Part shown: one piece after another, positions 1-64,000 of the stretch
Layout of the letters: the number at the start of each line of letters is the position of its first letter
Numbering within the stretch: the stretch's first letter is position 1
Source of the DNA: Ostrea edulis
Taxonomy: Eukaryota
NCBI RefSeq assembly: GCF_947568905.1
Contig: NC_079167.1
Location: 19,902,001-19,966,000 of the forward strand
Length of the DNA: 64,000 bases
Direction of reading: 5' to 3'
Notes under the pieces: generated by a model
Told to the model about the DNA's origin: nothing
The model's input: the letters and a program-made list of their open reading frames with translations, nothing else
Database searches by the model: none
Program-made: the position numbers and the translations under genes

Positions 1-1223
1 CCCCGGTAATCAGTATTAATGTTTGGAATACGTTATACAACCCTGGTAATTAGTATCCATGTTTGTAATACGTTATACAATCCCAGTAATCAGTATTAAT
101 GTTTGTAATACGTCATACAACCCTGGTAATTGGTATCAATATTTGTAATACGTTATACAACTCTGGTAATTAGTATCAATGTTTGTAATACGTTATACAA
201 CCCCGGTAATCAGAATTAATGTTTGTAATACGTTATGCAACCCTGGTAATTAGTATCAATGTTTGTAATACGTTATACAACTCTGGTAATTAGTATCCAT
301 GTTTGTAATACGTTATACAACCCTGGTAATTAGTATCCATGTTTGTAATACGTTATACAACTCTGGTAATTAGTATCAATGTTTGTAATACGTTATACAA
401 CCCCGGTAATCAGTATTAATGTTTGGAATACGTTATACAACCCTGGTAATTAGTATCCATGTTTGTAATACGTTATACAATCCCAGTAATCAGTATTAAT
501 GTTTGTAATACGTCATACAACCCTGGTAATTGGTATCAATATTTGTAATACGTTATACAACTCTGGTAATTAGTATCAATGTTTGTAATACGTTATACAA
601 CTCTGGTAATTAGTATCCATGTTTGTAATACGTTATACAACCCTGGTAATTAGTATCCATGTTTGTAATACGTTATACAACTCTGGTAATTAGTATCCAT
701 GTTTGTAATACGTTATACAACCCTGGTAATTAGTATCAATATTTGTAATACGTTATACAATCCCGGTAATCAGTATTAATGTTTGTAATACGTTATACAA
801 TCCCGGTAATTAGTATTAATGTTTGTAATACGTTATACAACCCTGGTAATTAGTATCAATATTTGTAATACGTTATACAATCCCGGTAATCAGAATTAAT
901 GTTTGTAATACGTTATACAACTCCGGTAATCAGTATTAATGTTTGTAATACGTTATACAACCCTGGTAATTAGTATCAATGTTTGAAATACGTTATACAA
1001 TCCCGGTAATCAGTATTAATGTTTGTAATGCGTTATATAACCCTGGTAATTGGTATCAATGTTTGTAATACGTTATATAACCCTGGTAAGTAGTATGAAT
1101 GTTTGTAATACGTTATTCAACCCTGGTTATTAATATCAATGTTTGTAATACGTTATACAACCCTGGTAATTAATACCAATGTTTGTAATACGTTATATAA
1201 CCCTGGTAATTTGCATCAATGTT
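1..1223. repeat. 40-bp tandem minisatellite, ~30 copies, runs off the window start
   Basis: Unit ccctggtaattagtatcaatgtttgtaatacgttatacaa with 40-bp periodicity to ~1223. Confidence 0.97.
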
Positions 1224-2026
1224 TTACACCATTCTGATCGCTATATGAATTGTGACCTACATTGTAGATTAAGATGATGATAACTGTTGATTTCTATGTC
1301 AGCATAGCATAGGTCAAGGCTACAAACAGAGCATACATGTAGGTCATAGCTACAAACAGAGCATAGGTTAAAACTACAAACAGAGCATAGGTCAAGACTA
1401 CAAGCAGCAATTGAATGTAGCGATATTGTATGTGGTTGTACCATGTAAAGATTACATTTGTAATTGACATTCTCTTATTTGCAACAGAGATGGTAGCTGG
1501 GGAGGAATATTTCTATAGATTTCTGGGGTCAGAAGTCAAGGTCATAGATGGTGTGCTCTTAACAAATATAAAGGGGTGGGGTGAGACCCCAAATGGTAAT
1601 TTTTCCAATAAAAGGGGAGTCGCAAACCCCTAAAATAGCAGGGGGGGGGGGAATCAAAAAATGTGTGTAGTTGCATCTCCTGCAATCCTATATGTACCTC
1701 TGTCGGGCAGGGGGAAGGGGTGCCCAACTTCAGCGGTGCCCTTGGTTCTTTTTTATAATCTTGGGGGATGATGCTTCTTTAATCATGAAACTTTTTTTAT
1801 ATTCAGGCCTGTTTGAAACTTTGTCGACAGAGAGAAATAATCAGTCGATGTGAGTGCATTCCGTCCACGTCATACATCAGTGTGGGAAATGACATGTCGT
1901 TACCGCTTTGTTCTAACGAAACTAGTAAGTCACTTCATTCCAATAACACGAGCAAAAAAAAAAACAAAAAAACACAACAACACTTCATTCCAATAGCACA
2001 ACCGATATAACAACACTCAATTTTAA

Positions 2027-2190
2027 AAACACGACCCAAAAACCCACTCAATTCTAGTTACACGACCAAAAAACCCACTCAATTCTAGTTACACGACCAA
2101 AAACCCACTCAATTCTAGTTACACGACCAAAAATCAACACTGAATTCTAAGTGCGCGACCAAAAAAAAACACACAATCCTAGTTACAGTA
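2027..2190. repeat. ~31-bp tandem repeat, ~4-5 copies
   Basis: Unit acacgaccaaaaacccactcaattctagtt repeated, degenerate at both ends. Confidence 0.85.
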
Positions 2191-3336
2191 CATACTGATG
2201 ACGATTTTGCACGTGTTGTTCTATTACTGTAGACAGTACAGACATATGACGATTTTACACGTGCGTTGTATTACAATAGAGAGTACAGACAGATGACGAT
2301 TTTACACGTGTTGTTCTATTACTGTGACAGTATAGACATATGACGATTTTACACGTGTTGTTCTATTACTGTAGACAGTACAGACAGATGACGATTTTAC
2401 ACGTGTGTTATATTACTGTGACAGTATAGACAAATGACGATTTTACACGTGCGTTCTATTACTGTAGACAGTACAGACAGATGACGATTTTACACGTGTG
2501 TTCTATTACTGTGACAGTACAGACAGATGACGATTTTACACGTGTTGTTCTATTATTGTGACAGTACAGACATATGACGATTTTACACGTGTGTTATATT
2601 ATTGTGACAGTACAGACAGATGACGATTTTACACGTGTTGTTCTATTACTGTGACAGTATAGACATATGACGATTTTACACGTGTGTTCTATTACTATGA
2701 CAGTACAGACAGATGACGATTTTACACGTGTTGTTCTATTACTGTGACAGTACAGACATATGACGATTTTACACGTGCGTTCTATTACTGTGACAGTACA
2801 GACAGATGACGATTTTACACGTGTTGTTCTATTATTGTGACAGTACAGACAGATGACGATTTTACACGTGTGTTATATTATTGTGACAGTACAGACAGAT
2901 GACGATTTTACACGTGTTGTTCTATTACTGTGACAGTATAGACATATGACGATTTTACACGTGTGTTCTATTACTGTGACAGTACAGACAGATGACGATT
3001 TTACACGTGTTCTATTACTGTGACATTACAGACAGATGACGATTTTACACGTGTTCTATTACTGTGACATTACAGACAGATGACGATTTTACACGTGCGT
3101 TCTATTACTGTGACAGTACAGACAGATGACGATTTTACACGTGTTGTTCTATTATTGTGACAGTACAGACGACGATTTTACACGTGTGTTATATTATTGT
3201 GACAGTACAGACAGATGACGATTTTACACGTGTTGTTCTATTACTGTGACAGTATAGACATATGACGATTTTACACGTGTGTTCTATTACTATGACAGTT
3301 CAGACAGATGACGATTTTACACGTGTGTTCTATTAC
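2185..3336. repeat. 46-48-bp tandem minisatellite, ~24 copies
   Basis: Unit gatgacgattttacacgtgt(t)gttctattactgtgacagtacagaca; ends ~60 bp before the first visible channel exon. Confidence 0.96.
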
Positions 3337-3393
3337 ATTGTGTGTAATTCTTCTCCTGTGACTAATACGCACTTGTGAAAATAATAATTGTAG

Positions 3394-6300
3394 AGCATCA
3401 GGAATGTGAGGAATTTATCAACTACAAGGTAGAAAACAACATGATCAGTTGTGACTGCCGAAGTCCTTGCAGGTACGTACATCCAGACAGAGGATTCAAC
3501 ATCTGATAAAACGTCTGTCTCTGACAGTTCTAGTTGTTGACTTTATTAGTAGTACTAATGAACCGATTGATTCTTCTTCCTTGTTTGACAAATGCATGCA
3601 CAATCTTTTTTTTTCCAGGCAAAAAGTGTATGAGACGAGTTTGTCTGGAAGAGCATGGCCAAGTCAAAAGTTTCTGGTAAGTCAGAAGGGACATTGATAT
3701 TACATGTGTATTTCCTTCGATACATGAACTGAATGCTTGAATGCTCTGTAAAGCGTCTTATCATTGTTTGATTATTTAAGTTCGCTAATGATTTGCTGAT
3801 TTCATAGTTATAAATGCAACTTTTAAAGTTTCCATTGGGTATGAAATTTTTTCTCGAACTTAAATAATCTATGAGTGATATTCCACAGTCCTATAAGTAT
3901 GGGTTTCCAACAATGTCTGTTACAATACTATATCGTATTTTTTGTAGAAAATTATTTTATAATTGTTGTTTTCGTAGGTTGAAAATATCATGGGAGACAT
4001 CTGTGGTTCAAACGAGAACTGGTACTTCTCCGGAGATTGTTATTACATTTCGAACAAATATACCCTACAAGATTCTACCGCAGAAAAGTATCTATTTATT
4101 ATCTTCATATGTTTCATACCGATTGTTTGGCCGTTCTTGGCACACTGATTTTGACTACGGATTACTCCGTTTACCCGATGAAGATACATGTTTAGGGCTC
4201 ACAATCGGTCCTTCGAATGAGACCGCAAAAACCGAGTCCCGTGTCACAGCAGGTGTGGCACGATAAAGACCCCTCCCTACTCAAAGGCCGTAAGCGCTGA
4301 GCATAGGCCTAAATTTTGCAGCCCTTCGCCGGAAATCGTGACATCTCCATATGAGTGAAACATTATCGAGTAGGACGTTAGGCTGTTCAAAATTAATTCT
4401 ACGTTTAACGTCACCTCAAAACTTCAAAACCTACGAGGGAGGGAGGAAAAAAATAAACAAACAAAAATTTTAAACAAATGTGTATTTATTGAAAATCACC
4501 AATTCAGTGACCCAAAAATCAACAATTTCAAATAGACATCATCCAATTTAGTGACCAAAAACGTAATATGTCAAATTAAACACATTGTGGGATTTGATTT
4601 TCAAGTCCAAGTCAATTTTTGCGTTTTCCCAGCAAAGACTTTTTCCTTAATCTGGGTTTGTATCCCTTCTGCGAACACACCATGCAGATTGGGTGAGCAG
4701 AGGAGTGGTTTGCGATTATATCAGGTGGTACATCCAATGGATTTTCATCACCACAAACATAGCAAACTAAAGGAAAACTTTTCCTTTTGTGGAAATAGTT
4801 GCTAGACACATGTGACTCAGTTACAATTAAAATTATGATGACAATATTTCATACATTTTTATAATGACACATCTTAAAGTTTAAAATATGCTTTACTTTG
4901 TTTTGTGTTGATTTTTTAAATACAATTTTGAAAGGAAGATGCTAATCTGGTGTACCACAACTAAAAGATCAGGATTGTACCTTCACATCAACAAATACAA
5001 GGCAGGATTCCGATAGTTTAGGACGCCTTCAAATAAATTGATTAAATAATTAGTTTTCTTTTTAGTGCTTTTAATTTTTATGATTAAATGCTTTGTACAA
5101 AGTAATTATCAATCAGCAAGTTCTGTATTTTCAATCGTAGTACAAACTGTCATGAAATAGTATATCGGAACTCTTCAGTGTTGAGAAGGTAAATATGAAA
5201 TGTGATAGGGAGTTAATAGGATGTCTAAGACGAAAAGTTGAAGCGATCAAGGAATTGATTAACCCATTTTAATCGCAAAAAGCGGCTGAATTTCAGGCAA
5301 GATTTCCCGAATCACTTTGTGCGACACTGGTCTGACATTCGGAAGAGGCGTCAGTCCAAATATCCAGCCTCGACGAATCTCGCTGAGATTAGTTCGGTTC
5401 AAACCATCTTTGTACGTTTTCTTTACTTTAATAGAGGGCGAAGCCCTCTCACGGCCCGAAGGGCCGTGAGAGCGGAGCTCTCCCTATAGGTAACACGTAT
5501 ATACATGTTTAAAAGGAAAATAATGAAAAATTAAACCATACCTATGGAACTTGAAAAGTTTGGTACCAATGGCGTCGATTCGAATATTAGCGCGTGGACA
5601 TGTATTCCTCCATTTTGAATCTCGTCTACCCTAGTTCACGTCGTTCTGAGATGTTACACATAAAATCCGTAAAAGCATGTAAATCTCATTTTCTTAATCA
5701 TATATAATCACTCCACGATTAACGCCATGTTTTTTGTTGTGGTTCAAACGCTTTGTTTGTAAATTTGCTAAATAACGACGCTGAATATGACGTCACAATG
5801 TACTGTTTACATCAATTGCGTTATATTTCCCGCGTTCAATATATAGGTGGATCAAATGTCCAAAAATTAGGATGCTTTGATACAGCTCCGTCCGCGTGCT
5901 AACTTCGGGTTGTTTTTGTCCTGTTTTGGATATAGATACTAATGTCAAAACTTTTTTGCTTCGCCCTCAAACACGGTTACGCCGTAAAACATATTAGTGG
6001 CATATACTTCCATTTTCTTCATTTAAGGGCCTCTGATTAAATTTTTCAATGCGTTTTCCTCTTACACGGGATGTAGAATTAAGTCGCTAAATGAAAAACC
6101 AAACCTGAACGACTACTTCAAATCCGGATTTGTTTGTTTTTTCAAAACGGGAATTTCGCCGAAACCTACGCGCGCGGGTGACGTTAAACGTAGAATTAAC
6201 TTTAGACAGCCTTAAACAATACACAATACCAGGCCATACCCTACAACCAGTGGCGGATTTAGAAGAGGCGCAGCCGGCGCCCCCCCCCCCCCCTAAAATT

Positions 6301-8715
6301 TTCGGAAAATGTACTAAACGATAAAAGAAGCAATAATTTCTTCCACTCCCGGAGAAATGAATTACAAAATCTTTTGATTTCTTGAATTAATTTATTGGGA
6401 GAACCTAATTTTTTCCTCCAAAAAACCCTTAAAATTTGGGTCATTTTATTCATTTCACTTTTTAAAAATGATAGAAAATGGTACAAATGACTAAATAGGA
6501 GAAATATTTCAAGCCCCATAAAATCTGTAAAATCCATAAGCTTGCGGGGGCTTCGCCCCTAGGTCCCCACCAGGACTTCGTCCCCACACCCACAGTCTCA
6601 TAAAGTGGCGCCCCCCATAACCGCAATTCCTGGGTCCGCCCCTGACAACAGTATCTATTAATTATGTTCTAGAAGTGTCAACGTGTATTAAATATTTCCC
6701 TTCCTTTCAGATAGTATCTCGAGCTAACTATTAATATTAGACAGTACCACCCAATGATATTTATTTCGATTTTGAAATTGTCATCCTGCATTTGTGATTG
6801 GCATACGTACTGTCTTGGAGATAGACGTATACTTGATATCGTTGTCACCACAGGCAATTGCATCGTTTGGGGTCGAATTTACTATTTAAGAGTCTTTAAT
6901 AGTAAATTCGACCCCAAGCGATGCAATGCCCTGTGGTGGTCACCATGACGCTTGACATCGTTGTCATCGTGACGTTTCGCGTACTATCTGATTCTTTCAA
7001 GCTGTCGTTTTTTGTTCGGCGTTAGACAAAATAAAAGTGTAAAAGTCATTTTTGAATTACAGAACATCTTTCAGAACTGTTTCATTTCTTCTTTATGTGT
7101 CGTAGAAGCGCAGTACAACAAACACAAAGTCCTTCTCTGCCATAAGTAATGAAATCCTGAAATTGAAATATTTGTTTAAGGCAATATGAACAAAAGGTAA
7201 CGTCATTTGCAAAAATTGAAACATGGCAAAATGATCTACATTGGAAACCCTACAAAATAACTATGATTTTAGCAAAATTCAGTGTTTGAATTGTTGAAAG
7301 TTCTATGATAAATTGTTTACTCATGATTTAGACCATACATCAAGACACCGAGGACTCTTTATCGTTCCAATGCATAACGTGACCCTGGAGATCATTGGAT
7401 TTCATGACATCTCTGACTCATGACTAAAACGTGACACTGGAGATCATTGGATTTCATGACATCTCTGACTCATGACTAAAACGTGACACTGGAGATCATT
7501 GGATTTCATGACATCTCTGACTCATGACTAAAACGTGACACTGGAGATCATTGGATTTCGTGACATCTCTGACTCATGACTAAAACGTGACACTGGAGAT
7601 CGTTGGTTTTAATTAAATATCTGCATTATCACTAAACGATATCACTAATTTGGACCCACCCTTAAGTCAAAACCCTGGGATTGCTGTATCAGTAAACTTA
7701 AAGAGTTCTTCAAATGATAAAGACAATAATCACTATAATAATTTTGGCTCCACCCTAAAAACCAAACCCTTACCCCCTAGGATCACCGGTAAAATTCCTT
7801 CTAACTATCCATTTAGTCTCAATGTAGTATCAATAACATTAAAGCATGACTCATTACTCTCATTCCAGTTACAACCATTCACCGACTCTCTACAACAACT
7901 GATAGCGTCATTGAGATACACGCATACTGCATTATCTCATGTGTAAGAAACTAGTGTCAATAGAACCAATCAACAGGTCCGTAGGAGAGGCTTTCGAAAA
8001 ATGGGGGGGGGGGGGGGGGGTGTCGATGAGTAAACCATATCTTTGGACATATTTTTAAAGATTTTCAAATATGAAGTTTTGAAAGATATCGAAAATCTAG
8101 AGTGGCAACCCGCAATTCGTATTTCTGCGGACTTCTTGTGGTTTTAATACAATAAAAATAAACATGCAATTATCTTTGCAGGCTATCGGGAAACTTTCTT
8201 AAAGTCATTGTTCATTATGAAGATTTAAACTACGAAGAAATAAAAGAAGAGCCCATGTACGATGTAGGTACATTAGATATAAGGATTGATGTTCAATCGT
8301 AGTAATACCAATAGTGTATCTGCAGAACCGTAGCTCACTGGTCAACTTTGGGAGAACCTGAGAACTACAGACCCACGCGTTATTGAAACCTTCGATTTAC
8401 GGCGCAGATTTTCCTGCTCGCGGTTGAAATGTTATAGATCCGCATCTCTCTACCACCGCCTCAAGATTTTAGTATCAAATATAATAATGCTTTATTGCAG
8501 AATACACCCATATGGGTCAAGCAAACAAATGAACAAATTAGGAACATTCAGATAATATATATATGCAAATACATATGCTTCCACACATACTTGTACATAA
8601 TGCACGGTATATACATACACATACACTCGCATATAATATAAGATTCGTAAAAAAAATCACTAGCGGCAAGACACAGAAGTCACGTTCGAAATGAAAACTT
8701 TCAACCTCAGTGAAG

Positions 8716-8750
<35 letters not shown>

Positions 8751-10220
8751 ACTATCTATTGACCAAAACAAAAATTTGAGTTCGTTTTTTAAAATGATTA
8801 TTTAAAGAGATTTGAATATCTTTGTATTAAGATACCAGGATTAGGTTTCAGCGCCCAGGAACATATTTTCACGTCTAGAGGAGCTATATTTTCCCGTCTA
8901 GAGGAGCTATATTTTTGTTTTCATTTTGTGTATGCTATTTGTGTTCAAGATCATGGTGACCGAAAACTACTCTAAGTATAGTATGAAAACTTGAATTAAT
9001 CGAATTAACTGACAACCTGACATGATTATATCTACAGGCAAACAAGATTGAAGCTGTGAGTTTTCATTTGGAATGGGACTTCAATAAAAATAAATGTTTA
9101 AAGTTATGTCTGACCACAAGTGTAGTTAGTAAACACAATTTTCCCTTTCTAGTGTAAAGGGTGTAGTAATGTTAAGCTGTTGGGAGAGGGCCTACTTGGG
9201 CTATTCCTCACCCTGTTGCCGGATCCTTTTGAGTTCATCAATAAGATATGTTTAAATAAAAAAAATTGTTTAGCGATTTCTCAAAGCACATACGGACTTG
9301 TCCTGACGACACACACCAGATATTGATTTCACATCGTTAGCGTGTTTGTGCTGGGGGGGGGGGGTGTGGACGGGGGTGGTGGTGTAAAAAAAGTTGTTTT
9401 GTTTATACATGCCAGATTGGGTTCATTATACCAGTTGTTTCATCAATACAAACACTGACATGGGGATATATGTATGTCAAGAAGTCTTGCTATTAAAAGA
9501 GATGTAACAAAATCTGAATCATGCACAGAATAAGCTGTGCCGTAAATATAAGGCTTCATAACGGATGACTGTAGCTCTGAGGTTCACCCCTTTCCACCCA
9601 GAGAGCTACCGTCCTGCTGCGTGCGACTACTGGTACTATCTCTTCTGCTCTCAATCGTTTATCTTCCCTTCCTCATCTTTAAAATCTATATAGTAATTAC
9701 CGATCACTTCATTTGTTGGTACTAATCAAGGGCTCAACGTAATGATGTAACAAATACATTTTGTTTTGTTTATTCTGTTTAAAATCTTGATTTACATGCT
9801 CATTACATATACACTTGCAAACTGTGTTCGTATTTCATATTATTGGGGAAAAGTGAATTGGATTCGTGCAAAACGTATGAACAACGTTAAATTACATGTG
9901 AATGCCATGAAAATTTGTTGAACATGAAATACATGTAGAGCTAATGACGTCTGTATATCTATGTTTGTCTGTTACAGGGCTTTCTGTATATCTATGTTTG
10001 TCTGTTACAGGGCTTTCAGTTCGTCTCCGACGTTGGTGGAACGTTGGGGCTTTTCGTGGGAGCTTCCATCCTCAGTTTTGTAGAAGTACTTCAATTTCTC
10101 ATCGAACTATTTAACTTTTTGCGATCTAAATTGTTCATGCGATCGACGCGTTCATTGGCACCTGTCACAGAAATCCATTTCCAGGACGGTTATGAAAAGC
10201 AAATCACAATGACAGAATGA
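3394..10220 (+). CDS. DEG/ENaC (ASIC/FaNaC-like) ion channel, 3' part; 5' exons not identified in this window
   Basis: GT-AG exons: 3394-3472 (HQECEEFINYKVENNMISCDCRSPC, thumb C-x-C-x3-PC motif); 3619-3676 (QKVYETSLSGRAWPSQKFL, WPS motif); 8182-8263 (LSGNFLKVIVHYEDLNYEEIKEEPMYD); 10011-10220 (GFQFVSDVGGTLGLFVGASILSFVEVLQF...TE*, TM2 with GAS filter). Phases require a 0-to-2 exon between 3676 and 8182; best candidate 5121-5188. Confidence 0.9.
4140..4380 (+). mobile_element. Composite non-autonomous repeat: fragment of the 63710 family followed by a SINE 3' half
   Basis: cccgtgtcacagcaggtgtggcacgataaagaccc...gcataggcctaaattttgcagccc...catctccatatgagtgaaa matches the reverse complement of the copy at 31727-31997. 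Assigning the first part to the 63710 family is from memory of oyster repeats. Confidence 0.7.
4612..4809 (-). pseudogene. Cys-rich C-terminal fragment resembling mollusc transposon-associated proteins (CxxC...CxxC plus basic tail)
   Basis: YFHKRKSFPLVCYVCGDENPLD...PICMVCSQKGYKPRLRKK; isolated, no upstream ORF. Confidence 0.3.
5121..5188 (+). CDS. Candidate missing DEG/ENaC exon (FCIFNRSTNCHEIVYRNSSVLR)
   Basis: Phase 0-to-2 as required and good donor AG|GTAAAT, but weak AAG acceptor without a polypyrimidine tract. Confidence 0.35.
5431..6990. mobile_element. Non-autonomous Helitron/Helentron-like element with a terminal double hairpin, interrupted by a MITE
   Basis: gagggc-gaa-gccctc (5434-5448) and ctcacggccc-gaa-gggccgtgag (5448-5470) hairpins. 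Right boundary is approximate. Confidence 0.4.
6248..6644. mobile_element. MITE with CAG...CTG termini and 5-bp TSD (ACAAC)
   Basis: Imperfect TIR cagtggcgga / tccgcccctg; ACAAC at 6243-6247 and 6645-6649. Confidence 0.8.
7378..7606. repeat. 52-bp tandem repeat, ~4.4 copies
   Basis: Unit gtgacactggagatcattggatttcatgacatctctgactcatgactaaaac. Confidence 0.93.
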
Positions 10221-10244
10221 AGAGTCTGGCACTAGATTTCTGAA

Positions 10245-10250
10245 AATAAA
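10245..10250 (+). terminator. Candidate polyadenylation signal of the DEG/ENaC gene
   Basis: AATAAA 25 nt after the stop codon. Confidence 0.4.
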
Positions 10251-10671
10251 AGAGTTATGTTTCATCTCAAATTTAAGAATGAAACACGGCCAAGATTTTA
10301 CTATAAGTAGAGTCTCACAATAGCAAACTTGTCAATTCTCAACTAAGATGATTTTTCTTTGCTGATTTGAGTTTCATTTGCTGTAAAGCGGCCCTTTTGG
10401 AAAACCCATTATCCTCCCGTTGTGGGCGTTGTCTTCGTTTATCCCTTGCTGCGTGTTCTGGGGATAACCCTTATCCTGGATTCCAGTCCGAGTCCTAGAC
10501 CTGAAGTACAGTCTCGGGGACTGCAGTTCGGTGACCATTTTTACCATTAATTTACTTCATTGGTACAGCAGATCAGGCGGACTCTTCATATGCTGGACCA
10601 TGACTCATCGCCTAGGACCAAAGTTTGAACACAATCTGGTGTCATTCTGTATTTACTTGCACTAGTATTTC

Positions 10672-11027
10672 TGTAACGTGTAGCGGCCATTCATCTAAGG
10701 AATGCCTCTTCAGCACGACAACCACCGTCGTCCCTGGATGAAATGACGCATGTACATAGACACAACCCTAGAAACTTTACCTGAAGTAGATATCTCGCCG
10801 AACACCAGAATCCCATCGCTGCCATCATTGTGTAACGTGTAGCGGTCATCCATCCATGGACTGATCACGCACGCCGCTACGAGATCTAGAGACTACCAAA
10901 TCACTAAAAAAAAAAGCTAGCTAGCTCACTAGTGAGGCAGTACAAGTTCCCTATATACCGACCGCTACACTAGAAAAGCTAGCTCACTAGTGAGGCAGTA
11001 CAAGTTCCCTATATACCGACCGCTACA
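10672..11027. mobile_element. LTR-like or TIR-like relic with doubled ends
   Basis: tgtaacgtgtagcgg at 10672 and 10831; ccgctaca at 10962 and 11020; ~58-bp direct duplication of the right end. No TSD found. Confidence 0.35.
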
Positions 11028-11354
11028 TTTCTTTGTTTTGTATTTTTTGCACATTTAATTTTTTTTGTTTTGATATCCTTGATATTTTCCTTGATTGACA
11101 GAGGTCATCCCTAAGGTTATGACAGTACTTTGATTCGAGAAAAATGTCTGCACATAAAATCTCGCTGGATGCTTTAGGGTAATCAATATTGTATTAGATG
11201 ACTACTTCTTTTGTGTGATGATTTCTAAATCTACATGATACTAACAGCGTGGGAGACTTTGTACTTATATAGCAAAAGTCATTCTAGATACTAATGATAC
11301 TTCTGTGCTGAAACTGCGGGGTCTATTCAAGTTTTATTCAGTAAATATGTGTAT

Positions 11355-11482
11355 GGTTGGTTGTTTGTTTTACGTTCCGTTGAGAATTTTTCACTCACAT
11401 TGGGACGTGATCAGAGTAGGTGAAGTACCACAAATTAGACCTATGCTTTGCGCTCTGGGCTGTAACAGTGAGGGTTCTTTAA
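11355..11482 (-). mobile_element. SINE 3' fragment
   Basis: ttgtttgttttacgttccgttgagaatttttcactcacattgggacgtg...gacctatgctttgcgctc is similar to the 31727 copy. Confidence 0.6.
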
Positions 11483-12671
11483 TTCTTTTTTGGGAAGTGT
11501 ATTTTTGATTTCTACATTGAAGGAGAATTCGGAAATCAGAAAGAAAGACCTGGGGTCGCAACACTTGTTATTGAGCTAAAGTGTTCCAGACATGACCTTT
11601 TTGCACTTAAAATTTATTCAATCAAACTTGATTTGTCTGTTGGTGTGAACACAACATAAGCAACACAAATCAATCATTACATAAGATAGATACATAATCA
11701 TGTCTTCTAACACTACAGATAAAAAAGAAATTTGATGCTAGCAATGGAAATAAATAATGACATATTTGCACTTGAAATACAAAAAAATTTCATGATATAT
11801 CAAATTTGAGAGCTTAAAAGGATATATTAGGAGTAATGTCAATTTCTAAAATTTCACATAATTTGCAAGGTCTTGTCTTAAAATTTAAAATGGAATTTTA
11901 AAAATTGAGGGTCAGAGACTTTTTTAAATTATTGGCGAAAATACAATTTTTCGAATAAATTAATTTAAACTATTTTAACAATCGGTTTTCTGTTTGTAAA
12001 AAACTATATAAACCAAAGTAATAAATTACAACATTTAAATCATAAATTATAAAACTGAAATACACGAGTGTAAAAATAGAGGACATATTGGATGAAACAG
12101 AAACTGTAATATCACGCAGATTCAGAACTTTTTTATTAATCAATCCTTACGCCACAAAATATAGTTCCTGCAAAACCCTTTCAAAATTTGAATTGACACA
12201 ATTTTTGTTCAACTGGATAGAGTTCATTCATAGATGTGCAATATGCTTGCACCAATGGGATCAGTATTGAACCAGTAAATACTTAGTTGTAGCATCCTGC
12301 GCAGTTGTGCTCAAAAGCTCAGGAGCTAACTTCCATAACGTCAATCTCTCACCAGAGGGCGTATTACTCTACGCTACAACACCTCTTTCAACGTCTACAT
12401 TTTCAAATTCTTGGCAAAACTTACTTTTATCTATTGCATCATAAATTATAATTTTACAAGTTTTAAGCTTTAAATCTTAAAGTAGGTTCACAAAAACAAC
12501 AAATTCCATGATTGAATGGATAAATATTTATATGAAACCTTTTACTTCGCACAGGTGTCTCACATTTACCATCTTCTGCTTTGAAAATTTCAGACAAGTG
12601 TTTGTTTTGCTTACATATTATCACTACAGTTTGATATGCTAAGTTAGTTTTAGTATATTTTAATTTGATAT

Positions 12672-12913
12672 ACTTTTTAGACGTTGACAGAGGTATTAGT
12701 GGAGCGAAGATTGCCTTAACGTGCCAAAGCCTGTGGCGACACGGGACCTCCGTTTTTAAGGTGATAACGGAAAGACCCGTGATTCTCACTTTTGAATGCC
12801 GAGCGTTTGGCGAAGGAGCAATCACTACCTATGCTTACGTCTTAGTTTGACACGGCCATGGTACGAGCGGGGCTCGAACTCACAACCTTCCGGTTACGAA
12901 GCGAACGCACTAG
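12672..12913 (-). mobile_element. tRNA-derived SINE
   Basis: The reverse strand has a tRNA-like head with Pol III B-box GTTCGAGCC (12871-12879), followed by the cccgtgtcgccacagg core shared with other SINE copies. Confidence 0.7.
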
Positions 12914-13022
12914 CGGAAGATCGTGAGATTGAATCATGGCCACGCCATACCTAAGACGTGACCATAGACCCTATAGTGATTGTTCCTTTGCCAAACGCTC
13001 GGCAATTAGAGGTGAAAATTTG
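12914..13022 (+). mobile_element. Degenerate second SINE copy, head-to-head with 12672-12913
   Basis: ctaagacgt...atagtgattgttcctttgccaaacgctcggca matches the reverse complement of 12790-12850. Confidence 0.6.
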
Positions 13023-13677
13023 GAGTGTTACATGTACTTGTTAATCTTTTAAATCAAATGTTTTTTTCTTTATTCTGTCATCTAAAACAATAATATCAAT
13101 CCATGTTTGAAAATAGGAGGCAGTGTTTGCTACGAAATGGACAGTTTTCCAACTTATTGGGAAATTTTCAGATTTAAATGCAAGCGAGAGTAACAAAATG
13201 CTTTAATGGTATCATAATTTATGGTGTCTCAAAATGTGTTGATACGGAATCCTATTGAGGCCAGTACATAGAAGGAAATTTATAGTGTTTAAACGTTTTG
13301 AAAGTTTGCAATTAAACGCATACTTTTTCATACACATCATTCTTATGTCAAACTGTTGAATGCCGTATCACGAATGGCGACTTGCATAACAATATTTGTT
13401 TTATGTTACATAGCGTCGCCATTCGTGCTACCCTTTGTAACAAATTGGTATATACTGTGCTGCGGATGAAACAGTATGTAACAAATTGTTACATGCCATG
13501 CGGGGGCTGTACTTTTCGGCCGGTGATTCCTGAGTAAATATAAAGTCTTCTAGATTCCTTTCAATCATTGTGTTTGTGAGATGTGTGTGACTTTCATGTA
13601 GACCCACATTCAATATTTGTCTCATTCTTACCTTAGTTAATGAGGAGTTAAATGGCAGTTATAAGGACACTCAAAAT

Positions 13678-13720
<43 letters not shown>
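13678..13720. repeat. (CT)n microsatellite
   Basis: Run of about 20 CT units. Confidence 0.95.
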
Positions 13721-13722
<2 letters not shown>

Positions 13723-14131
13723 TCTTGAATTTGAGAAAAATGCATAGATCTAGATCTGTTTGATTCTAGACAACAGGTACATAGGTCGTAAGACAATATG
13801 CTAATTTTACTTTTACTAGGCCTATATTTAGATGGACAGAGGACAGTATTTATCAAACAAATGTAGGAAAGCGTCACAACAGCTTGATGCTCTGAAAGGG
13901 GTTGGAAAATTCATGTATCTAAATATAGGCTTAAGGCATTGAAGACATTGGATCTGGAAAGCTATATAAAGGACGATCGATTTTTGTCTTTATTAGAAAA
14001 TGTTACTTGGACCCATGGGTCTCAGGATACATGTATATATATTGCATTCATTCTTAAAAGTCTTTAATGGGTCAACTTATATCGACACTGTTTACTGATT
14101 TATAATTTTCCAGATTCTAATGGTATATAAA

Positions 14132-14215
14132 ATGCCGATTTGTTTGGCCATAGGATGTCAAAAGCACGGTTTTGAAAGTCCTACGGTGTCTCGTCATAAA
14201 ATATTTTCCCAAAGC
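14132..14215 (+). pseudogene. Possible degenerate THAP zinc-finger N-terminus (DNA transposon relic)
   Basis: MPICLAIGCQKHGFESPTVSRHKI fits the THAP start M-x-C-x4-C-x9-VS-x-HK-(F)P; the rest of the domain was not found. Confidence 0.3.
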
Positions 14216-15450
14216 CTTTCCTCGCTGATACATGAAATAAGACAATATGGTATATACATGTACAAATGTACATGTAAATGTACAAATGTACATGTAAGGT
14301 AACCATTTGCAAAGATCTTTGAAATTCTTGAAAGGGCTACTGGATATAATTATTAAAGAAATGTTTAATGACAAAAATTTGGAAAGCTTTCGGAAAGAAG
14401 ACTAGAGTTGAACGAAATTAATCCCAGGAAACTGTATTCACAGATCAATATTCAACAGTAACTCAAACCAGCCAGAAATCCAGTCAGTAATCCAGTCAGA
14501 AATCCAGTCAGAAATCCAGCCAAACGTGTCCCTACGAATTAGTAAACATCTACGTATTGAATTTCCAAGTTGAGAATAACTTCAATAAGTCTCATAAATT
14601 ATGCATTGAAACTAGTAGATACTGGAACCTCATTATCCCGAGAGAGAATAGATGAACTGCGAATGGAATGTGCCCCCTTGCACTAAATCATATGTATGTT
14701 TTCTTATGTACATCATACAACCTGTGTATATCAAAGTTTTTATTTCAACCAGCTGATCTAATTCACTAGATCATGCCATTGTTTTTTTTATTATATAAAC
14801 TTTTAGGTCAATTTTACCCATGCATAAGATTCGAGGAATGGATGGATGTCCGTTCGTCCGTTTCAAATTCGTGACCAGGATTTTAAAAAAAAAAAACTGC
14901 TAGAAACCTCTGGTAAGGGATGGGCAGTGCTAAATTATTGGTCAGATGTTAACTTTTGTAAAGCAAGGTTTGTGGAATCGCCTACTGATATTTGTGGAAT
15001 GCAGTTATAAACACGTTAAAAAAAGTCCAGATGACAGAATAAAAATAATAAGCCAACGAATAGTCAGACAGAAGAATCAAAATCTTTCGTTTAAATTTAT
15101 ATTATTATGTTCACTCTTATAGATCCTATCTTTTGGATGTTCTTGACCAAAAAAAAAAAAAAAAAATCAAGGTGCACTCGAAACATTTAAATCAATCAAC
15201 ATATATGGATCTTCATGTTGGCAGAACGTGCACATCAACTCTAGGGCATGGTTTCTGTCGCAGACAAAGTCTCAAAAATATGCAAAACACAATATTCAAA
15301 AGTTTGCCTTGACGATAGATATTGATCGACTACCAAGCTCATGCGACACCATATGAAACGTCTCGTAAAAACACGAAGTCACGTCTCAAATGTATTTACA
15401 GCCTTGACTGTTCAAACTAAAACCAAAACAAAATCTACAGCAAATGACAA

Positions 15451-16960
15451 AACAAGAAGATGCTACTTGGGCCACATCGCTCACCTGAGTCACTATGGCC
15501 CTGTTGTTGTTCAGCTGTTGTGAATTTTAAAAGTTTTTTTTTTTCAATCTTTATACCCCATGATAAATTTGACCCCATACTGTGGTCCCAATCTAGCCTC
15601 AAAGGGTCACGACATAACCGACTGCAATTTACACAACATGGAGATGCCTCAACACCAGTATGACAAAATGTTTTACTGTTCTGGAGAAGGTCAAGGTCAC
15701 AAGATCAAAGCATGAAAAGAAGGGCCTTACAATAAGAAATATATAGGTAAACAGGAAAATTATACCTTAGATAGTTCAGGAGATATTGCAAAGGTTAGTT
15801 TTTTTTAAAAATTGGGTCAAACCTCAATGTCAAGGTCACAAGGTTAAATTCTTTAGTGCAAAGAAAAAGGTCTTGTAACAAGGAATGTGCATCACTGACC
15901 ATTCAAAAGTTACGAGCAAGGTAGACGTTTCGGACAGACAGACAGGACAAAAACAATATGTCCCCTGATTGTAGTCGCAGGGGAATAGAAAAGAACCTTA
16001 AATCCAAACACGTTGGGAACATTTGCATTTCGATATGATTTAGTGTAGCCCTGCTACTTTCGAATATAATTTGTTTCAATTGATTTCCTCTATATGTCAT
16101 GTAAAACTTTGATCTCCTTTTGCGGTCCCTGTCCTTGGGTTCCCTGATGTGAGCTACCTGTAGATGCTTGCATATTCTAAAGACGACTACTAGTAATATT
16201 GTTCCCGTTGTTGTTGATATGAAGATTTCTAAAGATGTGCCACAATTTTTTCACAAATTGATCCCCTATAGTGGCCCCAGCCTACCTCCGGGGGTCATGA
16301 TATGAATAAACTTGAATATGCACTAAATAAGCATAAGGATGCTTGTATATTGATAAAACTAATCATGGTTCTGCTGTTATTGAGATGAAGATTTTACAAG
16401 ATGTTCCCCTACAATCTAATTAATGTTATATTCTTTGATCCGCTCACGTATAACGCTACACAAGGTAGCGACATACGTGAGCGGATCAAAGGATCTAATT
16501 TTAATTAGATTGGTTTCCCTATATTTTCCCATGTAAATTTGATCCCCTATCCTGGACCCACCCCACTGCTGTGGAACACAATTTGAATAAACAGCACATG
16601 CATATGGATAAGACTTACCATGACCATACTATTGTTGAGATTTTTTCCTATATACACCCATGTAAAATTTTTATCCCCTATTGTGGTCACATCCTACTCC
16701 ACCTGGAGACCTTTCAAGATCTGAACAAATTTCAGTCTACTTTATTTCAGGAAGCTTAATTTCATGCAAATTTCAGCTTCTCTGGCCCAGTGGCTCTTTA
16801 AATTTTTTTGGATTACCCCCACCGTTTGCCTTTTCTTGATTATCATCCCTTTGGAGTTAGCACGGCCCTTCATTTGAACAAACGTTAATCCCCTTTACCT
16901 AAGGACGAGTTGTACCAAGTTTAATTGAAATTGGCCCAATAGTTCTTTAAAACAGATTCT
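15451..16960 (-). mobile_element. Helentron/HINE-type non-autonomous element with degenerate satellite monomers and nested insertions
   Basis: Begins aacaag...gggccacatcgctcacctgagtcac, the reverse complement of the 39310-39348 terminus, with internal degenerate monomers related to 38630-39300. Confidence 0.7.
16412..16512. mobile_element. 101-bp foldback MITE with CAATCT...AGATTG termini and 9-bp TSD (Mutator-like)
   Basis: Palindrome tttgatccgctcacgtat...atacgtgagcggatcaaa; TSD gttccccta / gtttcccta (one mismatch). Confidence 0.8.
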
Positions 16961-18241
16961 TAGAATATGCCCAAAACATTTCACAATTCTTAAGGTAGCT
17001 CATTATCCCAAAATTGTATTCAATGGTTCGTTAAAACACCTCTTCTGAAGTATGCATTTACCATGAAAGAGTGATGCAAGCTCTCAATATTATTTTATAT
17101 GATTTTGGGGGATTTTTCCCGGAATGATAAAAATGTGTTTTGTTTGCAAATAAGATACTCTAGTGTCCAAATTTTGCTGTGCGTTGGTGCATGATATGAA
17201 TATCTAATAAAACCTGCCTAAAATTCTCGGATATAAATGTTCTAATTGTTTAGAATGAAATATTCATGAAAAGTGAAAACGTTATTTGTAGATATTTTTT
17301 AAATATATGGATAAAATCTTTAACAACAAAAAATATCAGTTAGAAAAGAAATATATCAAAGAAATATATTTTAAAAAGAAATTGAAAAGAAATGACCTTA
17401 TTTAAGATATATCTTTGAAACTTTTTATTTCACTTTTTGGCCTTACATGAGGTATGAAAGTACAAACATATAAAACAAACAGTAACAAACAGGTACTGAA
17501 TGAATAAAAATGTAACCTATGTATTACTATATTCAAACGAAGGACAAAAGTACCGATCCCGATCAAAATTGATAGAAATTGCTATTTAAAATGATCATAT
17601 TGTTGCTAACTTTATGCACTTTTCATCAAGAAATGTTTCCTTTATAAATTCATTAAATTTGTAAACCATTTTACACCAAGGGAATGTAATTTCCCGATTA
17701 CAATGTTCTACCTATGACTACTTTTTTTTTATAATTCCGATCGGGCTTGGTTCACATTTGAAAAATCGTAATATTTCTAAATTTTGAACATTTCATTTCA
17801 TTTTCTTTTTAAAACATACTTTTCTGATATATATCATTTCTAACCGGCATGTATTAAAAGATTTTATCCGTAGATTTAAAAAATATTAGCAAATAACGTT
17901 TTCAATTTTCGTAAATATTTTTTTATTTAAAAAATTAGAACATCTATCTGAGTCGTTTGGGCATGTTTTCTTATATACTCATATTATGCATCAAATCACA
18001 GCGAAATCTGGACTCTAAAGTATCTTATCTGATGGTGAAATCATACTTCATAAGATGTGTTTTAACGAGCCATAAATAAACTTTTGGTGTAACAAACTAT
18101 CTTAATTATCTTTAATTATAAATCTTCTATATAAGAAGAAGAAATAATCTTTGACAGCAATAGAGAAACAATGAATTAAAGGAGGCGGAGCAATAACTCG
18201 TGATGTTTTGTGGTTGGGTGTAAGCAAAAATCTCTTTATGG

Positions 18242-19298
18242 TAATATCGGTTGGGATTCCAGGGCCGTAAATTACATGGAGGCGGAGGAGGCAGCTGCCT
18301 CCTCCAACTTTTGAGCCAAAAAAATTAAAATTTAAAGTTCATTAGAATTTATGTTGTTTCCAATAACTAAGAACATGATACCTCCCTTAAAAAGCATTCC
18401 AAATCTTTCTTTTAGAATGAGTTAGTCAAGTAACATCTTAGAAGGCCCTAGAATCAAGGATTTTGCACGAAACGTGTTCAGTGTGCACAAAATGTGCTCA
18501 GCGTCTGGGGGCCTGGGCGGCCCCCAGACCCCCGCCTAATTTCCTGCCTCCTCCAAATTGAAGATTAATTTACGGCCCTGGATTCGGCTCGGCTGAATAT
18601 TTGGACTGACGCCTTCACTGAATCTTTCAGCTTCGGTCGGTTCAAGCAATTTAAAATGTGCAACTTAGGTAACACTGCTGTTCGCAGTTGACTATTAACC
18701 AATTTCGTATCACCATTATTTATGCTGCATTACTCACCGTCTAAGCATGTAAATTCCATCAAATAAATTATCACTAAATTTTCCGTTCAAATGTTCACTT
18801 CCATGGCGCAATATTTTATCTCCCGAATTTGAAGAGTTCCTATAGTTTGTTTTTTTTAAATTGACGATGTACATGTAGGTATGTGGAGATACTATGTATC
18901 AGTAACTTGATAAAACATACTATAGGAAATCTTCAATTTCAGGAGATTAGTAATATTGTGCCTTGGAAGTTTTCATTTGAACGGAAAATTTAGTGACAGC
19001 TTTTTTTATTTTAAGGATTTTCATACCTACACGGTAAGCAATGCAAATTTATGGTGATAGAGGTAGTTAAACAGTCAAATTCCTGATTTAAAAGCAAACA
19101 GCAGTTTCACCTAAATGCACATCAATCGTCTCCATATGAGTGAAAAATTCTCGAACAGTATACAATCAATCAATCAATTGCTAGAACCGACCGAAGCTGA
19201 AAGTAAATTTTCAGACATGAATTATGAAGGACTGCTCCGAAATTCGGTGAAGGCGTCAGCCCAAATATCCAGTGGAACCGAATCTCAGCGAAGATTAT
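18242..19298. mobile_element. Degenerate foldback element with long imperfect inverted arms and nested insertions
   Basis: 18581-18655 is the reverse complement of 19177-19284, and 18735-18845 of 18925-19040; centre near 18880. Confidence 0.65.
18260..18580. mobile_element. MITE with 15-bp perfect TIR and 5-bp TSD (GATTC)
   Basis: cagggccgtaaatta / taatttacggccctg; GATTC at 18255-18259 and 18581-18585. Confidence 0.9.
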
Positions 19299-19299
19299 C

Positions 19300-19650
19300 T
19301 TTATGGGTCTTCTTGCAGGATAGCCAAATGACTTCAGTCGATTCTGCAAACGATGTGCCAACCATCTCCCCTTTTAAAACTGAGCTTTTGGTTAAAATGT
19401 TTCATCTAGCCATCCTTCAGAGTGCATTGTCCTCCCGAGCAGATGTTTTACGGGGTCTAACAGATCGATCTTGCACGATATTATGACGTCATTTGTTAAC
19501 CGGTACCTTCTGACAGTTCTACAGGTGGTTGATTGGTGATGACCCACGTGATGACCAATTTGTCTCAGTGACATATACCTGCTTCCCTCATTCCAAAAAT
19601 GTGCCATCCGATTGCAATTAAGGCTTGCGGAGGGCCCATAATTTCCATGT
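19300..19650 (-). pseudogene. Tc1/mariner transposase N-terminal (paired HTH) relic, frameshifted
   Basis: Pieces in different frames: FGMREAG; MSLRQIGHHVGHHQSTTCRTVRRYRLTNDV; RPRKTSAREDNAL; HRLQNRLKSFGYPARRP. These are typical Tc1 HTH motifs. Confidence 0.65.
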
Positions 19651-20068
19651 GCAAGACACGTAAACCTGATTTGTCAAATAAAGAGCTTTATCCCACGACC
19701 GGTCGTTTTTTCCCCTTGATCTTTAGGAATTTGTATATCACATATTATCAAAAGTGTGGCGATATTCATAATATCATATATGCGATAAATAATAAAATCA
19801 CAATTTCCATGACGTTGAATAAATCACGTATTGCAAATTAAATCTTTTTATAGGTGGATGCAAAAAATTACTGAAATGCTTAAAAATAGCAGAACTTTTA
19901 AACTTTTTTTAAAAACAAAAATAACATGTACTTTGATGTTTACAAGACAAGCGCTATAACCTCCATCCAGTTTTTGTTAAACTTACACATTGCATAAAGA
20001 TCAAGGCTCCTATTGGTTTTCAATGTAACATGTCAAGGTCAATGGAAAGGAAACTCCATGATTATAAT

Positions 20069-20400
20069 AATAATAATAATATCCTTTATTTATACAGGAT
20101 TGCACAATTAGTTGTATAAACTAGTTTACATTGTGGTCCTGTCTATAACATATATACATATCGAGAACATAATATATCACAAAGCATGGAAATATCACAA
20201 TTTATATACATACAGATAAGAACTAAATGAAAAGAGACAATAAACACACGAGTATCATTGAGTGTCAAAATAATGTTTTAGATAGGCTGATTTAAAAGAC
20301 GTGGTAGTTGTACATTTTCTTATAAAATCTGGTAACGAGTTCCATAAAATTGCTGCTGAAATGATAAAAGATCTTTTAAAATATTAAAATGATTCGATCA
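20069..20400 (-). mobile_element. CR1/L2-type LINE 3' end fragment with (TTA)n tail
   Basis: Reverse strand encodes YFKRSFIISAAILWNSLPDFIRKCTTTTSFKSAYLKHYFDTQ* (WN-x-LP C-terminal motif), followed by a 3' UTR and a tta tail. Confidence 0.75.
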
Positions 20401-20877
20401 TCGTGGACATCATTCATAAAAATATTGATTCCTACAAGTTTTCAATGGCTACTGGAGGAAAAGTCGGAAGTTTTTGTGTACAAAAATCAAAGATGCTGAA
20501 TTTTCTTGTAAACTGGATTCCCGTTTCGTTATGAATTTTGTTTTCAATTTTAGTGACGCTTACAAAGAAATACTGTCTTAATTACGTCGTGATCTTCGTT
20601 ACTACTGATTTAAAGGTTTAATATAATAGATCAAGGTCGAACTTGGATATAGGTTACTTTTCACAAAGATCTGCGTTAATTCTCAAGGTTAAATCAATGG
20701 TGGTATATTTGTCATTGGTGTAGACTCCAAAAAATCCATATGTATAAGATATTCAGTGTTTCCATTGGCATTTGAAGACATGTTATCTCACACAAGCACA
20801 TTGGTTCCTGATTTTGTCTTGGTTTAAAGGTCAAACAACATGGTAACTGGAGCGATCCGTGGTCCGAGGTCAAAACA

Positions 20878-20910
<33 letters not shown>

Positions 20911-21291
20911 GGGGGTAGGTAAAATTTTGAACTAGAAAGGTACCATTCGGCGCGGACATCCATGAAAATTGTAGTTTTTAAAGTGAATTAACCACTTTGT
21001 TGTTATATGCCAAATAAACATAATGGACTTACTCCTTCTAGACGCCTGACCCCACTTTTTAAAATAAATTCTGCTTCATAGCAATAAATCGAAGTTATGG
21101 CAAAACGTATGTTGATGTTTTAAGACATGTACGTCATTTAATTTTCCTGAAAGTTTCTACTACATGAAATACCTTTGCATGCAACATTGTCGGTAATATT
21201 AAATACGTGTAAGCAAGTGACTAATCCACATGTTCAAAAAATGTTCATTTTTAACCTGGAGTTTAAATAGTAGTAAAAAACCCAACGTGTT

Positions 21292-21336
<45 letters not shown>

Positions 21337-21856
21337 TGTTTCCCAGAACTCATACAGTTTACCCAATAGACAAATCATCTTTTGGAAGATGATTGATGGT
21401 GTCCTGTAGATGTGCAATGTGGTTTCAGGAATTTCATTTTCACCCTGGGGGCCAATTAAGGGTTGAAAAACGTTTCAAATGCTTCTAATAGGCTTTTGTA
21501 CTCACCTATAAGTCATTAATCAAATATATATGATCTTCCCCTCCTGCTCCCACTGGGTTTCTCGCCGTTTCTGTTCCGATGCGAGTACTTTACCATAACG
21601 ACTTGCTCCGACCATAAGGACTTGCTCCGTTTAAAAACAATTGTAAAAAAGATACTATCTTTTAAAATGTAGCATTGTTTACTATTTTCTACGGCATCAA
21701 GTCCTCGTGTTCCAACGTAAATATTAGTAAAAGTATTAAATAAAATAATAACATGTGATAACAACTTTCAATGCTTGAAAAACTTTAAAAAAAATTTCAT
21801 TTAATATTATATTTTAGATACAATGTACTTTATCATGAATTCTTACCGTGGCAGTT

Positions 21857-23338
21857 TTACTTAAGTGACACGACACTTATGGGGTACCACCCATACTGTT
21901 TCCTTGATAATCTATTTCTTCGCGTCCAACCATACGCAAATCGTTCCTCGGTACCTCCCATTACTCCCATTGTTTGTTTTATAACTTGTCCTTTTTTAAG
22001 ATCAAGTTCTTTGCTACTTCTAGCTTTGTAACGTGTCGTAGCAATAACTCGGATGTTACGCATTGTACCAATATCGTCGTTCATCTCTGAATAATCTCCT
22101 TCCGCTTGTCTGCAGGGATCGTTGTCTTTAATTGTCTTAGTTGGTTCTGCCTTATCAACACAAAATTCTTTGACGGGGAATGGACTTGGCAGACGACAAG
22201 ATGATTCGCCTGGTAGTTTTATTGTTTCTATATCATCTTCATGATATTCAGTCACTAACGATGAAGGTAATTTCATAATTAGTGGGCTTCTCAGAACTGT
22301 ATCATAATTGGGAAACGTGGCTGTTGTGTTTTGGGCACCGTGAGGGCTATTTTTCTGTGGTGGATTTTGCTGCTGATGGGATGTAGAAGGATGTGATGGG
22401 ACCATTTGTCTCTTACTGGTCTTTGTTCCCTCCTCTTTAACATTCTCCGTGTGCACAGAAGGATTAGTCACTAAAAATACATCAATCCCCGTACCGAGCC
22501 CCGCCTTCTTAAGTCTAGCCCTTTCTTCTGTTTGAATCCAGTTCTGATTATGAATTGAAAGAATATCAATCTCTTGTTGGTTTTGGAAGCATTCAAATGT
22601 CTCACGTGCATTTTCACGAATGAGGTCATATTGCGGAACGATATTTTTCACATACTGTAAAATCACATCAGGAATCCTACTAAACCTGCTTTTGTCTAAT
22701 TCCTTGAGTTCCCGAAACATCATCTGAAGGGTTTTCTTCTTACTAATGATTAAAGACTGTAACTTTGCCTCATCTTCAATACATAATGCAGAACATGTTT
22801 CAATGTGTTTTCGGATATCAGACATCTCTGTGTTCCAGGAATCTAACTTACGCGCGCTCTTGGCAGAATGTCTTTTCCTGTTCTTGGAAAGCTTTCCTTC
22901 CAACTTGATTAAAAGGGCTTTCATGTTGTCTATTGAGTGCTTCTGTTTCATGAGAGCGTTTTCCAGATTTTCCCGCTGTGTGTTGTACGATTTAAATTCT
23001 TCTTCTATTTCTGTCAATCTTTCCTTTTCCAGTCGGGTGTGTTGTAGGACTTTCTGATAGGGGCCACTACTGGCCATGAGTTTATCATAGATGTTTCTAT
23101 GAATTTCTGTCAAGGGGTCTTCATCCCCAGACGAGGGTGATTGGAATAGATTGCCGCCAACATTTTTAAGCAATTCATTTGGATAGCCTTTCCTCCAATT
23201 TTCAATCTCTTGCACATAGGTTAATTTTGCTTCAGCGCGAATCTGTATTATCCGACCTACAGTCTCCTGTAGATGAATAGTGTGTTTGTTTTGCTTAATA
23301 GCTTCTTCTACCAAATAAAAATCAATGGTATCAGCCAT
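21857..23338 (-). CDS. Intronless F-BAR + SH3 protein (divergent PACSIN/syndapin-like), 493 aa, copy 1
   Basis: Uninterrupted ORF with good start context (accATGg). RAEAKLTYVQEIENWRK resembles the FCH motif RA-x-IEK-x-Y-x-QQL-x-EW; LTEIH and MMFRELKELDKSRF resemble PACSIN F-BAR segments. C-terminal SH3-like domain (ATTRY...ELDLKKGQVI...GWYP). Confidence 0.85.
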   Translation of the reverse strand: MADTIDFYLVEEAIKQNKHTIHLQETVGRIIQIRAEAKLTYVQEIENWRKGYPNELLKNVGGNLFQSPSSGDEDPLTEIHRNIYDKLMASSGPYQKVLQHTRLEKERLTEIEEEFKSYNTQRENLENALMKQKHSIDNMKALLIKLEGKLSKNRKRHSAKSARKLDSWNTEMSDIRKHIETCSALCIEDEAKLQSLIISKKKTLQMMFRELKELDKSRFSRIPDVILQYVKNIVPQYDLIRENARETFECFQNQQEIDILSIHNQNWIQTEERARLKKAGLGTGIDVFLVTNPSVHTENVKEEGTKTSKRQMVPSHPSTSHQQQNPPQKNSPHGAQNTTATFPNYDTVLRSPLIMKLPSSLVTEYHEDDIETIKLPGESSCRLPSPFPVKEFCVDKAEPTKTIKDNDPCRQAEGDYSEMNDDIGTMRNIRVIATTRYKARSSKELDLKKGQVIKQTMGVMGGTEERFAYGWTRRNRLSRKQYGWYPISVVSLK

Positions 23339-23445
23339 GGTTAACAGCCAATCGGGTTAACAGCAACACTAGTTGACTAATGGTGACGAAACATAATTAT
23401 GACGTAGAACTATCTATGACGTCAGTCTCATAAATTGAACATTCG

Positions 23446-23527
23446 TAGTCTGGTCCCCGCCTCCGCCACTCATTGATCATTGGTTATTGGGAATGATCAA
23501 TGAGTGGCGGGGGCGGGGACCAGACTA
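23446..23527. promoter_or_regulatory. 36-bp-arm palindrome with GC boxes upstream of the F-BAR/SH3 ORF, with a nearby CRE (TGACGTCA at ~23418)
   Basis: tagtctggtccccgcctccgccactcattgatcatt, loop, aatgatcaatgagtggcgggggcggggaccagacta; probably MITE-derived. Confidence 0.55.
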
Positions 23528-25016
23528 ACGAATAGTAAGCAAACGAACTCTGGCGGAAGTTTGATGTTTTTTTTATGTCAAAATTATCAATATGGTAGCA
23601 CTCGCGCCGTTTTATATATAAACACTTTACTATATAAGGTTACATATCAATTTGACAGACATTTTATATTCTATCCATTTCAATATCAATCTTTTAAAAT
23701 GCGATTTATTAAATATAGACCATAAAATAGCTTGAATATTCACATATTTATTTATATGGTATGCATGTGTTCATATGGTACGTGTGGTTATTTTTAATTG
23801 TATATACTATAAATATGCTGTCTCGAACACTTAGGGTATAAGACTGCCAGTCTCATTGACTTGGCTCAGGCAACACTCCTTGGTATACCCGCTGTGTTTG
23901 TGAAACATTTTATAATATTGTTTTACTTTACTTCCCATATAGCACACTTGTAGAGCACACTTTCAATCAGTATTGTGATGAGCCAATTCAATACATATAT
24001 GTCAATGTAGAATGTAAATAGTGCACATGTGTATATTGTATCATGTAGTTATAATGTTTTTAAACAAAACTGTTAGAATTATATATGCCCCCTGAGGCAT
24101 CTTGATTAATGAATAAATAAGATAAAAATATATTTACATAAATATTGTATGTAGACAGGTAGGCCTAACGAAAGCGTGGTATATTGTTTAACGTCCCGTT
24201 CGAGAATCTTTCACTCCTATGGAGATGTTCATGGGAAATCTTATTCAACCTTGGCATGTCAAGTCGTTTTTCGGGGGGTGGGGGTGATAGAAGTAGTAGG
24301 AAGTTCACTCGTATAAGATTATTGACAAGCAAAACAAATAAAAATTGCGGGGGGAGGGGGGATTTAAGTTCCTCATCAGCTTTAACTGCTTCAATTTTCC
24401 ATCAGTCTTCGATATCTTAAATTGGGGGAAGGAGGTCATCCTTCACTACAATTCAATTTTTGAATTCATAACTTTCAAGCGAGCTTACATTCTTCTCATT
24501 CATCTGATAATAAAACGGCTGTGTACATCTAATATCCACTTATAACATTCAAGATATCGCTAGAACAAAGCACGGTTACAGCTAAGATGATTGATCAATT
24601 CGTTTCTGTTGTGAACATCGCGACATACGATCGCGGAGAGTGAATATTGTGTACTTTTCCCAAATCTTTCTTAGTGCCCGACCCGATTCTTATTGTCCGA
24701 CCCGATTCTTAGTATTCGGTTTTTAGTGTTCGAATACCCGGCGTGGTTATTACGGATTTGTAAATGATACTACGAACAAGATGTACAGGAAAATAGTATA
24801 TGCTACGCATGCTATACATTTTCCCCTGCCCCTTAAAGATCGACTTTGAAATCGCTCCACCAGAGATTGAAAAAATACGAGAAATTGCATTGCTTAGTCT
24901 TTGAACTACACGAACAAAATTCTTGAAATAGAGTTGGTCCGGATAATTCCACACATTGTGGTAATTAAAATAAAAAAAAAAAAACAGACTTGCAGCATAT
25001 AGACAAAAAACAAAAC

Positions 25017-25060
<44 letters not shown>

Positions 25061-25692
25061 CAAGAAGACATAAGTTGCAATCTAATTAATTAAAAGAGAG
25101 TGTTACACCGAAGCGGGAATGTTCCCTAATCATGGCGTATTTGCCTTTTAAATACCTGTAGGATTCCCCAGTACTAGGGGCAAGCCTAATACATTTTAGT
25201 GTCAATACAATATACATGTGGTCTAAACATAATTTTTGAAAATTAAAATGTCTTTTTTCCCCCCTGAGTATCAGATACAATGTATATGGTTATACATGTT
25301 ACGAGTGTATCAAATATTTAATATTCTGTACTACTACAGTCTAAAAGCTCTTACATGTACACTCTATGTATCATAATTCGACTACAACCAACAGTTGGCA
25401 ACTGTACATAACTCTGACCTCAAAACAAAATATGGGAAGTTTATTGTGCATTAATAAAATTCAACATACATGTACATGTAATTCGAAGTACATGCACCTG
25501 ATAACATTGATTCACCATTATAGCAATTTGCTACTGGAATACATATCATCTTATCCACTCAAACTGTTTGACGGTTATTTACCTTGTTTGGCCTTAAAGT
25601 TTTGGAAAGTTCACAACGGTTTTTCATAAAATGCACCATGCCTTTGTCAACACCTTTCACTCAGAAAAACACACAAGTTCTTGTTATTTTTT

Positions 25693-26110
25693 TTTATATT
25701 AGAAGATCTATTTGTAAGTTACGGATATCAGCTCATAAATTAATGATTGAAGTTGGTAGATATTCTGGATGACTAGGAATGAACGAATATGTAACAAATG
25801 CAACTCCGGTTTATTAGGTGATGCGATTCATTTTTTGATTAAATGTGAAAAGTTTGTTGATGAAAGAAAATCTTTTTGTGGTGCTATAGAAAAAACAGTT
25901 AAATTTTTTACCAAACTCAATAATGAACAAAAATTCATTTACATACTATGTTTTGAAGAGCCATCTATTCTAAATATAACTGGAAAATTTATTTTGAACA
26001 ATATATGACACTGTATTTGTATATAACTATGTGTTATGTAATCACTTCTTTCTTTACTTGTATATATATATGTACATTATTTGTATGTATTTGAGGGCCC
26101 TTGATTGGAA
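25693..26110 (+). mobile_element. Non-LTR retrotransposon 3' fragment (C-terminal CCHC region), frameshifted
   Basis: RRSICKLRISAHKLMIEVGRY.../RNERICNKCNSGLLGDAIHFLIKC is a typical LINE ORF2 C-terminal zinc-knuckle motif. Confidence 0.75.
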
Positions 26111-26657
26111 AATAAAATGTTCTAATGTTAGCAACCTTGACTATTAACACACAAGTACCTCATGCTGTATTCGGTGTGTTTGTTGCGAGTCCTGTTCCCA
26201 AACTAAACAGTGTCCAGGTTGGAAGCTTATTACAAACTCGACACATTGTGATAAACAGAGATAATGTAGTGGAAATTTAAAACCGATGAATTGAAATAAA
26301 CGATCAACCATTATCCCCTACCCCAAAAACTTAGGATTTAAAGGTTTGATTTCATTTCTAAATTTTGTAAGATAAGAATTTTCAGACAAATGTAAAACCA
26401 ACTTCTCCGACTGCCCCCTTACAATACACGATGCAATACAACGCGCCTGATTATATTTATAACATCACATGATCTCTCCAGGTGTCTGTTTTTCTTCCCT
26501 AGATTACTTCTAAAATTCTCGGGATTCATTGTATTACAACTTGGACAGAAATAGTAATAAAATACGGCTGTAACCCCCTCCCCCTTTCCCCACCCCTATG
26601 TATATACAGGCGCGGATCTAGAAAATGTTGGGGGAGTGAAAGTGTATGCTCTTCTTT

Positions 26658-26725
26658 CAAACTTCCACCAGAGTTCGTTTGCCCACATTCGTAGGTGACG
26701 TAATGAGGCCTCGACGGGGAGTTTG
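26658..26725. mobile_element. 68-bp MITE with CAAACT...AGTTTG termini and 10-bp TSD; arm 1 only
   Basis: TSD gctcttcttt at 26648-26657 and 26726-26735; arm 2 has a single copy of it (~53415-53430). Confidence 0.8.
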
Positions 26726-26877
26726 GCTCTTCTTTCAGAGAATATCTAAGCGTCACTGAATATTATAACGTCACAATGTACAGCACGTCATAATGTCTAC
26801 GACGTAACACATTCACCCTTGCGACTAAACATAAACATGCTTGCTTGGAGGCGATACGTTCGATAAAAGTAACGCAA

Positions 26878-27765
26878 ATGGAAAATCAAAAGATGATTTC
26901 TGTAAAAGTTTTCCGTTCTATGGCAGACAACAAGGATTTGGAAAATGACTTTGTACCTTATGAACAGGTTAAGGACACCATCTCGAAAATTGAAGTTTTA
27001 AAAGCTGCAAATGCAAATGTCTCTTCATTCCTGCCTTCATGGGCTGACGATGAATATTTCATGCAGTTACACATGCCGAAGAAAATAAAGAAGAGAAATG
27101 TGTTTGAGACAAGTATGGAGACTGGAGAGGCAGTGCTGGAGAAAAAATCAGAAGACAAGACAACCATTGAGAGCGGACGGACAATACTGAATTATGCAAA
27201 GAACGGACGAATCACACATTCTGTTCCTGAGATCAGTGGCGAAGAACTTGATATGAAAACAGAGGATGTCGCAGCATATATCCTGAACATTGTCGAAAAG
27301 GCATGTGCAATAGATCTCCAAGATACAACATCCCAGAAACTAGACCAGGATGACGGCAGAGTTATGGTAGAAACAAAACACGTGAACACTTCAGATGCGA
27401 GTCAGGAAATGAAAAATGAGTGTCTACAGAAACCTGTTAAATTACAAGAATTAAAACAGAAAACCAAGCCATCCAAAAGTGGATTGGACAAACCCGGAGC
27501 GCTTACTGCATTAGAAACAGGGAAAATACCAAAGTTTATTCCCCGAAAGCTGTTTCTATCCAGTTTAGAAACCTTTAAACTTGCACCAGATACCCAGGAT
27601 TCCACCAAGAACAAAGAAGAGAAGACCAAACCCATGAAACCAAGGCCTTTACCGAGTAGTTTCCTCTGCACCACGGGACTTTCTCCTGCGGAAGAACCCC
27701 GTGTGGCGAGATCGCGGAGAACATGGAGGGATCGCATTCTCAGGTTTCTTGGATTTAAAAGATAG
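26878..27765 (+). CDS. Intronless uncharacterised protein, 295 aa from the first in-frame ATG (306 from TTG 26845), copy 1
   Basis: Long ORF kept open in both arms; good start context (caaATGg); K/E-rich, probably disordered; ends RRTWRDRILRFLGFKR. No family recognised. Confidence 0.7.
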   Translation: MENQKMISVKVFRSMADNKDLENDFVPYEQVKDTISKIEVLKAANANVSSFLPSWADDEYFMQLHMPKKIKKRNVFETSMETGEAVLEKKSEDKTTIESGRTILNYAKNGRITHSVPEISGEELDMKTEDVAAYILNIVEKACAIDLQDTTSQKLDQDDGRVMVETKHVNTSDASQEMKNECLQKPVKLQELKQKTKPSKSGLDKPGALTALETGKIPKFIPRKLFLSSLETFKLAPDTQDSTKNKEEKTKPMKPRPLPSSFLCTTGLSPAEEPRVARSRRTWRDRILRFLGFKR

Positions 27766-27816
27766 ACATTCTGAAAATTATGGAGATAGAAACGTGATTT
27801 TAAAGGATTTTTTGCA

Positions 27817-28136
27817 TTTTACAAACGTATTACATGTATGTTGATGGTGTTCTGATATGTTGGTACTTTACAAACGTATTATGTATGTTGATGGTGTTCT
27901 GATATGTTGGTACTTTACAAACGTATTATGTATGTTGATGGTGTTCTGATATGTTGGTACTTTACAAACGTATTATGTATGTTGATGGTGTTCTGATATG
28001 TTGGTACTTTACAAACGTATTATGTATGTTGATGGTGTTCTGATATGTTGGTACTTTACAAACGTATTATGTATGTTCATGGTGTTCTGATATGTTGGTA
28101 CTTTACAAACGTGTTATGTATGTTCATGGTGTTCTA
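27817..28136. repeat. 47-bp tandem repeat, ~7 copies, downstream of the orphan ORF
   Basis: Unit tttacaaacgtattatgtatgttgatggtgttctgatatgttggtac; arm 2 counterpart at ~51950-52320. Confidence 0.93.
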
Positions 28137-28677
28137 ATGTGGATTAAATTTGTTTTCTAACTGTTATACCTCTTGATTGTCCTCATTCTCACTCTAATAC
28201 TGTGAAGCATTATGACGTCAGCACAATCATCTAAATTTAGTTAACAAATGGTGTACATGAGGCGGGCACTAAACAAAACTTTCCAAGTATTTAATGAATA
28301 TAAAAGGAGCAAAAATCACCATTTTTGTATGACATATGACAAGATGTGTGTGTGCGTGTGTGTATGTGTGTGTCATTAAAATGTAACGTTTACATTTGTT
28401 CAAATTGTCTTAACCAATGCTTCTTGACAACACAATTATTAGCTGCTCAGGTGAGCCATAAGGCCCGTGGACCTATTTACTGATCTTACAAAATTGAATG
28501 CCTTTTGTTCATTATGTCATATTAAAAGAAAACATTAGTGCAACACTTATTCGGGCTAGCCATCAGACTATTTGATATGTTCTAAAGCACACACCAACGC
28601 ACACATGTGTGTATATATAATTGGAAATTACTTCTATAGTTGTTGCTGCAAAACCATCCACTTTTGGAATCTCAGAT

Positions 28678-28915
28678 TTTACATCATTAGTGGCCAAGAG
28701 GGTACTTATTTACATCATTAGTGGCCAAGAGGGTACTTATTTACATCATTAGTAGCCAAGAGGGTACTTATTTACATCATTAGTGGCCAAGAGGGTACTT
28801 ATTTACATCATTAGTGGCCAAGAGGGTACTTATTTACATCATTAGTGGCCAAGAGGGTACTTATTTACATCATTAGTGGCCAAGAGGGTACTTATTTACA
28901 TCATTAGTGGACGTG
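28678..28915. repeat. 32-bp tandem repeat, ~7 copies (~5 in arm 2)
   Basis: Unit tacatcattagtggccaagagggtacttattt. Confidence 0.93.
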
Positions 28916-29080
28916 GATCTTGACCATTAATGATATAATTTTTGAATTATATCATTAGTGGACGGTAGGGTAGTATGCTAATGGTATAATTATATCATTA
29001 GTGGTCAGGATCCTGACCACTAATGTAACTTTATATCATTAGTGGGTATTGTAGCATTAATGGTTACTACACACATTTTC

Positions 29081-29365
29081 TAGAATATCAAGTTTCTGTT
29101 AGAATATCAAGTTTCTGTTAGAATGTCACGTTTCTGTTAGAATGTCACGTTTCTGTTAGAATATCACGTTTCTGTTAGAATATCACGTTTCTGTTAGAAT
29201 ATCACGTTTCTGTTAGAATATGAAGTTTCTGTTAGAATATCACGTTTCTGTTAGAATATCAAGTTTCTGTTAGAATATCACGTTTCTGTTAGAATATCAC
29301 GTTTCTGTTAGAATATCACGTTTCTGTTAGAATATCAAGTTTCTGTTAGAATATCAAGTTTCTGT
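29081..29365. repeat. 19-bp VNTR, 15 copies (one copy in arm 2)
   Basis: Unit tagaatatcacgtttctgt; 285 bp = 15 x 19. Confidence 0.95.
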
Positions 29366-29633
29366 TAGAAACACATGTCTATGGTCCACGTATTGCAGCC
29401 CTTTTTTAAAGGACAGCAACTTGGGTTTTTTCCACAATTACTCTATATAGGCCTAACTGGTTTAATTTTGTCGATCTACTGCACAACCCACAATCTGTGC
29501 CAACCAAGGGGGGGGGGGGGGGGGGGGGGAACCCAAAACGGGCTTAGCTAGCCCCTGTGGAGCAAACGGCCGATCTCCTGCACAATCATTTTATTTATAT
29601 CAAATTTCTTGAAAAAAGTGACAATTCAGTCCT

Positions 29634-29913
29634 CAGGGCCGTAACTGCCGATGAGGCAGACGAGGCAACTGCCTCGTCTGATTTTTTGGCAAAAAAGAAA
29701 ATAAAATTATATAAATGTTATATTATAGGATATATGTTTAAAATGAAGACAAGCACCTTTGTCTTTGACACCATATTACGATTCTTTACATAGTACAAAT
29801 GAAACACAAACATGATAAATTGGGATTTAAAAAGTGTCATTTTCAGTCGTAAAGTCAATCGGCGGCCCCCAATCCCCTGCCTCCCCTGATTTAGAACCCT
29901 ACTTACGGCCCTG
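29634..29913. mobile_element. 280-bp MITE with CAGGGCCGTAA TIR and 5-bp TSD (GTCCT); arm 1 only
   Basis: TSD at 29629-29633 and 29914-29918; empty site with a single GTCCT in arm 2 (aggac at 50653-50657). Confidence 0.92.
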
Positions 29914-30428
29914 GTCCTGTCACTCTTTACAGGACATGATAGCCAAGGGCGGTGTTAAGTACATTTTATTTGTTGCCTTTGTGTATTTCGATTGAATCCA
30001 CACATCGCGGCAGCAGCAGCAACAAAACAAAAAAAAGCTGGGGGGGGGGGGGTGTAGTTGTATCCGTTACTTCTTATGCCTGTGTCAGACAGCTGTTCAG
30101 CTGCATATCCAAGTTAACCGTTACAAGTGCAAATAATTCCCAGATATTTATATTCATGTGTGAGATGAATTTGATATTAAAGATCGATACAGTTTTTCTC
30201 ATAGAAGTTTCTTGAAATGGCTTTAATATAGATCTTTAAATTTATTTTCTTCGCATTTTGAAAGACTTTTTCTCTTGAAATTTCTTTTTTCGCTTTAAAA
30301 AAATCCTTTTTATAACTTTTTCTCAGTTTTCTTTTAATCATTCGTCTGCACCCTCTCCCCAGTCGACCCCCCCCCCCCCTCCCCCAAATTGATAATACAG
30401 AGTTAGTGCCCTTTGGAAATGTTTGGAA

Positions 30429-30444
30429 ACTTCCGGTGCACGTG
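30429..30444 (+). promoter_or_regulatory. TBL3 proximal promoter motifs: ETS site plus E-box
   Basis: ACTTCCGGT (ETS/GABP-type) and CACGTG 50-65 nt upstream of the inferred ATG, as is typical of housekeeping promoters. Confidence 0.5.
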
Positions 30445-30494
30445 TTGTACAGAATGATGTACAGGAAAGAAAGCTGATAGTCTTATATGAAGTC

Positions 30495-33400
30495 ATGTCA
30501 CAACTGAAAGAGAGGTACAGTATTTTATTTTTTTTGTTTGTTTCAGATTACCAGTAATCTGAGTTTACCGCACGACTGGCTTAGAACAATTGACTGTTGG
30601 TGAAATATTTAGACACCGTGCTCATCACGGTAATGCAGCATAAACGTAAACAATCCCAAGTGGCTGTCTCTCCGTGCCACGAAATTCATCTGCCAACATT
30701 GATTCAAAACTGAAAATATATTAAAACGTCAAAATTGATAAAAATGCATCTTAAACATTGCAACGAATTTTTAACCAACCTTATTCAGTCACAATCGGTG
30801 ATCATGAGGACGGTAATTCACAGATGCACCCTGATAAAAATAAAGCAGTTGTTGACTACTTGTGTTATAATAGAGCTCCTGTGCTGTACTTGGGATGTTA
30901 TAGCAAAAGTATGCAGTAAATTCTTTATTATTGAATATCCGGGTGCCTATGTTGAAAAGGACTTGCACGTTTATAATTTAGACAATCTTTGAATTAAGGG
31001 AAATGTTTGAAAAACATTCTTAGTATTGGTATATTCAATTTAAAGTTTATCACCTTCCTCTGTAAATTCCATATTGTAGCAAAAATTTATGGAAGTTAAA
31101 CAATTTGCAAACACTTCTCCATTAGCGAGATCTTCTTGCTAAAATGTGATTATTCCTCTTTAGCAAGAAAGTAAACATTATCATGAACAGGTGTTTTGAT
31201 TGAAAATAATGGCTAATTCCATGCAATGCTGAATAAGTGTGACACTCAGTCAACATGAAGCGAATTGTCTCTATAAAATTGACAACACAGTCAAGAAATT
31301 TCATATCAACTTTGCTGTGTAAGTGGAACTAATGCACATCGTGAGTGTTTTTGCTTTGATTTATATATTTGCAGATATATCAGACGTATTAGCACTTTTT
31401 CTTCTTTTCACATGAAACAGGAAGAGATGTACTCAACGAATGTTTTTCTCGATTGTATGGGATATATTAATACTTTCACTAAAGAGGGATAATCGCGTTT
31501 TCGAGAGAATATCTCTCTGTAGGGGAAGTGTTCCCAACCTGTTAAAAGACTATTTCAATACTGTGTTGTGATTCATTTTCTGGTTATGTATACAGGTAGA
31601 CATTTTTATGTAAGATTTTTATCCACAGTTTCGCAGTAGAAACAAAGTATGAACCCATTTTTACTGGCGGAAAAATTCACGTAAGTATTTATAAACATAT
31701 AGAATTAGTAATTAAACTTTTAAAGATTGGATTGATTGATTGTGTACTGTTTAACATCCCTCTCGAGAATTTTCCACTCAAATGGAGATGTCACCATTGC
31801 CAGTGAAGGACTGCAAAATTTAGGCCTATGCTCTGCGCTTATGGCCATTGAACAGGGAGGGATCTTTATTGTGCTACACCTGATGTGATACAGGGCCTCG
31901 GTTTTTGCGATCTCATCTGAAGGACCACCCCATTTAGTAGTCTCTTACGACAAGCAAGGGGTGCTAAGGACCTATTCTAACCTGGATCCCCACAGGATTA
32001 AACATTGGAATGTTTGTACAAATGGCAGTGAAATACAGAACCTAGTAGGGACAACATGAATAGAGTTCCATCTTTTTTATAATAACTCCTATTTACCTCT
32101 ATCTCCCCCAAAAAATACCCACCAATAATAATGTTAGAATAGAATTTGAAAATGACCTCAACAGCAAAATATCTTTCCGAGCAACAGGAGACTTGTCAGT
32201 CTACTTGAATGCAGTTACAGATTCTTTTCCTGTTTTCAGATTTCTAAAGATGGAGTTTTTATGTTCTGTGGATGTGGAAATAAAATCCACATACTTGATA
32301 TAGAATCAGGCCAAACCAAGATCACATTATCCCAGGTTTGTATTCCGTATAATGTGTATGACTGCATGACATGTGTAGCATACACGTAGCTTCATCTAGA
32401 TGTTTTTTACTATTTCCAGATAGCACTAATTTTTAAATGATCCTCGCTTCAGCCGTTTAGTGAACTAGTTGTTTTAAAATCAATCGTGATATGATATCAA
32501 AGTAAAAAAAAAAATTAGAAACTTTTGAGGATGAGTATTGAAAAATATATTTTGATGTGATATGTATTGCGATGCAGCGTAAAGATAAGCAACATATGGA
32601 ATTTTACAAACAACATTACTTTTACTTGTGTTTGTTGTGTACACCTTGTAGTGCAGTTGTATTTTACAAAATAAATAAAATCATTAAATCACCAGAACTA
32701 ACAATTTCTGACTGATGCATGCTTCCGTTGCATTAGTATAAATATTAAATGTCATTCAACAAATTAATTACAACCAAGAGTAATGTACTGATAATTGGCA
32801 TTGTTGATTCTTGTCTCCTTGCAGGGCATTAATCAAATGCATTTCCCTCCCATGCTATTTTAGATAAAATGAACAACATATTTATTTTTACTCATCTGTA
32901 AGTTGCCTACAGATCTATCAGAGTTGTACAAAAATCCACTGAAAATCATGTAAACTAGACATAATATCATTTATTCCAGAAATTAATTTGACCAAATGAT
33001 CAATTGATTTGTATATAGTAATCATCTGAGGTTGTGTATTGACAGGAAGAAGATGAAGAAATCACCCATTTTTGTCTCTCTCCAAGTAATGAGGTAAGTT
33101 TTTCAAAAATACCTATATACATTGTAGGTACTGCACTGTGCTTCATGCTTTATCTCCATTTTTATTGACTCCACATTCATTTAAGATTTACACATATCAG
33201 TGTTTACATTCATCTGATTTGTACAGTTACGTTCAATCTGTCCACTACTGTACAATTATTTATTATTATAAATATTTTTGTGGGATGATGTTTGAGTAAG
33301 AATAACTTCTTATTTTTTATTTATGATTGAGTAGTTCACTCTTTCTTGTTTGGGAAGGCTGTACATTTGTTGATGTACAATGAAAATAATGGAAATAAAC

Positions 33401-36400
33401 CTAAAAACCCCAAAATTAGAAAATTAATCATTTTACAGTATAATATATGTGTAATGTAGAACATTACTCCCTTATTTGCTGCTTGTGAAGTCAGATTTTC
33501 TGTTGTTCATATCATGTAGTACGTAGTGCTTATTCTTACATTTCTGTGTCACTGTCTGTGCGTCTGTTTTTATAATATGATATGAACATGCTGCTTTGAG
33601 TAGATGGCTTTGTAAACTTTGTACTTTCATTTTGTATAAAAGTTAAACAATGTTTGTGTACTTTTATTTTCAGTTTGTAGTTGTGGCCACCAAGCACTTG
33701 GTATTGAGGCAGTGGAACTGGAGAGATAAGGTCCTTGTAAGGTCATGGAAGGTCAGTGCATAATCACAGATTGAAACACTACACAGCCTTAATTTTGCTT
33801 CAGTATAATTTATAATTATAATGCAGTGAGGTAAAACTGCAGTGAAATGTAATTTACCATGTATCTTTATGGAGGGGGTGTGTGTGTTAAAATCTGTACA
33901 TTTAGTGTACCATATTAGCAGAATTTTTAGCCACTTATATGGTAAAAGGATAATACCTAGGAGGTCTGGAATAATGTCCATGTTCTACTGATTGAGCTTA
34001 AGGGTAACCCTCTAGCAGAATTTTTAAGAAGGCCGTGTATCTAACAATATCGCATTGTCCCCCACCAACTTCGACTCTCCCTGAGTGTCAACAACTATGG
34101 GGTAATTATTCACCCATCAGAAAAATATATGGACTCTAAATGTGACAGAGATGGTATGTGCCTCTGGTGTGAATTGGAACTTGTGATGTCTAGCACAACA
34201 AGCACTCTACCGATCAAGCTAAAGGGTTAACCCACAAGCTAGAGCTAGTAAGAGCTAGGACGGTCATGTCTTTAACACTACCACGGTATTTAATGTCATA
34301 CTATATAAAAACAGATTCAGACAAGAAGGATTAGAATAACCAGGAGCAAATCTAAAGCTGCACACAGTAGCAAATTCTCAATACATCTGATCCCAACTAG
34401 AGGTGTGATGGAAATATACATTTGATTAGATTTGAAATTTTATTATGAAAAGTTGATCCAGGCATACCTCTGATATTTAGGCTATTCACATTTCTCCTGT
34501 TGTGGCAATGGACTTCGATGTTTCTTCCACACTGTTGGCGACGGGAAGTTCAGACACAACCGTCAAGCTGTGGGACATCGACAAACAGTACTGTACACAC
34601 AACCTGAAGGGCCACACTGGGGTCATCAGGTACTATCTTATACCCACATTGTATGTAGATTATGTCAAGATGATTCTAAAATTGTCTATCTAAAACTGAG
34701 ATCTATGCTTAGATTCAGTGTGAAAGTTGTAAACAAAACAGCTAGTAAGCACTTGTGTAATTTGTGTGAAAGTTTTCAGTTAAACATTTGTGTGAAAATT
34801 TTTAGTTAAACAGTTGGCAAGCAGTTGTGTTATTTGTGTGAAAGTTTTCAGTTAAACAGTTGTATAATTTGTGTGAAAGTTTTCAGTTACACAGTTGTAT
34901 AATTTGTGTGAAAGTTTTCAGTTAAACAGCTGTGTTATTTGTGTGAAAGTTTTCAGTTAAAAACAGTTGGCAAGCAGTTGTGTGATTTGTTAAGTGTACA
35001 TTTGATTCCTTTAATGACCAGCATTGTGAGGTTTCACCCAGACAATGAGAAGCTGCAGCTGTTCTCTGCTGCAGACGATTACAAGGTGAAAGTCTGGGAC
35101 CTGAAAACCAGTAGGTGTCTGGTGACTATAGAGGCCCATTTCAGCGTGGTGACCAGCATGGTCTTCTCACCAGATGGTGCTACAATGTACAGGTAGGTCA
35201 TGGCTGACTTGAAAAGCAAATGAAGTGATGCAGTTTTATTGTCAGTGACGAAATAATTCATTCAGTAGACCACATGACTTAAATTTGGGGACTCAGGGTT
35301 CAAATCTTTGTTCTATTGAATTTTCTCCAACAAAAAATGGCTTAATATGATTTGACTTCACCTCTGTAAAATTTGTTGTTGTCTGTTGTTAGTATTGTAA
35401 AGTTGATTTCACTTTTTCACAGTGGAGGTCGAGATCGCATCGTGTCTGTGTGGAATGTGGAAGAGCTGAAAGTAACCAAGTCCATACCTGTGTTTGAGGT
35501 AGGTCAATTGTGCAGGGCCATAACTACATGTATGTTTAAGGGTATTCAAAGATTAGGTGACCAAGGCTGTACTTGTGTTTGAGGTTCGTCTAAATTAGGT
35601 GAACAAGGTCATACCTGTTTTTGAGGTAAGTCTAATTTGGTCAACAAGGTCTTATTTATAATTGAGATAGGTTTAAATCAGGTGAACAAGTTTATACTTG
35701 TATTTGAGGTAGGTTTAAATTAATTCACGAAGGCCATATCTGTGTTTGAGGTAGATCAGGTGACCAAGACTACCTATTATTTTGGGTGGACCACAGATTA
35801 TAAATAAGGTCACAACTTTGAGGTAGGTTATACATATAGATCAGGTGTATGTTAAATCAGGTGACCAAAACCATTCCAATGTTTGAAATAGGTCATATGT
35901 CAGGTGATGAAGGTAGATTATGTGACCAAGGCTACACTTGTGTTTGAGTTTAGTTGCACAGGTACATCAAGTAAACCAAAATTTCATCTGCGTTTGATAT
36001 AGGACTGTGATCAGGTGAACAAGCTACACCTGTGTAATAGGTAGATATTTGTGTATGAGGTAGATCAGGTAAGTATGTGATACCTGTGTATGAGGTAGAT
36101 CAGGTAAGTATGTGATACCTGTGTATGAGGTAGATCAGGTAAGTATGTGATACCTGTGTATGAGGTAGATCAGGTAAGTATGTGATACCTGTGTATGAGG
36201 TAGATCAGGTAAGTATGCGATGCCTGTGTATGAGGTAGATCAGGTAAGTATGTGATACCTGTGTATGAGGTAGATCAGGTAAGTATGTGATACCTGTGTA
36301 TGAGGTAGATCAGGTAAGTATGGTGATACCTGTGTATGAGGTAGATCAGGTAAGTATGTGATGCCTGTGTATGAGGTAGATCATGTAAGTATGTGATGCC

Positions 36401-38220
36401 TGTGTATGAGGTAGATCAGGTAAGTATGGTGATGCCTGTGTATGAGGTAGATCATGTAAGTATGGTGATGCCTGTGTATGAGGTAGATCATGTAAGTATG
36501 GTGATGCCTGTGTATGAGGTAGATCATGTAAGTATGGTGATGCCTGTGTATGAGGTAGATCAGGTAAGTATGTGATACCTGTGTATGAGGTAGATCAGGT
36601 AAGTATGTGATACCTGTGTATGAGGTAGATCAGGTAAGTATGTGATACCTGTGTATGAGGTAGATCAGGTAAGTATGTGATACCTGTGTATGAGGTAGAT
36701 CAGGTAAGTATGTGATACCTGTGTATGAGGTAGAACAGGGACCAGTATTGTTTAGTGAGATACTGTATTAAAGATATATGATTTTAAATCTGATGATCTC
36801 GTTTGAGGATTTGACTTGTCTTTCTCAGTGAATGATGATATTTTTCTCTATAGTTGTTTTTTATTTTGAAGAGTGTGGAGGCAGTGATCTTGCTGCCACA
36901 GGACAGAGAGTTTCCTGACCTGGAGGTTCCAGAACAGCAGTCACCACACATCATAACGGCTGGTAGTAAAGGTAGGGGTCAAATATTTGTCACGGTGTCC
37001 TAAAAACACAGAAAATCCATTATTGGGCTGCTTTAATTTGATGGAGAAATTCATCCCAGTTTTAAGATTGAAATTTAAATTATCAACCATCAGAGTTTCC
37101 TTCAGAATCCCAAAAAGTTTGTGTTCAATTTATAATCATAGTAAGATGATCTTGAAAATTTGAATTTTGTCTGTTCTGTTTTTTTTTTAGAAACTTTACA
37201 AGTTTGAATTGCATTTGTTCTGTTATTTAGGAACGTTACGAGTTTGGAATATAGAAAAGTCTAAATGTGTATATGTAAGGAAGGAGATGATAGGTCGAGC
37301 CAGTGACAATGAGGAAGAAGATCAGAACATCATACAGGCATTGTACTGTCCAGCACTACAGAGTGTAGCTGTTGTTACCTTTGACAACAACATTACATTA
37401 TGTAAACTAGAGGATTTGTCTGTCAAAAAACAGGTTTGTTCGTTTCATGTGTAAAAGTACATTTGTATAACTAGAAATAGATAAAGAAAATAAGGCAAGT
37501 CATTTTGAACGTTACATTGTCACTCTTTTCTACCATGTCATGTATACATGTCAACTTTTGAAAATTTAGCATGCGACAACATTTTTTTCAAAGCTCAAAA
37601 TTCGCGACATATTGTCATGAAAATAAATGTATGTTTTTTTTTAAAAAAAAAAAAATCAATCTAATACATTGTATCATATATGGCTTTTGTCAGTGCTTAT
37701 AATCGGGAGAGTGCTGCCTAAGTTGGAATAGTTGGCATGTATGGTCATAGATAGTTCAAGGGAGTGTGTTATTCTTAGTCTGATTATACCTGCCTTTTTT
37801 GTGATTTATTATATATATAAAGCATGTACACAGTACATGTATATCAGCAGTAACAGTTTTTGTTGACATTTTAGTTTTGTGGCAACACAGATCAGGTGTT
37901 GGACATCCAGTTTTTAGGACCCAATGATTCTCACCTGGTTGTGGCAACCAACAGTGAGCACCTGAAAGTGTTTGAAATTGCTACCTGGAATTGTCAGCTA
38001 TGCTCGGGTCACACAGACATCATACTGGGAGTTGTAGTTGACAGGAAAAGAAACCTGCTGGCCACCTGCTCAAAGGTTAAATATGTGATACAATCTCATG
38101 ATATCGCATCATATAGTGACATCACAGTGTTTTCGTGATGTATCGGCTACTTTTTATTAGCTCATCTGAGCCTTTAGTGAGTTTTTCTGATCAAAATTCG
38201 TCCTTTGTCTGTCGTCGTAC

Positions 38221-38256
<36 letters not shown>

Positions 38257-39313
38257 AGGCTAATTTCAACCAAACTTCGCACAAAGCATCCTTCGCTGAA
38301 GGGCTTTCAAAATTGTTCAAATTAAGGGCCATGCCCCCTTAATAATAATAATAATAAAGCCTTTATTTATCCAGGATTACATATTTAGCGATAACGCTAG
38401 TTTTCAATATGGTCCTGCATATAACATACATACAGACAGATATTAGTAAAATAAACACAGATTAAAAGAAGTAGAATACATATAAACTTAAGAAATAATT
38501 ATGAATGTAAGATAAATAGAAACAAAATGAAGCTTAAAAAGTATGGTGATAATCTCTAAGATAATTTCTCTTAAAACACCCCTTCAAAGGGGAGATGATC
38601 ACAAAAATGCAAAAAGAGGGTGGGGTCATTTAAAAATCTTCTTTTCAAAAATCACTGGGCCAGAGGAGCTGAAATTTACATGAAAGCTTCCTGACATAGT
38701 GCAGATTCAAGTTTCTTTTATAAAAATCATGACCCCTGGGGATAGGATGAGGCCACAATAGGGGATCAAAGTTTTGCTTACAGATATATAGGGAAAATCT
38801 TTAAAAATCTTCTTCTCATGAAACACTGGGCCAGAAAAGCTGAGATTTACATGAAAACTTCCTGACAGCAGATTCAAGTTTGTTTAAATCATGGCCCCCG
38901 GGGGTAGGACAAGGCCACAATAGGGGATCAAAGTTTTGTATATTAATATATAGAAAAAAATCTTTAAAAATCTTCTTCCCAAGAACCACTGGGTCAGGAA
39001 AGTAGAAATTTACATGAAAGCATCTTGACATTGTGCAGATTCAAGTTTGTTAAAATCATGGCCCCGGAGGTAGGATGGGCCCACAATAGGGGATCAAAGT
39101 TTTACATAGATATATAGGGAGAAAATCTTTAAAAATCTTCTTCTCAAGAACCATTAGGCCAAAGAAGTTTACATTTACATTAAAGCTTCCTAACATAGTG
39201 CGGATTCAAATTTGTAAAAATCATGGCCCCCGGGGGTAGGTTCGGGCCACAATAGGGACCAAAGTTTTACATGTGAATATATATGGAAAATCTTTAGATA
39301 TGGGCCAAGGTGA

Positions 39314-39350
<37 letters not shown>

Positions 39351-42300
39351 AGTACTGTGTCCATTGATCTAACACAGCACTGTTCTGTTATTTTAGGACA
39401 ATACTGTAATCTAATGCAATGCTCTTCTGTTATTTTTGGACAATACCGTAATCTAACACAGTGCTGTTCTGTTATTTTAGGACAACACTGTAAGGGTGTG
39501 GAAGTTTGACCCAGATTCTGGACGGGTCACCTGTGTCGGCGTGGGCCATGGTCACACTCACATTGTGGGCACTGTAGCAATCTCCAGGTGGGTTTTTATG
39601 AATTTCTTTCTTTATTTTTAACTTCTCCATTAAATGTAAATAAAAATTTGTTCTATTGTACATTATAGCTGTATATTGCCATACAAATGAAAGTCCCATT
39701 CAACTGAATATTTTTGTCACATGACACGTTGCAATATACAAGCTTCTGTGGTAGTGTCTCTGTAAGGTAAAGAAAACAATGCACAAGCTATCCATTTGTT
39801 GCTATGCTTTATAATATTTATCCACCTGTTACTATACTACATAATATTTATCCATCTGTTGCTATGCTCTATAATATATATCCAAGTGTTGCTATGCTAT
39901 ATAATATTTATGCACCTGTTGCTATGCTATCTATTATTTATCCATCTGTTGCTATGCTATATAATATTTATCCATCTGTTGCTATGTTATATAATATTTA
40001 TCCACCTGTAACTATACTATATAATATTTATCCACCTGTTGCTATGCTATATAATATTTATCCGTCTGTTACTATGCTATATGATATATATCCAAGTGTT
40101 GCTATGCTATACAATATTTATGCACCTGTTGCTATGCTATATAATTTTTATCCATCTGTTGCAATGCCATATAATATTTATCCTCCTTTAACTATACTAT
40201 ATAATATTTATCCACCTGTTGCTATACTATACAATATTTATCCACCTGTTGCTATGTCATATGATATTTATCCATATGTTACTATGCTATAATATATATC
40301 CATCTGTTTCTATGCTATATATTTATCCACCTGTTATTATACTCTATAATATTTATCCACCTGTAACTATTCTGCATAATATTTATTCATCTGTAGCTAT
40401 GCTATATAATATTCATCCATCTGATGCAATGCCATATAATATTTATCCACATGTTGCTATGCTATATAATATTTATCCACCTGTTGCTATGCTATATGAT
40501 ATTTATTCACCTGTTACCATGCTATATTGTATTTATCCCTCTTCACTTGGATATGATCTCTATCCAATGGCCTCTCAGATACAGTGTATATGATATCTCT
40601 GTGACAGTGAATAAGAAATTATCGGTTTACCTACAGTTATCAGCAGGCTGGATTATCTCTGGTTTATGATATCTATCTTTATTATATACCCATCAATATT
40701 TTGTTTTTTGATACTTTGGATTTAGCAGTGTAATCCAGTTTTCCGGATCACCACACTGTGGTTTTCTGATTCCGTATTAGTATCCTCTGAAACTGATGAT
40801 GTCACAATGCATCAACGCAACGTTTTTTGTGGAAAATATTGACCGCGTCACAAACAAAACTGTGTACACAAAACATAATTTCACTGTATATCTGTGGTTT
40901 GATAATTTGGAGTTATATTTATTATCTTATAAATGTGGATTTAAAATGCATAAGGGAGTATATAATAAATTTATCATTACTACTGTAGTTTGATCCAAAG
41001 AGTTGGATCACGTCTTGTTGACAGGCGCGGATCATCAGATCAAACTCAACGTTACTGTAGTAATTATATATATGTATGTTTATCTACAGGTTATCGGCAG
41101 CCTGGATTATCAGTGGGGGCCAGGACTTTACCTTGAAGAAATGGAAGCTTCCCCAAATGTTGGATGAATCATCTGCTGATCTGAAGTGTACACATACAGA
41201 GAGGGTTCATGAAAAAGACATCAATTGTGTGGTGGTATCCCCTAACGATAAATACCTAGCAACAGGGTCACATGATCGCACTGCAAAGGTAATACTGTTT
41301 TTTTCATTGACAGAACTCTCGCGATGATTCATGTACTGCAGTTGTTGTGTTACATTGTGATTTGTAAGTTTTTGTCTCTGAGACAGAATTTGACATAATC
41401 TTGGAAATAAGCATCTTTTTCTCTGTGTTTAGCTGTGGAATGCAGACACTTTTTCTCTGGTTGGAGTGATGAAGGGCCACAAACGAGGAGTCTGGTGTGT
41501 CCAGTTTTCACCTGTAGACCAGGTCAGGATTTGAAATATAGATAAGGGGTCACTGTCGGGTAATGGTCAGTTTGATGCTTAATTGTGGTACAGTCTTCGA
41601 TCCAATCCAGAAGATAGGCATCCAAAATGCAAAAGATTGCAGGTTATTTCCTGGAGATTTTTTATTGACATCTTTTTGACATACTGCAACAGTGTATGGA
41701 GGAATTAAAATAGCCAAATTCTTTTTTTTTCAGTTGAAAATGACAATATTTACACATCTAAGATTTATCTTTGTGGCAATTGTTTCCATTCAGTTTGATT
41801 GTAATATGTGTATCTTTTATAATGATCTTCAATTTGTAACCTGTAGATGTATGTCAGTATATTTACAAAATAGTAAATTCAAACCATTTTATGGCCATCA
41901 CTATGTTGGCATACAGTCAAGATAAGTCAAATGACTTAGTAGAAATAACATAATAAATACAGCAGGTCTCTTGATTCTTTAAAATCAATAAATTTGTTTT
42001 CTGTGCATAAAACAAATGAACATTTTGGAGTGTTGCAATCACATGGGTTAACTTGAATGGGATCAGTACCACATTTTAAATTGAAAGTTTATCATAAAGT
42101 AATTTATTAATTACATTTTGATACTTAAAAGGAATAATTTTATAGTGATACTTATTCTTTGAAGAGATGAAAAAAAGAAAAGAATGATAGAAAAGGCACA
42201 TAAAGAATCTGATCGGTGTTTCACCCTCAGCAACTAATTTTGGCATAGTAATAGCCAGGGTGTATTGCATCACCCATATTTATAACCCCTTATTTGGGAA

Positions 42301-45300
42301 TTGGGAGGCCAAAGAAACAGAGAGAGAGAGAGAACAAACACAAGTCAATGATTAACATGGATCTGTGCTTAATCGGGTAAATCAAAGTAATATTGGGTTT
42401 GGTTTCCATTAGAAATGGCATTTTGTTATCATTTCAAATTTTGGTTATAGTGAGGGGATTTAAGAGATTTTTGACTTTTATGGAGAGACATATTTGGATG
42501 CTCAATTCCAGGGGGTTTCCCATCTTGGGAGATATGCTTTGATAACAGCTGCTAGTATTTGTTTATGTTTGCTTTTTTGTTCATTTCAGTGTATTGCCAC
42601 TTCCTCGGGAGATGGAACAATTAAAATCTGGTCTATACAGGGCTTAGAATGTCTCAAGGTTTGAATGAATAATGACATTAAGTAGACTTTTTTGAAGAGG
42701 AATATAAGAGAACTCTAAATAGACTTTAAAGATGAATAAAAGAGAACTCATTTAATAGTTCCAGAGAAATCATAGTTATAATACACAAGATGAATAAACC
42801 AGAACTCACTAGTTCCAGAGAACTTGCAGAGTCATGATACACATATAATTTATAGATCATGATGCTGTGCCTTTGATATGTTGGCTAGTTTTCATTAAAA
42901 GTTTTGAATTGTCGTTGTAGACTTTTGAGGGACATGATTGTGCAGTGCTTAGGGTGACATTCATCAATAGAGGCATGCAGCTCGTCTCATGGTGAGTAGA
43001 GTTTTTTCAACTGAATCATGAAATCTAAACCAAAACTTGTAGAGCAAATGATTATCAAATTGCTAAAGTGTTGAAAGTTACATATATCTGTACATATACA
43101 TTGTAGATGTTATTCCATAGTACTGTGGATGGGGTCATTAGATTTCGTGTACATGTTTTTCATGGGTACCTATGTTCTACAAATTTCAAACCACAATGAA
43201 ATACATAATTTGTACACTTATTTTACTGTACAGAAACCATATCAATGAAATTACATCTCAAGGAAACTGTAAAATCTCCACAATCTATGAAAATTTGGTC
43301 CCCATGAATTTAAATGATTCGATAGTATTTTTCCTTTTGAATGTTTAGAAACACTGAAGGTACAAGGTTTTTTTCGGTGAGTTTACATACAGTGTATTTT
43401 GTTTTGTACAGTGGATCAGACGGTCTTGTCAAGCTCTGGGGGATAAAGTCCAGCACTTGTATGTCTACAATGGACGAACACGAGGACAAAGTCTGGTCCA
43501 TCACTGTCAACAAAGAGGAGGATCGCATAGCAACAGGAGGAGCGGACTCCAGCATTATACTCTGGAAGGTACGTATCCTGCTAGACATGTGTCACATGAC
43601 CAGTATTGATGTCACATGATTTCCAATGAAATGTTATCTGTAGTTTATTGAGGCAGCAAGTTAAGCCCTAATATTTAGTACTGTGATAATGTTAGTGACA
43701 CGGAGTTTGACTTGTAGGAAGTAGTTTTCTGTAAAATTCAACTGAAAGAAAAATAACACAATTTTGATAGTTGAAGTTTAAGTAGTTGTTCCAAATTAGA
43801 AAGAAAACTGTTTTGGGATACATGTACAATGTGTGTTTAATTATGTACATGTACACTTTGTATGTATGTATATGTACACTGAGTGTGTATATGATGTACA
43901 CGGTATGTATGTATATGTACACTGAGTGTGTTTATGATGTACACGGTATGTATGTATATGTACACTGAGTGTGTATAGGATGTACACTTTGTATGTATGT
44001 ATATGTACACTGAGTGTGTATAGGATGTACATGGTATGTATGTATATGTACACTGAGTGTGTATAGGATGTACATGGTATGTATGTATATGTACACTGAG
44101 TGTGTATAGGATGTACACGGTATGTGTGTATATGTACACTGAGTGTGTATATGATGTACACGGTGTGTATGTACAGTGAAACTTCTCTAAACCGGCCGGC
44201 TCTCGGACCGGAAAAAACGGCCGGTTTAGAGGGATGGCCGGTATACCGAGAATTTAGCAATTATAGCCATTTTATCTCATTATTCACAAAGTAGGTACTG
44301 TTCACCTTGATCTGGTGATCTATGATCAATTATCGGTGGAGATTAAATTAGTCCGTTTGTACCTAAAGATAATTATGAATTACAAGAAATATTCTCGCTG
44401 AAATCATCTAATTTTAAACTGAAAATCTATAACAGGATACATAAAGAAAACACAGAGGCCTATTATTGGAATTCCTCTTACCTATAAAAACTCTGTTTAC
44501 ATTCATCGCTTATGTCATTAACAATTTTGTTTTGACGTTTTTAAAAAGTACAGTAGTAAATATGAAATTGTAATTTGAATATTTCTTTGGAATTTTAAGT
44601 CTATGGAAACCAAGAATATTAATCTATCTTTTAATAATTATCATTAACAGTCATGGGTTTGTTCTTTATTAACTACCGCTTATATCCATACGAAAGTATG
44701 GTGAAACAATATGGCGTTTGATATGATATTCATTCCATAATTTCCCAACTGTGTTTTACATTTTGTACAGAATTTGGAAGGGTCTCTTGGATTAGCTAAG
44801 TGTCAATTAACACCCTTGACAGCACAGGTAAACAATAGAAATTAAAGAGGCCACTAGTGTTTTTCACACCTCCAATGGATAATTTCATACCTGGCTGGTC
44901 AGTCAGTCAATTTGCACACCTGGAGGATCTTAATTAACCTTTGCCCAAGATTTTCTTGTCTTCAAAAAGTGGCCCCTATGTTAAGGGTAAATTACACATG
45001 TTTGTTAACAAATGTACTTTAAAAAGTGGCCGATGTCCGGTTTTCAGGGGTGGCCGGTTTTGTAAGACTTTCTTTGTAAGGAAATGTTAAGATTTCTGCC
45101 GGGACTTTGAAAATCGGCCGATATTCAGGGAGAACCGGTATTTTGAGGGGCCGGTTTGGAGAAGTTTCACTGTATATGTACACTGAGTGTGTATAGGATG
45201 TACATGGTATGTATGTATATGTACACTGAGTGTGTTTATGATGTACATGGTATGTATGTATATGTACACTGAGTGTGTTTATGATGTACACGGTATGTAT

Positions 45301-48300
45301 GTATATGTACACTGAGTGTGTATAGGATGTACACTTTGTATGTATGTATATGTACACTGAGTGTGTTTATGATGTACACGGTATGTATGTATATGTACAC
45401 TGAGTGTGTATAGGATGTACATGGTATGTATGTATATGTACACTGAGTGTGTATAGGATGTACACTTTGTATGTAAGTATATGTACACTGAGTGTGCTTA
45501 TGATGTACACGGTACGTCGGTACCTAATAAATTGTAATACACATTTTGATGCATCAGGATGTAACAGGAGAAGAGGTACAAAAGAAAGAATCAGAAAGAG
45601 AAGAATTCATCCTTAAGTAAGTTCTTACTGTCAGTCATCACTGAAGTTCTTACTACTCATTGTCACTCATTGCTGAAGATTCTCCTATTAAATTCGTTCA
45701 GTTCCAAGGGCAGTGACTCTCTGAATGACTGAAATGCATATTTGTTTCTTGTAGAGAACAAGAGCTCAGTAATCTACTGCAACAGAAGAAATACTTGAAG
45801 GCAATAGGCCTGGCTATCACCCTGGAACAGCCATTCAGGGTTCTCAACATTATCAAAGGTACGTCTTGGGTTTGGTACCAAAGTTCCTTCACCTTGGAGT
45901 GTTTCTTTGTTGCCACTGGGGGTATATGTTTCACAAACACATCTTGTTCTTTTTGTAGAAATTCTGTACCATCCAGATGGTAAAGCAGAACTGGAGAAGA
46001 CACTGCAGAAACTGAGACTTGATCAAATAGGTAAAAAAAATAAACATTAAGTATATTCCTAAATCTTCTGATTTCTCTTTTATTGGAAAAGAGAAGTAAA
46101 TTAACATGGCCCTGAAAATAGATTGTTCTTCACATGGGATAGTTTATGATTCGTCATGTGTGACAGGAAGTGGGTACCTCAGCATTGTGGGAGTTACCAG
46201 GTTGGAATCCTTGTTCACATGACTTTTTTAACTCTCCCATTACAGTTTGGAACCTAGCAATAAACTGTTTTAATTGTGCAATGATTTGAGCAATGCTTTT
46301 TCAATAAATAGATGTTTTGTGTGATCTATTTTTAGATTCGGTGCTGCGGTTTTCTGGTGAATGGAACACCAACAGCAGACATTGTCATGAGGCACAGTTT
46401 GTTCTCAACACTGTGTTAAAGACGTATCCTCAGGACGAAATCCTCAAGTTTCCCAACATTAAGTCCACTATGGAGTCTCTCATCCCCTACACAGGTATAG
46501 TTTAATTCTCCTCCTCCCATTTACACTGAGAACTACATAATAGAGTTAAAGGATCATATTTTAGTACCTTTAATATTTTAATTTTGATCATCGTCAACTG
46601 AATTTCTAACTACTAGGACATTCACTTGACAGGGACCATTGTCCAGCTTTTGAGTTACTGTATCAGACAGAAGTTCATTGTTGTCTGTGTTGTTGTGTAG
46701 CTTAGTTGTTTTTTACAGAGCGTCACTTCCAGAGGATGAACCGACTTCTACAGCAAGCAATGTTCCTGGAGTTTACCTGGAGTTGCATGCGGAGGGCCAC
46801 CGACAGTGCACGGTCAGTACACAAAGCAGGTCATCACACACACTCAGTACACAAAGCAGGTCATCACACTCAGTACACAAAGCAGGTCAACACACACTCA
46901 GTACACAAAGCAGGTCAACACACACTCAGTATACAAAGCAGTTCATCACACACTCAGTACACAAAGCAGGTCATCACACACTCAATACACAAAGCAGGTC
47001 ATCACACACTCAATACACAAAGCAGGTCATCACACACACTCAGTACACAAAACAGGTCATCACACACTCAGTACACAAAGCAGGTCATCACACACTCAGT
47101 ACACAAAGCAGGTCATCACACTCAGTATACAAAGCAATTCATCACACACTCAGTACACAAAGCAGGTCAACACACACTCAGTACACAAAACAGGTCATCA
47201 CACACACTCAGTATACAAAGCAGGTCATCACACACTCAGTACACAAAGCAGGTCATCACACTCAGTATACAAAGCAATTCATTACACACTCAGTACACAA
47301 AGCAGGTCATCACACACTCAATACACAAAGCAGGTCATCACAAAAGCACGGTCATTTAATTATACCTGTAATTAAACATATTTGTCCTGCAGATCAGCAG
47401 AAAATTCTCGCCAAGTCACAACACTAAATGAAGAAGAACAATTGAACATCCAAGAGCCTCATGACATGGAGTGGGGAGATAAGCCATGTAGTGATGACTC
47501 AGATTCTGTGAATTCTGGAGACAAACTGAACGCAGTGAGTGATGATGACATTTCAGAAAATGAAACAGATCAAGATGTTTCTGAATCTATGGATGCTGAA
47601 AATTCTGAACAGTCATCTTGTGATTCTAACCAACCTGAATCTGACATTGAGAATGTTAAACCTGATGAAGGGAAAGACCCTGAAACAACATCATCACATA
47701 ACACCGATTCTGAGGAATCTTCTGAATCTAGTCTGGATGTACCTCCCAGTTCAACTGTTCGAATTACGAGGGTAAGACATGTAAATATCTACATGATTAT
47801 GTGCAGTCAAACTTTATTACATTGTATCTTTAACTTCATGGGGCCCAAAAAAACTTCCAATATATCCAAGGGTTGGAGATATTGAAGTTAAGATACTTAA
47901 AGAAAATGTAGTTGGGACTTTCAACTGACTTCAACATGTCCATAGTATTTGATATATCAATGTTGGAGATACCTTTATTTCTCTACTAAAATTACCATAT
48001 GATCCAAAATAATTGGGCTTTATGGTCATTCCAGGAGTCTATCACATTTCAGCCAAATACATGTATAGATAAAAGAGCAGTGGAGAACAGTTTAGTTTCT
48101 TGTGACAGATGCTTTAGGGATTAAGAACTCTCTAAATCAACTAGCCTGTAATGATATTTACAAGCCTGTCAAAAAGAGTATCCCCTCCTGGAGAAAATGT
48201 AACATGATAATAACAGGAAATGAATTACGTTGTGTAAATGTTGATTCTAATCCCATGCTTTGTACTTGAACCACCTTACTATTATAGTTACAGGTTTATT

Positions 48301-48843
48301 CCCCCTTCCCCGGATGGTTTTTATCACCCTTGTACACTTGAAAACAATTTCATCCCTATATAAAGTTGCCCAGACACAGCTGTGTTAAAGAGCAATTATC
48401 AACTAATATGAATTCACCCAGTCTTAAATTTGCTCACTCACATCGAAGGTGAAGGTGCAAAAATGAAAAAAAAAAAGGGGGGGTAAATATATATTGCACA
48501 CTTGAAATGTAGCTATAGTACCATATAAATATTTCAGGGAAAGGACAAATTAACCCAACAACTTAAAGAAACTAACAGGGTGAAAAGGTTACAGCAAAAA
48601 ACCAGTTTGAGTGTGGAAGAGAACACAACAACAAAAAAACAGCAGACTGTGAAGGTGACAGCGAACAGGAAAAGGTCGGAGCAAATGAAGCGTGACGCTG
48701 AGGAACAGCCGGTACCTGAACAGAAACGTGTGAGGAGGTCAGTGACAAGACAGAAAGCCAGTGTCACTGAGGAAGTAACAGACAGTGTTAACAAACTGAA
48801 ACCTCTAACAAGGTCAAGGCTACAGAAGCAGAAAGGGAGATAA
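30495..48843 (+). CDS. TBL3: Transducin beta-like protein 3 (UTP13, SSU processome WD40 protein), 24 coding exons, ~1019 aa
   Basis: Phase-consistent GT-AG exons: 30495-30514, 31629-31680, 32240-32335, 33046-33093, 33674-33751, 34481-34629, 35022-35192, 35423-35498, 36872-36971, 37231-37433, 37875-38075, 39481-39587, 41090-41288, 41433-41522, 42590-42658, 42921-42991, 43412-43568, 45558-45616, 45755-45858, 45959-46030, 46336-46494, 46719-46812, 47393-47771, 48538-48843 (3060 nt). Hallmarks: MSQLKESFAVETKYEPIFTGGK, LDIQFLGPNDSHLVVATNS, GHKRGVWCVQFSPVDQ, WNTNSRHCHEAQ, YTERHFQRMNRL (Utp13 domain). Confidence 0.95.
31727..31997 (-). mobile_element. SINE in TBL3 intron 2
   Basis: (gatt)n tail followed by ...aatttaggcctatgctctgcgcttatggcc...; same family as the copies at 4231 and 11355. 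Confidence 0.8.
34745..34990. repeat. Degenerate ~36-40-bp tandem repeat in TBL3 intron 6
   Basis: Recurrent ttgtgtgaaagttttcagttaaacag, about 6 times. Confidence 0.8.
35545..36738 (+). repeat. Exon-8-junction-derived repeat: degenerate ~41-bp units, then a homogeneous 35-36-bp array (19 units, 36051-36720)
   Basis: Unit gtgtatgaggtagatcaggtaagtatgtgatacct, compared with the real junction tccatacctgtgtttgag|gtaggtca. Confidence 0.93.
38151..39348 (+). mobile_element. Helentron/HINE-type element with ~4 monomers of a ~166-180-bp Cg170-like satellite and a nested LINE 3' tail (38341-38575)
   Basis: Subterminal inverted repeats gctcatctgag / ctcaggtgagc, terminal hairpin ggcccatgggcc, then tcttgtt; monomers aaaatcttcttctcaagaaccactgggccag...aagcttcctgacatagtgcagattcaag. 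The Cg170 resemblance is from memory. Confidence 0.8.
39369..39494 (+). repeat. 42-bp triplication of the exon-12 acceptor junction
   Basis: ctaacacag(c/t)actgttctgttattttaggacaa(t/c)actgtaa three times; the third copy is the real acceptor. Confidence 0.85.
39790..40545. repeat. 30-bp tandem minisatellite, ~25 copies, TBL3 intron 12
   Basis: Unit atttatccacctgttgctatgctatataat. Confidence 0.95.
43842..45512. repeat. 43-bp tandem minisatellite in TBL3 intron 17, split by a Tc1/mariner-type MITE
   Basis: Unit gtacactgagtgtgtataggatgtacacggtatgtatgtatat on both sides of 44174-45172. Confidence 0.95.
44174..45172. mobile_element. 999-bp non-autonomous Tc1/mariner (pogo-like) element with TA TSD
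   Basis: 24-bp TIR cagtgaaacttctc(t/c)aaaccggcc (23/24 match); TA at 44172-44173 and 45173-45174. Confidence 0.9.
46813..47350. repeat. 26-30-bp tandem minisatellite filling TBL3 intron 22, ~19 copies
   Basis: Unit cagtacacaaagcaggtcatcacacact, starting at the donor GT. Confidence 0.95.
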
Positions 48844-48882
48844 CTGTTAAATGGATTTTATGAATTGAATGAATTCTAAAAT

Positions 48883-48888
48883 AATAAA
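48883..48888 (+). terminator. Candidate TBL3 polyadenylation signal
   Basis: AATAAA 40 nt after the stop codon. Confidence 0.4.
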
Positions 48889-49173
48889 TATGTATTTAAG
48901 GAATTAACAATTATTTTAGTTACAAAAAAATCTAAGTTTGGAAATTCCCCGAGATCATTCCAAGGAGATATTTTGCATTTATGGTCAAGAAAACTTCTCT
49001 AACCTACCAAAAATATATCAGATTCTACAGTGTGTATTAGAAAATGTTCTACATATATACACTTGATTAACTGCATTAAGTTTTTATATGGATATTAAAG
49101 TTTAAATACAAAGTTTTGAGACTTTATTTGATAGATAGATAGATGGACTGATCACTGTGCACAAGTACGTCTG

Positions 49174-49301
49174 TTTTTATTACGTCACAATAAATTGATC
49201 AACTTATCAGAATCAAAATCAGTAAAAATGTGAGACTTTTCCCACATTTTTACTGATTTTGATTCTGATAAGTTGATCAATTTATTGTGACATAATAAAA
49301 A
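49174..49301. repeat. Near-perfect 128-bp hairpin (59-bp arms, one mismatch, 10-nt loop)
   Basis: tttttattacgtcacaataaattgatc...aaaaatgtg, loop agacttttcc, cacatttttact...gtgacataataaaaa. Confidence 0.95.
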
Positions 49302-49365
49302 CCGTCGCGACTTAAAAAACCCATGACATCACAATTTAAAAAAAAGAGCTGTAATCAGAGCAATC

Positions 49366-49482
49366 ATGGCAAGATTCGCTAGCACTACCGATGCAGATAT
49401 TGAACAACTGTTAGAAGATAGAAATAGGAAGAACACAAACCATGTTATCTCGATGTCAGTAAAAATAATTCGGAGCTACCTA
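49366..49482 (+). pseudogene. Crypton/DUF3504-like tyrosine-recombinase protein N-terminus, truncated at the arm-2 breakpoint
   Basis: MARFASTTDADIEQLLEDRNRKNTNHVISMSVKIIRSYL fits the RFA...I..LL....KNT N-terminal pattern of Crypton-derived proteins (recognised from memory). Confidence 0.45.
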
Positions 49483-49610
49483 ACGTTTATGCTGCATTAC
49501 CGTGATGAGCATGGTGTCTAAATATTTCACCAACAGTCAATTGTTCTTAGCCAGTCGTGCGGTAAACTCAGATTACTGGTAATCTGAAACAAAAAAATAA
49601 AATACTGTAC

Positions 49611-49630
49611 CCCTCTTTCAGTTGTGACAT
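49611..49630 (-). pseudogene. Duplicated TBL3 coding exon 1 (ATG TCA CAA CTG AAA GAG GG|GT) with promoter copy at 50140-50155
   Basis: Reverse complement of 30495-30514 with one substitution and an intact GT donor; CACGTG and ACCGGAAGT retained upstream. Confidence 0.85.
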
Positions 49631-49672
49631 GACTTCATATAAGACTATCAGCTTTCTTTCATGTACATCATT

Positions 49673-50121
49673 CAATCTCTACCCAGAGTTATCGTTCCTT
49701 ACACTCACTTACACCCCTGTAAACGTCTCGGGGGGGGTTTTACAAGATTTTTGTAAAATGGCACATATGATCAAATAAAGTATGGTTTTGACTTCAGTTA
49801 CAAAAATATACGTAAATAAATAAATATTGAGCAGATGTCAAGTCTTTTTGTGACACAAGAAGCATTGATTTGGGTTGAAACGTAGATATTTGGTAGTTCT
49901 ATTGCACCAGGCCTATACATAGGTACATGAAGAATATATAGTAATGGAAAAAAAATATACAAATAGTTGCTTGTCCTACATTTTCCAGATATTTTATAAA
50001 ATAGTTCTTAGTTTTATTAGCCGTAAAAAAGTGGATTTACATGTGGAATAAAATTGCTTATTTTGAGACGTTAACAGAGGTGTAAGTGAGAGCAAGGAAC
50101 GACAACTCTGGGTAGAGATTG
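49673..50121. mobile_element. 449-bp MITE with ~55-bp TIR, CAATCT...AGATTG termini and 10-bp TSD; arm 2 only
   Basis: TSD gtacatcatt / gtatatcatt; empty site in arm 1 at ~30450-30465. Confidence 0.88.
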
Positions 50122-51000
50122 GTATATCATTCTGTACAACACGTGCACCGGAAGTTTCCAAACATTTCCAAAGGGCACTAACTCTGTATTATCAATTAGG
50201 GGGGGGGGGGGTGCAGACGAATGATTGAAAGAAAACTGAGAAAAAGTTATAAAAAAGGATTATTTTTTTTTAAGCGAAAAAAGAAATTTCAAGAGAAAAA
50301 ATCTTTCAAAATGCGAAGAAAATAAATTTAAAGATCTATATTAAAACCATTTCAAGAAACTTCTATGAGAAAAACTGTATCGATCTTTAATATCAAATTC
50401 ATCTCGCACATGAATATAAATATCTGGGAATTATTTGCACTTGTAACGGTAAACTTGGATATGCAGCTGAACAGCTATCTGACACAGGCATAAGAAGTAA
50501 CGGATACAACTACACCCACCCACCCCACCCTCTGGCTTTTTTTTTTTTTTTTTGCTGCCGCTGCGATGTGTGGATTCAATCGAAATACACACAGGCAACA
50601 AATAAAATGTACTTAACACCGCCCTTGGCTATCTTGTCCTGTAAAGAGTGACAGGACTGAATTGTCACATTTTTCAAGAAATTTGATATAAATAAAATGA
50701 TTGTGCAGGAGATCGCCCGTTTGCACCACAGGGGCTAGCTAAGCCCGTTTTGGGTCCCCCCCCCCCCCCCCCCCCCCAAGTGGTTGAGTAAATCAACAAA
50801 ATTAAACCAGTTAGGCCTATATAGAGTAATTGTGGAAAAAACCCAAGTTGCTGTCTTTTAAAAAAGGGCTGCAATGCGTGGACCATAGACATGTCTTTCT
50901 AACAGAAACTTGATATTCTAGGGTGAAAATGTGTGTAGTAACCATTAATGCTACAATATCCACTAATGATATAAAGTTACATTAGTGGTCAGGATCCTGA

Positions 51001-51149
51001 CAATCTGATTAAAATAAGATCTTTGATCCGCTCCGTTATTCCAATCTGATTAAAATAAGATCTTTGATCCGCTCCGTTATTGTTATGTCGCTACACAAAG
51101 CGACATAACAATAACGGAGCGGATCAAAGATCTTATTTTAATCAGATTG
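51001..51149. mobile_element. Foldback MITE (108-bp palindrome plus 41-bp duplicated left arm) with 9-bp TSD GGATCCTGA; arm 2 only
   Basis: TSD at 50992-51000 and 51150-51158; same family as 16412-16512; empty site at 28996-29025. Confidence 0.88.
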
Positions 51150-52381
51150 GGATCCTGACTACTAATGATATAATTATACCATTAGCATACTACCCTACCG
51201 TCCACTAATGATATAATTCAAAGATTATATCATTAATGGTCAAGATCCACGTCCACTAATGATATAAATAAGTACCCTCTTGGCCACTAATGATGTAAAT
51301 AAGTACCCTCTTGGCTACTAATGATGTAAATAAGTACCCTCTTGGCCACTAATGATGTAAATAAGTACCCTCTTGGCCACTAATGATGTAAATAAGTACC
51401 CTCTTGGCCACTAATGATATAAAATCTGAGATTCCAAAAGTGGATGGTTTTGCAGCAACAACTATAGAAGTAATTTTCCATCATATATACACGCATGTGT
51501 GCGTTGGTGTGTGCTTTAGAACATATCAAAGTCTGATGGCTAGCCCGAACAAGTGTTACACTAATGTTTTCTTTTAATATGACATAATGAACAAAAGGCA
51601 TTCAATTTTGTAAGATCAGTAAATACGTCCACGGGCCTTATGTCTCACCTGAGCAGCTAATAATTATGTTGTCAAGAAGCATTGGTTAAGACAATTTGAA
51701 CAAATGTAAACGTTACATTTTAATGACACACACACACATCTTGTCATATGTCATACAAAAATGGTGATTTTTGCTCCTTTTATATTCATTAAATACTTGG
51801 AAAGTTTTGTTTATAGTGCCCGCCTCGAGTACACCATTTGTTAACTTTTAGATGAATGTGCTGACGTCATAATGCTTCACAGTATTAGAGTGAGAATGAG
51901 GACAATCAAGAGGTATAACAGTTAGAAAACAAATTTAATCCACATTAGAACACCATGAACATACATAATACGTTTGTAAAGTACCAACATATCAGAACAC
52001 CATGAACATACATAATACGTTTGTAAAGTACCAACATATCAGAACACCATGATCATACATAATACGTTTGTAAAGTACCAACATATCAGAACACCATGAT
52101 CATACATAATACGTTTGTAAAGTACCAATATATCAGAACACCATGAACATACATAATACGTTTGTAAAGTACCAACATATCAGAACACCATGAACATACA
52201 TAATACGTTTGTAAAGTACCAACATATCAGAACACCATGATCATACATGTAATACGTTTGTAAAGTACCAACATATCAGAACACCACGAACATGCACATA
52301 CATATAATACGTTTGTAAAATGCAAAAAATCCTTTAAAATCATGTTTCTATCTCCATAATTTTCAGAATGTCTATTTTTTT

Positions 52382-53263
52382 TTAAAATCCAAGAAATCTG
52401 AGAATGCGATCCCTCCATGTTCTCCGCGATCTCGCCACACGGGGTTCTTCCGCAGGAGAAAGCCCCGTGGTGCAGAGGAAACTACTCGGTAAAGGCCTTG
52501 GTTTCATGGGTTTGGTCTTCTCTTCTTTGTTCTTGGTGGAATCCTGGGTATCTGGTGCAAGTTTAAAGGTTTCTATACTGGATAGAAACAGCTTTCGGGG
52601 AATAAACTTGGGTATATTCCCTGTTTCTAATGCAGTAAGCTCTCCGGGTTTGTCCAATCCACTTTTGGATGGCTTGGTTTTCTGTTTTAATTCTTGTAAT
52701 TTAACAGGTTTCTGTAGACACTCATTTTTCATTTCCTGACTCGCATCTGAAGTGTTCACATGTTTTGTTTCTACCATAACTCTGCCGTCATCCTGGTCTA
52801 GTTTCTGGGATGTTGTATCTTGGAGATCTATTGCACATGCCTTTTCGACAATGCTCAGGATATATGCTGCGACATCCTCTGTTTTCATCTCAAGTTCTTC
52901 GCCACTGATCTCAGAAACAGAATGTGTGATTCGTCCGTTCTTTGCATAATTCAGTATTGCCCGTCCGCTCTCGATGGTTGTCTTGTCTTCTGATTCTTTC
53001 TCCAGCACTGCCTCTCCAGTCTCCATGCTTGCCTCAAACACATTTCTCTTCTTTATTTTCTTCGGCATGTGTAACTGCACGAAATATTCATCGTCAGCCC
53101 ATGACGGCAGGAATGAAGAGACATTTGCATTTGCAGCTTTTAAAACTTCAATTTTCGAGATGGTGTCCTTAACCTGTTCATAAGGTACAAAGTCATTTTC
53201 CAAATCCTTGTTGTCTGCCATAGAACGGGAAACTTTTACAGAAATCATCTTTTGATTTTCCAT
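52382..53263 (-). CDS. Intronless uncharacterised protein, copy 2 (293 aa from ATG)
   Basis: Paralog of 26878-27765: 11 amino-acid substitutions, and a stop two codons earlier (ends RFLGF). Confidence 0.7.
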   Translation of the reverse strand: MENQKMISVKVSRSMADNKDLENDFVPYEQVKDTISKIEVLKAANANVSSFLPSWADDEYFVQLHMPKKIKKRNVFEASMETGEAVLEKESEDKTTIESGRAILNYAKNGRITHSVSEISGEELEMKTEDVAAYILSIVEKACAIDLQDTTSQKLDQDDGRVMVETKHVNTSDASQEMKNECLQKPVKLQELKQKTKPSKSGLDKPGELTALETGNIPKFIPRKLFLSSIETFKLAPDTQDSTKNKEEKTKPMKPRPLPSSFLCTTGLSPAEEPRVARSRRTWRDRILRFLGF

Positions 53264-54004
53264 TTGCGTTACTTTTATCGAACGTATCGCCTCCAAGCAA
53301 GCGCACAGTATTGTTTATGTTTAGTCGCAAGGGTGAATGTGTTACGTATTACACATTATGACGTGCTGTACATTGTGACGTTATAATATTCAATGACGCT
53401 TAGATATTCTCTGAAAGAAGAGCATACACTTTCTCTCCCCCAACATTTTCTAGATCCGCGCCTGTATATATATATAGGGGTGGGGAAAGGGGGAGGGGGT
53501 TACAGCCGTATTTTATTACTATTTCTGTCCAAGTTGTAATACAATGAATCCCGAGAATTTTAGAAGTAATCTAGGGAAGAAAAACAGACACCTGGAGAGA
53601 TCATGTGATGTTATAAATATAATCAGGCGCGTTGTATTGCATCGTTTATTGTAAGGGGGCAGTCAGAGAAGAAGTTGGTTTTACATTTGTCTGAAAATTC
53701 TTATCTTACAAAATTTAGAAATGAAATCAAACCTTTAAATCCTAAGTTTTTGGGGTAGGGGATAATGGTTGATCGTTTTTTTCAATTCATCGGTTTTAAA
53801 TTTCCACTACATTATCTCTGTTTATCACAATGTGTCGAGTTTGTAATAAGCTTCCAACCTGGACACTGTTTAGTTTGGGAACAGGACTCGCAACAAACAC
53901 ACCGAATACAGCATGAGGTACTTGTGTTTTAATAGTCAAGGTTGCTAACATTAGAACATTTTATTTTCCAATCAAGGGCCCTCAAATACATACAAATAAT
54001 GTAC

Positions 54005-54342
54005 TATAGGATTAAACATTCTTTTGGAAGAATTTATCGATGTGTAAACTCCGGACATTTTACTCACAAACTGAATAAAAGTGCGAAGCACTTTTATGTT
54101 AAGTTTGTGAGTAAAATATCCGGAGTTTACACATCGATAAATTCTTCCAAAAGAATGTTTGATTCTTATAATTCCAATTCATTGACTTTATTAACAATTG
54201 CAAAAATTTGAATAGTTACCCGCACTATGTTGTTTGTTTTCAGGCGTGTATGAATACATCGCGTTTTCGGATTTATTGATGTGTAAACTCTTGTTCAGCT
54301 TTATTTTTGTCCAATCAAAACAATTGTAATAAATAAGATTGG

Positions 54343-54350
<8 letters not shown>
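54005..54350. mobile_element. Arm-2-only insertion: ~165-bp palindrome plus a 184-bp element with tataattccaat TIRs
   Basis: 54014-54084 and 54088-54160 are near-perfect inverted arms; absent at the arm-1 site (~26060-26072). Confidence 0.75.
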
Positions 54351-54387
<37 letters not shown>

Positions 54388-54472
54388 AGTAAAGAAAGAA
54401 GTGATTACATAACACATAGTTATATACAAATACAGTGTCATATATTGTTCAAAATAAATTTTCCAGTTATAT

Positions 54473-54770
54473 TTAGAATAGATGGCTCTTCAGAACATAG
54501 TATGTAAATGAATTTTTGTTCATCATTGAGTTTGGTAAAAAAAAATTAACTGTTTTTTCTATAGCACCACAAAAAGATTTTCTTTCATCAACAAACTTTT
54601 CACATTTAATCAAAAAATGAATCGCATCACCTAATAAACCGGAGTTGCATTTGTTACATATTCCTTCATTCCTAGTAATACCAGAATATCTACCAACTTC
54701 AATCATTAATTTATGAGCTGATATCCGTAACTTACAAATAGATCTTCTAATATAAAAAAATAACAAGAAC
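54473..54770 (-). mobile_element. Non-LTR retrotransposon 3' fragment, arm-2 copy
   Basis: RRSICKLRISAHKLMIEVGRYSGITRNEGICNKC...HFLIKC. Confidence 0.75.
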
Positions 54771-55397
54771 TTGTATGTTTTTCTGAGTGAAAGGTGTTGA
54801 CAAAGGCATGGTGCATTTTACGAAAAACCGTTGTGAACTTTCCAAAACTTTAAGGCCAAACAAGGTAAATAACCGTCAAACAGTTTGAGTGGATAAGATG
54901 CTATGTATTCCAGTAGCAAATTGCTATAATGGTGAATCAATGTTATCAGGTGCATGTACTTCGAATTACATGCACATGTATGTTGAATTTTATTAATGCG
55001 CAATAAACTTCCCATATTTTGTTTTGAGGTCAGAGTTATGTACAGTTGCCAACTGTTGGTTGTAGTCGAATTATGATACATAGAGTGTACATGTAAGAGC
55101 TTTTAGACTGTAGTAGTACAGAATATTAAATATTTGATACACTCGTAACATGTATAACCATATACATTGTATCTGATACTCAGGGGGAAAAAAGACAATT
55201 TAATTTTCAAAAATTATGTTTAGACTACATGTATATTGTATTGACACTAAAATGTATTAGGCTTGCCCCTAGTACTGGGGAATCCTACAGGTATTTAAAA
55301 GGCAAATACGCCATGATTAGGGAACATTCCCGCTTAAGTGTAACACTCTCTTTTAATTAATTAGATTGCAACTTATGTCTTCTGGGTTTTTTCTTTG

Positions 55398-55440
<43 letters not shown>

Positions 55441-55913
55441 GTTTTGTTTTTGTCTATATGCTGCAAGTCTGTTTTTTAAAAATTACCACAATGTGTGGAA
55501 TTATCCGGACCAACTCTATTTCAAGACTTGTTCGTGTAGTTCAAAGACTAAGCAATGCAATTTCTCGTATTTTTTCAATCTCTGTTGGAGCGATTTCAAA
55601 GTCGATCTTTAAGGGGCAGTGGAAAATGTATAGTATGTGTAGCATATACTATTTTCCTGTACATCTTGTTCGTAGTATCATTTACAAATCCGTAATAACC
55701 ACGCCGCGTATTCGAACACTAAAAACCGAATACTAAGAATCGGGTTGGACAATAAGAATCGGGTCAGGCACTAAGAAAGATTTGGGAAAAGTACACAATA
55801 TTCACTCCCCGCGATCGTATGTCGCGATGTTCACAACAGAAACGAATTGATCAATCATCTTAACTGTAACCGTGCTTTGCTCTAGCGATATCTTGAATGT
55901 TATAAGTGGATAT

Positions 55914-56047
55914 CAGGGGATGCTTACTCCTCCTAGGCACCTGATCCCACCTCTGGTGTGTCCAGGGGTCCGTGTTTGCCCAACTATCTATTTTGTATTG
56001 CTTGTAGGAGTTATGAGATTGATCACTGTTCGTTATCTTCACCTTGC
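55914..56047 (-). mobile_element. 134-bp fragment of a common oyster repeat; arm 2 only
   Basis: Reverse complement of the 63710-63860 family; replaces 3 nt (tag) of the arm-1 site at ~24527-24531. Confidence 0.8.
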
Positions 56048-57082
56048 ATGTACACAGCCGTTTTATTATCAGATGAATGAGAAGAATGTAAGCTCGCTTG
56101 AAAGCTATGAATTCAAAAATTGAATTGTAGTGAAGGATGACCTCCTTCCCCCAATTTAAGATATCGAAGACTGATGGAAAATTGAAGCAGTTAAAGCTGA
56201 TGAGGAACTTAAATCCCCCCTCCCCCCGCAATTTTTATTTGTTTTGCTTGTCAATAATCTTATACGAGTGAACTTCCTACTACTTCTAACACCACCACCA
56301 CCACCACCCCTCCCCTCACCCCCCCCCCCCCCCCGAAAAACGACTTGACATGCCAAGGTTGAATAAGATTTCCCATGAACATCTCCATAGGAGTGAAAGA
56401 TTCTCGAACGGGACGTTAAACAATATACCACGCTTTCGTTAGGCCTACCTGTCTACATGCAATATTTATGTAAATATATTTTTATCTTATTTATTCATTA
56501 ATCAAGATGCCTCAGGGGGCATATATAATTCTAACAGTTTTGTTTAAAAACATTATAACTACATGATACAATATACACATATGCACTATTTACATTCTAC
56601 ATTGACATATATGTATTGAATTGGCTCATCACAATACTGATTGAAAGTATGCTCTACAAGTGTGCTATATGGGAAGTAAAGTAAAACAATATTATAAAAT
56701 GTTTCACAAACACAGCGGGTATACCAAGGAGTGTTGCCTGAGCCAAGTCATTGAGACTGGCAGTCTTATACCCTAAGTGTTCGAGACAGCATATTTATAG
56801 TATATACAATTAAAAATAACCACACGTACCATATGAACACATGCATACCATATAAATAAATATATGTGAATATTCAAGCTATTTTATGGTCTGTATTTAA
56901 TAAATCGCATTTTAAAAGATTGATATTGAAATGGATAGAATATAAACTGTCTGTCAAATTGATAAGTAACCTTATATAGTAAAGTGTTTTTATATAAAAC
57001 GGCGCGAGTGCTACCATATTGATAATTTTGATATAAAAAAACCCATCAAACTTCCGCCAGAGTTCGTTTGCTTACTATTCGT

Positions 57083-57164
57083 TAGTCTGGTCCCCGCCCC
57101 CGCCACTCATTGATCATTCCCAATAAGGAATGATCAATGAGTGGCGGGGGCGGGGACCAGACTA
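57083..57164. promoter_or_regulatory. Perfect 38-bp-arm palindrome with GC boxes upstream of F-BAR/SH3 copy 2
   Basis: tagtctggtccccgcccccgccactcattgatcattcc, loop caataa, ggaatgatcaatgagtggcgggggcggggaccagacta. Confidence 0.55.
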
Positions 57165-57271
57165 CGACTGATCAATTTATGAGACTGACGTCATAGATAG
57201 TTCTACGTCATAATTATATTTTGTCACAATTAGTCAACTAGTGTTGCTGTTAACCCGATTGGCTGTTAACC

Positions 57272-58750
57272 ATGGCTGATACCATTGATTTTCATTTGGT
57301 AGAAGAAGCTATTAAGCAAAACAAACACACTATTTATCTACAGGAGGCTGTAGGTCGGATAATACAGATTCGCGCTGAAGCAAAATTAACCTATGTACAA
57401 GAGATTGAAAATTGGAGGAAAGGCTATCCAAATGAATTGCTTAAAAATGTTGGCGGCAATCTATTCCAATCACCCTCGTCTGGGGATGAAGACCCCTTGA
57501 CAGAAATTCATAGAAACATCTATGATAAACTCATGGCCAGTAGTGGCCCCTATCAGAAAGTCCTACAACACACCCGACTGGAAAAGGAAAGATTGACAGA
57601 AATAGAAGAAGAATTTAAATCGTACAACACACAGCGGGAAAATCTGGAAAACGCTCTCACGAAACAGAAGCACTCAATAGACAACATGAAAGCCCTTTTA
57701 ATCAAGTTGGAAGGAAAGCTTTCCAAGAACAGGAAAAGACAGTCTGCCAAGAGCGCGCGTAAGTTAGATTCCTGGAACACAGAGATGTCTGATATCCGAA
57801 AACACATTGAAACATGTTCTGCATTATGTATTGAAGATGAGGCAAAGTTACAGTCTTTAATCATTAGTAAGAAGAAAACCCTTCAGATGATGTTTCGGGA
57901 ACTCAAGGAATTAGACAAAAGCAGGTTTAGTAGGATTCCTGATGTGATTTTACAGTATGTGAAAAATATCGTTCCGCAATATGACCTCATTCGTAAAAAT
58001 GCACGTGAGGCATTTGAATGCTTCCAAAACCAACAAGAGATTGATATTCTTTCAATTCATAATCAGAACTGGATTCAAACAGAAGAAAGGGCTAGACTTA
58101 AGAAGGCGGGGCTCGGTACGGGGATTGATGTATTTTTAGTGACTAATCCTTCTGTGCACTCGGAGAATGTTAAAGAGGAGGGAACAAAGGCCAGTAAGAG
58201 ACAAATGGTCCCATCACATCCTTCTACACCCCATCGGCAGCAAAATCCACCACAGAAAAATAGCCCTCACAATGCCCAAAACACAACAGCCACGTCTCCC
58301 AATTATGATACAGTTCTGAGAAGCTCACTAATGATGAAATTACCCTCATCGTTAGTGACTGAATTTCATGAAGATGATGTAGAAACAATAAAACTACCAG
58401 GCGAATCATCTTGTCGTCTGCCAAGTCCATTCCCCGTCAAAGAATTTTGTGTTGATAAGGCAGAACCAACTAAGACAATTAAAGACAACGATCCCTGCAG
58501 AAAAGCAGGAGATTATTTAAAGATGAACGACGATATTGGTGGAATGCGTAACATCCGAGTTATTGCTACGACACGTTACAAAGCTCGAAGTAGCAAAGAA
58601 CTTGATCTTAAAAAAGGACAAGTTATAAAACAAACAATGGGAGTAATGGGAGGTACCGAGGAACGATTTGCGTATGGTTGGACGCGAAGAAATAGATTAT
58701 CAAGGAAACAGTATGGGTGGTACCCCATCAGCGTCGTGTCACGCAAGTAA
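57272..58750 (+). CDS. Intronless F-BAR + SH3 protein (divergent PACSIN/syndapin-like), 492 aa, copy 2
   Basis: Paralog of 21857-23338: 22 amino-acid substitutions and one in-frame codon deletion; SH3 core identical at the protein level. Confidence 0.85.
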   Translation: MADTIDFHLVEEAIKQNKHTIYLQEAVGRIIQIRAEAKLTYVQEIENWRKGYPNELLKNVGGNLFQSPSSGDEDPLTEIHRNIYDKLMASSGPYQKVLQHTRLEKERLTEIEEEFKSYNTQRENLENALTKQKHSIDNMKALLIKLEGKLSKNRKRQSAKSARKLDSWNTEMSDIRKHIETCSALCIEDEAKLQSLIISKKKTLQMMFRELKELDKSRFSRIPDVILQYVKNIVPQYDLIRKNAREAFECFQNQQEIDILSIHNQNWIQTEERARLKKAGLGTGIDVFLVTNPSVHSENVKEEGTKASKRQMVPSHPSTPHRQQNPPQKNSPHNAQNTTATSPNYDTVLRSSLMMKLPSSLVTEFHEDDVETIKLPGESSCRLPSPFPVKEFCVDKAEPTKTIKDNDPCRKAGDYLKMNDDIGGMRNIRVIATTRYKARSSKELDLKKGQVIKQTMGVMGGTEERFAYGWTRRNRLSRKQYGWYPISVVSRK

Positions 58751-59268
58751 AACTGCCACAGTTAAAATTCATGATAAAGTACATTGTATCTAAAATATAT
58801 TATATGAAAAAAAAAAAAAGTTTTTCAAGCATTGAAAGTTGTTATCACATGTTATTATTTTATTTAATACTTTTACTAATATGTATGTTGGAACACGAGG
58901 ACTTGATGCCGTAAAAAATAGCAAACAATGCTACATTTTAAAAGATAGTATCTTTTTTTACAATTGTTTTTAAACGGAGCAAGTCCCTATGGTCGGAGCA
59001 AGTCGTTATGGTAAAGTACTCGCATCGGAACAGAAACGGCGAGAAACCCAGTGGGAGCAGGAGGGGAAGATCATATATATTTGATTAATGACTTATAGGT
59101 GAGTACAAAAGCCTATTAGAAGCATTTGAAACGTTTTTCAACCCTTAATTGGCCCCCAGGGTGAAAATGAAATTCCTGAAACCACATTGCACATCTACAG
59201 GACACCATCAATCATCTTCCAAAAGATGATTTGTCTATTGGGTAAACTGTATGAGTTCTGGGAAACAG

Positions 59269-59314
<46 letters not shown>

Positions 59315-59959
59315 TATATACACGTTGTTTTTTTTTACTACTATTTAGACTCCAGGTTAAAAATGAACATTTTTTTAACATGTCGATTAATCACTTGATT
59401 ACACGTATTTAATATTACCGACAATGTTGCATGCAAAGGTATTTCATGTAGTAGAAACTTTCAGGAAAATTAAATGACGTACATGTCTTAAAACATCAAC
59501 ATACATTTTACCATAACTTCGATTTATTGCTATGAAGCAGAATTTATTTTTAAAAAAGTGGGGTCAGGCGTCTAGAAGGAGTAAGTCCATTATGTTTATT
59601 TGGCATATAACAACAAAGTGGTTAATTCACTTTAAAAACTACAATTTTTACGGGTGTCCGCGCCGAATGGTACCTTTCTAGTTCAAGTGTTTGACCGGAA
59701 CGTCCATTCTCTCTCTGTGTGTGTGTGTGTTGACCTCGGACCACGGATCGCTCCAGTTACCATGTTGTTTGACCTTTAAACCAAGACAAAATCAGGAACC
59801 AATGTGCTTGTGTGAGATAACATGTCTTCAAATGCCAATGGAAACACTGAATATCTTATTTGATAATACAAAACCGTAAATAACTTTCATGTCAATAAAG
59901 GAAATCTGATGATATTTACAGGATAGGTAGACATTCCAAAAATCTACAGATCGATGTCT

Positions 59960-60640
59960 TAAAAATTGCAAACGCGCGTGCGCACGCACGTGTATTGTCT
60001 TTTGAAGGTTCAATTCTTTCAATGGCCATAACTTTTTAAATTTTTGTCAAAATCATTTGCAACTTGGGTTGAATATGTATCTTGGGATTCTTAAAAATTG
60101 TATATAGTCATAATTACTATCCAGCACGTGCATGCACGTGTGCTAAATTCTGATTGGACGATTTTCAAATCGCCATCACTTTCTTATAATTGATGGAAAC
60201 AATATATTTATGCTGTAAGTATATCTATCAAATGTCTATTGAACAACACCAACAATGATGCTCATTCCTACTCATGTGCGCGTGTATGCACGTGCATAAC
60301 TTTCCTTTCATTTTTCGAGTACTAAAATGGCCATAACCAATGAATTAAAACCTCAAATGAATTCAAATTTACCCTGCAGATGTATGATATGAATGCCTAT
60401 TGAATGGTGTTAACAAAAATTCCATTATTAAAATCGTGTGCACGTGAATGCGCGTGCATTGTAATTTTTGACATCAAAATTCAAGTATTGGTCTATAACA
60501 TTTTTAGATATGTTTTGGGCCCTGCATTCATTGATGGTGTCAAAATCACTTCCCCGTACATCCATGCACGTGAGCTTAAATGTATTTATCATAGATGGAT
60601 AATACCTATTGCATGTTTGTAATAAATTTATTTCTTAACA
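59960..60640. repeat. Degenerate repeat element with recurrent gcacgtgc and aatggccataac motifs
   Basis: Motifs recur at irregular intervals; lies just outside the arm-2 outer breakpoint. Confidence 0.45.
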
Positions 60641-61251
60641 TATTAATCATGGTGTCAATGCCAACCTATTATTAAATTGCAGTTGCTTTCTCTAGCTAAC
60701 AAAGGTTCAATTTTTCCCATGCACACTAAGGTTGTTACACTATTCACAATTACACTCGATGCTTATTAACTTCATTAATTTAAAAATAGAATAGTAATTA
60801 TACTGTTTTTTATAGTCATACCACAATTAGTGAAAAGTTTATAATAATTTTATCATTCTAACTTCTTGAACTTTCCATGCTTTGTATATCTTGAAAGACA
60901 AACCAATCAATAAAAAAAATTGTTGTAAACTTGTGATTCAAACGTCAATAAAAAAAATAACACTCTGTAAATGAGTGCATTTTGCACATGAATACAATAT
61001 ACAATACTTCTCACAACTCTGCGTCCATACACGTGTTGTTCAGTCACTGAGAGTACAATAACATAAACAGAACAGACATGGTTTACAATATAATGATCCA
61101 AACAAAAAGGTAGAAATGAGAGTTTTTCCTGTTTTCTCCATTAATTTAAATCGCTCAACATTTCCACAAAATCAATTAAGTATCAAGCATGATATACTTT
61201 GAATTCAAAAGTAGAAGTAATCACAGAACTTGGTTATGTATACACAGATTA

Positions 61252-63137
61252 TCATAAAGCAGTCATTGTCTGAGCCTCATCACAAAGATTACGTAACCGT
61301 GGTGACAGTTTTTGGTGGATGGAGCAGTTCATGCCTACCACTCCAGCAAGATCACACATCTGAAATGCAAAGAGGGAAATATTCAGACAATTCCGTAGAC
61401 TTGCACCACATGCAGGCAATGAAGATGCATCCCTATTTTGTTAGGAAATTTAATACAACATGAAGGGCTATGATGATGCATCCTTATTTTGTTAAGAAAT
61501 TTGATATTTTCTTATTTATGTGGATTGATTTTCCTATTATTAATTAATTTGGTGTGACATATTTTCTTTTAAACCTGCCATTACATGTATAAAAACTTGG
61601 TGTGACATATTTTCTTTTGTACATGTCATTACATGTATAATAATTTGGCTTGATATATTTTCTTTTGAACGTGCTGTTGCACATATGACAATATGGTTTG
61701 ACATATTTTCTTCTGAACTTGCTGTTCCATGTATAATAATTTGATTTGATAAGTAATGAGACGTAAATCAACACTGCTGACCTCCTCGTTATTCTTCATC
61801 AGCTGCAGTAAAGCAATCATCAGGTTGTACGCTGAAATAAATAAATCCCACATCTATTAAAGTCTTCCATCTCATAAAAAAATTCATATTTTGATTGGCA
61901 AATCTACAAGTATTATTAACACGCGAGTTACTTTTTTTGTCAGTACACATCAAATTTTGTTAATCTGCTATAATTGCAGCTTGGACAGTAAATTACCGCT
62001 TGTTTCTGGGAGGTCTTTCTGGAGACATTCCAGGATAGCACTGCCAAGTTCCACCTGCGTATCTTCTGGTAACTATAAATATCAGAATGCCATGAATTTA
62101 ATAGGCATGACAAAGCATCCATATGAATGTTCAAGTTGTAAACATACTGTCATAGGAAATGTACACAAATATGTAATACCTACAAATAGTGTTACAGATC
62201 AAAATAAATCCAAAGTATTTACTGAGGTTGTAGACGGAAGATTTTCTAACAGATTGTAAACTGAGGATTACCTGATATCTACAAAGGTTGTAAGCCAGGG
62301 CCGCAGCCTTGCTGTAGACTTCCTGGTTGTCATGGAGAAGGGCTCCAACACACATTTCTGGACAAAGTAGTTTGAGATTACTTTGTTCTCCACCCTCACT
62401 GTCTATCAGAAAGCTGTGTCCCATTTCAGTACTGCTGCAGTTTGTTAACTAGTCAAGTATAGAATATATAGTCCTCATTATCAGTCTTGATGAAGCTAGG
62501 CCTTACAGTGTGCAAGAAATAATTGGGACAAAAACTATGAATTGCAATAAAATTCCAAAATGAGTTCAGTGACCTATTTTTGGGAGGTGACACACCTTAC
62601 ACCCAAGATGCATCAACTGACCAAGATTAATATTTGAATATGTATAGCCATAAATTTTCAGGAGATTTCAGCAGGACTCAAAGGAATTATGGATTGGGGC
62701 AATGTGTTGCTCCTAAGAAGCAGAATTATAATGCAAATGAAAAAAAAACCAAACTGCTTTGTGTATACAATAGCTATTGCTCCATGCAGAGCACGTTAAC
62801 TCACCACTTTTAGTAGCCCCATCTGTACTGTCTCCGTAAGCTCCTTGTAATGTAACAATACGCTGTTGATTAACTTGGTGGGTTCATTTTGTAACAGTTC
62901 AACGTAGTCCTCAATTAACACAAGTTCCTGCAGAAGCACACATATCTCCCCCCTCAACTTATCACCCATGCGTCCATCTCCTATCACTTTGTGGATGGTT
63001 TGAACATGTTCTTTACACAAGGACCAAGATGGTGACACTGTTCCTAGATAGTCAAACATGTCTGAAACTAGGCTTGCTTCCTTAGCAGACAGTTTATTAT
63101 GTACATCATCCAGAAGGGGCTTTTTGGAGGGTCTTTC
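61252..63137 (-). CDS. PUL-domain protein, 3' part (similar to invertebrate PPPDE/DeSI-PUL proteins; PLAA-type PUL fold); 5' exons not found in this window
   Basis: Phase-consistent minus-strand exons: 63137-62805 (ERPSKK...MGLLKV), 62448-62272 (LTNCSSTEMG...ALLHDNQEVYSKAAALAYNLCRYQ), 62072-61997 (LPEDTQVELGSAILECLQK), 61831-61782 (AYNLMIALLQLMKNNEE), 61359-61252 (MCDLAGVVG...TAL*). Confidence 0.8.
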
Positions 63138-63709
63138 CTGGAATTTACATGATTTTGCTATAAACAAACAATAGTAAACATGCCAATGTTATAATATATA
63201 TGATGTATTCCTATTAGCAACAAATGCCTTAAAGCTATCATGAGGGCAGCAAAAAAGAACTCGCGTCAATAAATCTAATCAATAGGCTTCATTAAGTTAT
63301 CAACTTTTCCCATTATTTTCAATGACTGTGAATAAGTATAACATCTGAGAAATGATAGATCTTTAAAAAAAAAAAATATCAACTTTAACTTTGTTAAAAA
63401 AAAAATCATGAAAATCTGGCTTATAATACCTTTGTTGTTATCAGATACCTTTACCTGGCATGAATTCACACCTGTATCTCTGATATACACATGTACCTGT
63501 TTCACACCTGTATCTCTAATATACACATGTACATGTTTCAATGCTTTATAATAAAAGTCACAGTTGAATAGGGTGAAAACGTCAACGGGTGGAAATTGTA
63601 AAGAAAACCTCTAGCAAGCATGCTAGTACACACTATAAAGGATCAAGGATAATAAAGGTAACCATGCACATTAAGGAATGATAAAGCAAGATAACACATT
63701 AAGAGATGA

Positions 63710-63862
63710 AAGGTGAAGATAACGAACAGTGATCAATCTCATAACTCCTATAAGCAAGTAATAGAGTTCGACAAACACAGACCCCTGGATACACCAGAGG
63801 TGGTATCTGAAACTAGGAGGAGTAAGCATCCCCTGTCGACCGGTCACACCCGTCGTGAACCC
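63710..63862 (+). mobile_element. Common oyster non-autonomous repeat fragment
   Basis: gtgaagataacgaacagtgatcaatctcataactcc...cctggatacaccagaggtgg...ggaggagtaagcatcccctg; the same family is inserted at 55914. Confidence 0.75.
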
Positions 63863-63869
63863 CATATCT

Positions 63870-63980
63870 TGATAAAGCAAGATAACCATGTTAACACACA
63901 TTGAGAGATGATGGATAAAGCAAGATAACCATGTTAACACACATTGAGAGATGATGGATAAAGCAAGATAACCATGTTAA
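63870..63980. repeat. 43-bp tandem repeat, ~2.5 copies
   Basis: Unit gataaagcaagataaccatgttaacacacattgagagatgatg. Confidence 0.85.
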
Positions 63981-64000
63981 AGGGACTGATTCACGATTTT

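What the first reader, a model, noticed from the sequence alone, without database searches (positions are those of the whole stretch)
20744..59859. ~10 kb inverted duplication brackets the body of TBL3 and duplicates a two-gene module
Seen: 20744-30647 is the reverse complement of 49483-59859, with sharp breakpoints and no gaps. The 18.8 kb spacer holds TBL3 exons 2-24. By manual count the F-BAR ORFs differ at ~30 of 1479 nt (~2%). Each arm has private TE insertions with TSDs facing empty sites in the other arm (arm 1: 26658, 29634; arm 2: 49673, 51001; plus 54005 and 55914 without clear TSDs), so the copies have separate histories. Inference: a young palindrome-like locus with both copies of both ORFs intact. 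Caveat: ~2% is also in the range of allelic divergence in oysters.
Basis: partly seen in the sequence, partly recalled or inferred. Interest (0 to 1): 0.8.

Follow-up and report, generated by a model that had tools for sequence, protein, structure and literature searches.

The report
Real inverted duplication bracketing oyster TBL3
A 10-kb stretch carrying two small genes and the start of the ribosome-assembly gene TBL3 has been copied in reverse just behind TBL3 in a flat-oyster genome; its inner junction appears in four unrelated oysters, so it is real, but it is an ordinary young segmental duplication in a genome full of them.

Summary
Arm 1 (20744-30647) is the reverse complement of arm 2 (49483-59859), about 97.5% identical where alignable, with sharp ends and no N. 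The arms flank an 18.8-kb spacer that holds the TBL3/UTP13 gene body.

The main doubt was a haplotype mis-assembly. Short-read contigs from four runs in four separate studies each cross the novel inner junction J3 (49482|49483) with 0-1 mismatches. Their k-mer depth matches neighbouring single-copy DNA. The contigs also break exactly at arm-diagnostic sites, as expected when both arm contexts are present. The outer junction J4 could not be tested.

Arm 1 is the parent, because it contains TBL3's promoter and exon 1. Arm 2 is a blunt insertion with no target-site duplication or microhomology, about 2 kb behind TBL3.

- **ORF1:** an intronless PACSIN-like protein. The F-BAR label is supported by fold only, and the SH3 match is subthreshold.
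- **ORF2:** a member of a dispersed, fast-evolving orphan family.

All four ORF copies are intact. Indels are depleted in them, but dN/dS between the ORF1 copies is about 0.9.

The scan has noted similar inverted duplications elsewhere in this genome, and duplications are reported as pervasive in Ostrea edulis. This is a new member of a known kind, of modest interest.

The parts
20744..30647 (.). Arm 1, the parental copy. Holds ORF1 (-), ORF2 (+), the TBL3 promoter region, exon 1 and the first ~130 nt of intron 1.
   Evidence: Exon 1 is contiguous with the TBL3 body.
49483..59859 (.). Arm 2, the derived inverted copy, inserted ~2.1 kb downstream of TBL3's last conserved coding exon.
   Evidence: Junction J3 is crossed by contigs of four independent runs.
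30648..49482 (+). Spacer of 18,835 bp. Holds the TBL3/UTP13 gene body (WD40 exons and Utp13-domain exons at 45729-45980 and 46308-46502) plus ~2 kb of single-copy 3' sequence.
   Evidence: Single-copy depth.
49262..49542 (.). Stretch covered by the J3-bridging contig (junction at 49482|49483) in runs X1, X2, X5 and X7.
   Evidence: table 8: 270-281-nt contigs with 0-1 other letters and depth close to the flanking unique contigs.
59859..59860 (.). Outer junction J4 of arm 2. Blunt, with no TSD. Not tested with reads.
   Evidence: sequence. (pattern scan blank).
21857..23338 (-). ORF1, arm 1: intronless 493-aa PACSIN-like protein with an F-BAR-type fold, a disordered linker and a degenerate SH3.
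57272..58750 (+). ORF1, arm 2: 492 aa, 95% identical to the arm-1 copy.
26845..27765 (+). ORF2, arm 1: orphan protein of 295-306 aa, in a ~1.3-1.6-kb unit (about 26747-28346) that is dispersed in O. edulis.
52382..53296 (-). ORF2, arm 2: 304 aa, 96% identical to the arm-1 copy.
30495..30514 (+). TBL3 exon 1 coding part (MSQLKE.., donor GT at 30515), inside arm 1.
   Evidence: It joins in frame to exon 2 (FAVETKYEPIFTGGK) at about 31634.
49611..49630 (-). Copy of TBL3 exon 1 in arm 2. Keeps the ATG and the GT donor, has one A>G change, and points antisense towards TBL3's 3' end.
49674..50132 (.). Arm-2-private MITE with ~56-nt TIRs and TSD ATCATTC. The family is extremely abundant (k-mer depth about 1e5).
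51002..51149 (.). Arm-2-private foldback MITE with 9-nt TSD GGATCCTGA, facing an empty site in arm 1 at about 29010.
29629..29913 (.). Arm-1-private MITE with TIR CAGGGCCGTAA and TSD GTCCT.
55917..56047 (.). Arm-2-private 131-nt SINE-like insertion with no clear TSD. A 100%-identical copy lies in O. edulis locus L001.

Best explanation
This is a genuine, evolutionarily young inverted segmental duplication in a flat-oyster genome (Ostrea edulis or a very close relative).

The 9.9-kb segment lying just upstream of TBL3/UTP13 was copied. It carries an intronless PACSIN-like gene, an orphan ORF of a dispersed family, the TBL3 promoter, exon 1 and the first ~130 nt of intron 1. The copy was inserted in reverse orientation about 2 kb behind TBL3's last conserved exon.

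Both ends of the insertion are blunt, with no target-site duplication and no microhomology. This points to end-joining or a replication template switch (inferred), not transposition.

Since then the arms have diverged by about 2-2.6% at alignable sites. Each has gained private MITE/SINE insertions and changes in tandem-array length.

The duplication appears fixed or at high frequency: the inner junction is present at single-copy depth in four unrelated individuals.

Inferred consequences, not shown:
- A second copy of each small gene, with ORF1 under relaxed constraint.
- A second TBL3 promoter and exon 1 firing antisense into TBL3's 3' end.
- A substrate for arm-to-arm gene conversion and for recombination that flips the TBL3 body without breaking the gene.
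For: - **Structure in the assembly:**, with no N.
- **Junction J3 crossed:** contigs of 270-281 nt with 0-1 mismatches cross it in X1, X2, X5 and X7 (four studies, four samples). They have 210-220 nt on the TBL3 side and 60 nt on the arm side.
- **Junction depth:** 104/15.2/41.9/45.4, against 77-93/14-15/55-67/47-48 for adjacent unique contigs.
- **Graph forks:** in all four runs that contig ends at 49542, which is the diagnostic site 49512 plus 30. The next contig ends at 49660, just before the diagnostic site 49661. These are k=31 graph forks that a single-locus allelic bubble would not give.
- **Arm-2-specific contigs:** those between 50126 and 50996, where the arms are ~91% alike, match the reference arm 2 at 99% or more in all four runs.
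- **Local allelic difference:** only 3-6 substitutions per 2083 nt in the spacer, about ten times below arm divergence.
- **Polarity:** exon 1 in arm 1 is contiguous with TBL3.
- **Junction type:** blunt.
- **Separate histories:** private TE insertions with TSDs face empty sites.
- **ORF integrity:** indels are depleted in the ORFs, 2 observed against 12.2 expected, P=4.5e-4.
- **Background:** duplications are reported as pervasive in O. edulis (bioRxiv 10.1101/2025.06.24.661118).
Against: - Only J3 was tested.
- All runs were Logan contigs, so there is no true read depth, no long read spanning a whole arm, and no direct sight of the arm-1 path in the same runs. Its presence is inferred from contig breaks.
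- No other assembly or species could be fetched for synteny.
- The template-switch or end-joining mechanism is inferred from the absence of TSD and microhomology alone.
- Species identity rests on similarity to O. edulis loci and on unchecked earlier notes.
Confidence: 0.85

Rival explanations
1. Assembly artefact. Arm 2 is the second haplotype of arm 1 (a haplotig) wrongly placed in inverted orientation behind TBL3, and the true genome has one arm.
For: J4 is untested. No raw-read depth was available.
Against: - J3 exists in four independent short-read data sets at single-copy depth, not half depth.
- There are no N gaps at either junction.
- Contig forks at 49512 and 49661 show two different upstream and downstream contexts in every run.
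- Local allelic divergence is about 0.15-0.3%, far below arm divergence.
Confidence: 0.05
2. Single arm plus an inversion polymorphism. Only one arm exists, and some haplotypes carry the TBL3 body inverted, which also creates a J3-type adjacency. The assembler stitched the two haplotypes into a false palindrome, so J4 would be the artefact.
For: An inversion of the spacer alone next to a single arm yields exactly the J3 adjacency. J4 was not tested.
Against: - Such an inversion would separate exon 1 and the promoter from the body of TBL3/UTP13. From general knowledge this is a conserved ribosome-biogenesis gene.
- J3 is nevertheless at full single-copy depth in 4 of 4 individuals.
- Arm-2-type and arm-1-type states coexist at 49512 and 49661 in every run.
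- Arm 2 carries its own private MITEs and ~9% divergence in the inner part.
Confidence: 0.05
3. Transposon-mediated capture. The 10-kb arm is cargo moved by a Helitron, a giant DNA transposon or alternative transposition, not a plain segmental duplication.
For: The arms are rich in MITEs. ORF2 sits in a dispersed unit. Another inverted duplication in this genome was noted with a breakpoint in a Helitron-type element (unchecked note).
Against: - There is no TSD at 49482/59860.
- The arm ends carry no terminal inverted repeats or Helitron-type termini: the arm starts ATAAGAT and ends AAACGT.
- The copied segment ends inside TBL3 intron 1, not at a TE boundary.
Confidence: 0.05

Closest known systems
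Human Xq28 FLNA-EMD region flanked by large inverted repeats (see bioRxiv 10.1101/2020.04.20.051185 and PMC3961182, found; arm and spacer sizes are from my own knowledge)
   Same: Inverted repeats of roughly 10 kb bracket a unique gene-bearing spacer of tens of kb. That architecture permits recurrent recombination-driven inversion of the spacer without breaking the genes.
   Different: The human arms are more than 99% identical and the inversion polymorphism is demonstrated. Here the arms are about 97.5% identical, one arm contains the bracketed gene's own promoter and exon 1, and no inversion polymorphism has been looked for.
Primate sex-chromosome palindromes maintained by arm-to-arm gene conversion (general knowledge)
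   Same: Gene-bearing inverted arms around a unique spacer, with both gene copies intact. Divergence along the arms is patchy (index of dispersion 3.5), which gene conversion could produce.
   Different: Those arms are typically at least 99.9% identical and much longer. Here divergence is 2-2.6% with many private TE insertions. ORF1 shows dN/dS of about 0.9 between arms, so there is no sign of homogenisation or strong preservation.
Polymorphic segmental duplications in Ostrea edulis (Colston-Nepali et al., bioRxiv 10.1101/2025.06.24.661118)
   Same: Same kind of organism, and a genome in which duplicated segments with paralogous variants are reported as rampant. This locus would generate exactly such paralogous 'SNPs'.
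   Different: That study infers duplications statistically from coverage and finds most at low frequency. Here a specific inverted duplication is resolved to the base and appears present in 4 of 4 individuals.
PACSIN/syndapin F-BAR + SH3 proteins (for ORF1)
   Same: Predicted three-long-helix N-terminal domain whose best structural matches are PACSIN1/2/3 and Drosophila syndapin F-BAR domains. There is a C-terminal SH3-like segment. NCBI names the M. gigas relative PACSIN1.
   Different: There is no significant Pfam FCH/F-BAR hit, and the SH3 is subthreshold in the window copies. The gene is intronless here but multi-exon in M. gigas. It is only 43-54% identical to its nearest relatives.

Membership tests
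Inverted segmental duplication (palindrome with spacer) | Two long arms in inverted orientation with high identity and defined breakpoints | tested here: met
   9.9 and 10.4 kb arms, about 97.5% identity at alignable sites, sharp ends at 20744/59859 and 30647/49483.
Inverted segmental duplication (palindrome with spacer) | Novel junctions of the derived copy exist in independent sequence data | tested here: inconclusive
   J3 is crossed in 4 of 4 runs from 4 studies. J4 was not tested because of the read laying cap, and the pattern scan was blank.
Inverted segmental duplication (palindrome with spacer) | Both copies present in the same haploid genome (copy number 2) | tested here: inconclusive
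   Inferred from contig forks at the diagnostic sites 49512 and 49661, and from single-copy depth of arm-2-specific contigs. No raw-read depth was available.
False duplication of haplotypes (assembly artefact) | No reads cross the junctions of the extra copy, arms at half depth, often N gaps at the joins | tested here: not met
   J3 is crossed at full single-copy depth in four runs. No N in the window.
Transposition or TE-capture product | Target-site duplication and element termini at the ends of the inserted copy | tested here: not met
   no TSD, no TIR or Helitron-type ends, and the breakpoint lies in TBL3 intron 1.
Gene-conversion-maintained palindrome (sex-chromosome type) | Near-identity of the arms (at least 99.9%) despite age, with conversion tracts | tested here: not met
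   Divergence is 2.0-2.6%. The patchiness is significant but could be alignment effects or haplotype mosaic, so conversion is not demonstrated.
TBL3 / UTP13 (spacer gene) | WD40 repeats followed by a Utp13 C-terminal domain | tested here: met
   Utp13 (PF08625) scores 39.5 and 59.9 bits on two exons against a cut-off of 25.9. WD40 is above cut-off on several exons.
PACSIN/syndapin (ORF1) | N-terminal F-BAR domain | tested here: inconclusive
   There is no Pfam FCH hit and no PDB sequence hit. The AlphaFold model's confident helices match PACSIN F-BAR structures first (E 1e-4, TM by target about 0.5).
PACSIN/syndapin (ORF1) | C-terminal SH3 domain | tested here: inconclusive
   SH3_1/SH3_2 reach E of 0.04-0.05 in the window copy, below cut-off. 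The relatives P0001 and P0003 pass (27.5 and 28.5 bits against 21.8). The model is of low confidence there.

The most novel reading that the evidence does not exclude
The inverted arms form a selectively kept, recombining palindrome. Arm-to-arm gene conversion preserves two fast-evolving intronless genes. The mirrored TBL3 promoter and exon 1 make the architecture invariant to recombination-driven flipping of the essential TBL3 body, and also provide a convergent antisense promoter that tunes TBL3 expression. This would be a mollusc counterpart of primate X/Y palindromes with a built-in regulatory twist.
Probability: 0.1. Interest if true: 0.55.

Novelty: new member of a known kind. Interest (0 to 1): 0.35.

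Why it matters
It shows, at base resolution and with independent population data, that at least one of the large gene-bearing inverted repeats in this oyster assembly is real and not a haplotig artefact.

That matters in three ways:
- **Trust in the assembly.** Other inverted duplications noted in this genome could not be confirmed by the earlier follow-ups.
- **Population genomics.** The arms will produce paralogous pseudo-SNPs of the kind reported as widespread in O. edulis.
- **A concrete test locus.** It can be used to test for inversion polymorphism, gene conversion and antisense transcription around an essential gene.

Biologically it is an ordinary young segmental duplication. No function is shown.

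Tried and rejected
- **Exact-sequence look-ups.** Look-ups of both ORF1 and both ORF2 products in public assemblies were all blank, so there is no second assembly of the locus.
- **O. edulis and M. gigas relatives of ORF1.** The loci L001 and L002 are not syntenic: the neighbours are RPL10 and CLN3, with no TBL3. They are paralogous or rearranged loci and give no empty-site information.
- **O. edulis relatives of ORF2.** The loci L003-L005 are dispersed copies. I rejected the idea that two of them on one chromosome were the equivalent arms, because they lie 35 Mb apart.
- **J4 pattern scan.** An exact 40-nt J4 pattern in metagenome contigs found nothing.
- **R-flank gene for synteny.** Only short Logan fragments turned up, plus one 81.8-kb ENA contig whose DNA is not held.
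- **Continuation of the short ORF cut by J3 (49327-49518).** Read across arm 2 into 59860, it runs into a stop after 7 codons (sequence), so there is no support for a split gene.
- **Big representative-protein search.** It would only have served synteny.
- **MAFFT global alignment.** It is unreliable across the tandem arrays at 28678-29370, where it gave an apparent 28% mismatch. I excluded that stretch from the statistics.
Full report
**1. The observation**

The repeat finder and BLAST recover a colinear chain of inverted matches. The window contains no N. Arm 1 is 9,904 bp, arm 2 is 10,377 bp, and the spacer (30648-49482) is 18,835 bp.

Over the well-aligned outer 7.7 kb, substitutions are 2.03% in ORF1, 2.06% in ORF2 and 2.61% in non-coding DNA. 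The inner ~700 bp is only 91-95% identical. Chance cannot produce a 10-kb match of this quality.

**2. What the parts are**

*Spacer.* Stop-to-stop frames in the spacer on the + strand carry WD40 repeats. Two exons match the Utp13 domain above Pfam's cut-off (45729-45980 and 46308-46502). The spacer gene is therefore TBL3/UTP13. I did not verify the exon count.

*TBL3 exon 1.* It has its ATG at 30495 and its donor GT at 30515. It joins in frame to FAVETKYEPIFTGGK at about 31634, and it lies inside arm 1, 130 nt from the arm's inner end. Arm 1 is therefore the parental copy. Arm 2 carries a copy of the promoter region and exon 1 (49630-49611, - strand) that keeps the ATG and the donor.

*ORF1* (21857-23338 -, 57272-58750 +; 493 and 492 aa; 95% identical):
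- It has no significant Pfam or PDB-sequence match.
- Its oyster relatives carry a C-terminal SH3 above threshold.
- An AlphaFold model built from the family alignment gives three long, confident helices. Its best 48 Foldseek matches are all F-BAR domains, with PACSIN/syndapin first.
- The M. gigas relative is multi-exon over 8.7 kb, while the window copies and the O. edulis relative are intronless. ORF1 is therefore probably a retrogene (inference).

*ORF2* (26845-27765 +, 52382-53296 -):
- It is an orphan by Pfam.
- It has three O. edulis relatives at 74-78% aa identity. They sit in unrelated neighbourhoods and share a ~1.3-kb DNA unit with common limits. ORF2 is thus a dispersed family and not a locus-specific gene.

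**3. Real or artefact**

This was the crux. Arm 2 creates two novel adjacencies, J3 (49482|49483) and J4 (59859|59860).

The look-up of sequencing runs returned only Logan contigs. Seventeen DNA runs held at least half of the sampled words, and the listed holders came from nine studies in all. I laid four runs from four studies on 47400-51000.

- **Junction crossed.** In every run one contig of 270-281 nt lies on 49262/49273-49542 with 0-1 mismatches. It has 210-220 nt on the TBL3 side and 60 nt on the arm side.
- **Depth.** That contig's mean k-mer depth is 104/15.2/41.9/45.4. The adjacent unique contigs show 77-93/14-15/55-67/47-48. The junction is therefore not at half depth.
- **Real reads cross J3.** The spacer end and the arm share no 30-mer, so a k=31 contig can cross J3 only if real reads do.
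- **Fork at 49512.** In all four runs this contig ends at 49542, exactly 30 nt after 49512. That is the first site at which the arms differ (T against C).
- **Fork at 49661.** The next contig (49513-49660) ends just before the diagnostic site 49661.
- **What the forks mean.** An allelic variant 29 nt inside J3 would form a closed bubble and be popped. An unclosed fork means the alternative state has a different upstream context, which is what the arm-1/intron-1 path predicts (inference).
- **Interior sites.** The interior diagnostic sites (49548, a 5-nt indel, 49612) form a closed bubble. X1, X2 and X7 kept the arm-2 branch and X5 kept the arm-1 branch.
- **Arm-2-specific sequence.** All four runs nevertheless yield contigs at least 99% identical to the reference arm 2.
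- **Local allelic difference.** In the spacer it is 3-6 substitutions per 2083 nt, about ten times below arm divergence.

I conclude that the inner junction and inner part of arm 2 are real and common, probably fixed. J4 and full arm continuity remain untested, because read laying was capped at one call and the pattern scan was blank.

**4. Mechanism**

The arm-2 insertion site shows no target-site duplication, no microhomology and no element termini. The copied segment ends inside TBL3 intron 1. I therefore favour a non-homologous event, either end-joining of a copied fragment or a replication template switch, which is the usual source of inverted duplications. This is inference.

After the event each arm gained private insertions. 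Three are clear MITEs with TSDs facing empty sites (49674-50132, 51002-51149, 29629-29913). Tandem arrays also changed length.

**5. Selection on the copies**

- Between arms, dN/dS is 0.90 for ORF1 (24 non-synonymous, 7 synonymous) and 0.42 for ORF2.
- Over the longer term, ORF1 against its O. edulis relative gives 0.35, and the ORF2 family gives 0.42-0.69.
- The non-synonymous excess in ORF1 over the long-term expectation has P=0.015. This suggests relaxed constraint after duplication.
- Indel events are depleted in the ORFs, with 2 observed (one of them in-frame) against 12.2 expected, P=4.5e-4. Frameshifts have been avoided, although the lower indel-proneness of coding sequence may contribute.
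- Divergence is over-dispersed along the arms (index 3.5, P about 3e-12). This is compatible with gene conversion, haplotype mosaicism or local misalignment, and it stays unresolved.

**6. Context and novelty**

Earlier notes of this scan call the genome the European flat oyster and list several other inverted duplications in it. Two follow-ups could not confirm theirs with reads. I did not verify the species beyond two observations:
- 82-89% DNA identity of the ORF2 unit to O. edulis paralogues.
- A 131-nt SINE-like insert 100% identical to an O. edulis copy.

A recent preprint reports pervasive, mostly low-frequency duplications in O. edulis. The architecture resembles the human FLNA-EMD inverted-repeat region and sex-chromosome palindromes, but without their near-identity.

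This is a new member of a known kind. It is useful as a validated case and as a test locus, but it is not surprising.

Noticed in passing
window 26747-28346 and 51737-53402; L003 9926-11188, L004 9985-11235, L005 9888-11041: The ORF2-bearing unit is a dispersed ~1.3-1.6-kb family in O. edulis with shared 5' and 3' limits. Clusters of ACGTCA/TGACGTCA (CRE-like) motifs sit at both ends, and no poly-A or TIR was seen. dN/dS is 0.4-0.7 among copies, yet all five ORFs are intact. Its mode of spread is unexplained.
   Followed up: partly
window 21857-23338 vs L002 10001-18721: ORF1 is intronless here and in O. edulis (L001). Its M. gigas relative, named PACSIN1, is split into at least 7 exons over 8.7 kb, which suggests ORF1 is a retrogene.
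   Followed up: partly
window 46706-47356 (+), array 46814-47342: The last conserved TBL3 exon (ERHFQRMNRLLQQAMFLEFTW) continues in frame through a 28-bp x 19 tandem array to a stop at 47357. The TBL3 C-terminal tail may therefore be encoded by a minisatellite, unless a donor is used before it.
   Followed up: no
window 47495, 48230, 48563: All four laid runs read C where the window has T at these three spacer sites. These are reference-private alleles or consensus errors.
   Followed up: no
window 49674-50132: This MITE family has summed k-mer depth of 5e4-2e5 in runs whose single-copy depth is 15-90, so there are thousands of copies. Many internally deleted variants skip about 366-392 nt.
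   Followed up: no
window 49327-49518 (+): A short ORF (MARFASTTDADIEQLLEDRNRKNTNHVISMSVKIIRSYL) is cut by J3. It has a faint match to a tyrosine-recombinase core-binding domain (MrpR_N_CB, E 0.078). It may be a remnant of a Crypton-like or recombinase-derived sequence at the insertion site.
   Followed up: partly
window 62134-63188 (-): The right flank holds probable exons of an unnamed conserved gene with no Pfam hit. Fragments 82-87% identical occur in Logan contigs of relatives. The gene is convergent with TBL3, so arm 2 was inserted between two 3' ends.
   Followed up: partly
window 9948-10217 (+): The left flank holds the last exon of an amiloride-sensitive sodium channel (ASC, PF00858) gene.
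   Followed up: no
window 26648-26725 vs L005 about 9800-9900: The same spot just upstream of ORF2 carries different small insertions in arm 1 and in the O. edulis copy L005. Arm 2 and L004 have none there. This is a possible insertion hot spot.
   Followed up: no

What the first reader, a model, noticed from the sequence alone, without database searches (positions are those of the whole stretch)
21857..23338. Intronless, highly divergent F-BAR + SH3 (PACSIN/syndapin-like) gene with a non-canonical SH3
Seen: a single-exon 493-aa ORF in a genome where neighbouring genes have many introns. The N-terminal ~290 aa match F-BAR motifs by eye (RAEAKLTYVQEIENWRK versus PACSIN RARIEKAYAQQLTEWAR). The linker has no NPF motifs. 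In the SH3, ALYDY is replaced by ATTRY, the RT loop is basic (KARSSK) and the conserved ligand-binding Trp appears to be Phe (EERFAYG). Established: PACSINs are multi-exon membrane-shaping proteins with NPF motifs and a PxxP-binding SH3. Inference: a retrogene-like, lineage-specific membrane-shaping protein with altered ligand specificity.
Basis: partly seen in the sequence, partly recalled or inferred. Interest (0 to 1): 0.7.

Follow-up and report, generated by a model that had tools for sequence, protein, structure and literature searches.

The report
Intronless oyster PACSIN-like membrane-protein gene
This is a real, intact oyster gene for a very divergent relative of the membrane-bending protein PACSIN/syndapin. 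It lost all eleven ancestral introns at once and sits twice in the window; the finding is interesting for gene-family evolution but ordinary in kind.

Summary
The 493-codon ORF at 21857-23338 (-) is confirmed. A 95% identical second copy lies at 57272-58750 (+), in the other arm of a ~10 kb inverted duplication.

Pfam does not recognise the N-terminus. Three other results do:
- The AlphaFold model's best matches are nearly all F-BAR domains.
- A profile built from mollusc relatives hits only PACSIN/syndapin F-BARs in the PDB (E down to 3.8e-10).
- The C-terminal profile hits PACSIN1/2/3 SH3 domains first.

The family is not oyster-private. It occurs in mussel, scallop, clams and abalone, and NCBI already names the Pacific-oyster member PACSIN1.

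In Pacific oyster and mussel the gene has 12 coding exons. The window copies, Ostrea edulis LOC130053769 and some metagenome contigs have none of the 11 introns and form one clade (100/100). This supports a retrogene, or a cDNA-mediated wipe-out of introns.

Several features differ from PACSIN:
- The wedge loop and the NPF motifs are absent.
- The SH3 is basic (pI 10.6) and lacks the ALYDY and NY tyrosines.
- The claimed Trp-to-Phe change is ambiguous.

Expression is only hinted at. Whether the two copies are true paralogues or haplotypes is not settled. The scan had not noted this family before.

The parts
21857..23338 (-). Copy 1: single-exon CDS, 493 aa plus stop
   Evidence: ORF list and translation. 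Homologues at E 5.9e-152 to 2.7e-64.
22499..23338 (-). F-BAR domain of PACSIN type (about aa 1-280), without a wedge loop
   Evidence: AF2 model has pLDDT 75 and long helices. Foldseek ranks 1-45 are F-BARs or the related GMIP N-terminal domain. VIA-align top 13 are the same kind, Z 11-13.5. Profile A5 hits only PACSIN F-BARs, E 3.8e-10. PACSIN's 'kqmmgg' is an insertion relative to the family; the window has RLEKERLTE at 23009-23035.
22049..22498 (-). Acidic, low-complexity linker (about aa 281-430); no NPF, one PxxP
   Evidence: Motif scan and pI 5.15. Poorly conserved except for one motif.
22160..22237 (-). Conserved linker motif DDIETIKLPGESSCRLPSPFPVKEFC (aa 368-393)
   Evidence: Best conserved block of the linker across the oyster proteins aligned. 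Recognisable by eye, not aligned, in mussel, scallop, clam and abalone sequences. Coordinates.
21860..22048 (-). Non-canonical, basic SH3 domain (aa 431-493)
   Evidence: Sub-threshold SH3_1/SH3_2 in the window protein. SH3_2 reaches E 1.3e-6 in a family member. Profile A8 hits PACSIN2/1/3 SH3 at 3.9e-6 to 3.3e-5. pI 10.6.
23384..23424 (-). Upstream cluster of CRE-like sites (TGACGTCA at 23417-23424, two TGACG half-sites)
   Evidence: Conserved in both copies, O. edulis, the ENA contig and the multi-exon M. gigas gene. Coordinates.
23437..23575 (.). High-copy foldback element about 100-240 bp upstream of the ATG, absent in some individuals
   Evidence: 36-nt arms, 97% complementary. Contigs of X1, X2 and X4 skip 23436-23576 or 23436-23644, and depth there is 3271 against about 35 for unique DNA in X1.
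21627..21856 (-). Probable 3' UTR
   Evidence: Contigs of run X5 that match copy 1 exactly run from the ORF across the stop to 21627. About 110 nt after the stop align with O. edulis.
57272..58750 (+). Copy 2: single-exon CDS, 492 aa plus stop
   Evidence: tblastn 95.3% identity. ORF list.
20744..30647 (.). Left arm of the inverted duplication that carries copy 1
   Evidence: Self-BLAST: 20744-30647 matches 59859-49483 at about 91-99% identity.
49483..59859 (.). Right arm of the inverted duplication that carries copy 2
   Evidence: Self-BLAST.

Best explanation
The ORF is a functional or recently functional protein-coding gene. It is an intronless member of a fast-evolving, mollusc-restricted gene family that descends from PACSIN/syndapin: an N-terminal F-BAR domain, a long disordered linker and a C-terminal SH3.

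Shown here:
- The ancestral gene of this family had 12 coding exons.
- The flat-oyster lineage carries a clade of copies that lack all 11 introns, best explained by one retroposition of a spliced mRNA.
- The intronless form later spread by DNA duplication, including the ~10 kb inverted duplication in this window.

Inferred:
- The protein most likely dimerises through its F-BAR and binds curved, acidic membranes.
- It lacks PACSIN's membrane-inserting wedge loop and its NPF motifs.
- Its SH3 is strongly basic, with a basic RT loop, and lacks two of the aromatic ligand-groove residues. It probably does not recruit dynamin- or N-WASP-type basic PxxP partners and uses another ligand.
- The conserved linker motif is a candidate for that ligand or for an intramolecular contact.
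For: Gene:
- Intact 493- and 492-codon ORFs.
- dN/dS against O. edulis P0001 is 0.36-0.43 at dS 0.7-0.8.
- The CDS differs by 2.0% between the two copies, against 3.1% for most flanking DNA and 7.5% just after the stop codon. The CDS has a single in-frame indel.

F-BAR of PACSIN type:
- Foldseek ranks 1-45 are F-BARs or the F-BAR-like GMIP domain, with PACSIN first.
- VIA-align top 13 are the same kind. PACSIN/syndapin gives the lowest rmsd, 4.9-5.0 A over 235 residues.
- Profile A5 hits PACSIN2 at 3.8e-10, PACSIN1 at 1.1e-8, fly Syndapin at 6.9e-7 and PACSIN3 at 3.4e-4, and no other F-BAR subfamily at E<10.
- Four relatives give weak FCH hits, three of them N-terminal and of near domain length.
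- Language-model neighbours are FCH+SH3 clusters.

SH3: PACSIN2/1/3 are the best PDB matches.

Intron loss:
- M. gigas and Mytilus have 12 coding exons with matching boundaries. S. cucullata and Argopecten are multi-exon.
- O. edulis P0001 and ENA contig L003 are uninterrupted.
- The intronless rows form one clade at 100/100.
- The locus differs: CLN3 neighbours the M. gigas and S. cucullata genes but is not in the window.

Divergent features: no wedge loop; no NPF; SH3 pI 10.6; ALYDY first Tyr and NY Tyr lost across the family.
Against: - No run on record as RNA holds the gene. Expression rests on one run of unknown kind.
- dN/dS between the two window copies is 0.9-1.3, so there is no sign of purifying selection since they split.
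- Pfam FCH fails on the window protein.
- The fold-match Z scores lie in the range that long helical bundles can reach by chance (note).
- The SH3 model is poor, pLDDT 59.
- The upstream CRE-like cluster is shared with the multi-exon M. gigas gene. A plain mRNA retrocopy would carry it only if it lies in the 5' UTR.
- Membrane binding, dimerisation and ligand choice were not tested.
Confidence: 0.8

Rival explanations
1. The intronless state arose in place rather than by retroposition to a new site. Recombination of the genomic gene with a reverse-transcribed copy of its own mRNA removed the introns and kept the native promoter. The gene was moved and duplicated later at the DNA level.
For: The proximal upstream TGACGTCA / CGTCA cluster is conserved between the multi-exon M. 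gigas gene and all intronless copies. No poly(A) remnant or target-site duplication is recognisable. The later spread is DNA-based.
Against: The window and the O. edulis locus lack the CLN3 neighbour of the M. gigas and S. cucullata genes. Loss of all 11 introns at once is more typical of a full-length retrocopy. The conserved block could simply be 5' UTR carried on the mRNA.
Confidence: 0.15
2. The two window copies are decaying, untranscribed retrocopies that have not yet picked up a disabling mutation.
For: dN/dS between the copies is 0.9-1.3, with 22 of 28 changed codons non-synonymous. No RNA run is listed. The protein is absent from a 15-billion-protein collection.
Against: The ORF stayed open over dS 0.7-0.8 from O. 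edulis P0001, with dN/dS 0.36-0.43. The SH3 part shows 0.2 even between the two copies. The CDS is less diverged than its flanks and its only indel is in frame. In run X5, depth on the ORF and 3' flank is 10-100 times higher relative to repeats than in the DNA run X1, which looks like RNA.
Confidence: 0.1
3. The second copy is not a paralogue. The inverted duplication is two haplotypes of one locus joined wrongly in the assembly.
For: The arms differ by about 3-4%, within oyster heterozygosity. In independent individuals most variant letters equal the other copy's letters, and mosaic contigs exist. At some sites only one variant is seen per run.
Against: There is no gap (no N) in the window. 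The arms are inverted around a unique 19 kb gene rather than placed at a contig end. Summed depth inside the arm is 2.5-9 times that of the unique flank in X1. Contigs drop variants, so absence of a variant is not shown.
Confidence: 0.15
4. The N-terminus is a generic coiled coil, not an F-BAR.
For: Pfam FCH does not match the window protein. An oyster-only profile finds no F-BAR in the PDB. The atlas shape search is weak.
Against: The wider family profile hits PACSIN F-BARs over about 255 positions at E 3.8e-10 and nothing else significant. Two independent structure aligners rank F-BARs first.
Confidence: 0.03

Closest known systems
PACSIN / syndapin (PACSIN1-3, Drosophila Synd)
   Same: Domain order is F-BAR, linker, C-terminal SH3. 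It is the only F-BAR subfamily reached by the family profile and gives the best SH3 matches. The motif ERAxxExxYxxxLxxW, the conserved Pro of the SH3 (PACSIN1 P437; PMC3517540) and overall length are shared.
   Different: Only about 11-14% identical over the structural alignments. There is no wedge loop; PACSIN1 M126 in that loop is needed for vesiculation (PMC3517540). The window protein has no NPF motifs. The SH3 is basic, with RT-loop acids replaced and the first ALYDY Tyr and the NY Tyr lost. It has five extra residues around strand c. The CDS is single-exon.
Mollusc family of 'uncharacterized' F-BAR/SH3 proteins (M. gigas protein named PACSIN1 by NCBI; O. edulis LOC130053769; Mytilus LOC143082495; Argopecten, Mya, Ruditapes, Sinanodonta, Haliotis members)
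   Same: Same family: E 5.9e-152 to 2.2e-11. Same conserved linker motif and the same SH3 signature GFAYGWTRE...YGWYP.
   Different: The window copies have no introns, like O. edulis P0001 and unlike the members in M. gigas, S. cucullata, Mytilus and Argopecten. They are only 54% identical to their nearest relative. They have a 3-residue insert (GVM) in the n-Src region and Lys where others have Asn or Asp before the EL of the RT loop.
Other F-BAR + SH3 proteins (CIP4/FBP17/TOCA, NOSTRIN, PSTPIP, Nwk/FCHSD, Hof1/Cdc15/Imp2)
   Same: Same fold class, Z 11-13.5. Language-model neighbours include NOSTRIN, Bzz1 and Cip4 clusters.
   Different: None is reached by the sequence profile at E<10. There is no HR1 domain, no second SH3 and no other extra domain.

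Membership tests
F-BAR (FCH-BAR) domain superfamily | Match to the FCH / F-BAR sequence profile | tested here: inconclusive
   Pfam FCH gives no hit on the window protein. It gives sub-threshold hits (E 0.001-0.004) in four relatives, three of them N-terminal and of near domain length. The family profile does match solved PACSIN F-BARs at E 3.8e-10.
F-BAR (FCH-BAR) domain superfamily | Elongated bundle of three long helices with the F-BAR topology | tested here: met
   AF2 helices span 5-51, 75-153 and 159-238. Foldseek ranks 1-45 and VIA-align top 13 are F-BARs or F-BAR-like, with 216-235 residues aligned.
F-BAR (FCH-BAR) domain superfamily | Antiparallel homodimer that binds and bends membranes | not testable with these tools
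   No multimer prediction or coordinates were available. This needs SEC-MALS and liposome assays.
PACSIN / syndapin subfamily | F-BAR closer to PACSIN than to other F-BAR subfamilies | tested here: met
   Only PACSIN1/2/3 and fly Syndapin are hit by profile A5. They also give the lowest rmsd.
PACSIN / syndapin subfamily | Hydrophobic wedge loop (…KQMMGGF…) in the F-BAR | tested here: not met
   The loop is an insertion in PACSIN relative to the family profile. The window has the charged RLEKERLTE inside a continuous, confident helix.
PACSIN / syndapin subfamily | NPF motifs in the linker (EHD binding) | tested here: not met
   None in either window copy. A single NPF in O. edulis P0001 and the ENA proteins lies inside the conserved LPxPF motif.
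PACSIN / syndapin subfamily | C-terminal SH3 of PACSIN type | tested here: met
   PACSIN2/1/3 SH3 are the top PDB hits of profile A8, E 3.9e-6 to 3.3e-5.
Canonical PxxP-binding SH3 | Conserved ligand-groove residues (ALYDY tyrosines, RT-loop acids, Trp, Pro, NY Tyr) | tested here: not met
   The first ALYDY Tyr is Thr. The RT loop is KARSSKE. The Tyr of NY is Val. The second ALYDY Tyr and the Pro are kept. The Trp is ambiguous, F467 or W471. The fold model was too poor to settle it.
Retrogene (processed gene copy) | Lacks all introns of a multi-exon parent | tested here: met
   The 11 intron positions of M. gigas map to window aa 22, 57, 99, 137, 206, 243, 287, 307, 361, about 417 and 450, and all are absent.
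Retrogene (processed gene copy) | New genomic location | tested here: met
   CLN3 flanks the M. gigas and S. cucullata genes. It is absent from the window and from the O. edulis locus.
Retrogene (processed gene copy) | Poly(A) remnant and target-site duplication | tested here: inconclusive
   Only a short A or T run lies 65-80 nt after the stop, and homology with O. edulis runs past it. The event is too old for these marks (dS about 0.8).
Retrogene (processed gene copy) | Transcription of the copy | tested here: inconclusive
   No RNA run is listed. Run X5, of unknown kind, covers the ORF and 3' flank but not the unique flanks.

The most novel reading that the evidence does not exclude
Molluscs have a second, unstudied PACSIN-derived lineage that has been rebuilt: no wedge loop, a basic SH3 with a changed groove, and a conserved linker peptide. 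It would act through a partner set unlike the dynamin/N-WASP/EHD network. In flat oysters the original multi-exon gene was replaced by a retrogene that then multiplied and evolves fast, as expected for a gene drawn into a germline or host-pathogen conflict.
Probability: 0.25. Interest if true: 0.55.

Novelty: new variant of a known kind. Interest (0 to 1): 0.4.

Why it matters
PACSIN/syndapin is usually treated as a conserved endocytic adaptor with a fixed tool-kit: a wedge loop, NPF motifs and a dynamin-binding SH3. This family is a natural experiment in which all three are altered while the F-BAR + SH3 scaffold is kept for the whole history of molluscs. It can show which PACSIN features the scaffold needs and which serve particular partners.

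The flat-oyster copies add a clean case of a retrogene clade that seems to have taken over from its parent. The practical gain is better annotation: these genes are mostly labelled 'uncharacterized', and the window's copies appear in no protein collection searched here.

Tried and rejected
- Pfam on the window protein gave no FCH hit and only sub-threshold SH3.
- phmmer and oyster-only profiles against the PDB gave only coiled-coil noise. The signal appeared only after distant mollusc members were added.
- AF2 of the SH3 alone gave pLDDT 59, too poor to place the Trp or to search with.
- The atlas shape search was weak: the Nervous wreck F-BAR came first at TM 0.40, followed by ClpB coiled coils.
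- Exact look-up of both window proteins found nothing on record.
- Two searches for RNA runs listed none. The four runs laid were contigs. Three looked like whole-genome DNA by their even coverage and total size, so starts, ends and expression could not be read.
- Synteny searches of the window against the O. edulis, M. gigas and S. cucullata loci found only the gene itself and repeats.
- Paper searches for PACSIN or syndapin in oysters or bivalves found nothing relevant.
- The species of the window was not identified. Shared repeats, one 136 bp stretch being 100% identical to O. edulis, suggest Ostrea or a close relative.
- No canonical mollusc PACSIN sequence could be brought in by reference. 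A tree against canonical PACSIN, PSTPIP, NOSTRIN and GAS7 was therefore not built.

Full report
**Observation**

The window holds an uninterrupted ATG ORF of 493 codons at 21857-23338 on the minus strand. The DNA is 32-39% G+C. Only six ORFs in the window reach 200 aa. Two are this ORF and its twin, two are a duplicated 304/306-aa ORF, and two lie in a tandem repeat. An ORF this long is therefore far beyond chance.

The twin is at 57272-58750 (+), 492 aa and 95.3% identical. Self-comparison shows that both sit in the arms of an inverted duplication, 20744-30647 against 59859-49483, at about 91-99% identity. Between the arms lies a WD40-repeat gene on the plus strand, whose repeats fall in separate small ORFs. 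Other notes of the scan call it TBL3.

**What the protein is**

There is no FCH match, and SH3_1 and SH3_2 score only 13.9 and 13.7 bits, below their cut-offs.

The word search found eight relatives, the named ones all from oysters:
- Ostrea edulis LOC130053769, 54% identity
- Saccostrea cucullata, 45%
- Magallana gigas, 43%, named PACSIN1 by NCBI
- Crassostrea virginica
- four proteins from short metagenome contigs

An AlphaFold model of residues 1-296, built on these, has mean pLDDT 75. It consists of long helices at 5-51, 75-153 and 159-238.
- Foldseek against the PDB puts F-BAR or F-BAR-like domains at ranks 1-45, PACSIN2 and syndapin I first, at E 2.7e-4 and TM about 0.5.
- An independent aligner over 48,161 representative chains gives 13 F-BAR-type chains as its top 13, at Z 11-13.5.
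- PACSIN2 and fly syndapin show the lowest rmsd, 4.9-5.0 A over 235 residues. The tool warns that such Z values are not decisive for helical bundles.

The decisive result is by sequence. The exhaustive profile search found only 34 proteins at E<=0.001. Among them are more distant members from Mytilus, Argopecten, Mya, Sinanodonta, Ruditapes and the gastropod Haliotis. Several carry weak FCH and SH3 hits; in three of them the FCH hit lies at the N-terminus.

A 16-sequence profile of the N-terminal domain (A5) then matched solved structures:
- PACSIN2 at E 3.8e-10
- PACSIN1 at 1.1e-8
- Drosophila Syndapin at 6.9e-7
- PACSIN3 at 3.4e-4

The match runs over about 255 positions. No other F-BAR subfamily appears even at E<10.

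A 12-sequence profile of the C-terminus (A8) hits PACSIN2, PACSIN1 and PACSIN3 SH3 domains as the best of all SH3s in the PDB, at E 3.9e-6 to 3.3e-5. Both ends of the protein therefore descend from PACSIN/syndapin.

**How it differs from PACSIN**

- Wedge loop. In the profile alignment the PACSIN wedge loop (…KQMMGGF…) is an insertion relative to the mollusc family. The window protein has the charged RLEKERLTE there, inside a confident continuous helix. In PACSIN1 that loop, including M126, is needed for vesiculation (PMC3517540).
- Linker. The window protein has no NPF and a single PxxP. The linker is poorly conserved except for one block, DDIETIKLPGESSCRLPSPFPVKEFC at aa 368-393. That block is conserved among the oyster proteins aligned and is recognisable by eye in the mussel, scallop, clam and abalone sequences.
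- SH3 charge. The SH3 is strongly basic, pI 10.6, with 14 K+R against 4 D+E.
- SH3 groove. ALYDY reads ATTRY, the RT loop is KARSSKE, and the NY of the 3-10 turn reads SV. Loss of the first Tyr and of the NY Tyr is family-wide. The Pro equivalent to PACSIN1 P437 is kept.
- Trp. HMMER pairs the PACSIN Trp with F467 in three alignments, with a five-residue insert after strand c. In one alignment it pairs the Trp with W471, with a longer n-Src loop. W471 is nearly invariant in the family, while F467 varies among F, M and L. The SH3 model, at pLDDT 59, is too poor to decide.

**Origin**

The M. gigas gene spans 8.7 kb with 12 coding exons. The Mytilus gene also has 12, with matching boundaries. 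The S. cucullata and Argopecten genes span 9.6 kb and 19.6 kb and are split into several exons. The 11 intron positions map to window residues 22, 57, 99, 137, 206, 243, 287, 307, 361, about 417 and 450. All are absent here, in O. edulis P0001 and in metagenome contig L003.

In a maximum-likelihood tree the uninterrupted sequences form one clade inside the oysters, with 100/100 support. The clade has three sublineages and longer branches than the multi-exon genes.

The M. gigas and S. cucullata genes lie next to CLN3. The window and the O. edulis locus do not.

This fits one retroposition in the flat-oyster lineage followed by DNA-level duplication. No second O. edulis protein appeared in the search, which hints that the parent is gone there.

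One caveat applies. A proximal cluster of CRE-like sites, with TGACGTCA at 23417-23424, is shared with the M. gigas gene. Either that block is 5' UTR carried on the mRNA, or the introns were removed in place through a cDNA.

**Is it alive?**

- Against O. edulis P0001, dN/dS is 0.36-0.43 at dS 0.7-0.8, and 0.18 in the SH3. Selection has therefore kept the frame for most of its history, although loosely.
- Between the two window copies dN/dS is 0.9-1.3, with 28 changed codons of which 22 are non-synonymous.
- The CDS is nevertheless less diverged than its flanks: 2.0% against 3.1% for most flanking DNA and 7.5% for the 230 bases after the stop. Its only indel is 3 bp.
- No run on record as RNA holds the gene.
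- Three of the four runs laid look like whole-genome DNA. They cover genic and intergenic DNA alike, and their contigs total about a genome's worth of letters.
- The fourth, X5, covers the ORF and 230 nt beyond the stop but not the unique flanks. Relative to the repeats, its depth on the gene is 10-100 times higher than in X1. That pattern looks like RNA but is not proof.
- X5 contigs include stretches that match copy 1 exactly and a mosaic carrying seven copy-2 letters.

**Are there really two copies?**

The variant letters in independent individuals are mostly those of the other copy, with mosaics and a third type as well. That fits gene conversion between inverted paralogues. It equally fits allelic recombination if the assembly joined two haplotypes. 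The absence of gaps, the inverted layout around a unique gene and the higher summed depth inside the arm favour a true duplication. I put this at about 85%.

**Verdict**

This is not a private oyster invention. It is a member of a mollusc-wide, PACSIN-derived family that databases already hold, mostly as 'uncharacterized' and once as PACSIN1. No paper on it was found.

What is new:
- recognition that the family is a rebuilt PACSIN, without a wedge loop or NPF and with a basic, altered SH3
- recognition that flat oysters carry it as an intronless, duplicated clade

Function is inferred from the fold only.

Noticed in passing
window 23437-23575 (and 57035-57170 in the other arm): A foldback element with 36-nt arms, 97% complementary and 10 nt apart, sits 100-240 bp upstream of the ATG. 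It is a high-copy repeat (depth about 3271 against 35 in X1). Some contigs of three individuals skip it, so its insertion appears polymorphic.
   Followed up: partly
window 55914-56049: A 136-bp insertion is present in the right arm only (between 24528 and 24532 of the left arm). It is 100% identical to a stretch of the Ostrea edulis locus L001:6223-6358 and 80-87% identical to other copies. It is probably a recently active MITE and a hint that the window comes from Ostrea or a close relative.
   Followed up: no
window 26845-27765 (+) and 52382-53296 (-): A second ORF of 306/304 aa is duplicated in both arms and has no Pfam match. Another first-stage note already lists it.
   Followed up: no
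L003 (ENA contig), proteins P0004-P0007 and P0009: One sublineage of the intronless clade ends after the conserved linker motif (about 410 aa) and has no SH3. These are F-BAR-only derivatives of unknown species.
   Followed up: partly
L006:18319-20124 (Argopecten irradians): The exon encoding residues 523-547 of the scallop homologue (start of the SH3) is repeated about ten times in tandem, every ~128 bp, inside the intron before the last exon.
   Followed up: no
window 1-1224, 1976-3336, 36034-36739, 39789-40567, 43819-45514, 46814-47342: Several long tandem-repeat arrays are visible in the self-comparison, two of them inside the WD40 gene region.
   Followed up: no

What the first reader, a model, noticed from the sequence alone, without database searches (positions are those of the whole stretch)
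49483..50160. Copied TBL3 promoter and exon 1 point antisense into TBL3's own 3' end
Seen: TBL3's ATG exon (30495-30514, MSQLKES) and its ETS/E-box motifs lie in the last 220 bp of arm 1. Arm 2 therefore carries the same promoter (50140-50155) and exon 1 with an intact GT donor (49611-49630) on the minus strand, only ~0.8-1.3 kb from the TBL3 stop codon (48843). A 449-bp MITE now sits between the motifs and the ATG. Inference: an active copy of a housekeeping promoter would make a cis-antisense or chimeric transcript across TBL3's last exons, allowing transcriptional interference or dsRNA against a ribosome-biogenesis gene. The MITE or the 49174 hairpin may have dampened it.
Basis: partly seen in the sequence, partly recalled or inferred. 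Interest (0 to 1): 0.75.

Follow-up and report, generated by a model that had tools for sequence, protein, structure and literature searches.

The report
Silent duplicated TBL3 promoter relic
A recent 10-kb inverted duplication in the flat oyster left a spare copy of the TBL3 gene's start site pointing back at the gene's tail, but it is split by a mobile element and the available RNA data show no transcript from it, so it looks like an ordinary duplication by-product.

Summary
Arm 1 (20744-30647) and arm 2 (59859-49483) are a 9.9/10.4-kb inverted duplication with 2.5% substitutions. Arm 2's inner end holds an intact copy of the TBL3 ETS/E-box segment (50141-50156, minus strand). It also holds a 449-bp MITE (49673-50121) and a copy of the ATG exon with its GT donor (49630-49611).

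I confirmed that the arm-1 exon really is TBL3's first exon. A 3401-nt spliced RNA contig ends at 49112 and carries the MITE-less 5' end, which corresponds to arm-1 position 30423. My 24-exon model predicts 3407 nt.

The functional reading is not supported. In the two RNA assemblies that could be laid, no contig lies on 49113-49610 or on 50165-50406. A DNA run covers every bin of the stretch and bridges the 49483 junction.

A transcript from the copy would also meet four AATAAA signals before reaching TBL3's 3' end: one in the MITE, two in the palindrome and one at 49128. It would carry ten upstream ATGs as well.

Best reading: a hitch-hiking, silent or nearly silent promoter and first-exon relic. 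Only assembled contigs from two RNA runs were available, so weak or tissue-specific activity is not excluded.

The parts
20744..30647 (+). Arm 1 of the inverted duplication. Its last 225 bp are the TBL3 start site, 5' UTR, exon 1 and the first 133 bp of intron 1.
   Evidence: blastn and the repeat finder; MAFFT of the two arms gives 2.5% substitutions
30423..30514 (+). TBL3 5' UTR and exon 1 (ATG at 30495, donor GT at 30515-30516). ETS-like ACTTCCGG at 30428-30435 and E-box CACGTG at 30438-30443 lie at the mRNA 5' end.
   Evidence: The 5' end is inferred from the X11 joint 49666->50126 (side 36, depth 101.2, equal to that of the 3401-nt TBL3 contig); sequence
30423..49112 (+). TBL3/UTP13 gene: 24 coding exons, all introns GT-AG, 1021 codons, stop at 48843, 3' UTR to 49112.
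   Evidence: Gene model; Pfam Utp13 PF08625 and WD40 on single exons; human TBL3 7mq8_LR 714-764; spliced RNA contigs in X1 and X11
49094..49112 (+). TBL3 poly(A) signal ATTAAA (49094-49099) and the mRNA 3' end.
   Evidence: The X11 contig ends at 49112 and an X1 contig reaches 49077; motif scan
49163..49313 (.). Near-perfect palindrome (about 65-nt arms) with AATAAA on both strands (plus strand 49189 and 49294; minus strand 49286 and 49181).
   Evidence: DNA fold -61.9 kcal/mol, z -18.3; motif scan; DNA depth about twice baseline
49366..49482 (+). Short ORF fragment cut off by the arm-2 boundary. It weakly resembles a tyrosine-recombinase core-binding domain.
   Evidence: the ORF listing; Pfam MrpR_N_CB E 0.05, below the curated cut-off
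49483..49610 (-). Copy of the first 133 bp of TBL3 intron 1, shortened by a 5-bp indel; this is the inner end of arm 2.
   Evidence: blastn block 30452-30647 against 49673-49483; X8 DNA contigs 49262-49542 and 49513-49660 with 0 mismatches
49611..49672 (-). Copy of TBL3 exon 1 (ATG 49630-49628, exon end 49611, GT 49610-49609) and of the proximal 5' UTR. Sites that tell the arms apart: 49612 and 49661.
   Evidence: Sequence; arm alignment
49673..50121 (.). 449-bp MITE: 57-nt TIRs, 10-bp TSD (one mismatch), 34% GC, no long ORF, thousands of genomic copies. It carries AATAAA at 50018 on the minus strand.
   Evidence: DNA depth about 250,000 against a baseline of about 90 in X8
50122..50161 (-). 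Copy of the first ~39 nt of the TBL3 mRNA, including the ETS-like and E-box motifs (50156-50141). It is identical to arm 1.
   Evidence: Sequence; 0 substitutions in 59 aligned columns
50162..59859 (-). The rest of arm 2: a copy of the whole upstream region, including copies of the orphan ORF and the PACSIN-like gene.

Best explanation
The 49483-50160 segment is a passive relic. A recent inverted segmental duplication of about 9.9 kb copied the region upstream of TBL3. Its inner breakpoint fell 133 bp into TBL3 intron 1. The copy was placed tail-to-tail about 370 bp beyond TBL3's poly(A) site. The copy therefore includes the TBL3 start region and ATG exon only because they lay at the edge of the duplicated block.

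After the duplication, a high-copy MITE with a 10-bp target-site duplication of the Mutator-like length class inserted about 39 nt downstream of the copied start site. The copy is now silent, or too weakly expressed to be assembled. It does not produce a detectable antisense or chimeric RNA over TBL3.

Shown: the structure, the real use of the arm-1 exon 1, the TBL3 3' end, and the lack of RNA contigs over the copy's unique flanks. Inferred: the direction of the duplication (arm 1 to arm 2), the timing of the MITE insertion, and silence in tissues that were not sampled.
For: Structure.

The junction is real. X8 DNA contig 49262-49542 bridges 49483 with 0 mismatches at single-copy depth. Alleles of both arms are present in X8.

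Arm 1 is the working promoter. The X11 3401-nt spliced contig (depth 101.2) covers 47392-47770 and 48537-49112. A joint of the same depth, 49666->50126, skips exactly the MITE plus one TSD copy. The same joined form is in DNA run X8, so it is the arm-1 sequence. My exon model from 30423 to 49112 gives 3407 nt.

No RNA from the copy. X11 depth is 0 in bins 49318-49559 and 50165-50406, and 0.56 in 49197-49317. X1 has nothing between 49078 and 49674. DNA run X8 covers all 30 bins, so no filter is hiding this region. The X11 depth in bin 49560-49680 (74.8) is accounted for by the arm-1 mRNA piece plus the MITE edges.

The copy is badly placed to make a useful RNA. There are minus-strand AATAAA signals at 50018 (in the MITE), 49286, 49181 and 49128, all before TBL3's 3' end. 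There are ten ATGs upstream of the copied ATG, whose unspliced ORF is 20 codons.
Against: Only assembled contigs were available, from two RNA runs of unknown tissue, one of them very small. Contigs show presence, not absence. They carry no strand or start information.

An RNA that ends inside the MITE cannot be told from the thousands of other MITE copies.

A spliced RNA using the 49611 donor would differ from TBL3 mRNA at only two sites (49612, 49661). The tool did not list differences that close to a joint.

The copied core segment is intact: 0 substitutions in 59 columns, both CpGs of the motifs kept, and the full 9.7 kb of upstream sequence present. Nothing in the sequence rules out firing.
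Confidence: 0.75

Rival explanations
1. The copied promoter fires at a low level, but its RNA is cut and polyadenylated early. This would happen in the MITE (AATAAA at 50018) or at the palindrome (49286, 49181), so the RNA never overlaps TBL3. The result is a short unstable non-coding RNA with no effect on TBL3.
For: The core segment is identical to the active arm-1 promoter and the whole upstream region is present. There are four canonical poly(A) signals in the right orientation before 49112. A trace depth of 0.56 is seen in X11 at 49197-49317.
Against: There is no RNA contig on the unique 49318-49610 stretch. A product that ends in the MITE cannot be tested with contigs because the MITE is multi-copy. 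The 0.56 trace may come from the second genomic copy of the palindrome.
Confidence: 0.15
2. One reading: the copy is an active promoter. Its transcript runs antisense across TBL3's 3' UTR and last exons, or splices from 49611 into them, and causes interference or dsRNA/siRNA against TBL3.
For: Convergent geometry, an intact GT donor and intact motifs. Antisense RNAs from duplicated gene fragments are known in molluscs (Lymnaea antiNOS RNAs, PMC3537157; survey in PMC2984423).
Against: The strand-blind X11 TBL3 contig (depth 101) ends exactly at the poly(A) site, 49112. An overlapping antisense RNA of appreciable level would have extended it. Depth is zero on 49318-49559 in both RNA runs. There are four AATAAA signals in the way. 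TBL3 mRNA is well expressed and normally spliced.
Confidence: 0.06
3. Arm 2 is an assembly artefact: a misplaced, inverted haplotype copy of arm 1.
For: Arm divergence of 2.5% is not far above oyster allelic diversity. In X8 the arm-2-type contig at 50168-50331 has depth 35, against 81 for the arm-1 type.
Against: A short-read contig from run X8 crosses the 49483 junction with 0 mismatches at depth 104 (baseline 77-100). A further contig, 49513-49660, carries the arm-2 alleles at depth 91. The arms also differ by many large indels and by the MITE.
Confidence: 0.03

Closest known systems
Partial gene duplicates (promoter and first-exon relics) at the edges of segmental duplications
   Same: A duplicated block ends inside a neighbouring gene, so only its promoter, first exon and part of intron 1 are copied. 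The fragment has no downstream exons and decays or is hit by transposons. This rests on established knowledge of segmental duplications; the structure itself is shown.
   Different: Here the copy landed in inverted orientation only 370 bp beyond the 3' end of the same gene. The geometry is convergent, whereas most such relics lie elsewhere in the genome.
Antisense RNAs from duplicated gene fragments in molluscs (Lymnaea NOS pseudogene antiNOS RNAs; PMC3537157, PMC2984423)
   Same: A duplicated, partly inverted piece of a gene that could give RNA complementary to the parent mRNA.
   Different: In Lymnaea the antisense RNA is shown to be transcribed and is complementary to coding sequence. Here the copied part is only 92 nt of mRNA. 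It lies in the sense orientation relative to its own promoter, and no transcript is seen. Any antisense effect would need read-through into TBL3's 3' end.
Convergent (tail-to-tail) cis-natural antisense transcript pairs
   Same: Two start sites face each other across a short gap.
   Different: The defining overlap of two transcripts is not observed. The TBL3 contig ends at 49112 and nothing is assembled beyond it.
Inverted-duplication hairpin-RNA and siRNA loci (the plant inverted-duplication model of MIRNA origin, PMC3237417; maize Mu killer, from my own knowledge)
   Same: An inverted duplication of part of a gene lying close to the gene.
   Different: Those loci work because both arms are transcribed into one fold-back RNA. 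Here only 225 nt of arm 1 lie within the TBL3 transcription unit. Their complement (49483-49673) lies beyond the poly(A) site and is not present in RNA.

Membership tests
Inverted segmental duplication | Two long copies of high identity in opposite orientation on one molecule | tested here: met
   9904 against 10377 bp, 2.5% substitutions, collinear blocks
Inverted segmental duplication | The junction with unique sequence is supported by data independent of the assembly | tested here: met
   X8 contig 49262-49542 has 0 mismatches at depth 104, and both allele sets are present. The outer junctions at 20744 and 59859 were not tested.
TBL3/UTP13 (small-subunit processome WD40 protein) | WD40 repeats followed by the Utp13-specific C-terminal domain | tested here: met
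   PF08625 on two exons (8.9e-16 and 1.9e-10), WD40 on four exons; human TBL3 residues 714-764. Exons were tested singly; the joined model was not searched.
MITE (non-autonomous DNA transposon; TSD in the Mutator-like length class) | Terminal inverted repeats, target-site duplication, small size without coding capacity, high copy number, and an empty site available for comparison | tested here: met
   57-nt TIRs (52/57), 10-bp TSD with one mismatch, 449 bp, longest ATG ORF 40 codons, depth about 250,000 against 90, empty site in arm 1. Superfamily assignment rests on TSD length only.
Cis-natural antisense transcript locus | An RNA transcribed from the opposite strand | tested here: not met
   No RNA contig in X1 or X11 on 49113-49610 or 50165-50406. 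Only contigs from two runs were available, so weak expression is not excluded.
Cis-natural antisense transcript locus | Overlap of the antisense RNA with the sense mRNA | tested here: not met
   The TBL3 contig ends at 49112 and is not extended by any overlapping RNA
Active promoter (duplicate of a housekeeping promoter) | Transcription start, open chromatin or H3K4me3 at the site | not testable with these tools
   No raw stranded reads, CAGE or chromatin data were on hand. Only sequence intactness is shown.
Hairpin-RNA / inverted-repeat siRNA locus | Both arms are contained in one transcript, and small RNAs are produced | tested here: inconclusive
   The arm-2 complement of the TBL3 5' end is absent from RNA contigs. 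No small-RNA data were available.

The most novel reading that the evidence does not exclude
The copied TBL3 promoter is active only in a tissue or stage that was not sampled, for example the germline or early embryo. Its RNA would read through the MITE and the palindrome into TBL3's 3' UTR and last exon. That would give a convergent sense/antisense pair that feeds siRNA or piRNA production, or transcriptional interference, against a ribosome-biogenesis gene. It would be a newly born self-antisense regulator, possibly polymorphic among oysters.
Probability: 0.07. Interest if true: 0.55.

Novelty: new member of a known kind. Interest (0 to 1): 0.2.

Why it matters
If the copy were active, it would be a clean and very young example of a gene gaining its own antisense promoter through one duplication step. 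It could be dated, and it comes with a natural MITE-insertion allele. As the evidence stands, it is mainly useful as annotation:
- It fixes the TBL3 start site (about 30423) and poly(A) site (49112).
- It shows that the inverted duplication is real.
- It warns gene predictors and read mappers that a decoy first exon with a good splice donor lies on the opposite strand just beyond the gene.

Tried and rejected
1. Assembly artefact: rejected, because a DNA contig from run X8 bridges 49483 and both allele sets are present.

2. Reading the joint 49666->50126 in RNA run X11 as splicing-out of the MITE from an arm-2 transcript: rejected. The ends are AT..AT. The joint removes exactly the MITE plus one TSD copy. 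The same joined form is in DNA run X8. Its depth equals that of the TBL3 mRNA contig, which lies on the other strand from arm 2.

3. Using the diagnostic sites 49612 and 49661 to assign the RNA to one arm: this failed. The tool lists no differences that close to a joint or piece end, and the arm-1-type DNA contig in X8 shows none either.

4. Looking for the rest of the truncated ORF (49366-49482) beyond arm 2's outer end, to show that arm 2 is an insertion: nothing recognisable was found at 59860 onward.

5. X12 turned out to be uninformative. Its one contig runs unspliced from 47388 to 47898 and may be DNA.

6. The exact-length check gave 3407 against 3401 nt. The 6-nt difference is unexplained. 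It could be an alternative NAGNAG-type site, a small indel in that individual, or the contig's 5' end.

7. I did not run the large protein searches, because gene identity was settled by the family scans.

Full report
**Observation**

The window comes from a flat-oyster chromosome, according to earlier notes of this scan.

blastn of the two regions and the repeat finder show a collinear inverted duplication. Arm 1 is 20744-30647 and arm 2 is 59859-49483. A MAFFT alignment of the arms gives 227 substitutions in 9067 aligned columns (2.5%). There are several large indels. The inner 1.4 kb is more diverged, at about 5%.

The innermost blocks are:
- 29914-30462 against 50657-50122
- 30452-30647 against 49673-49483 (95.4% identity, E 3e-85)

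Reading both strands confirms every coordinate of the finding:
- Arm 1 has ACTTCCGG at 30428-30435, CACGTG at 30438-30443, and an ATG exon at 30495-30514 followed by GT.
- Arm 2 has the same motifs on the minus strand at 50156-50141, the ATG at 49630, the exon end at 49611 and GT at 49610-49609. The exon carries one substitution.
- Between them lies a 449-bp insertion (49673-50121). It has 57-nt terminal inverted repeats (52/57), a 10-bp target-site duplication with one mismatch, and 34% GC. It occurs nowhere else in the window. Arm 1 shows the uninterrupted target site.

**Is the arm-1 exon really TBL3's first exon?**

I built the gene model from open segments and GT-AG sites. It has 24 coding exons, all introns GT-AG, 1021 codons, and a stop at 48843.

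Single exons, searched by reference, give these matches:
- The Utp13-specific domain, PF08625, on two exons (8.9e-16 and 1.9e-10), and WD40 repeats on others.
- Human TBL3 residues 714-764 in the processome structure 7mq8.
- Exon 3 aligns, weakly, to human TBL3 residues 34-60. The 24 residues of exons 1 and 2 therefore account for the whole N-terminus.

The joined protein was used only inside a script, to check the frame and length.

**RNA and DNA evidence (the single read-laying run; runs chosen)**

Run X11 is RNA. It has a 3401-nt contig of depth 101.2 that covers 47392-47770 and 48537-49112 with the intron removed. This places TBL3's 3' end at 49112, which is 18 nt after an ATTAAA at 49094.

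A joint of exactly the same depth, 49666->50126, skips the MITE plus one copy of the target-site duplication. It has 36 letters on its upstream side.

The same joined form is in DNA run X8, so it is simply the arm-1 sequence laid onto arm 2. It is the 5' end of the TBL3 mRNA, which corresponds to arm-1 position 30423. The ETS-like and E-box motifs therefore sit in the first 20 nt of the mRNA.

My model from 30423 to 49112 predicts 3407 nt, against 3401 observed. The contig is thus essentially the full-length mRNA. The small RNA run X1 independently shows the last splice (47770/48537) and 3' UTR out to 49077.

**Is the copy transcribed?**

In X11 the depth is 0 in bins 49318-49559 and 50165-50406, and 0.56 in 49197-49317. 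X1 has nothing between 49078 and 49674.

The X11 depth of 74.8 in bin 49560-49680 is what the arm-1 mRNA piece (56-63 nt at 101) plus the MITE edges would give.

DNA run X8 covers all 30 bins, so the empty RNA bins are not an effect of filtering.

The strand-blind TBL3 contig is not extended past 49112. An overlapping antisense RNA of appreciable abundance would have extended it.

There are limits to this evidence:
- These are contigs from two RNA runs of unknown tissue. They cannot show strand, starts or rare RNAs.
- An RNA ending inside the multi-copy MITE cannot be recognised.
- The two diagnostic sites in the exon copy (49612, 49661) were too close to piece ends to be reported.

**Reality of the structure**

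X8 has a contig, 49262-49542, that crosses the arm-2 boundary with no mismatch at depth 104 (baseline 77-100). A second contig, 49513-49660, carries arm-2 alleles at depth 91.

The 'other letters' that X8 shows at 50271, 50301, 50346 and 50856, and the small deletions at 50256-50263, are exactly the arm-1 alleles. Both copies therefore exist in that DNA.

MITE depth is about 250,000 against about 90, which means thousands of copies.

**What a transcript from the copy would meet (inference)**

Starting near 50161 on the minus strand, such a transcript would run into:
- the MITE after about 39 nt;
- AATAAA at 50018 inside the MITE;
- ten ATGs before the copied ATG, whose unspliced ORF is 20 codons;
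- AATAAA at 49286 and 49181 inside a near-perfect palindrome (fold -61.9 kcal/mol, z -18.3);
- AATAAA at 49128.

All of these lie before TBL3's 3' end. The palindrome carries AATAAA on both strands.

**Explanation**

The segment is most simply a hitch-hiking relic. The duplicated block holds two apparently intact genes in both arms: the PACSIN-like gene and an orphan ORF.

The block's inner breakpoint happened to fall 133 bp into TBL3 intron 1. Since TBL3 needs its exon 1 next to the gene body, arm 1 is the original and arm 2 the copy. The MITE, which is absent from arm 1, most likely inserted afterwards.

The 78 nt around the start site are identical between the arms. At 2.5-5% divergence this is only mildly unexpected, and I do not read it as constraint.

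I put 0.75 on a silent or near-silent relic, 0.15 on weak firing with early termination, 0.06 on a real antisense RNA over TBL3, and 0.03 on an artefact.

**Comparison with known cases**

The closest known kind is the partial gene duplicate left at the edge of a segmental duplication.

Known functional analogues all require a demonstrated transcript or a co-transcribed fold-back, and neither is seen here. They include:
- Lymnaea antiNOS RNAs from a NOS pseudogene (PMC3537157; survey in PMC2984423);
- convergent cis-NAT pairs;
- inverted-duplication hairpin loci (PMC3237417).

**Verdict**

The functional interpretation is not supported by the data that could be reached. Interest is low, at 0.2. 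The residual novel reading, tissue-specific self-antisense regulation of TBL3, has a probability of about 0.07.

Noticed in passing
window 49163-49313: Near-perfect palindrome 60 nt beyond TBL3's poly(A) site, with AATAAA on both strands. DNA depth is about twice baseline, so there are probably two copies in the genome. It could act as a two-way terminator between the convergent units.
   Followed up: partly
window 49366-49482: A 39-codon ORF start (extending to 51 codons by chance into arm 2) that weakly resembles a tyrosine-recombinase core-binding domain (Pfam E 0.05). It is cut off exactly at the arm-2 boundary. It may be the remnant of an element or gene into which arm 2 was inserted.
   Followed up: partly
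window 47393-48840: The oyster TBL3 has an acidic-then-basic C-terminal extension of about 227 residues (its last two exons). It has no Pfam match and lies beyond the Utp13-domain exons, the last TBL3-like part recognised; human TBL3 has 808 residues. It is present in spliced RNA contigs.
   Followed up: partly
window 40600-40669 and 41090-41130: Intron 12 holds a decoy copy of the start of exon 13 (reading ..LSAGWIISGL against ..LSAAWIISGG) next to a long minisatellite (about 39770-40590). This looks like a partial exon duplication inside the intron.
   Followed up: no
window 46814-47342, 45171-45514 and 43790-44180: A 28-bp minisatellite (19 copies) in intron 22 and 43-bp minisatellites in intron 17 give long spurious ORFs on both strands.
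   Followed up: no
window 50168-50331 and the joint 49666->50126, in DNA run X8: In X8 the arm-2-type contig has depth 35 and the arm-1-type contig 81. The MITE-less joined form has depth 47, about half of baseline. This hints at heterozygosity in or near the arms, or a polymorphic MITE insertion, in that individual.
   Followed up: no
window 30423-49112: The exon model gives an mRNA of 3407 nt but the RNA contig is 3401 nt. The 6-nt difference is unexplained.
   Followed up: no
window 29081-29342 and 29629-29913 (arm 1); 51002-51159 (arm 2): The inner 1.6 kb of the arms differs by several insertions or tandem-array length changes of 150-290 bp. Its substitution rate (about 5%) is twice that of the rest of the arms.
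   Followed up: no
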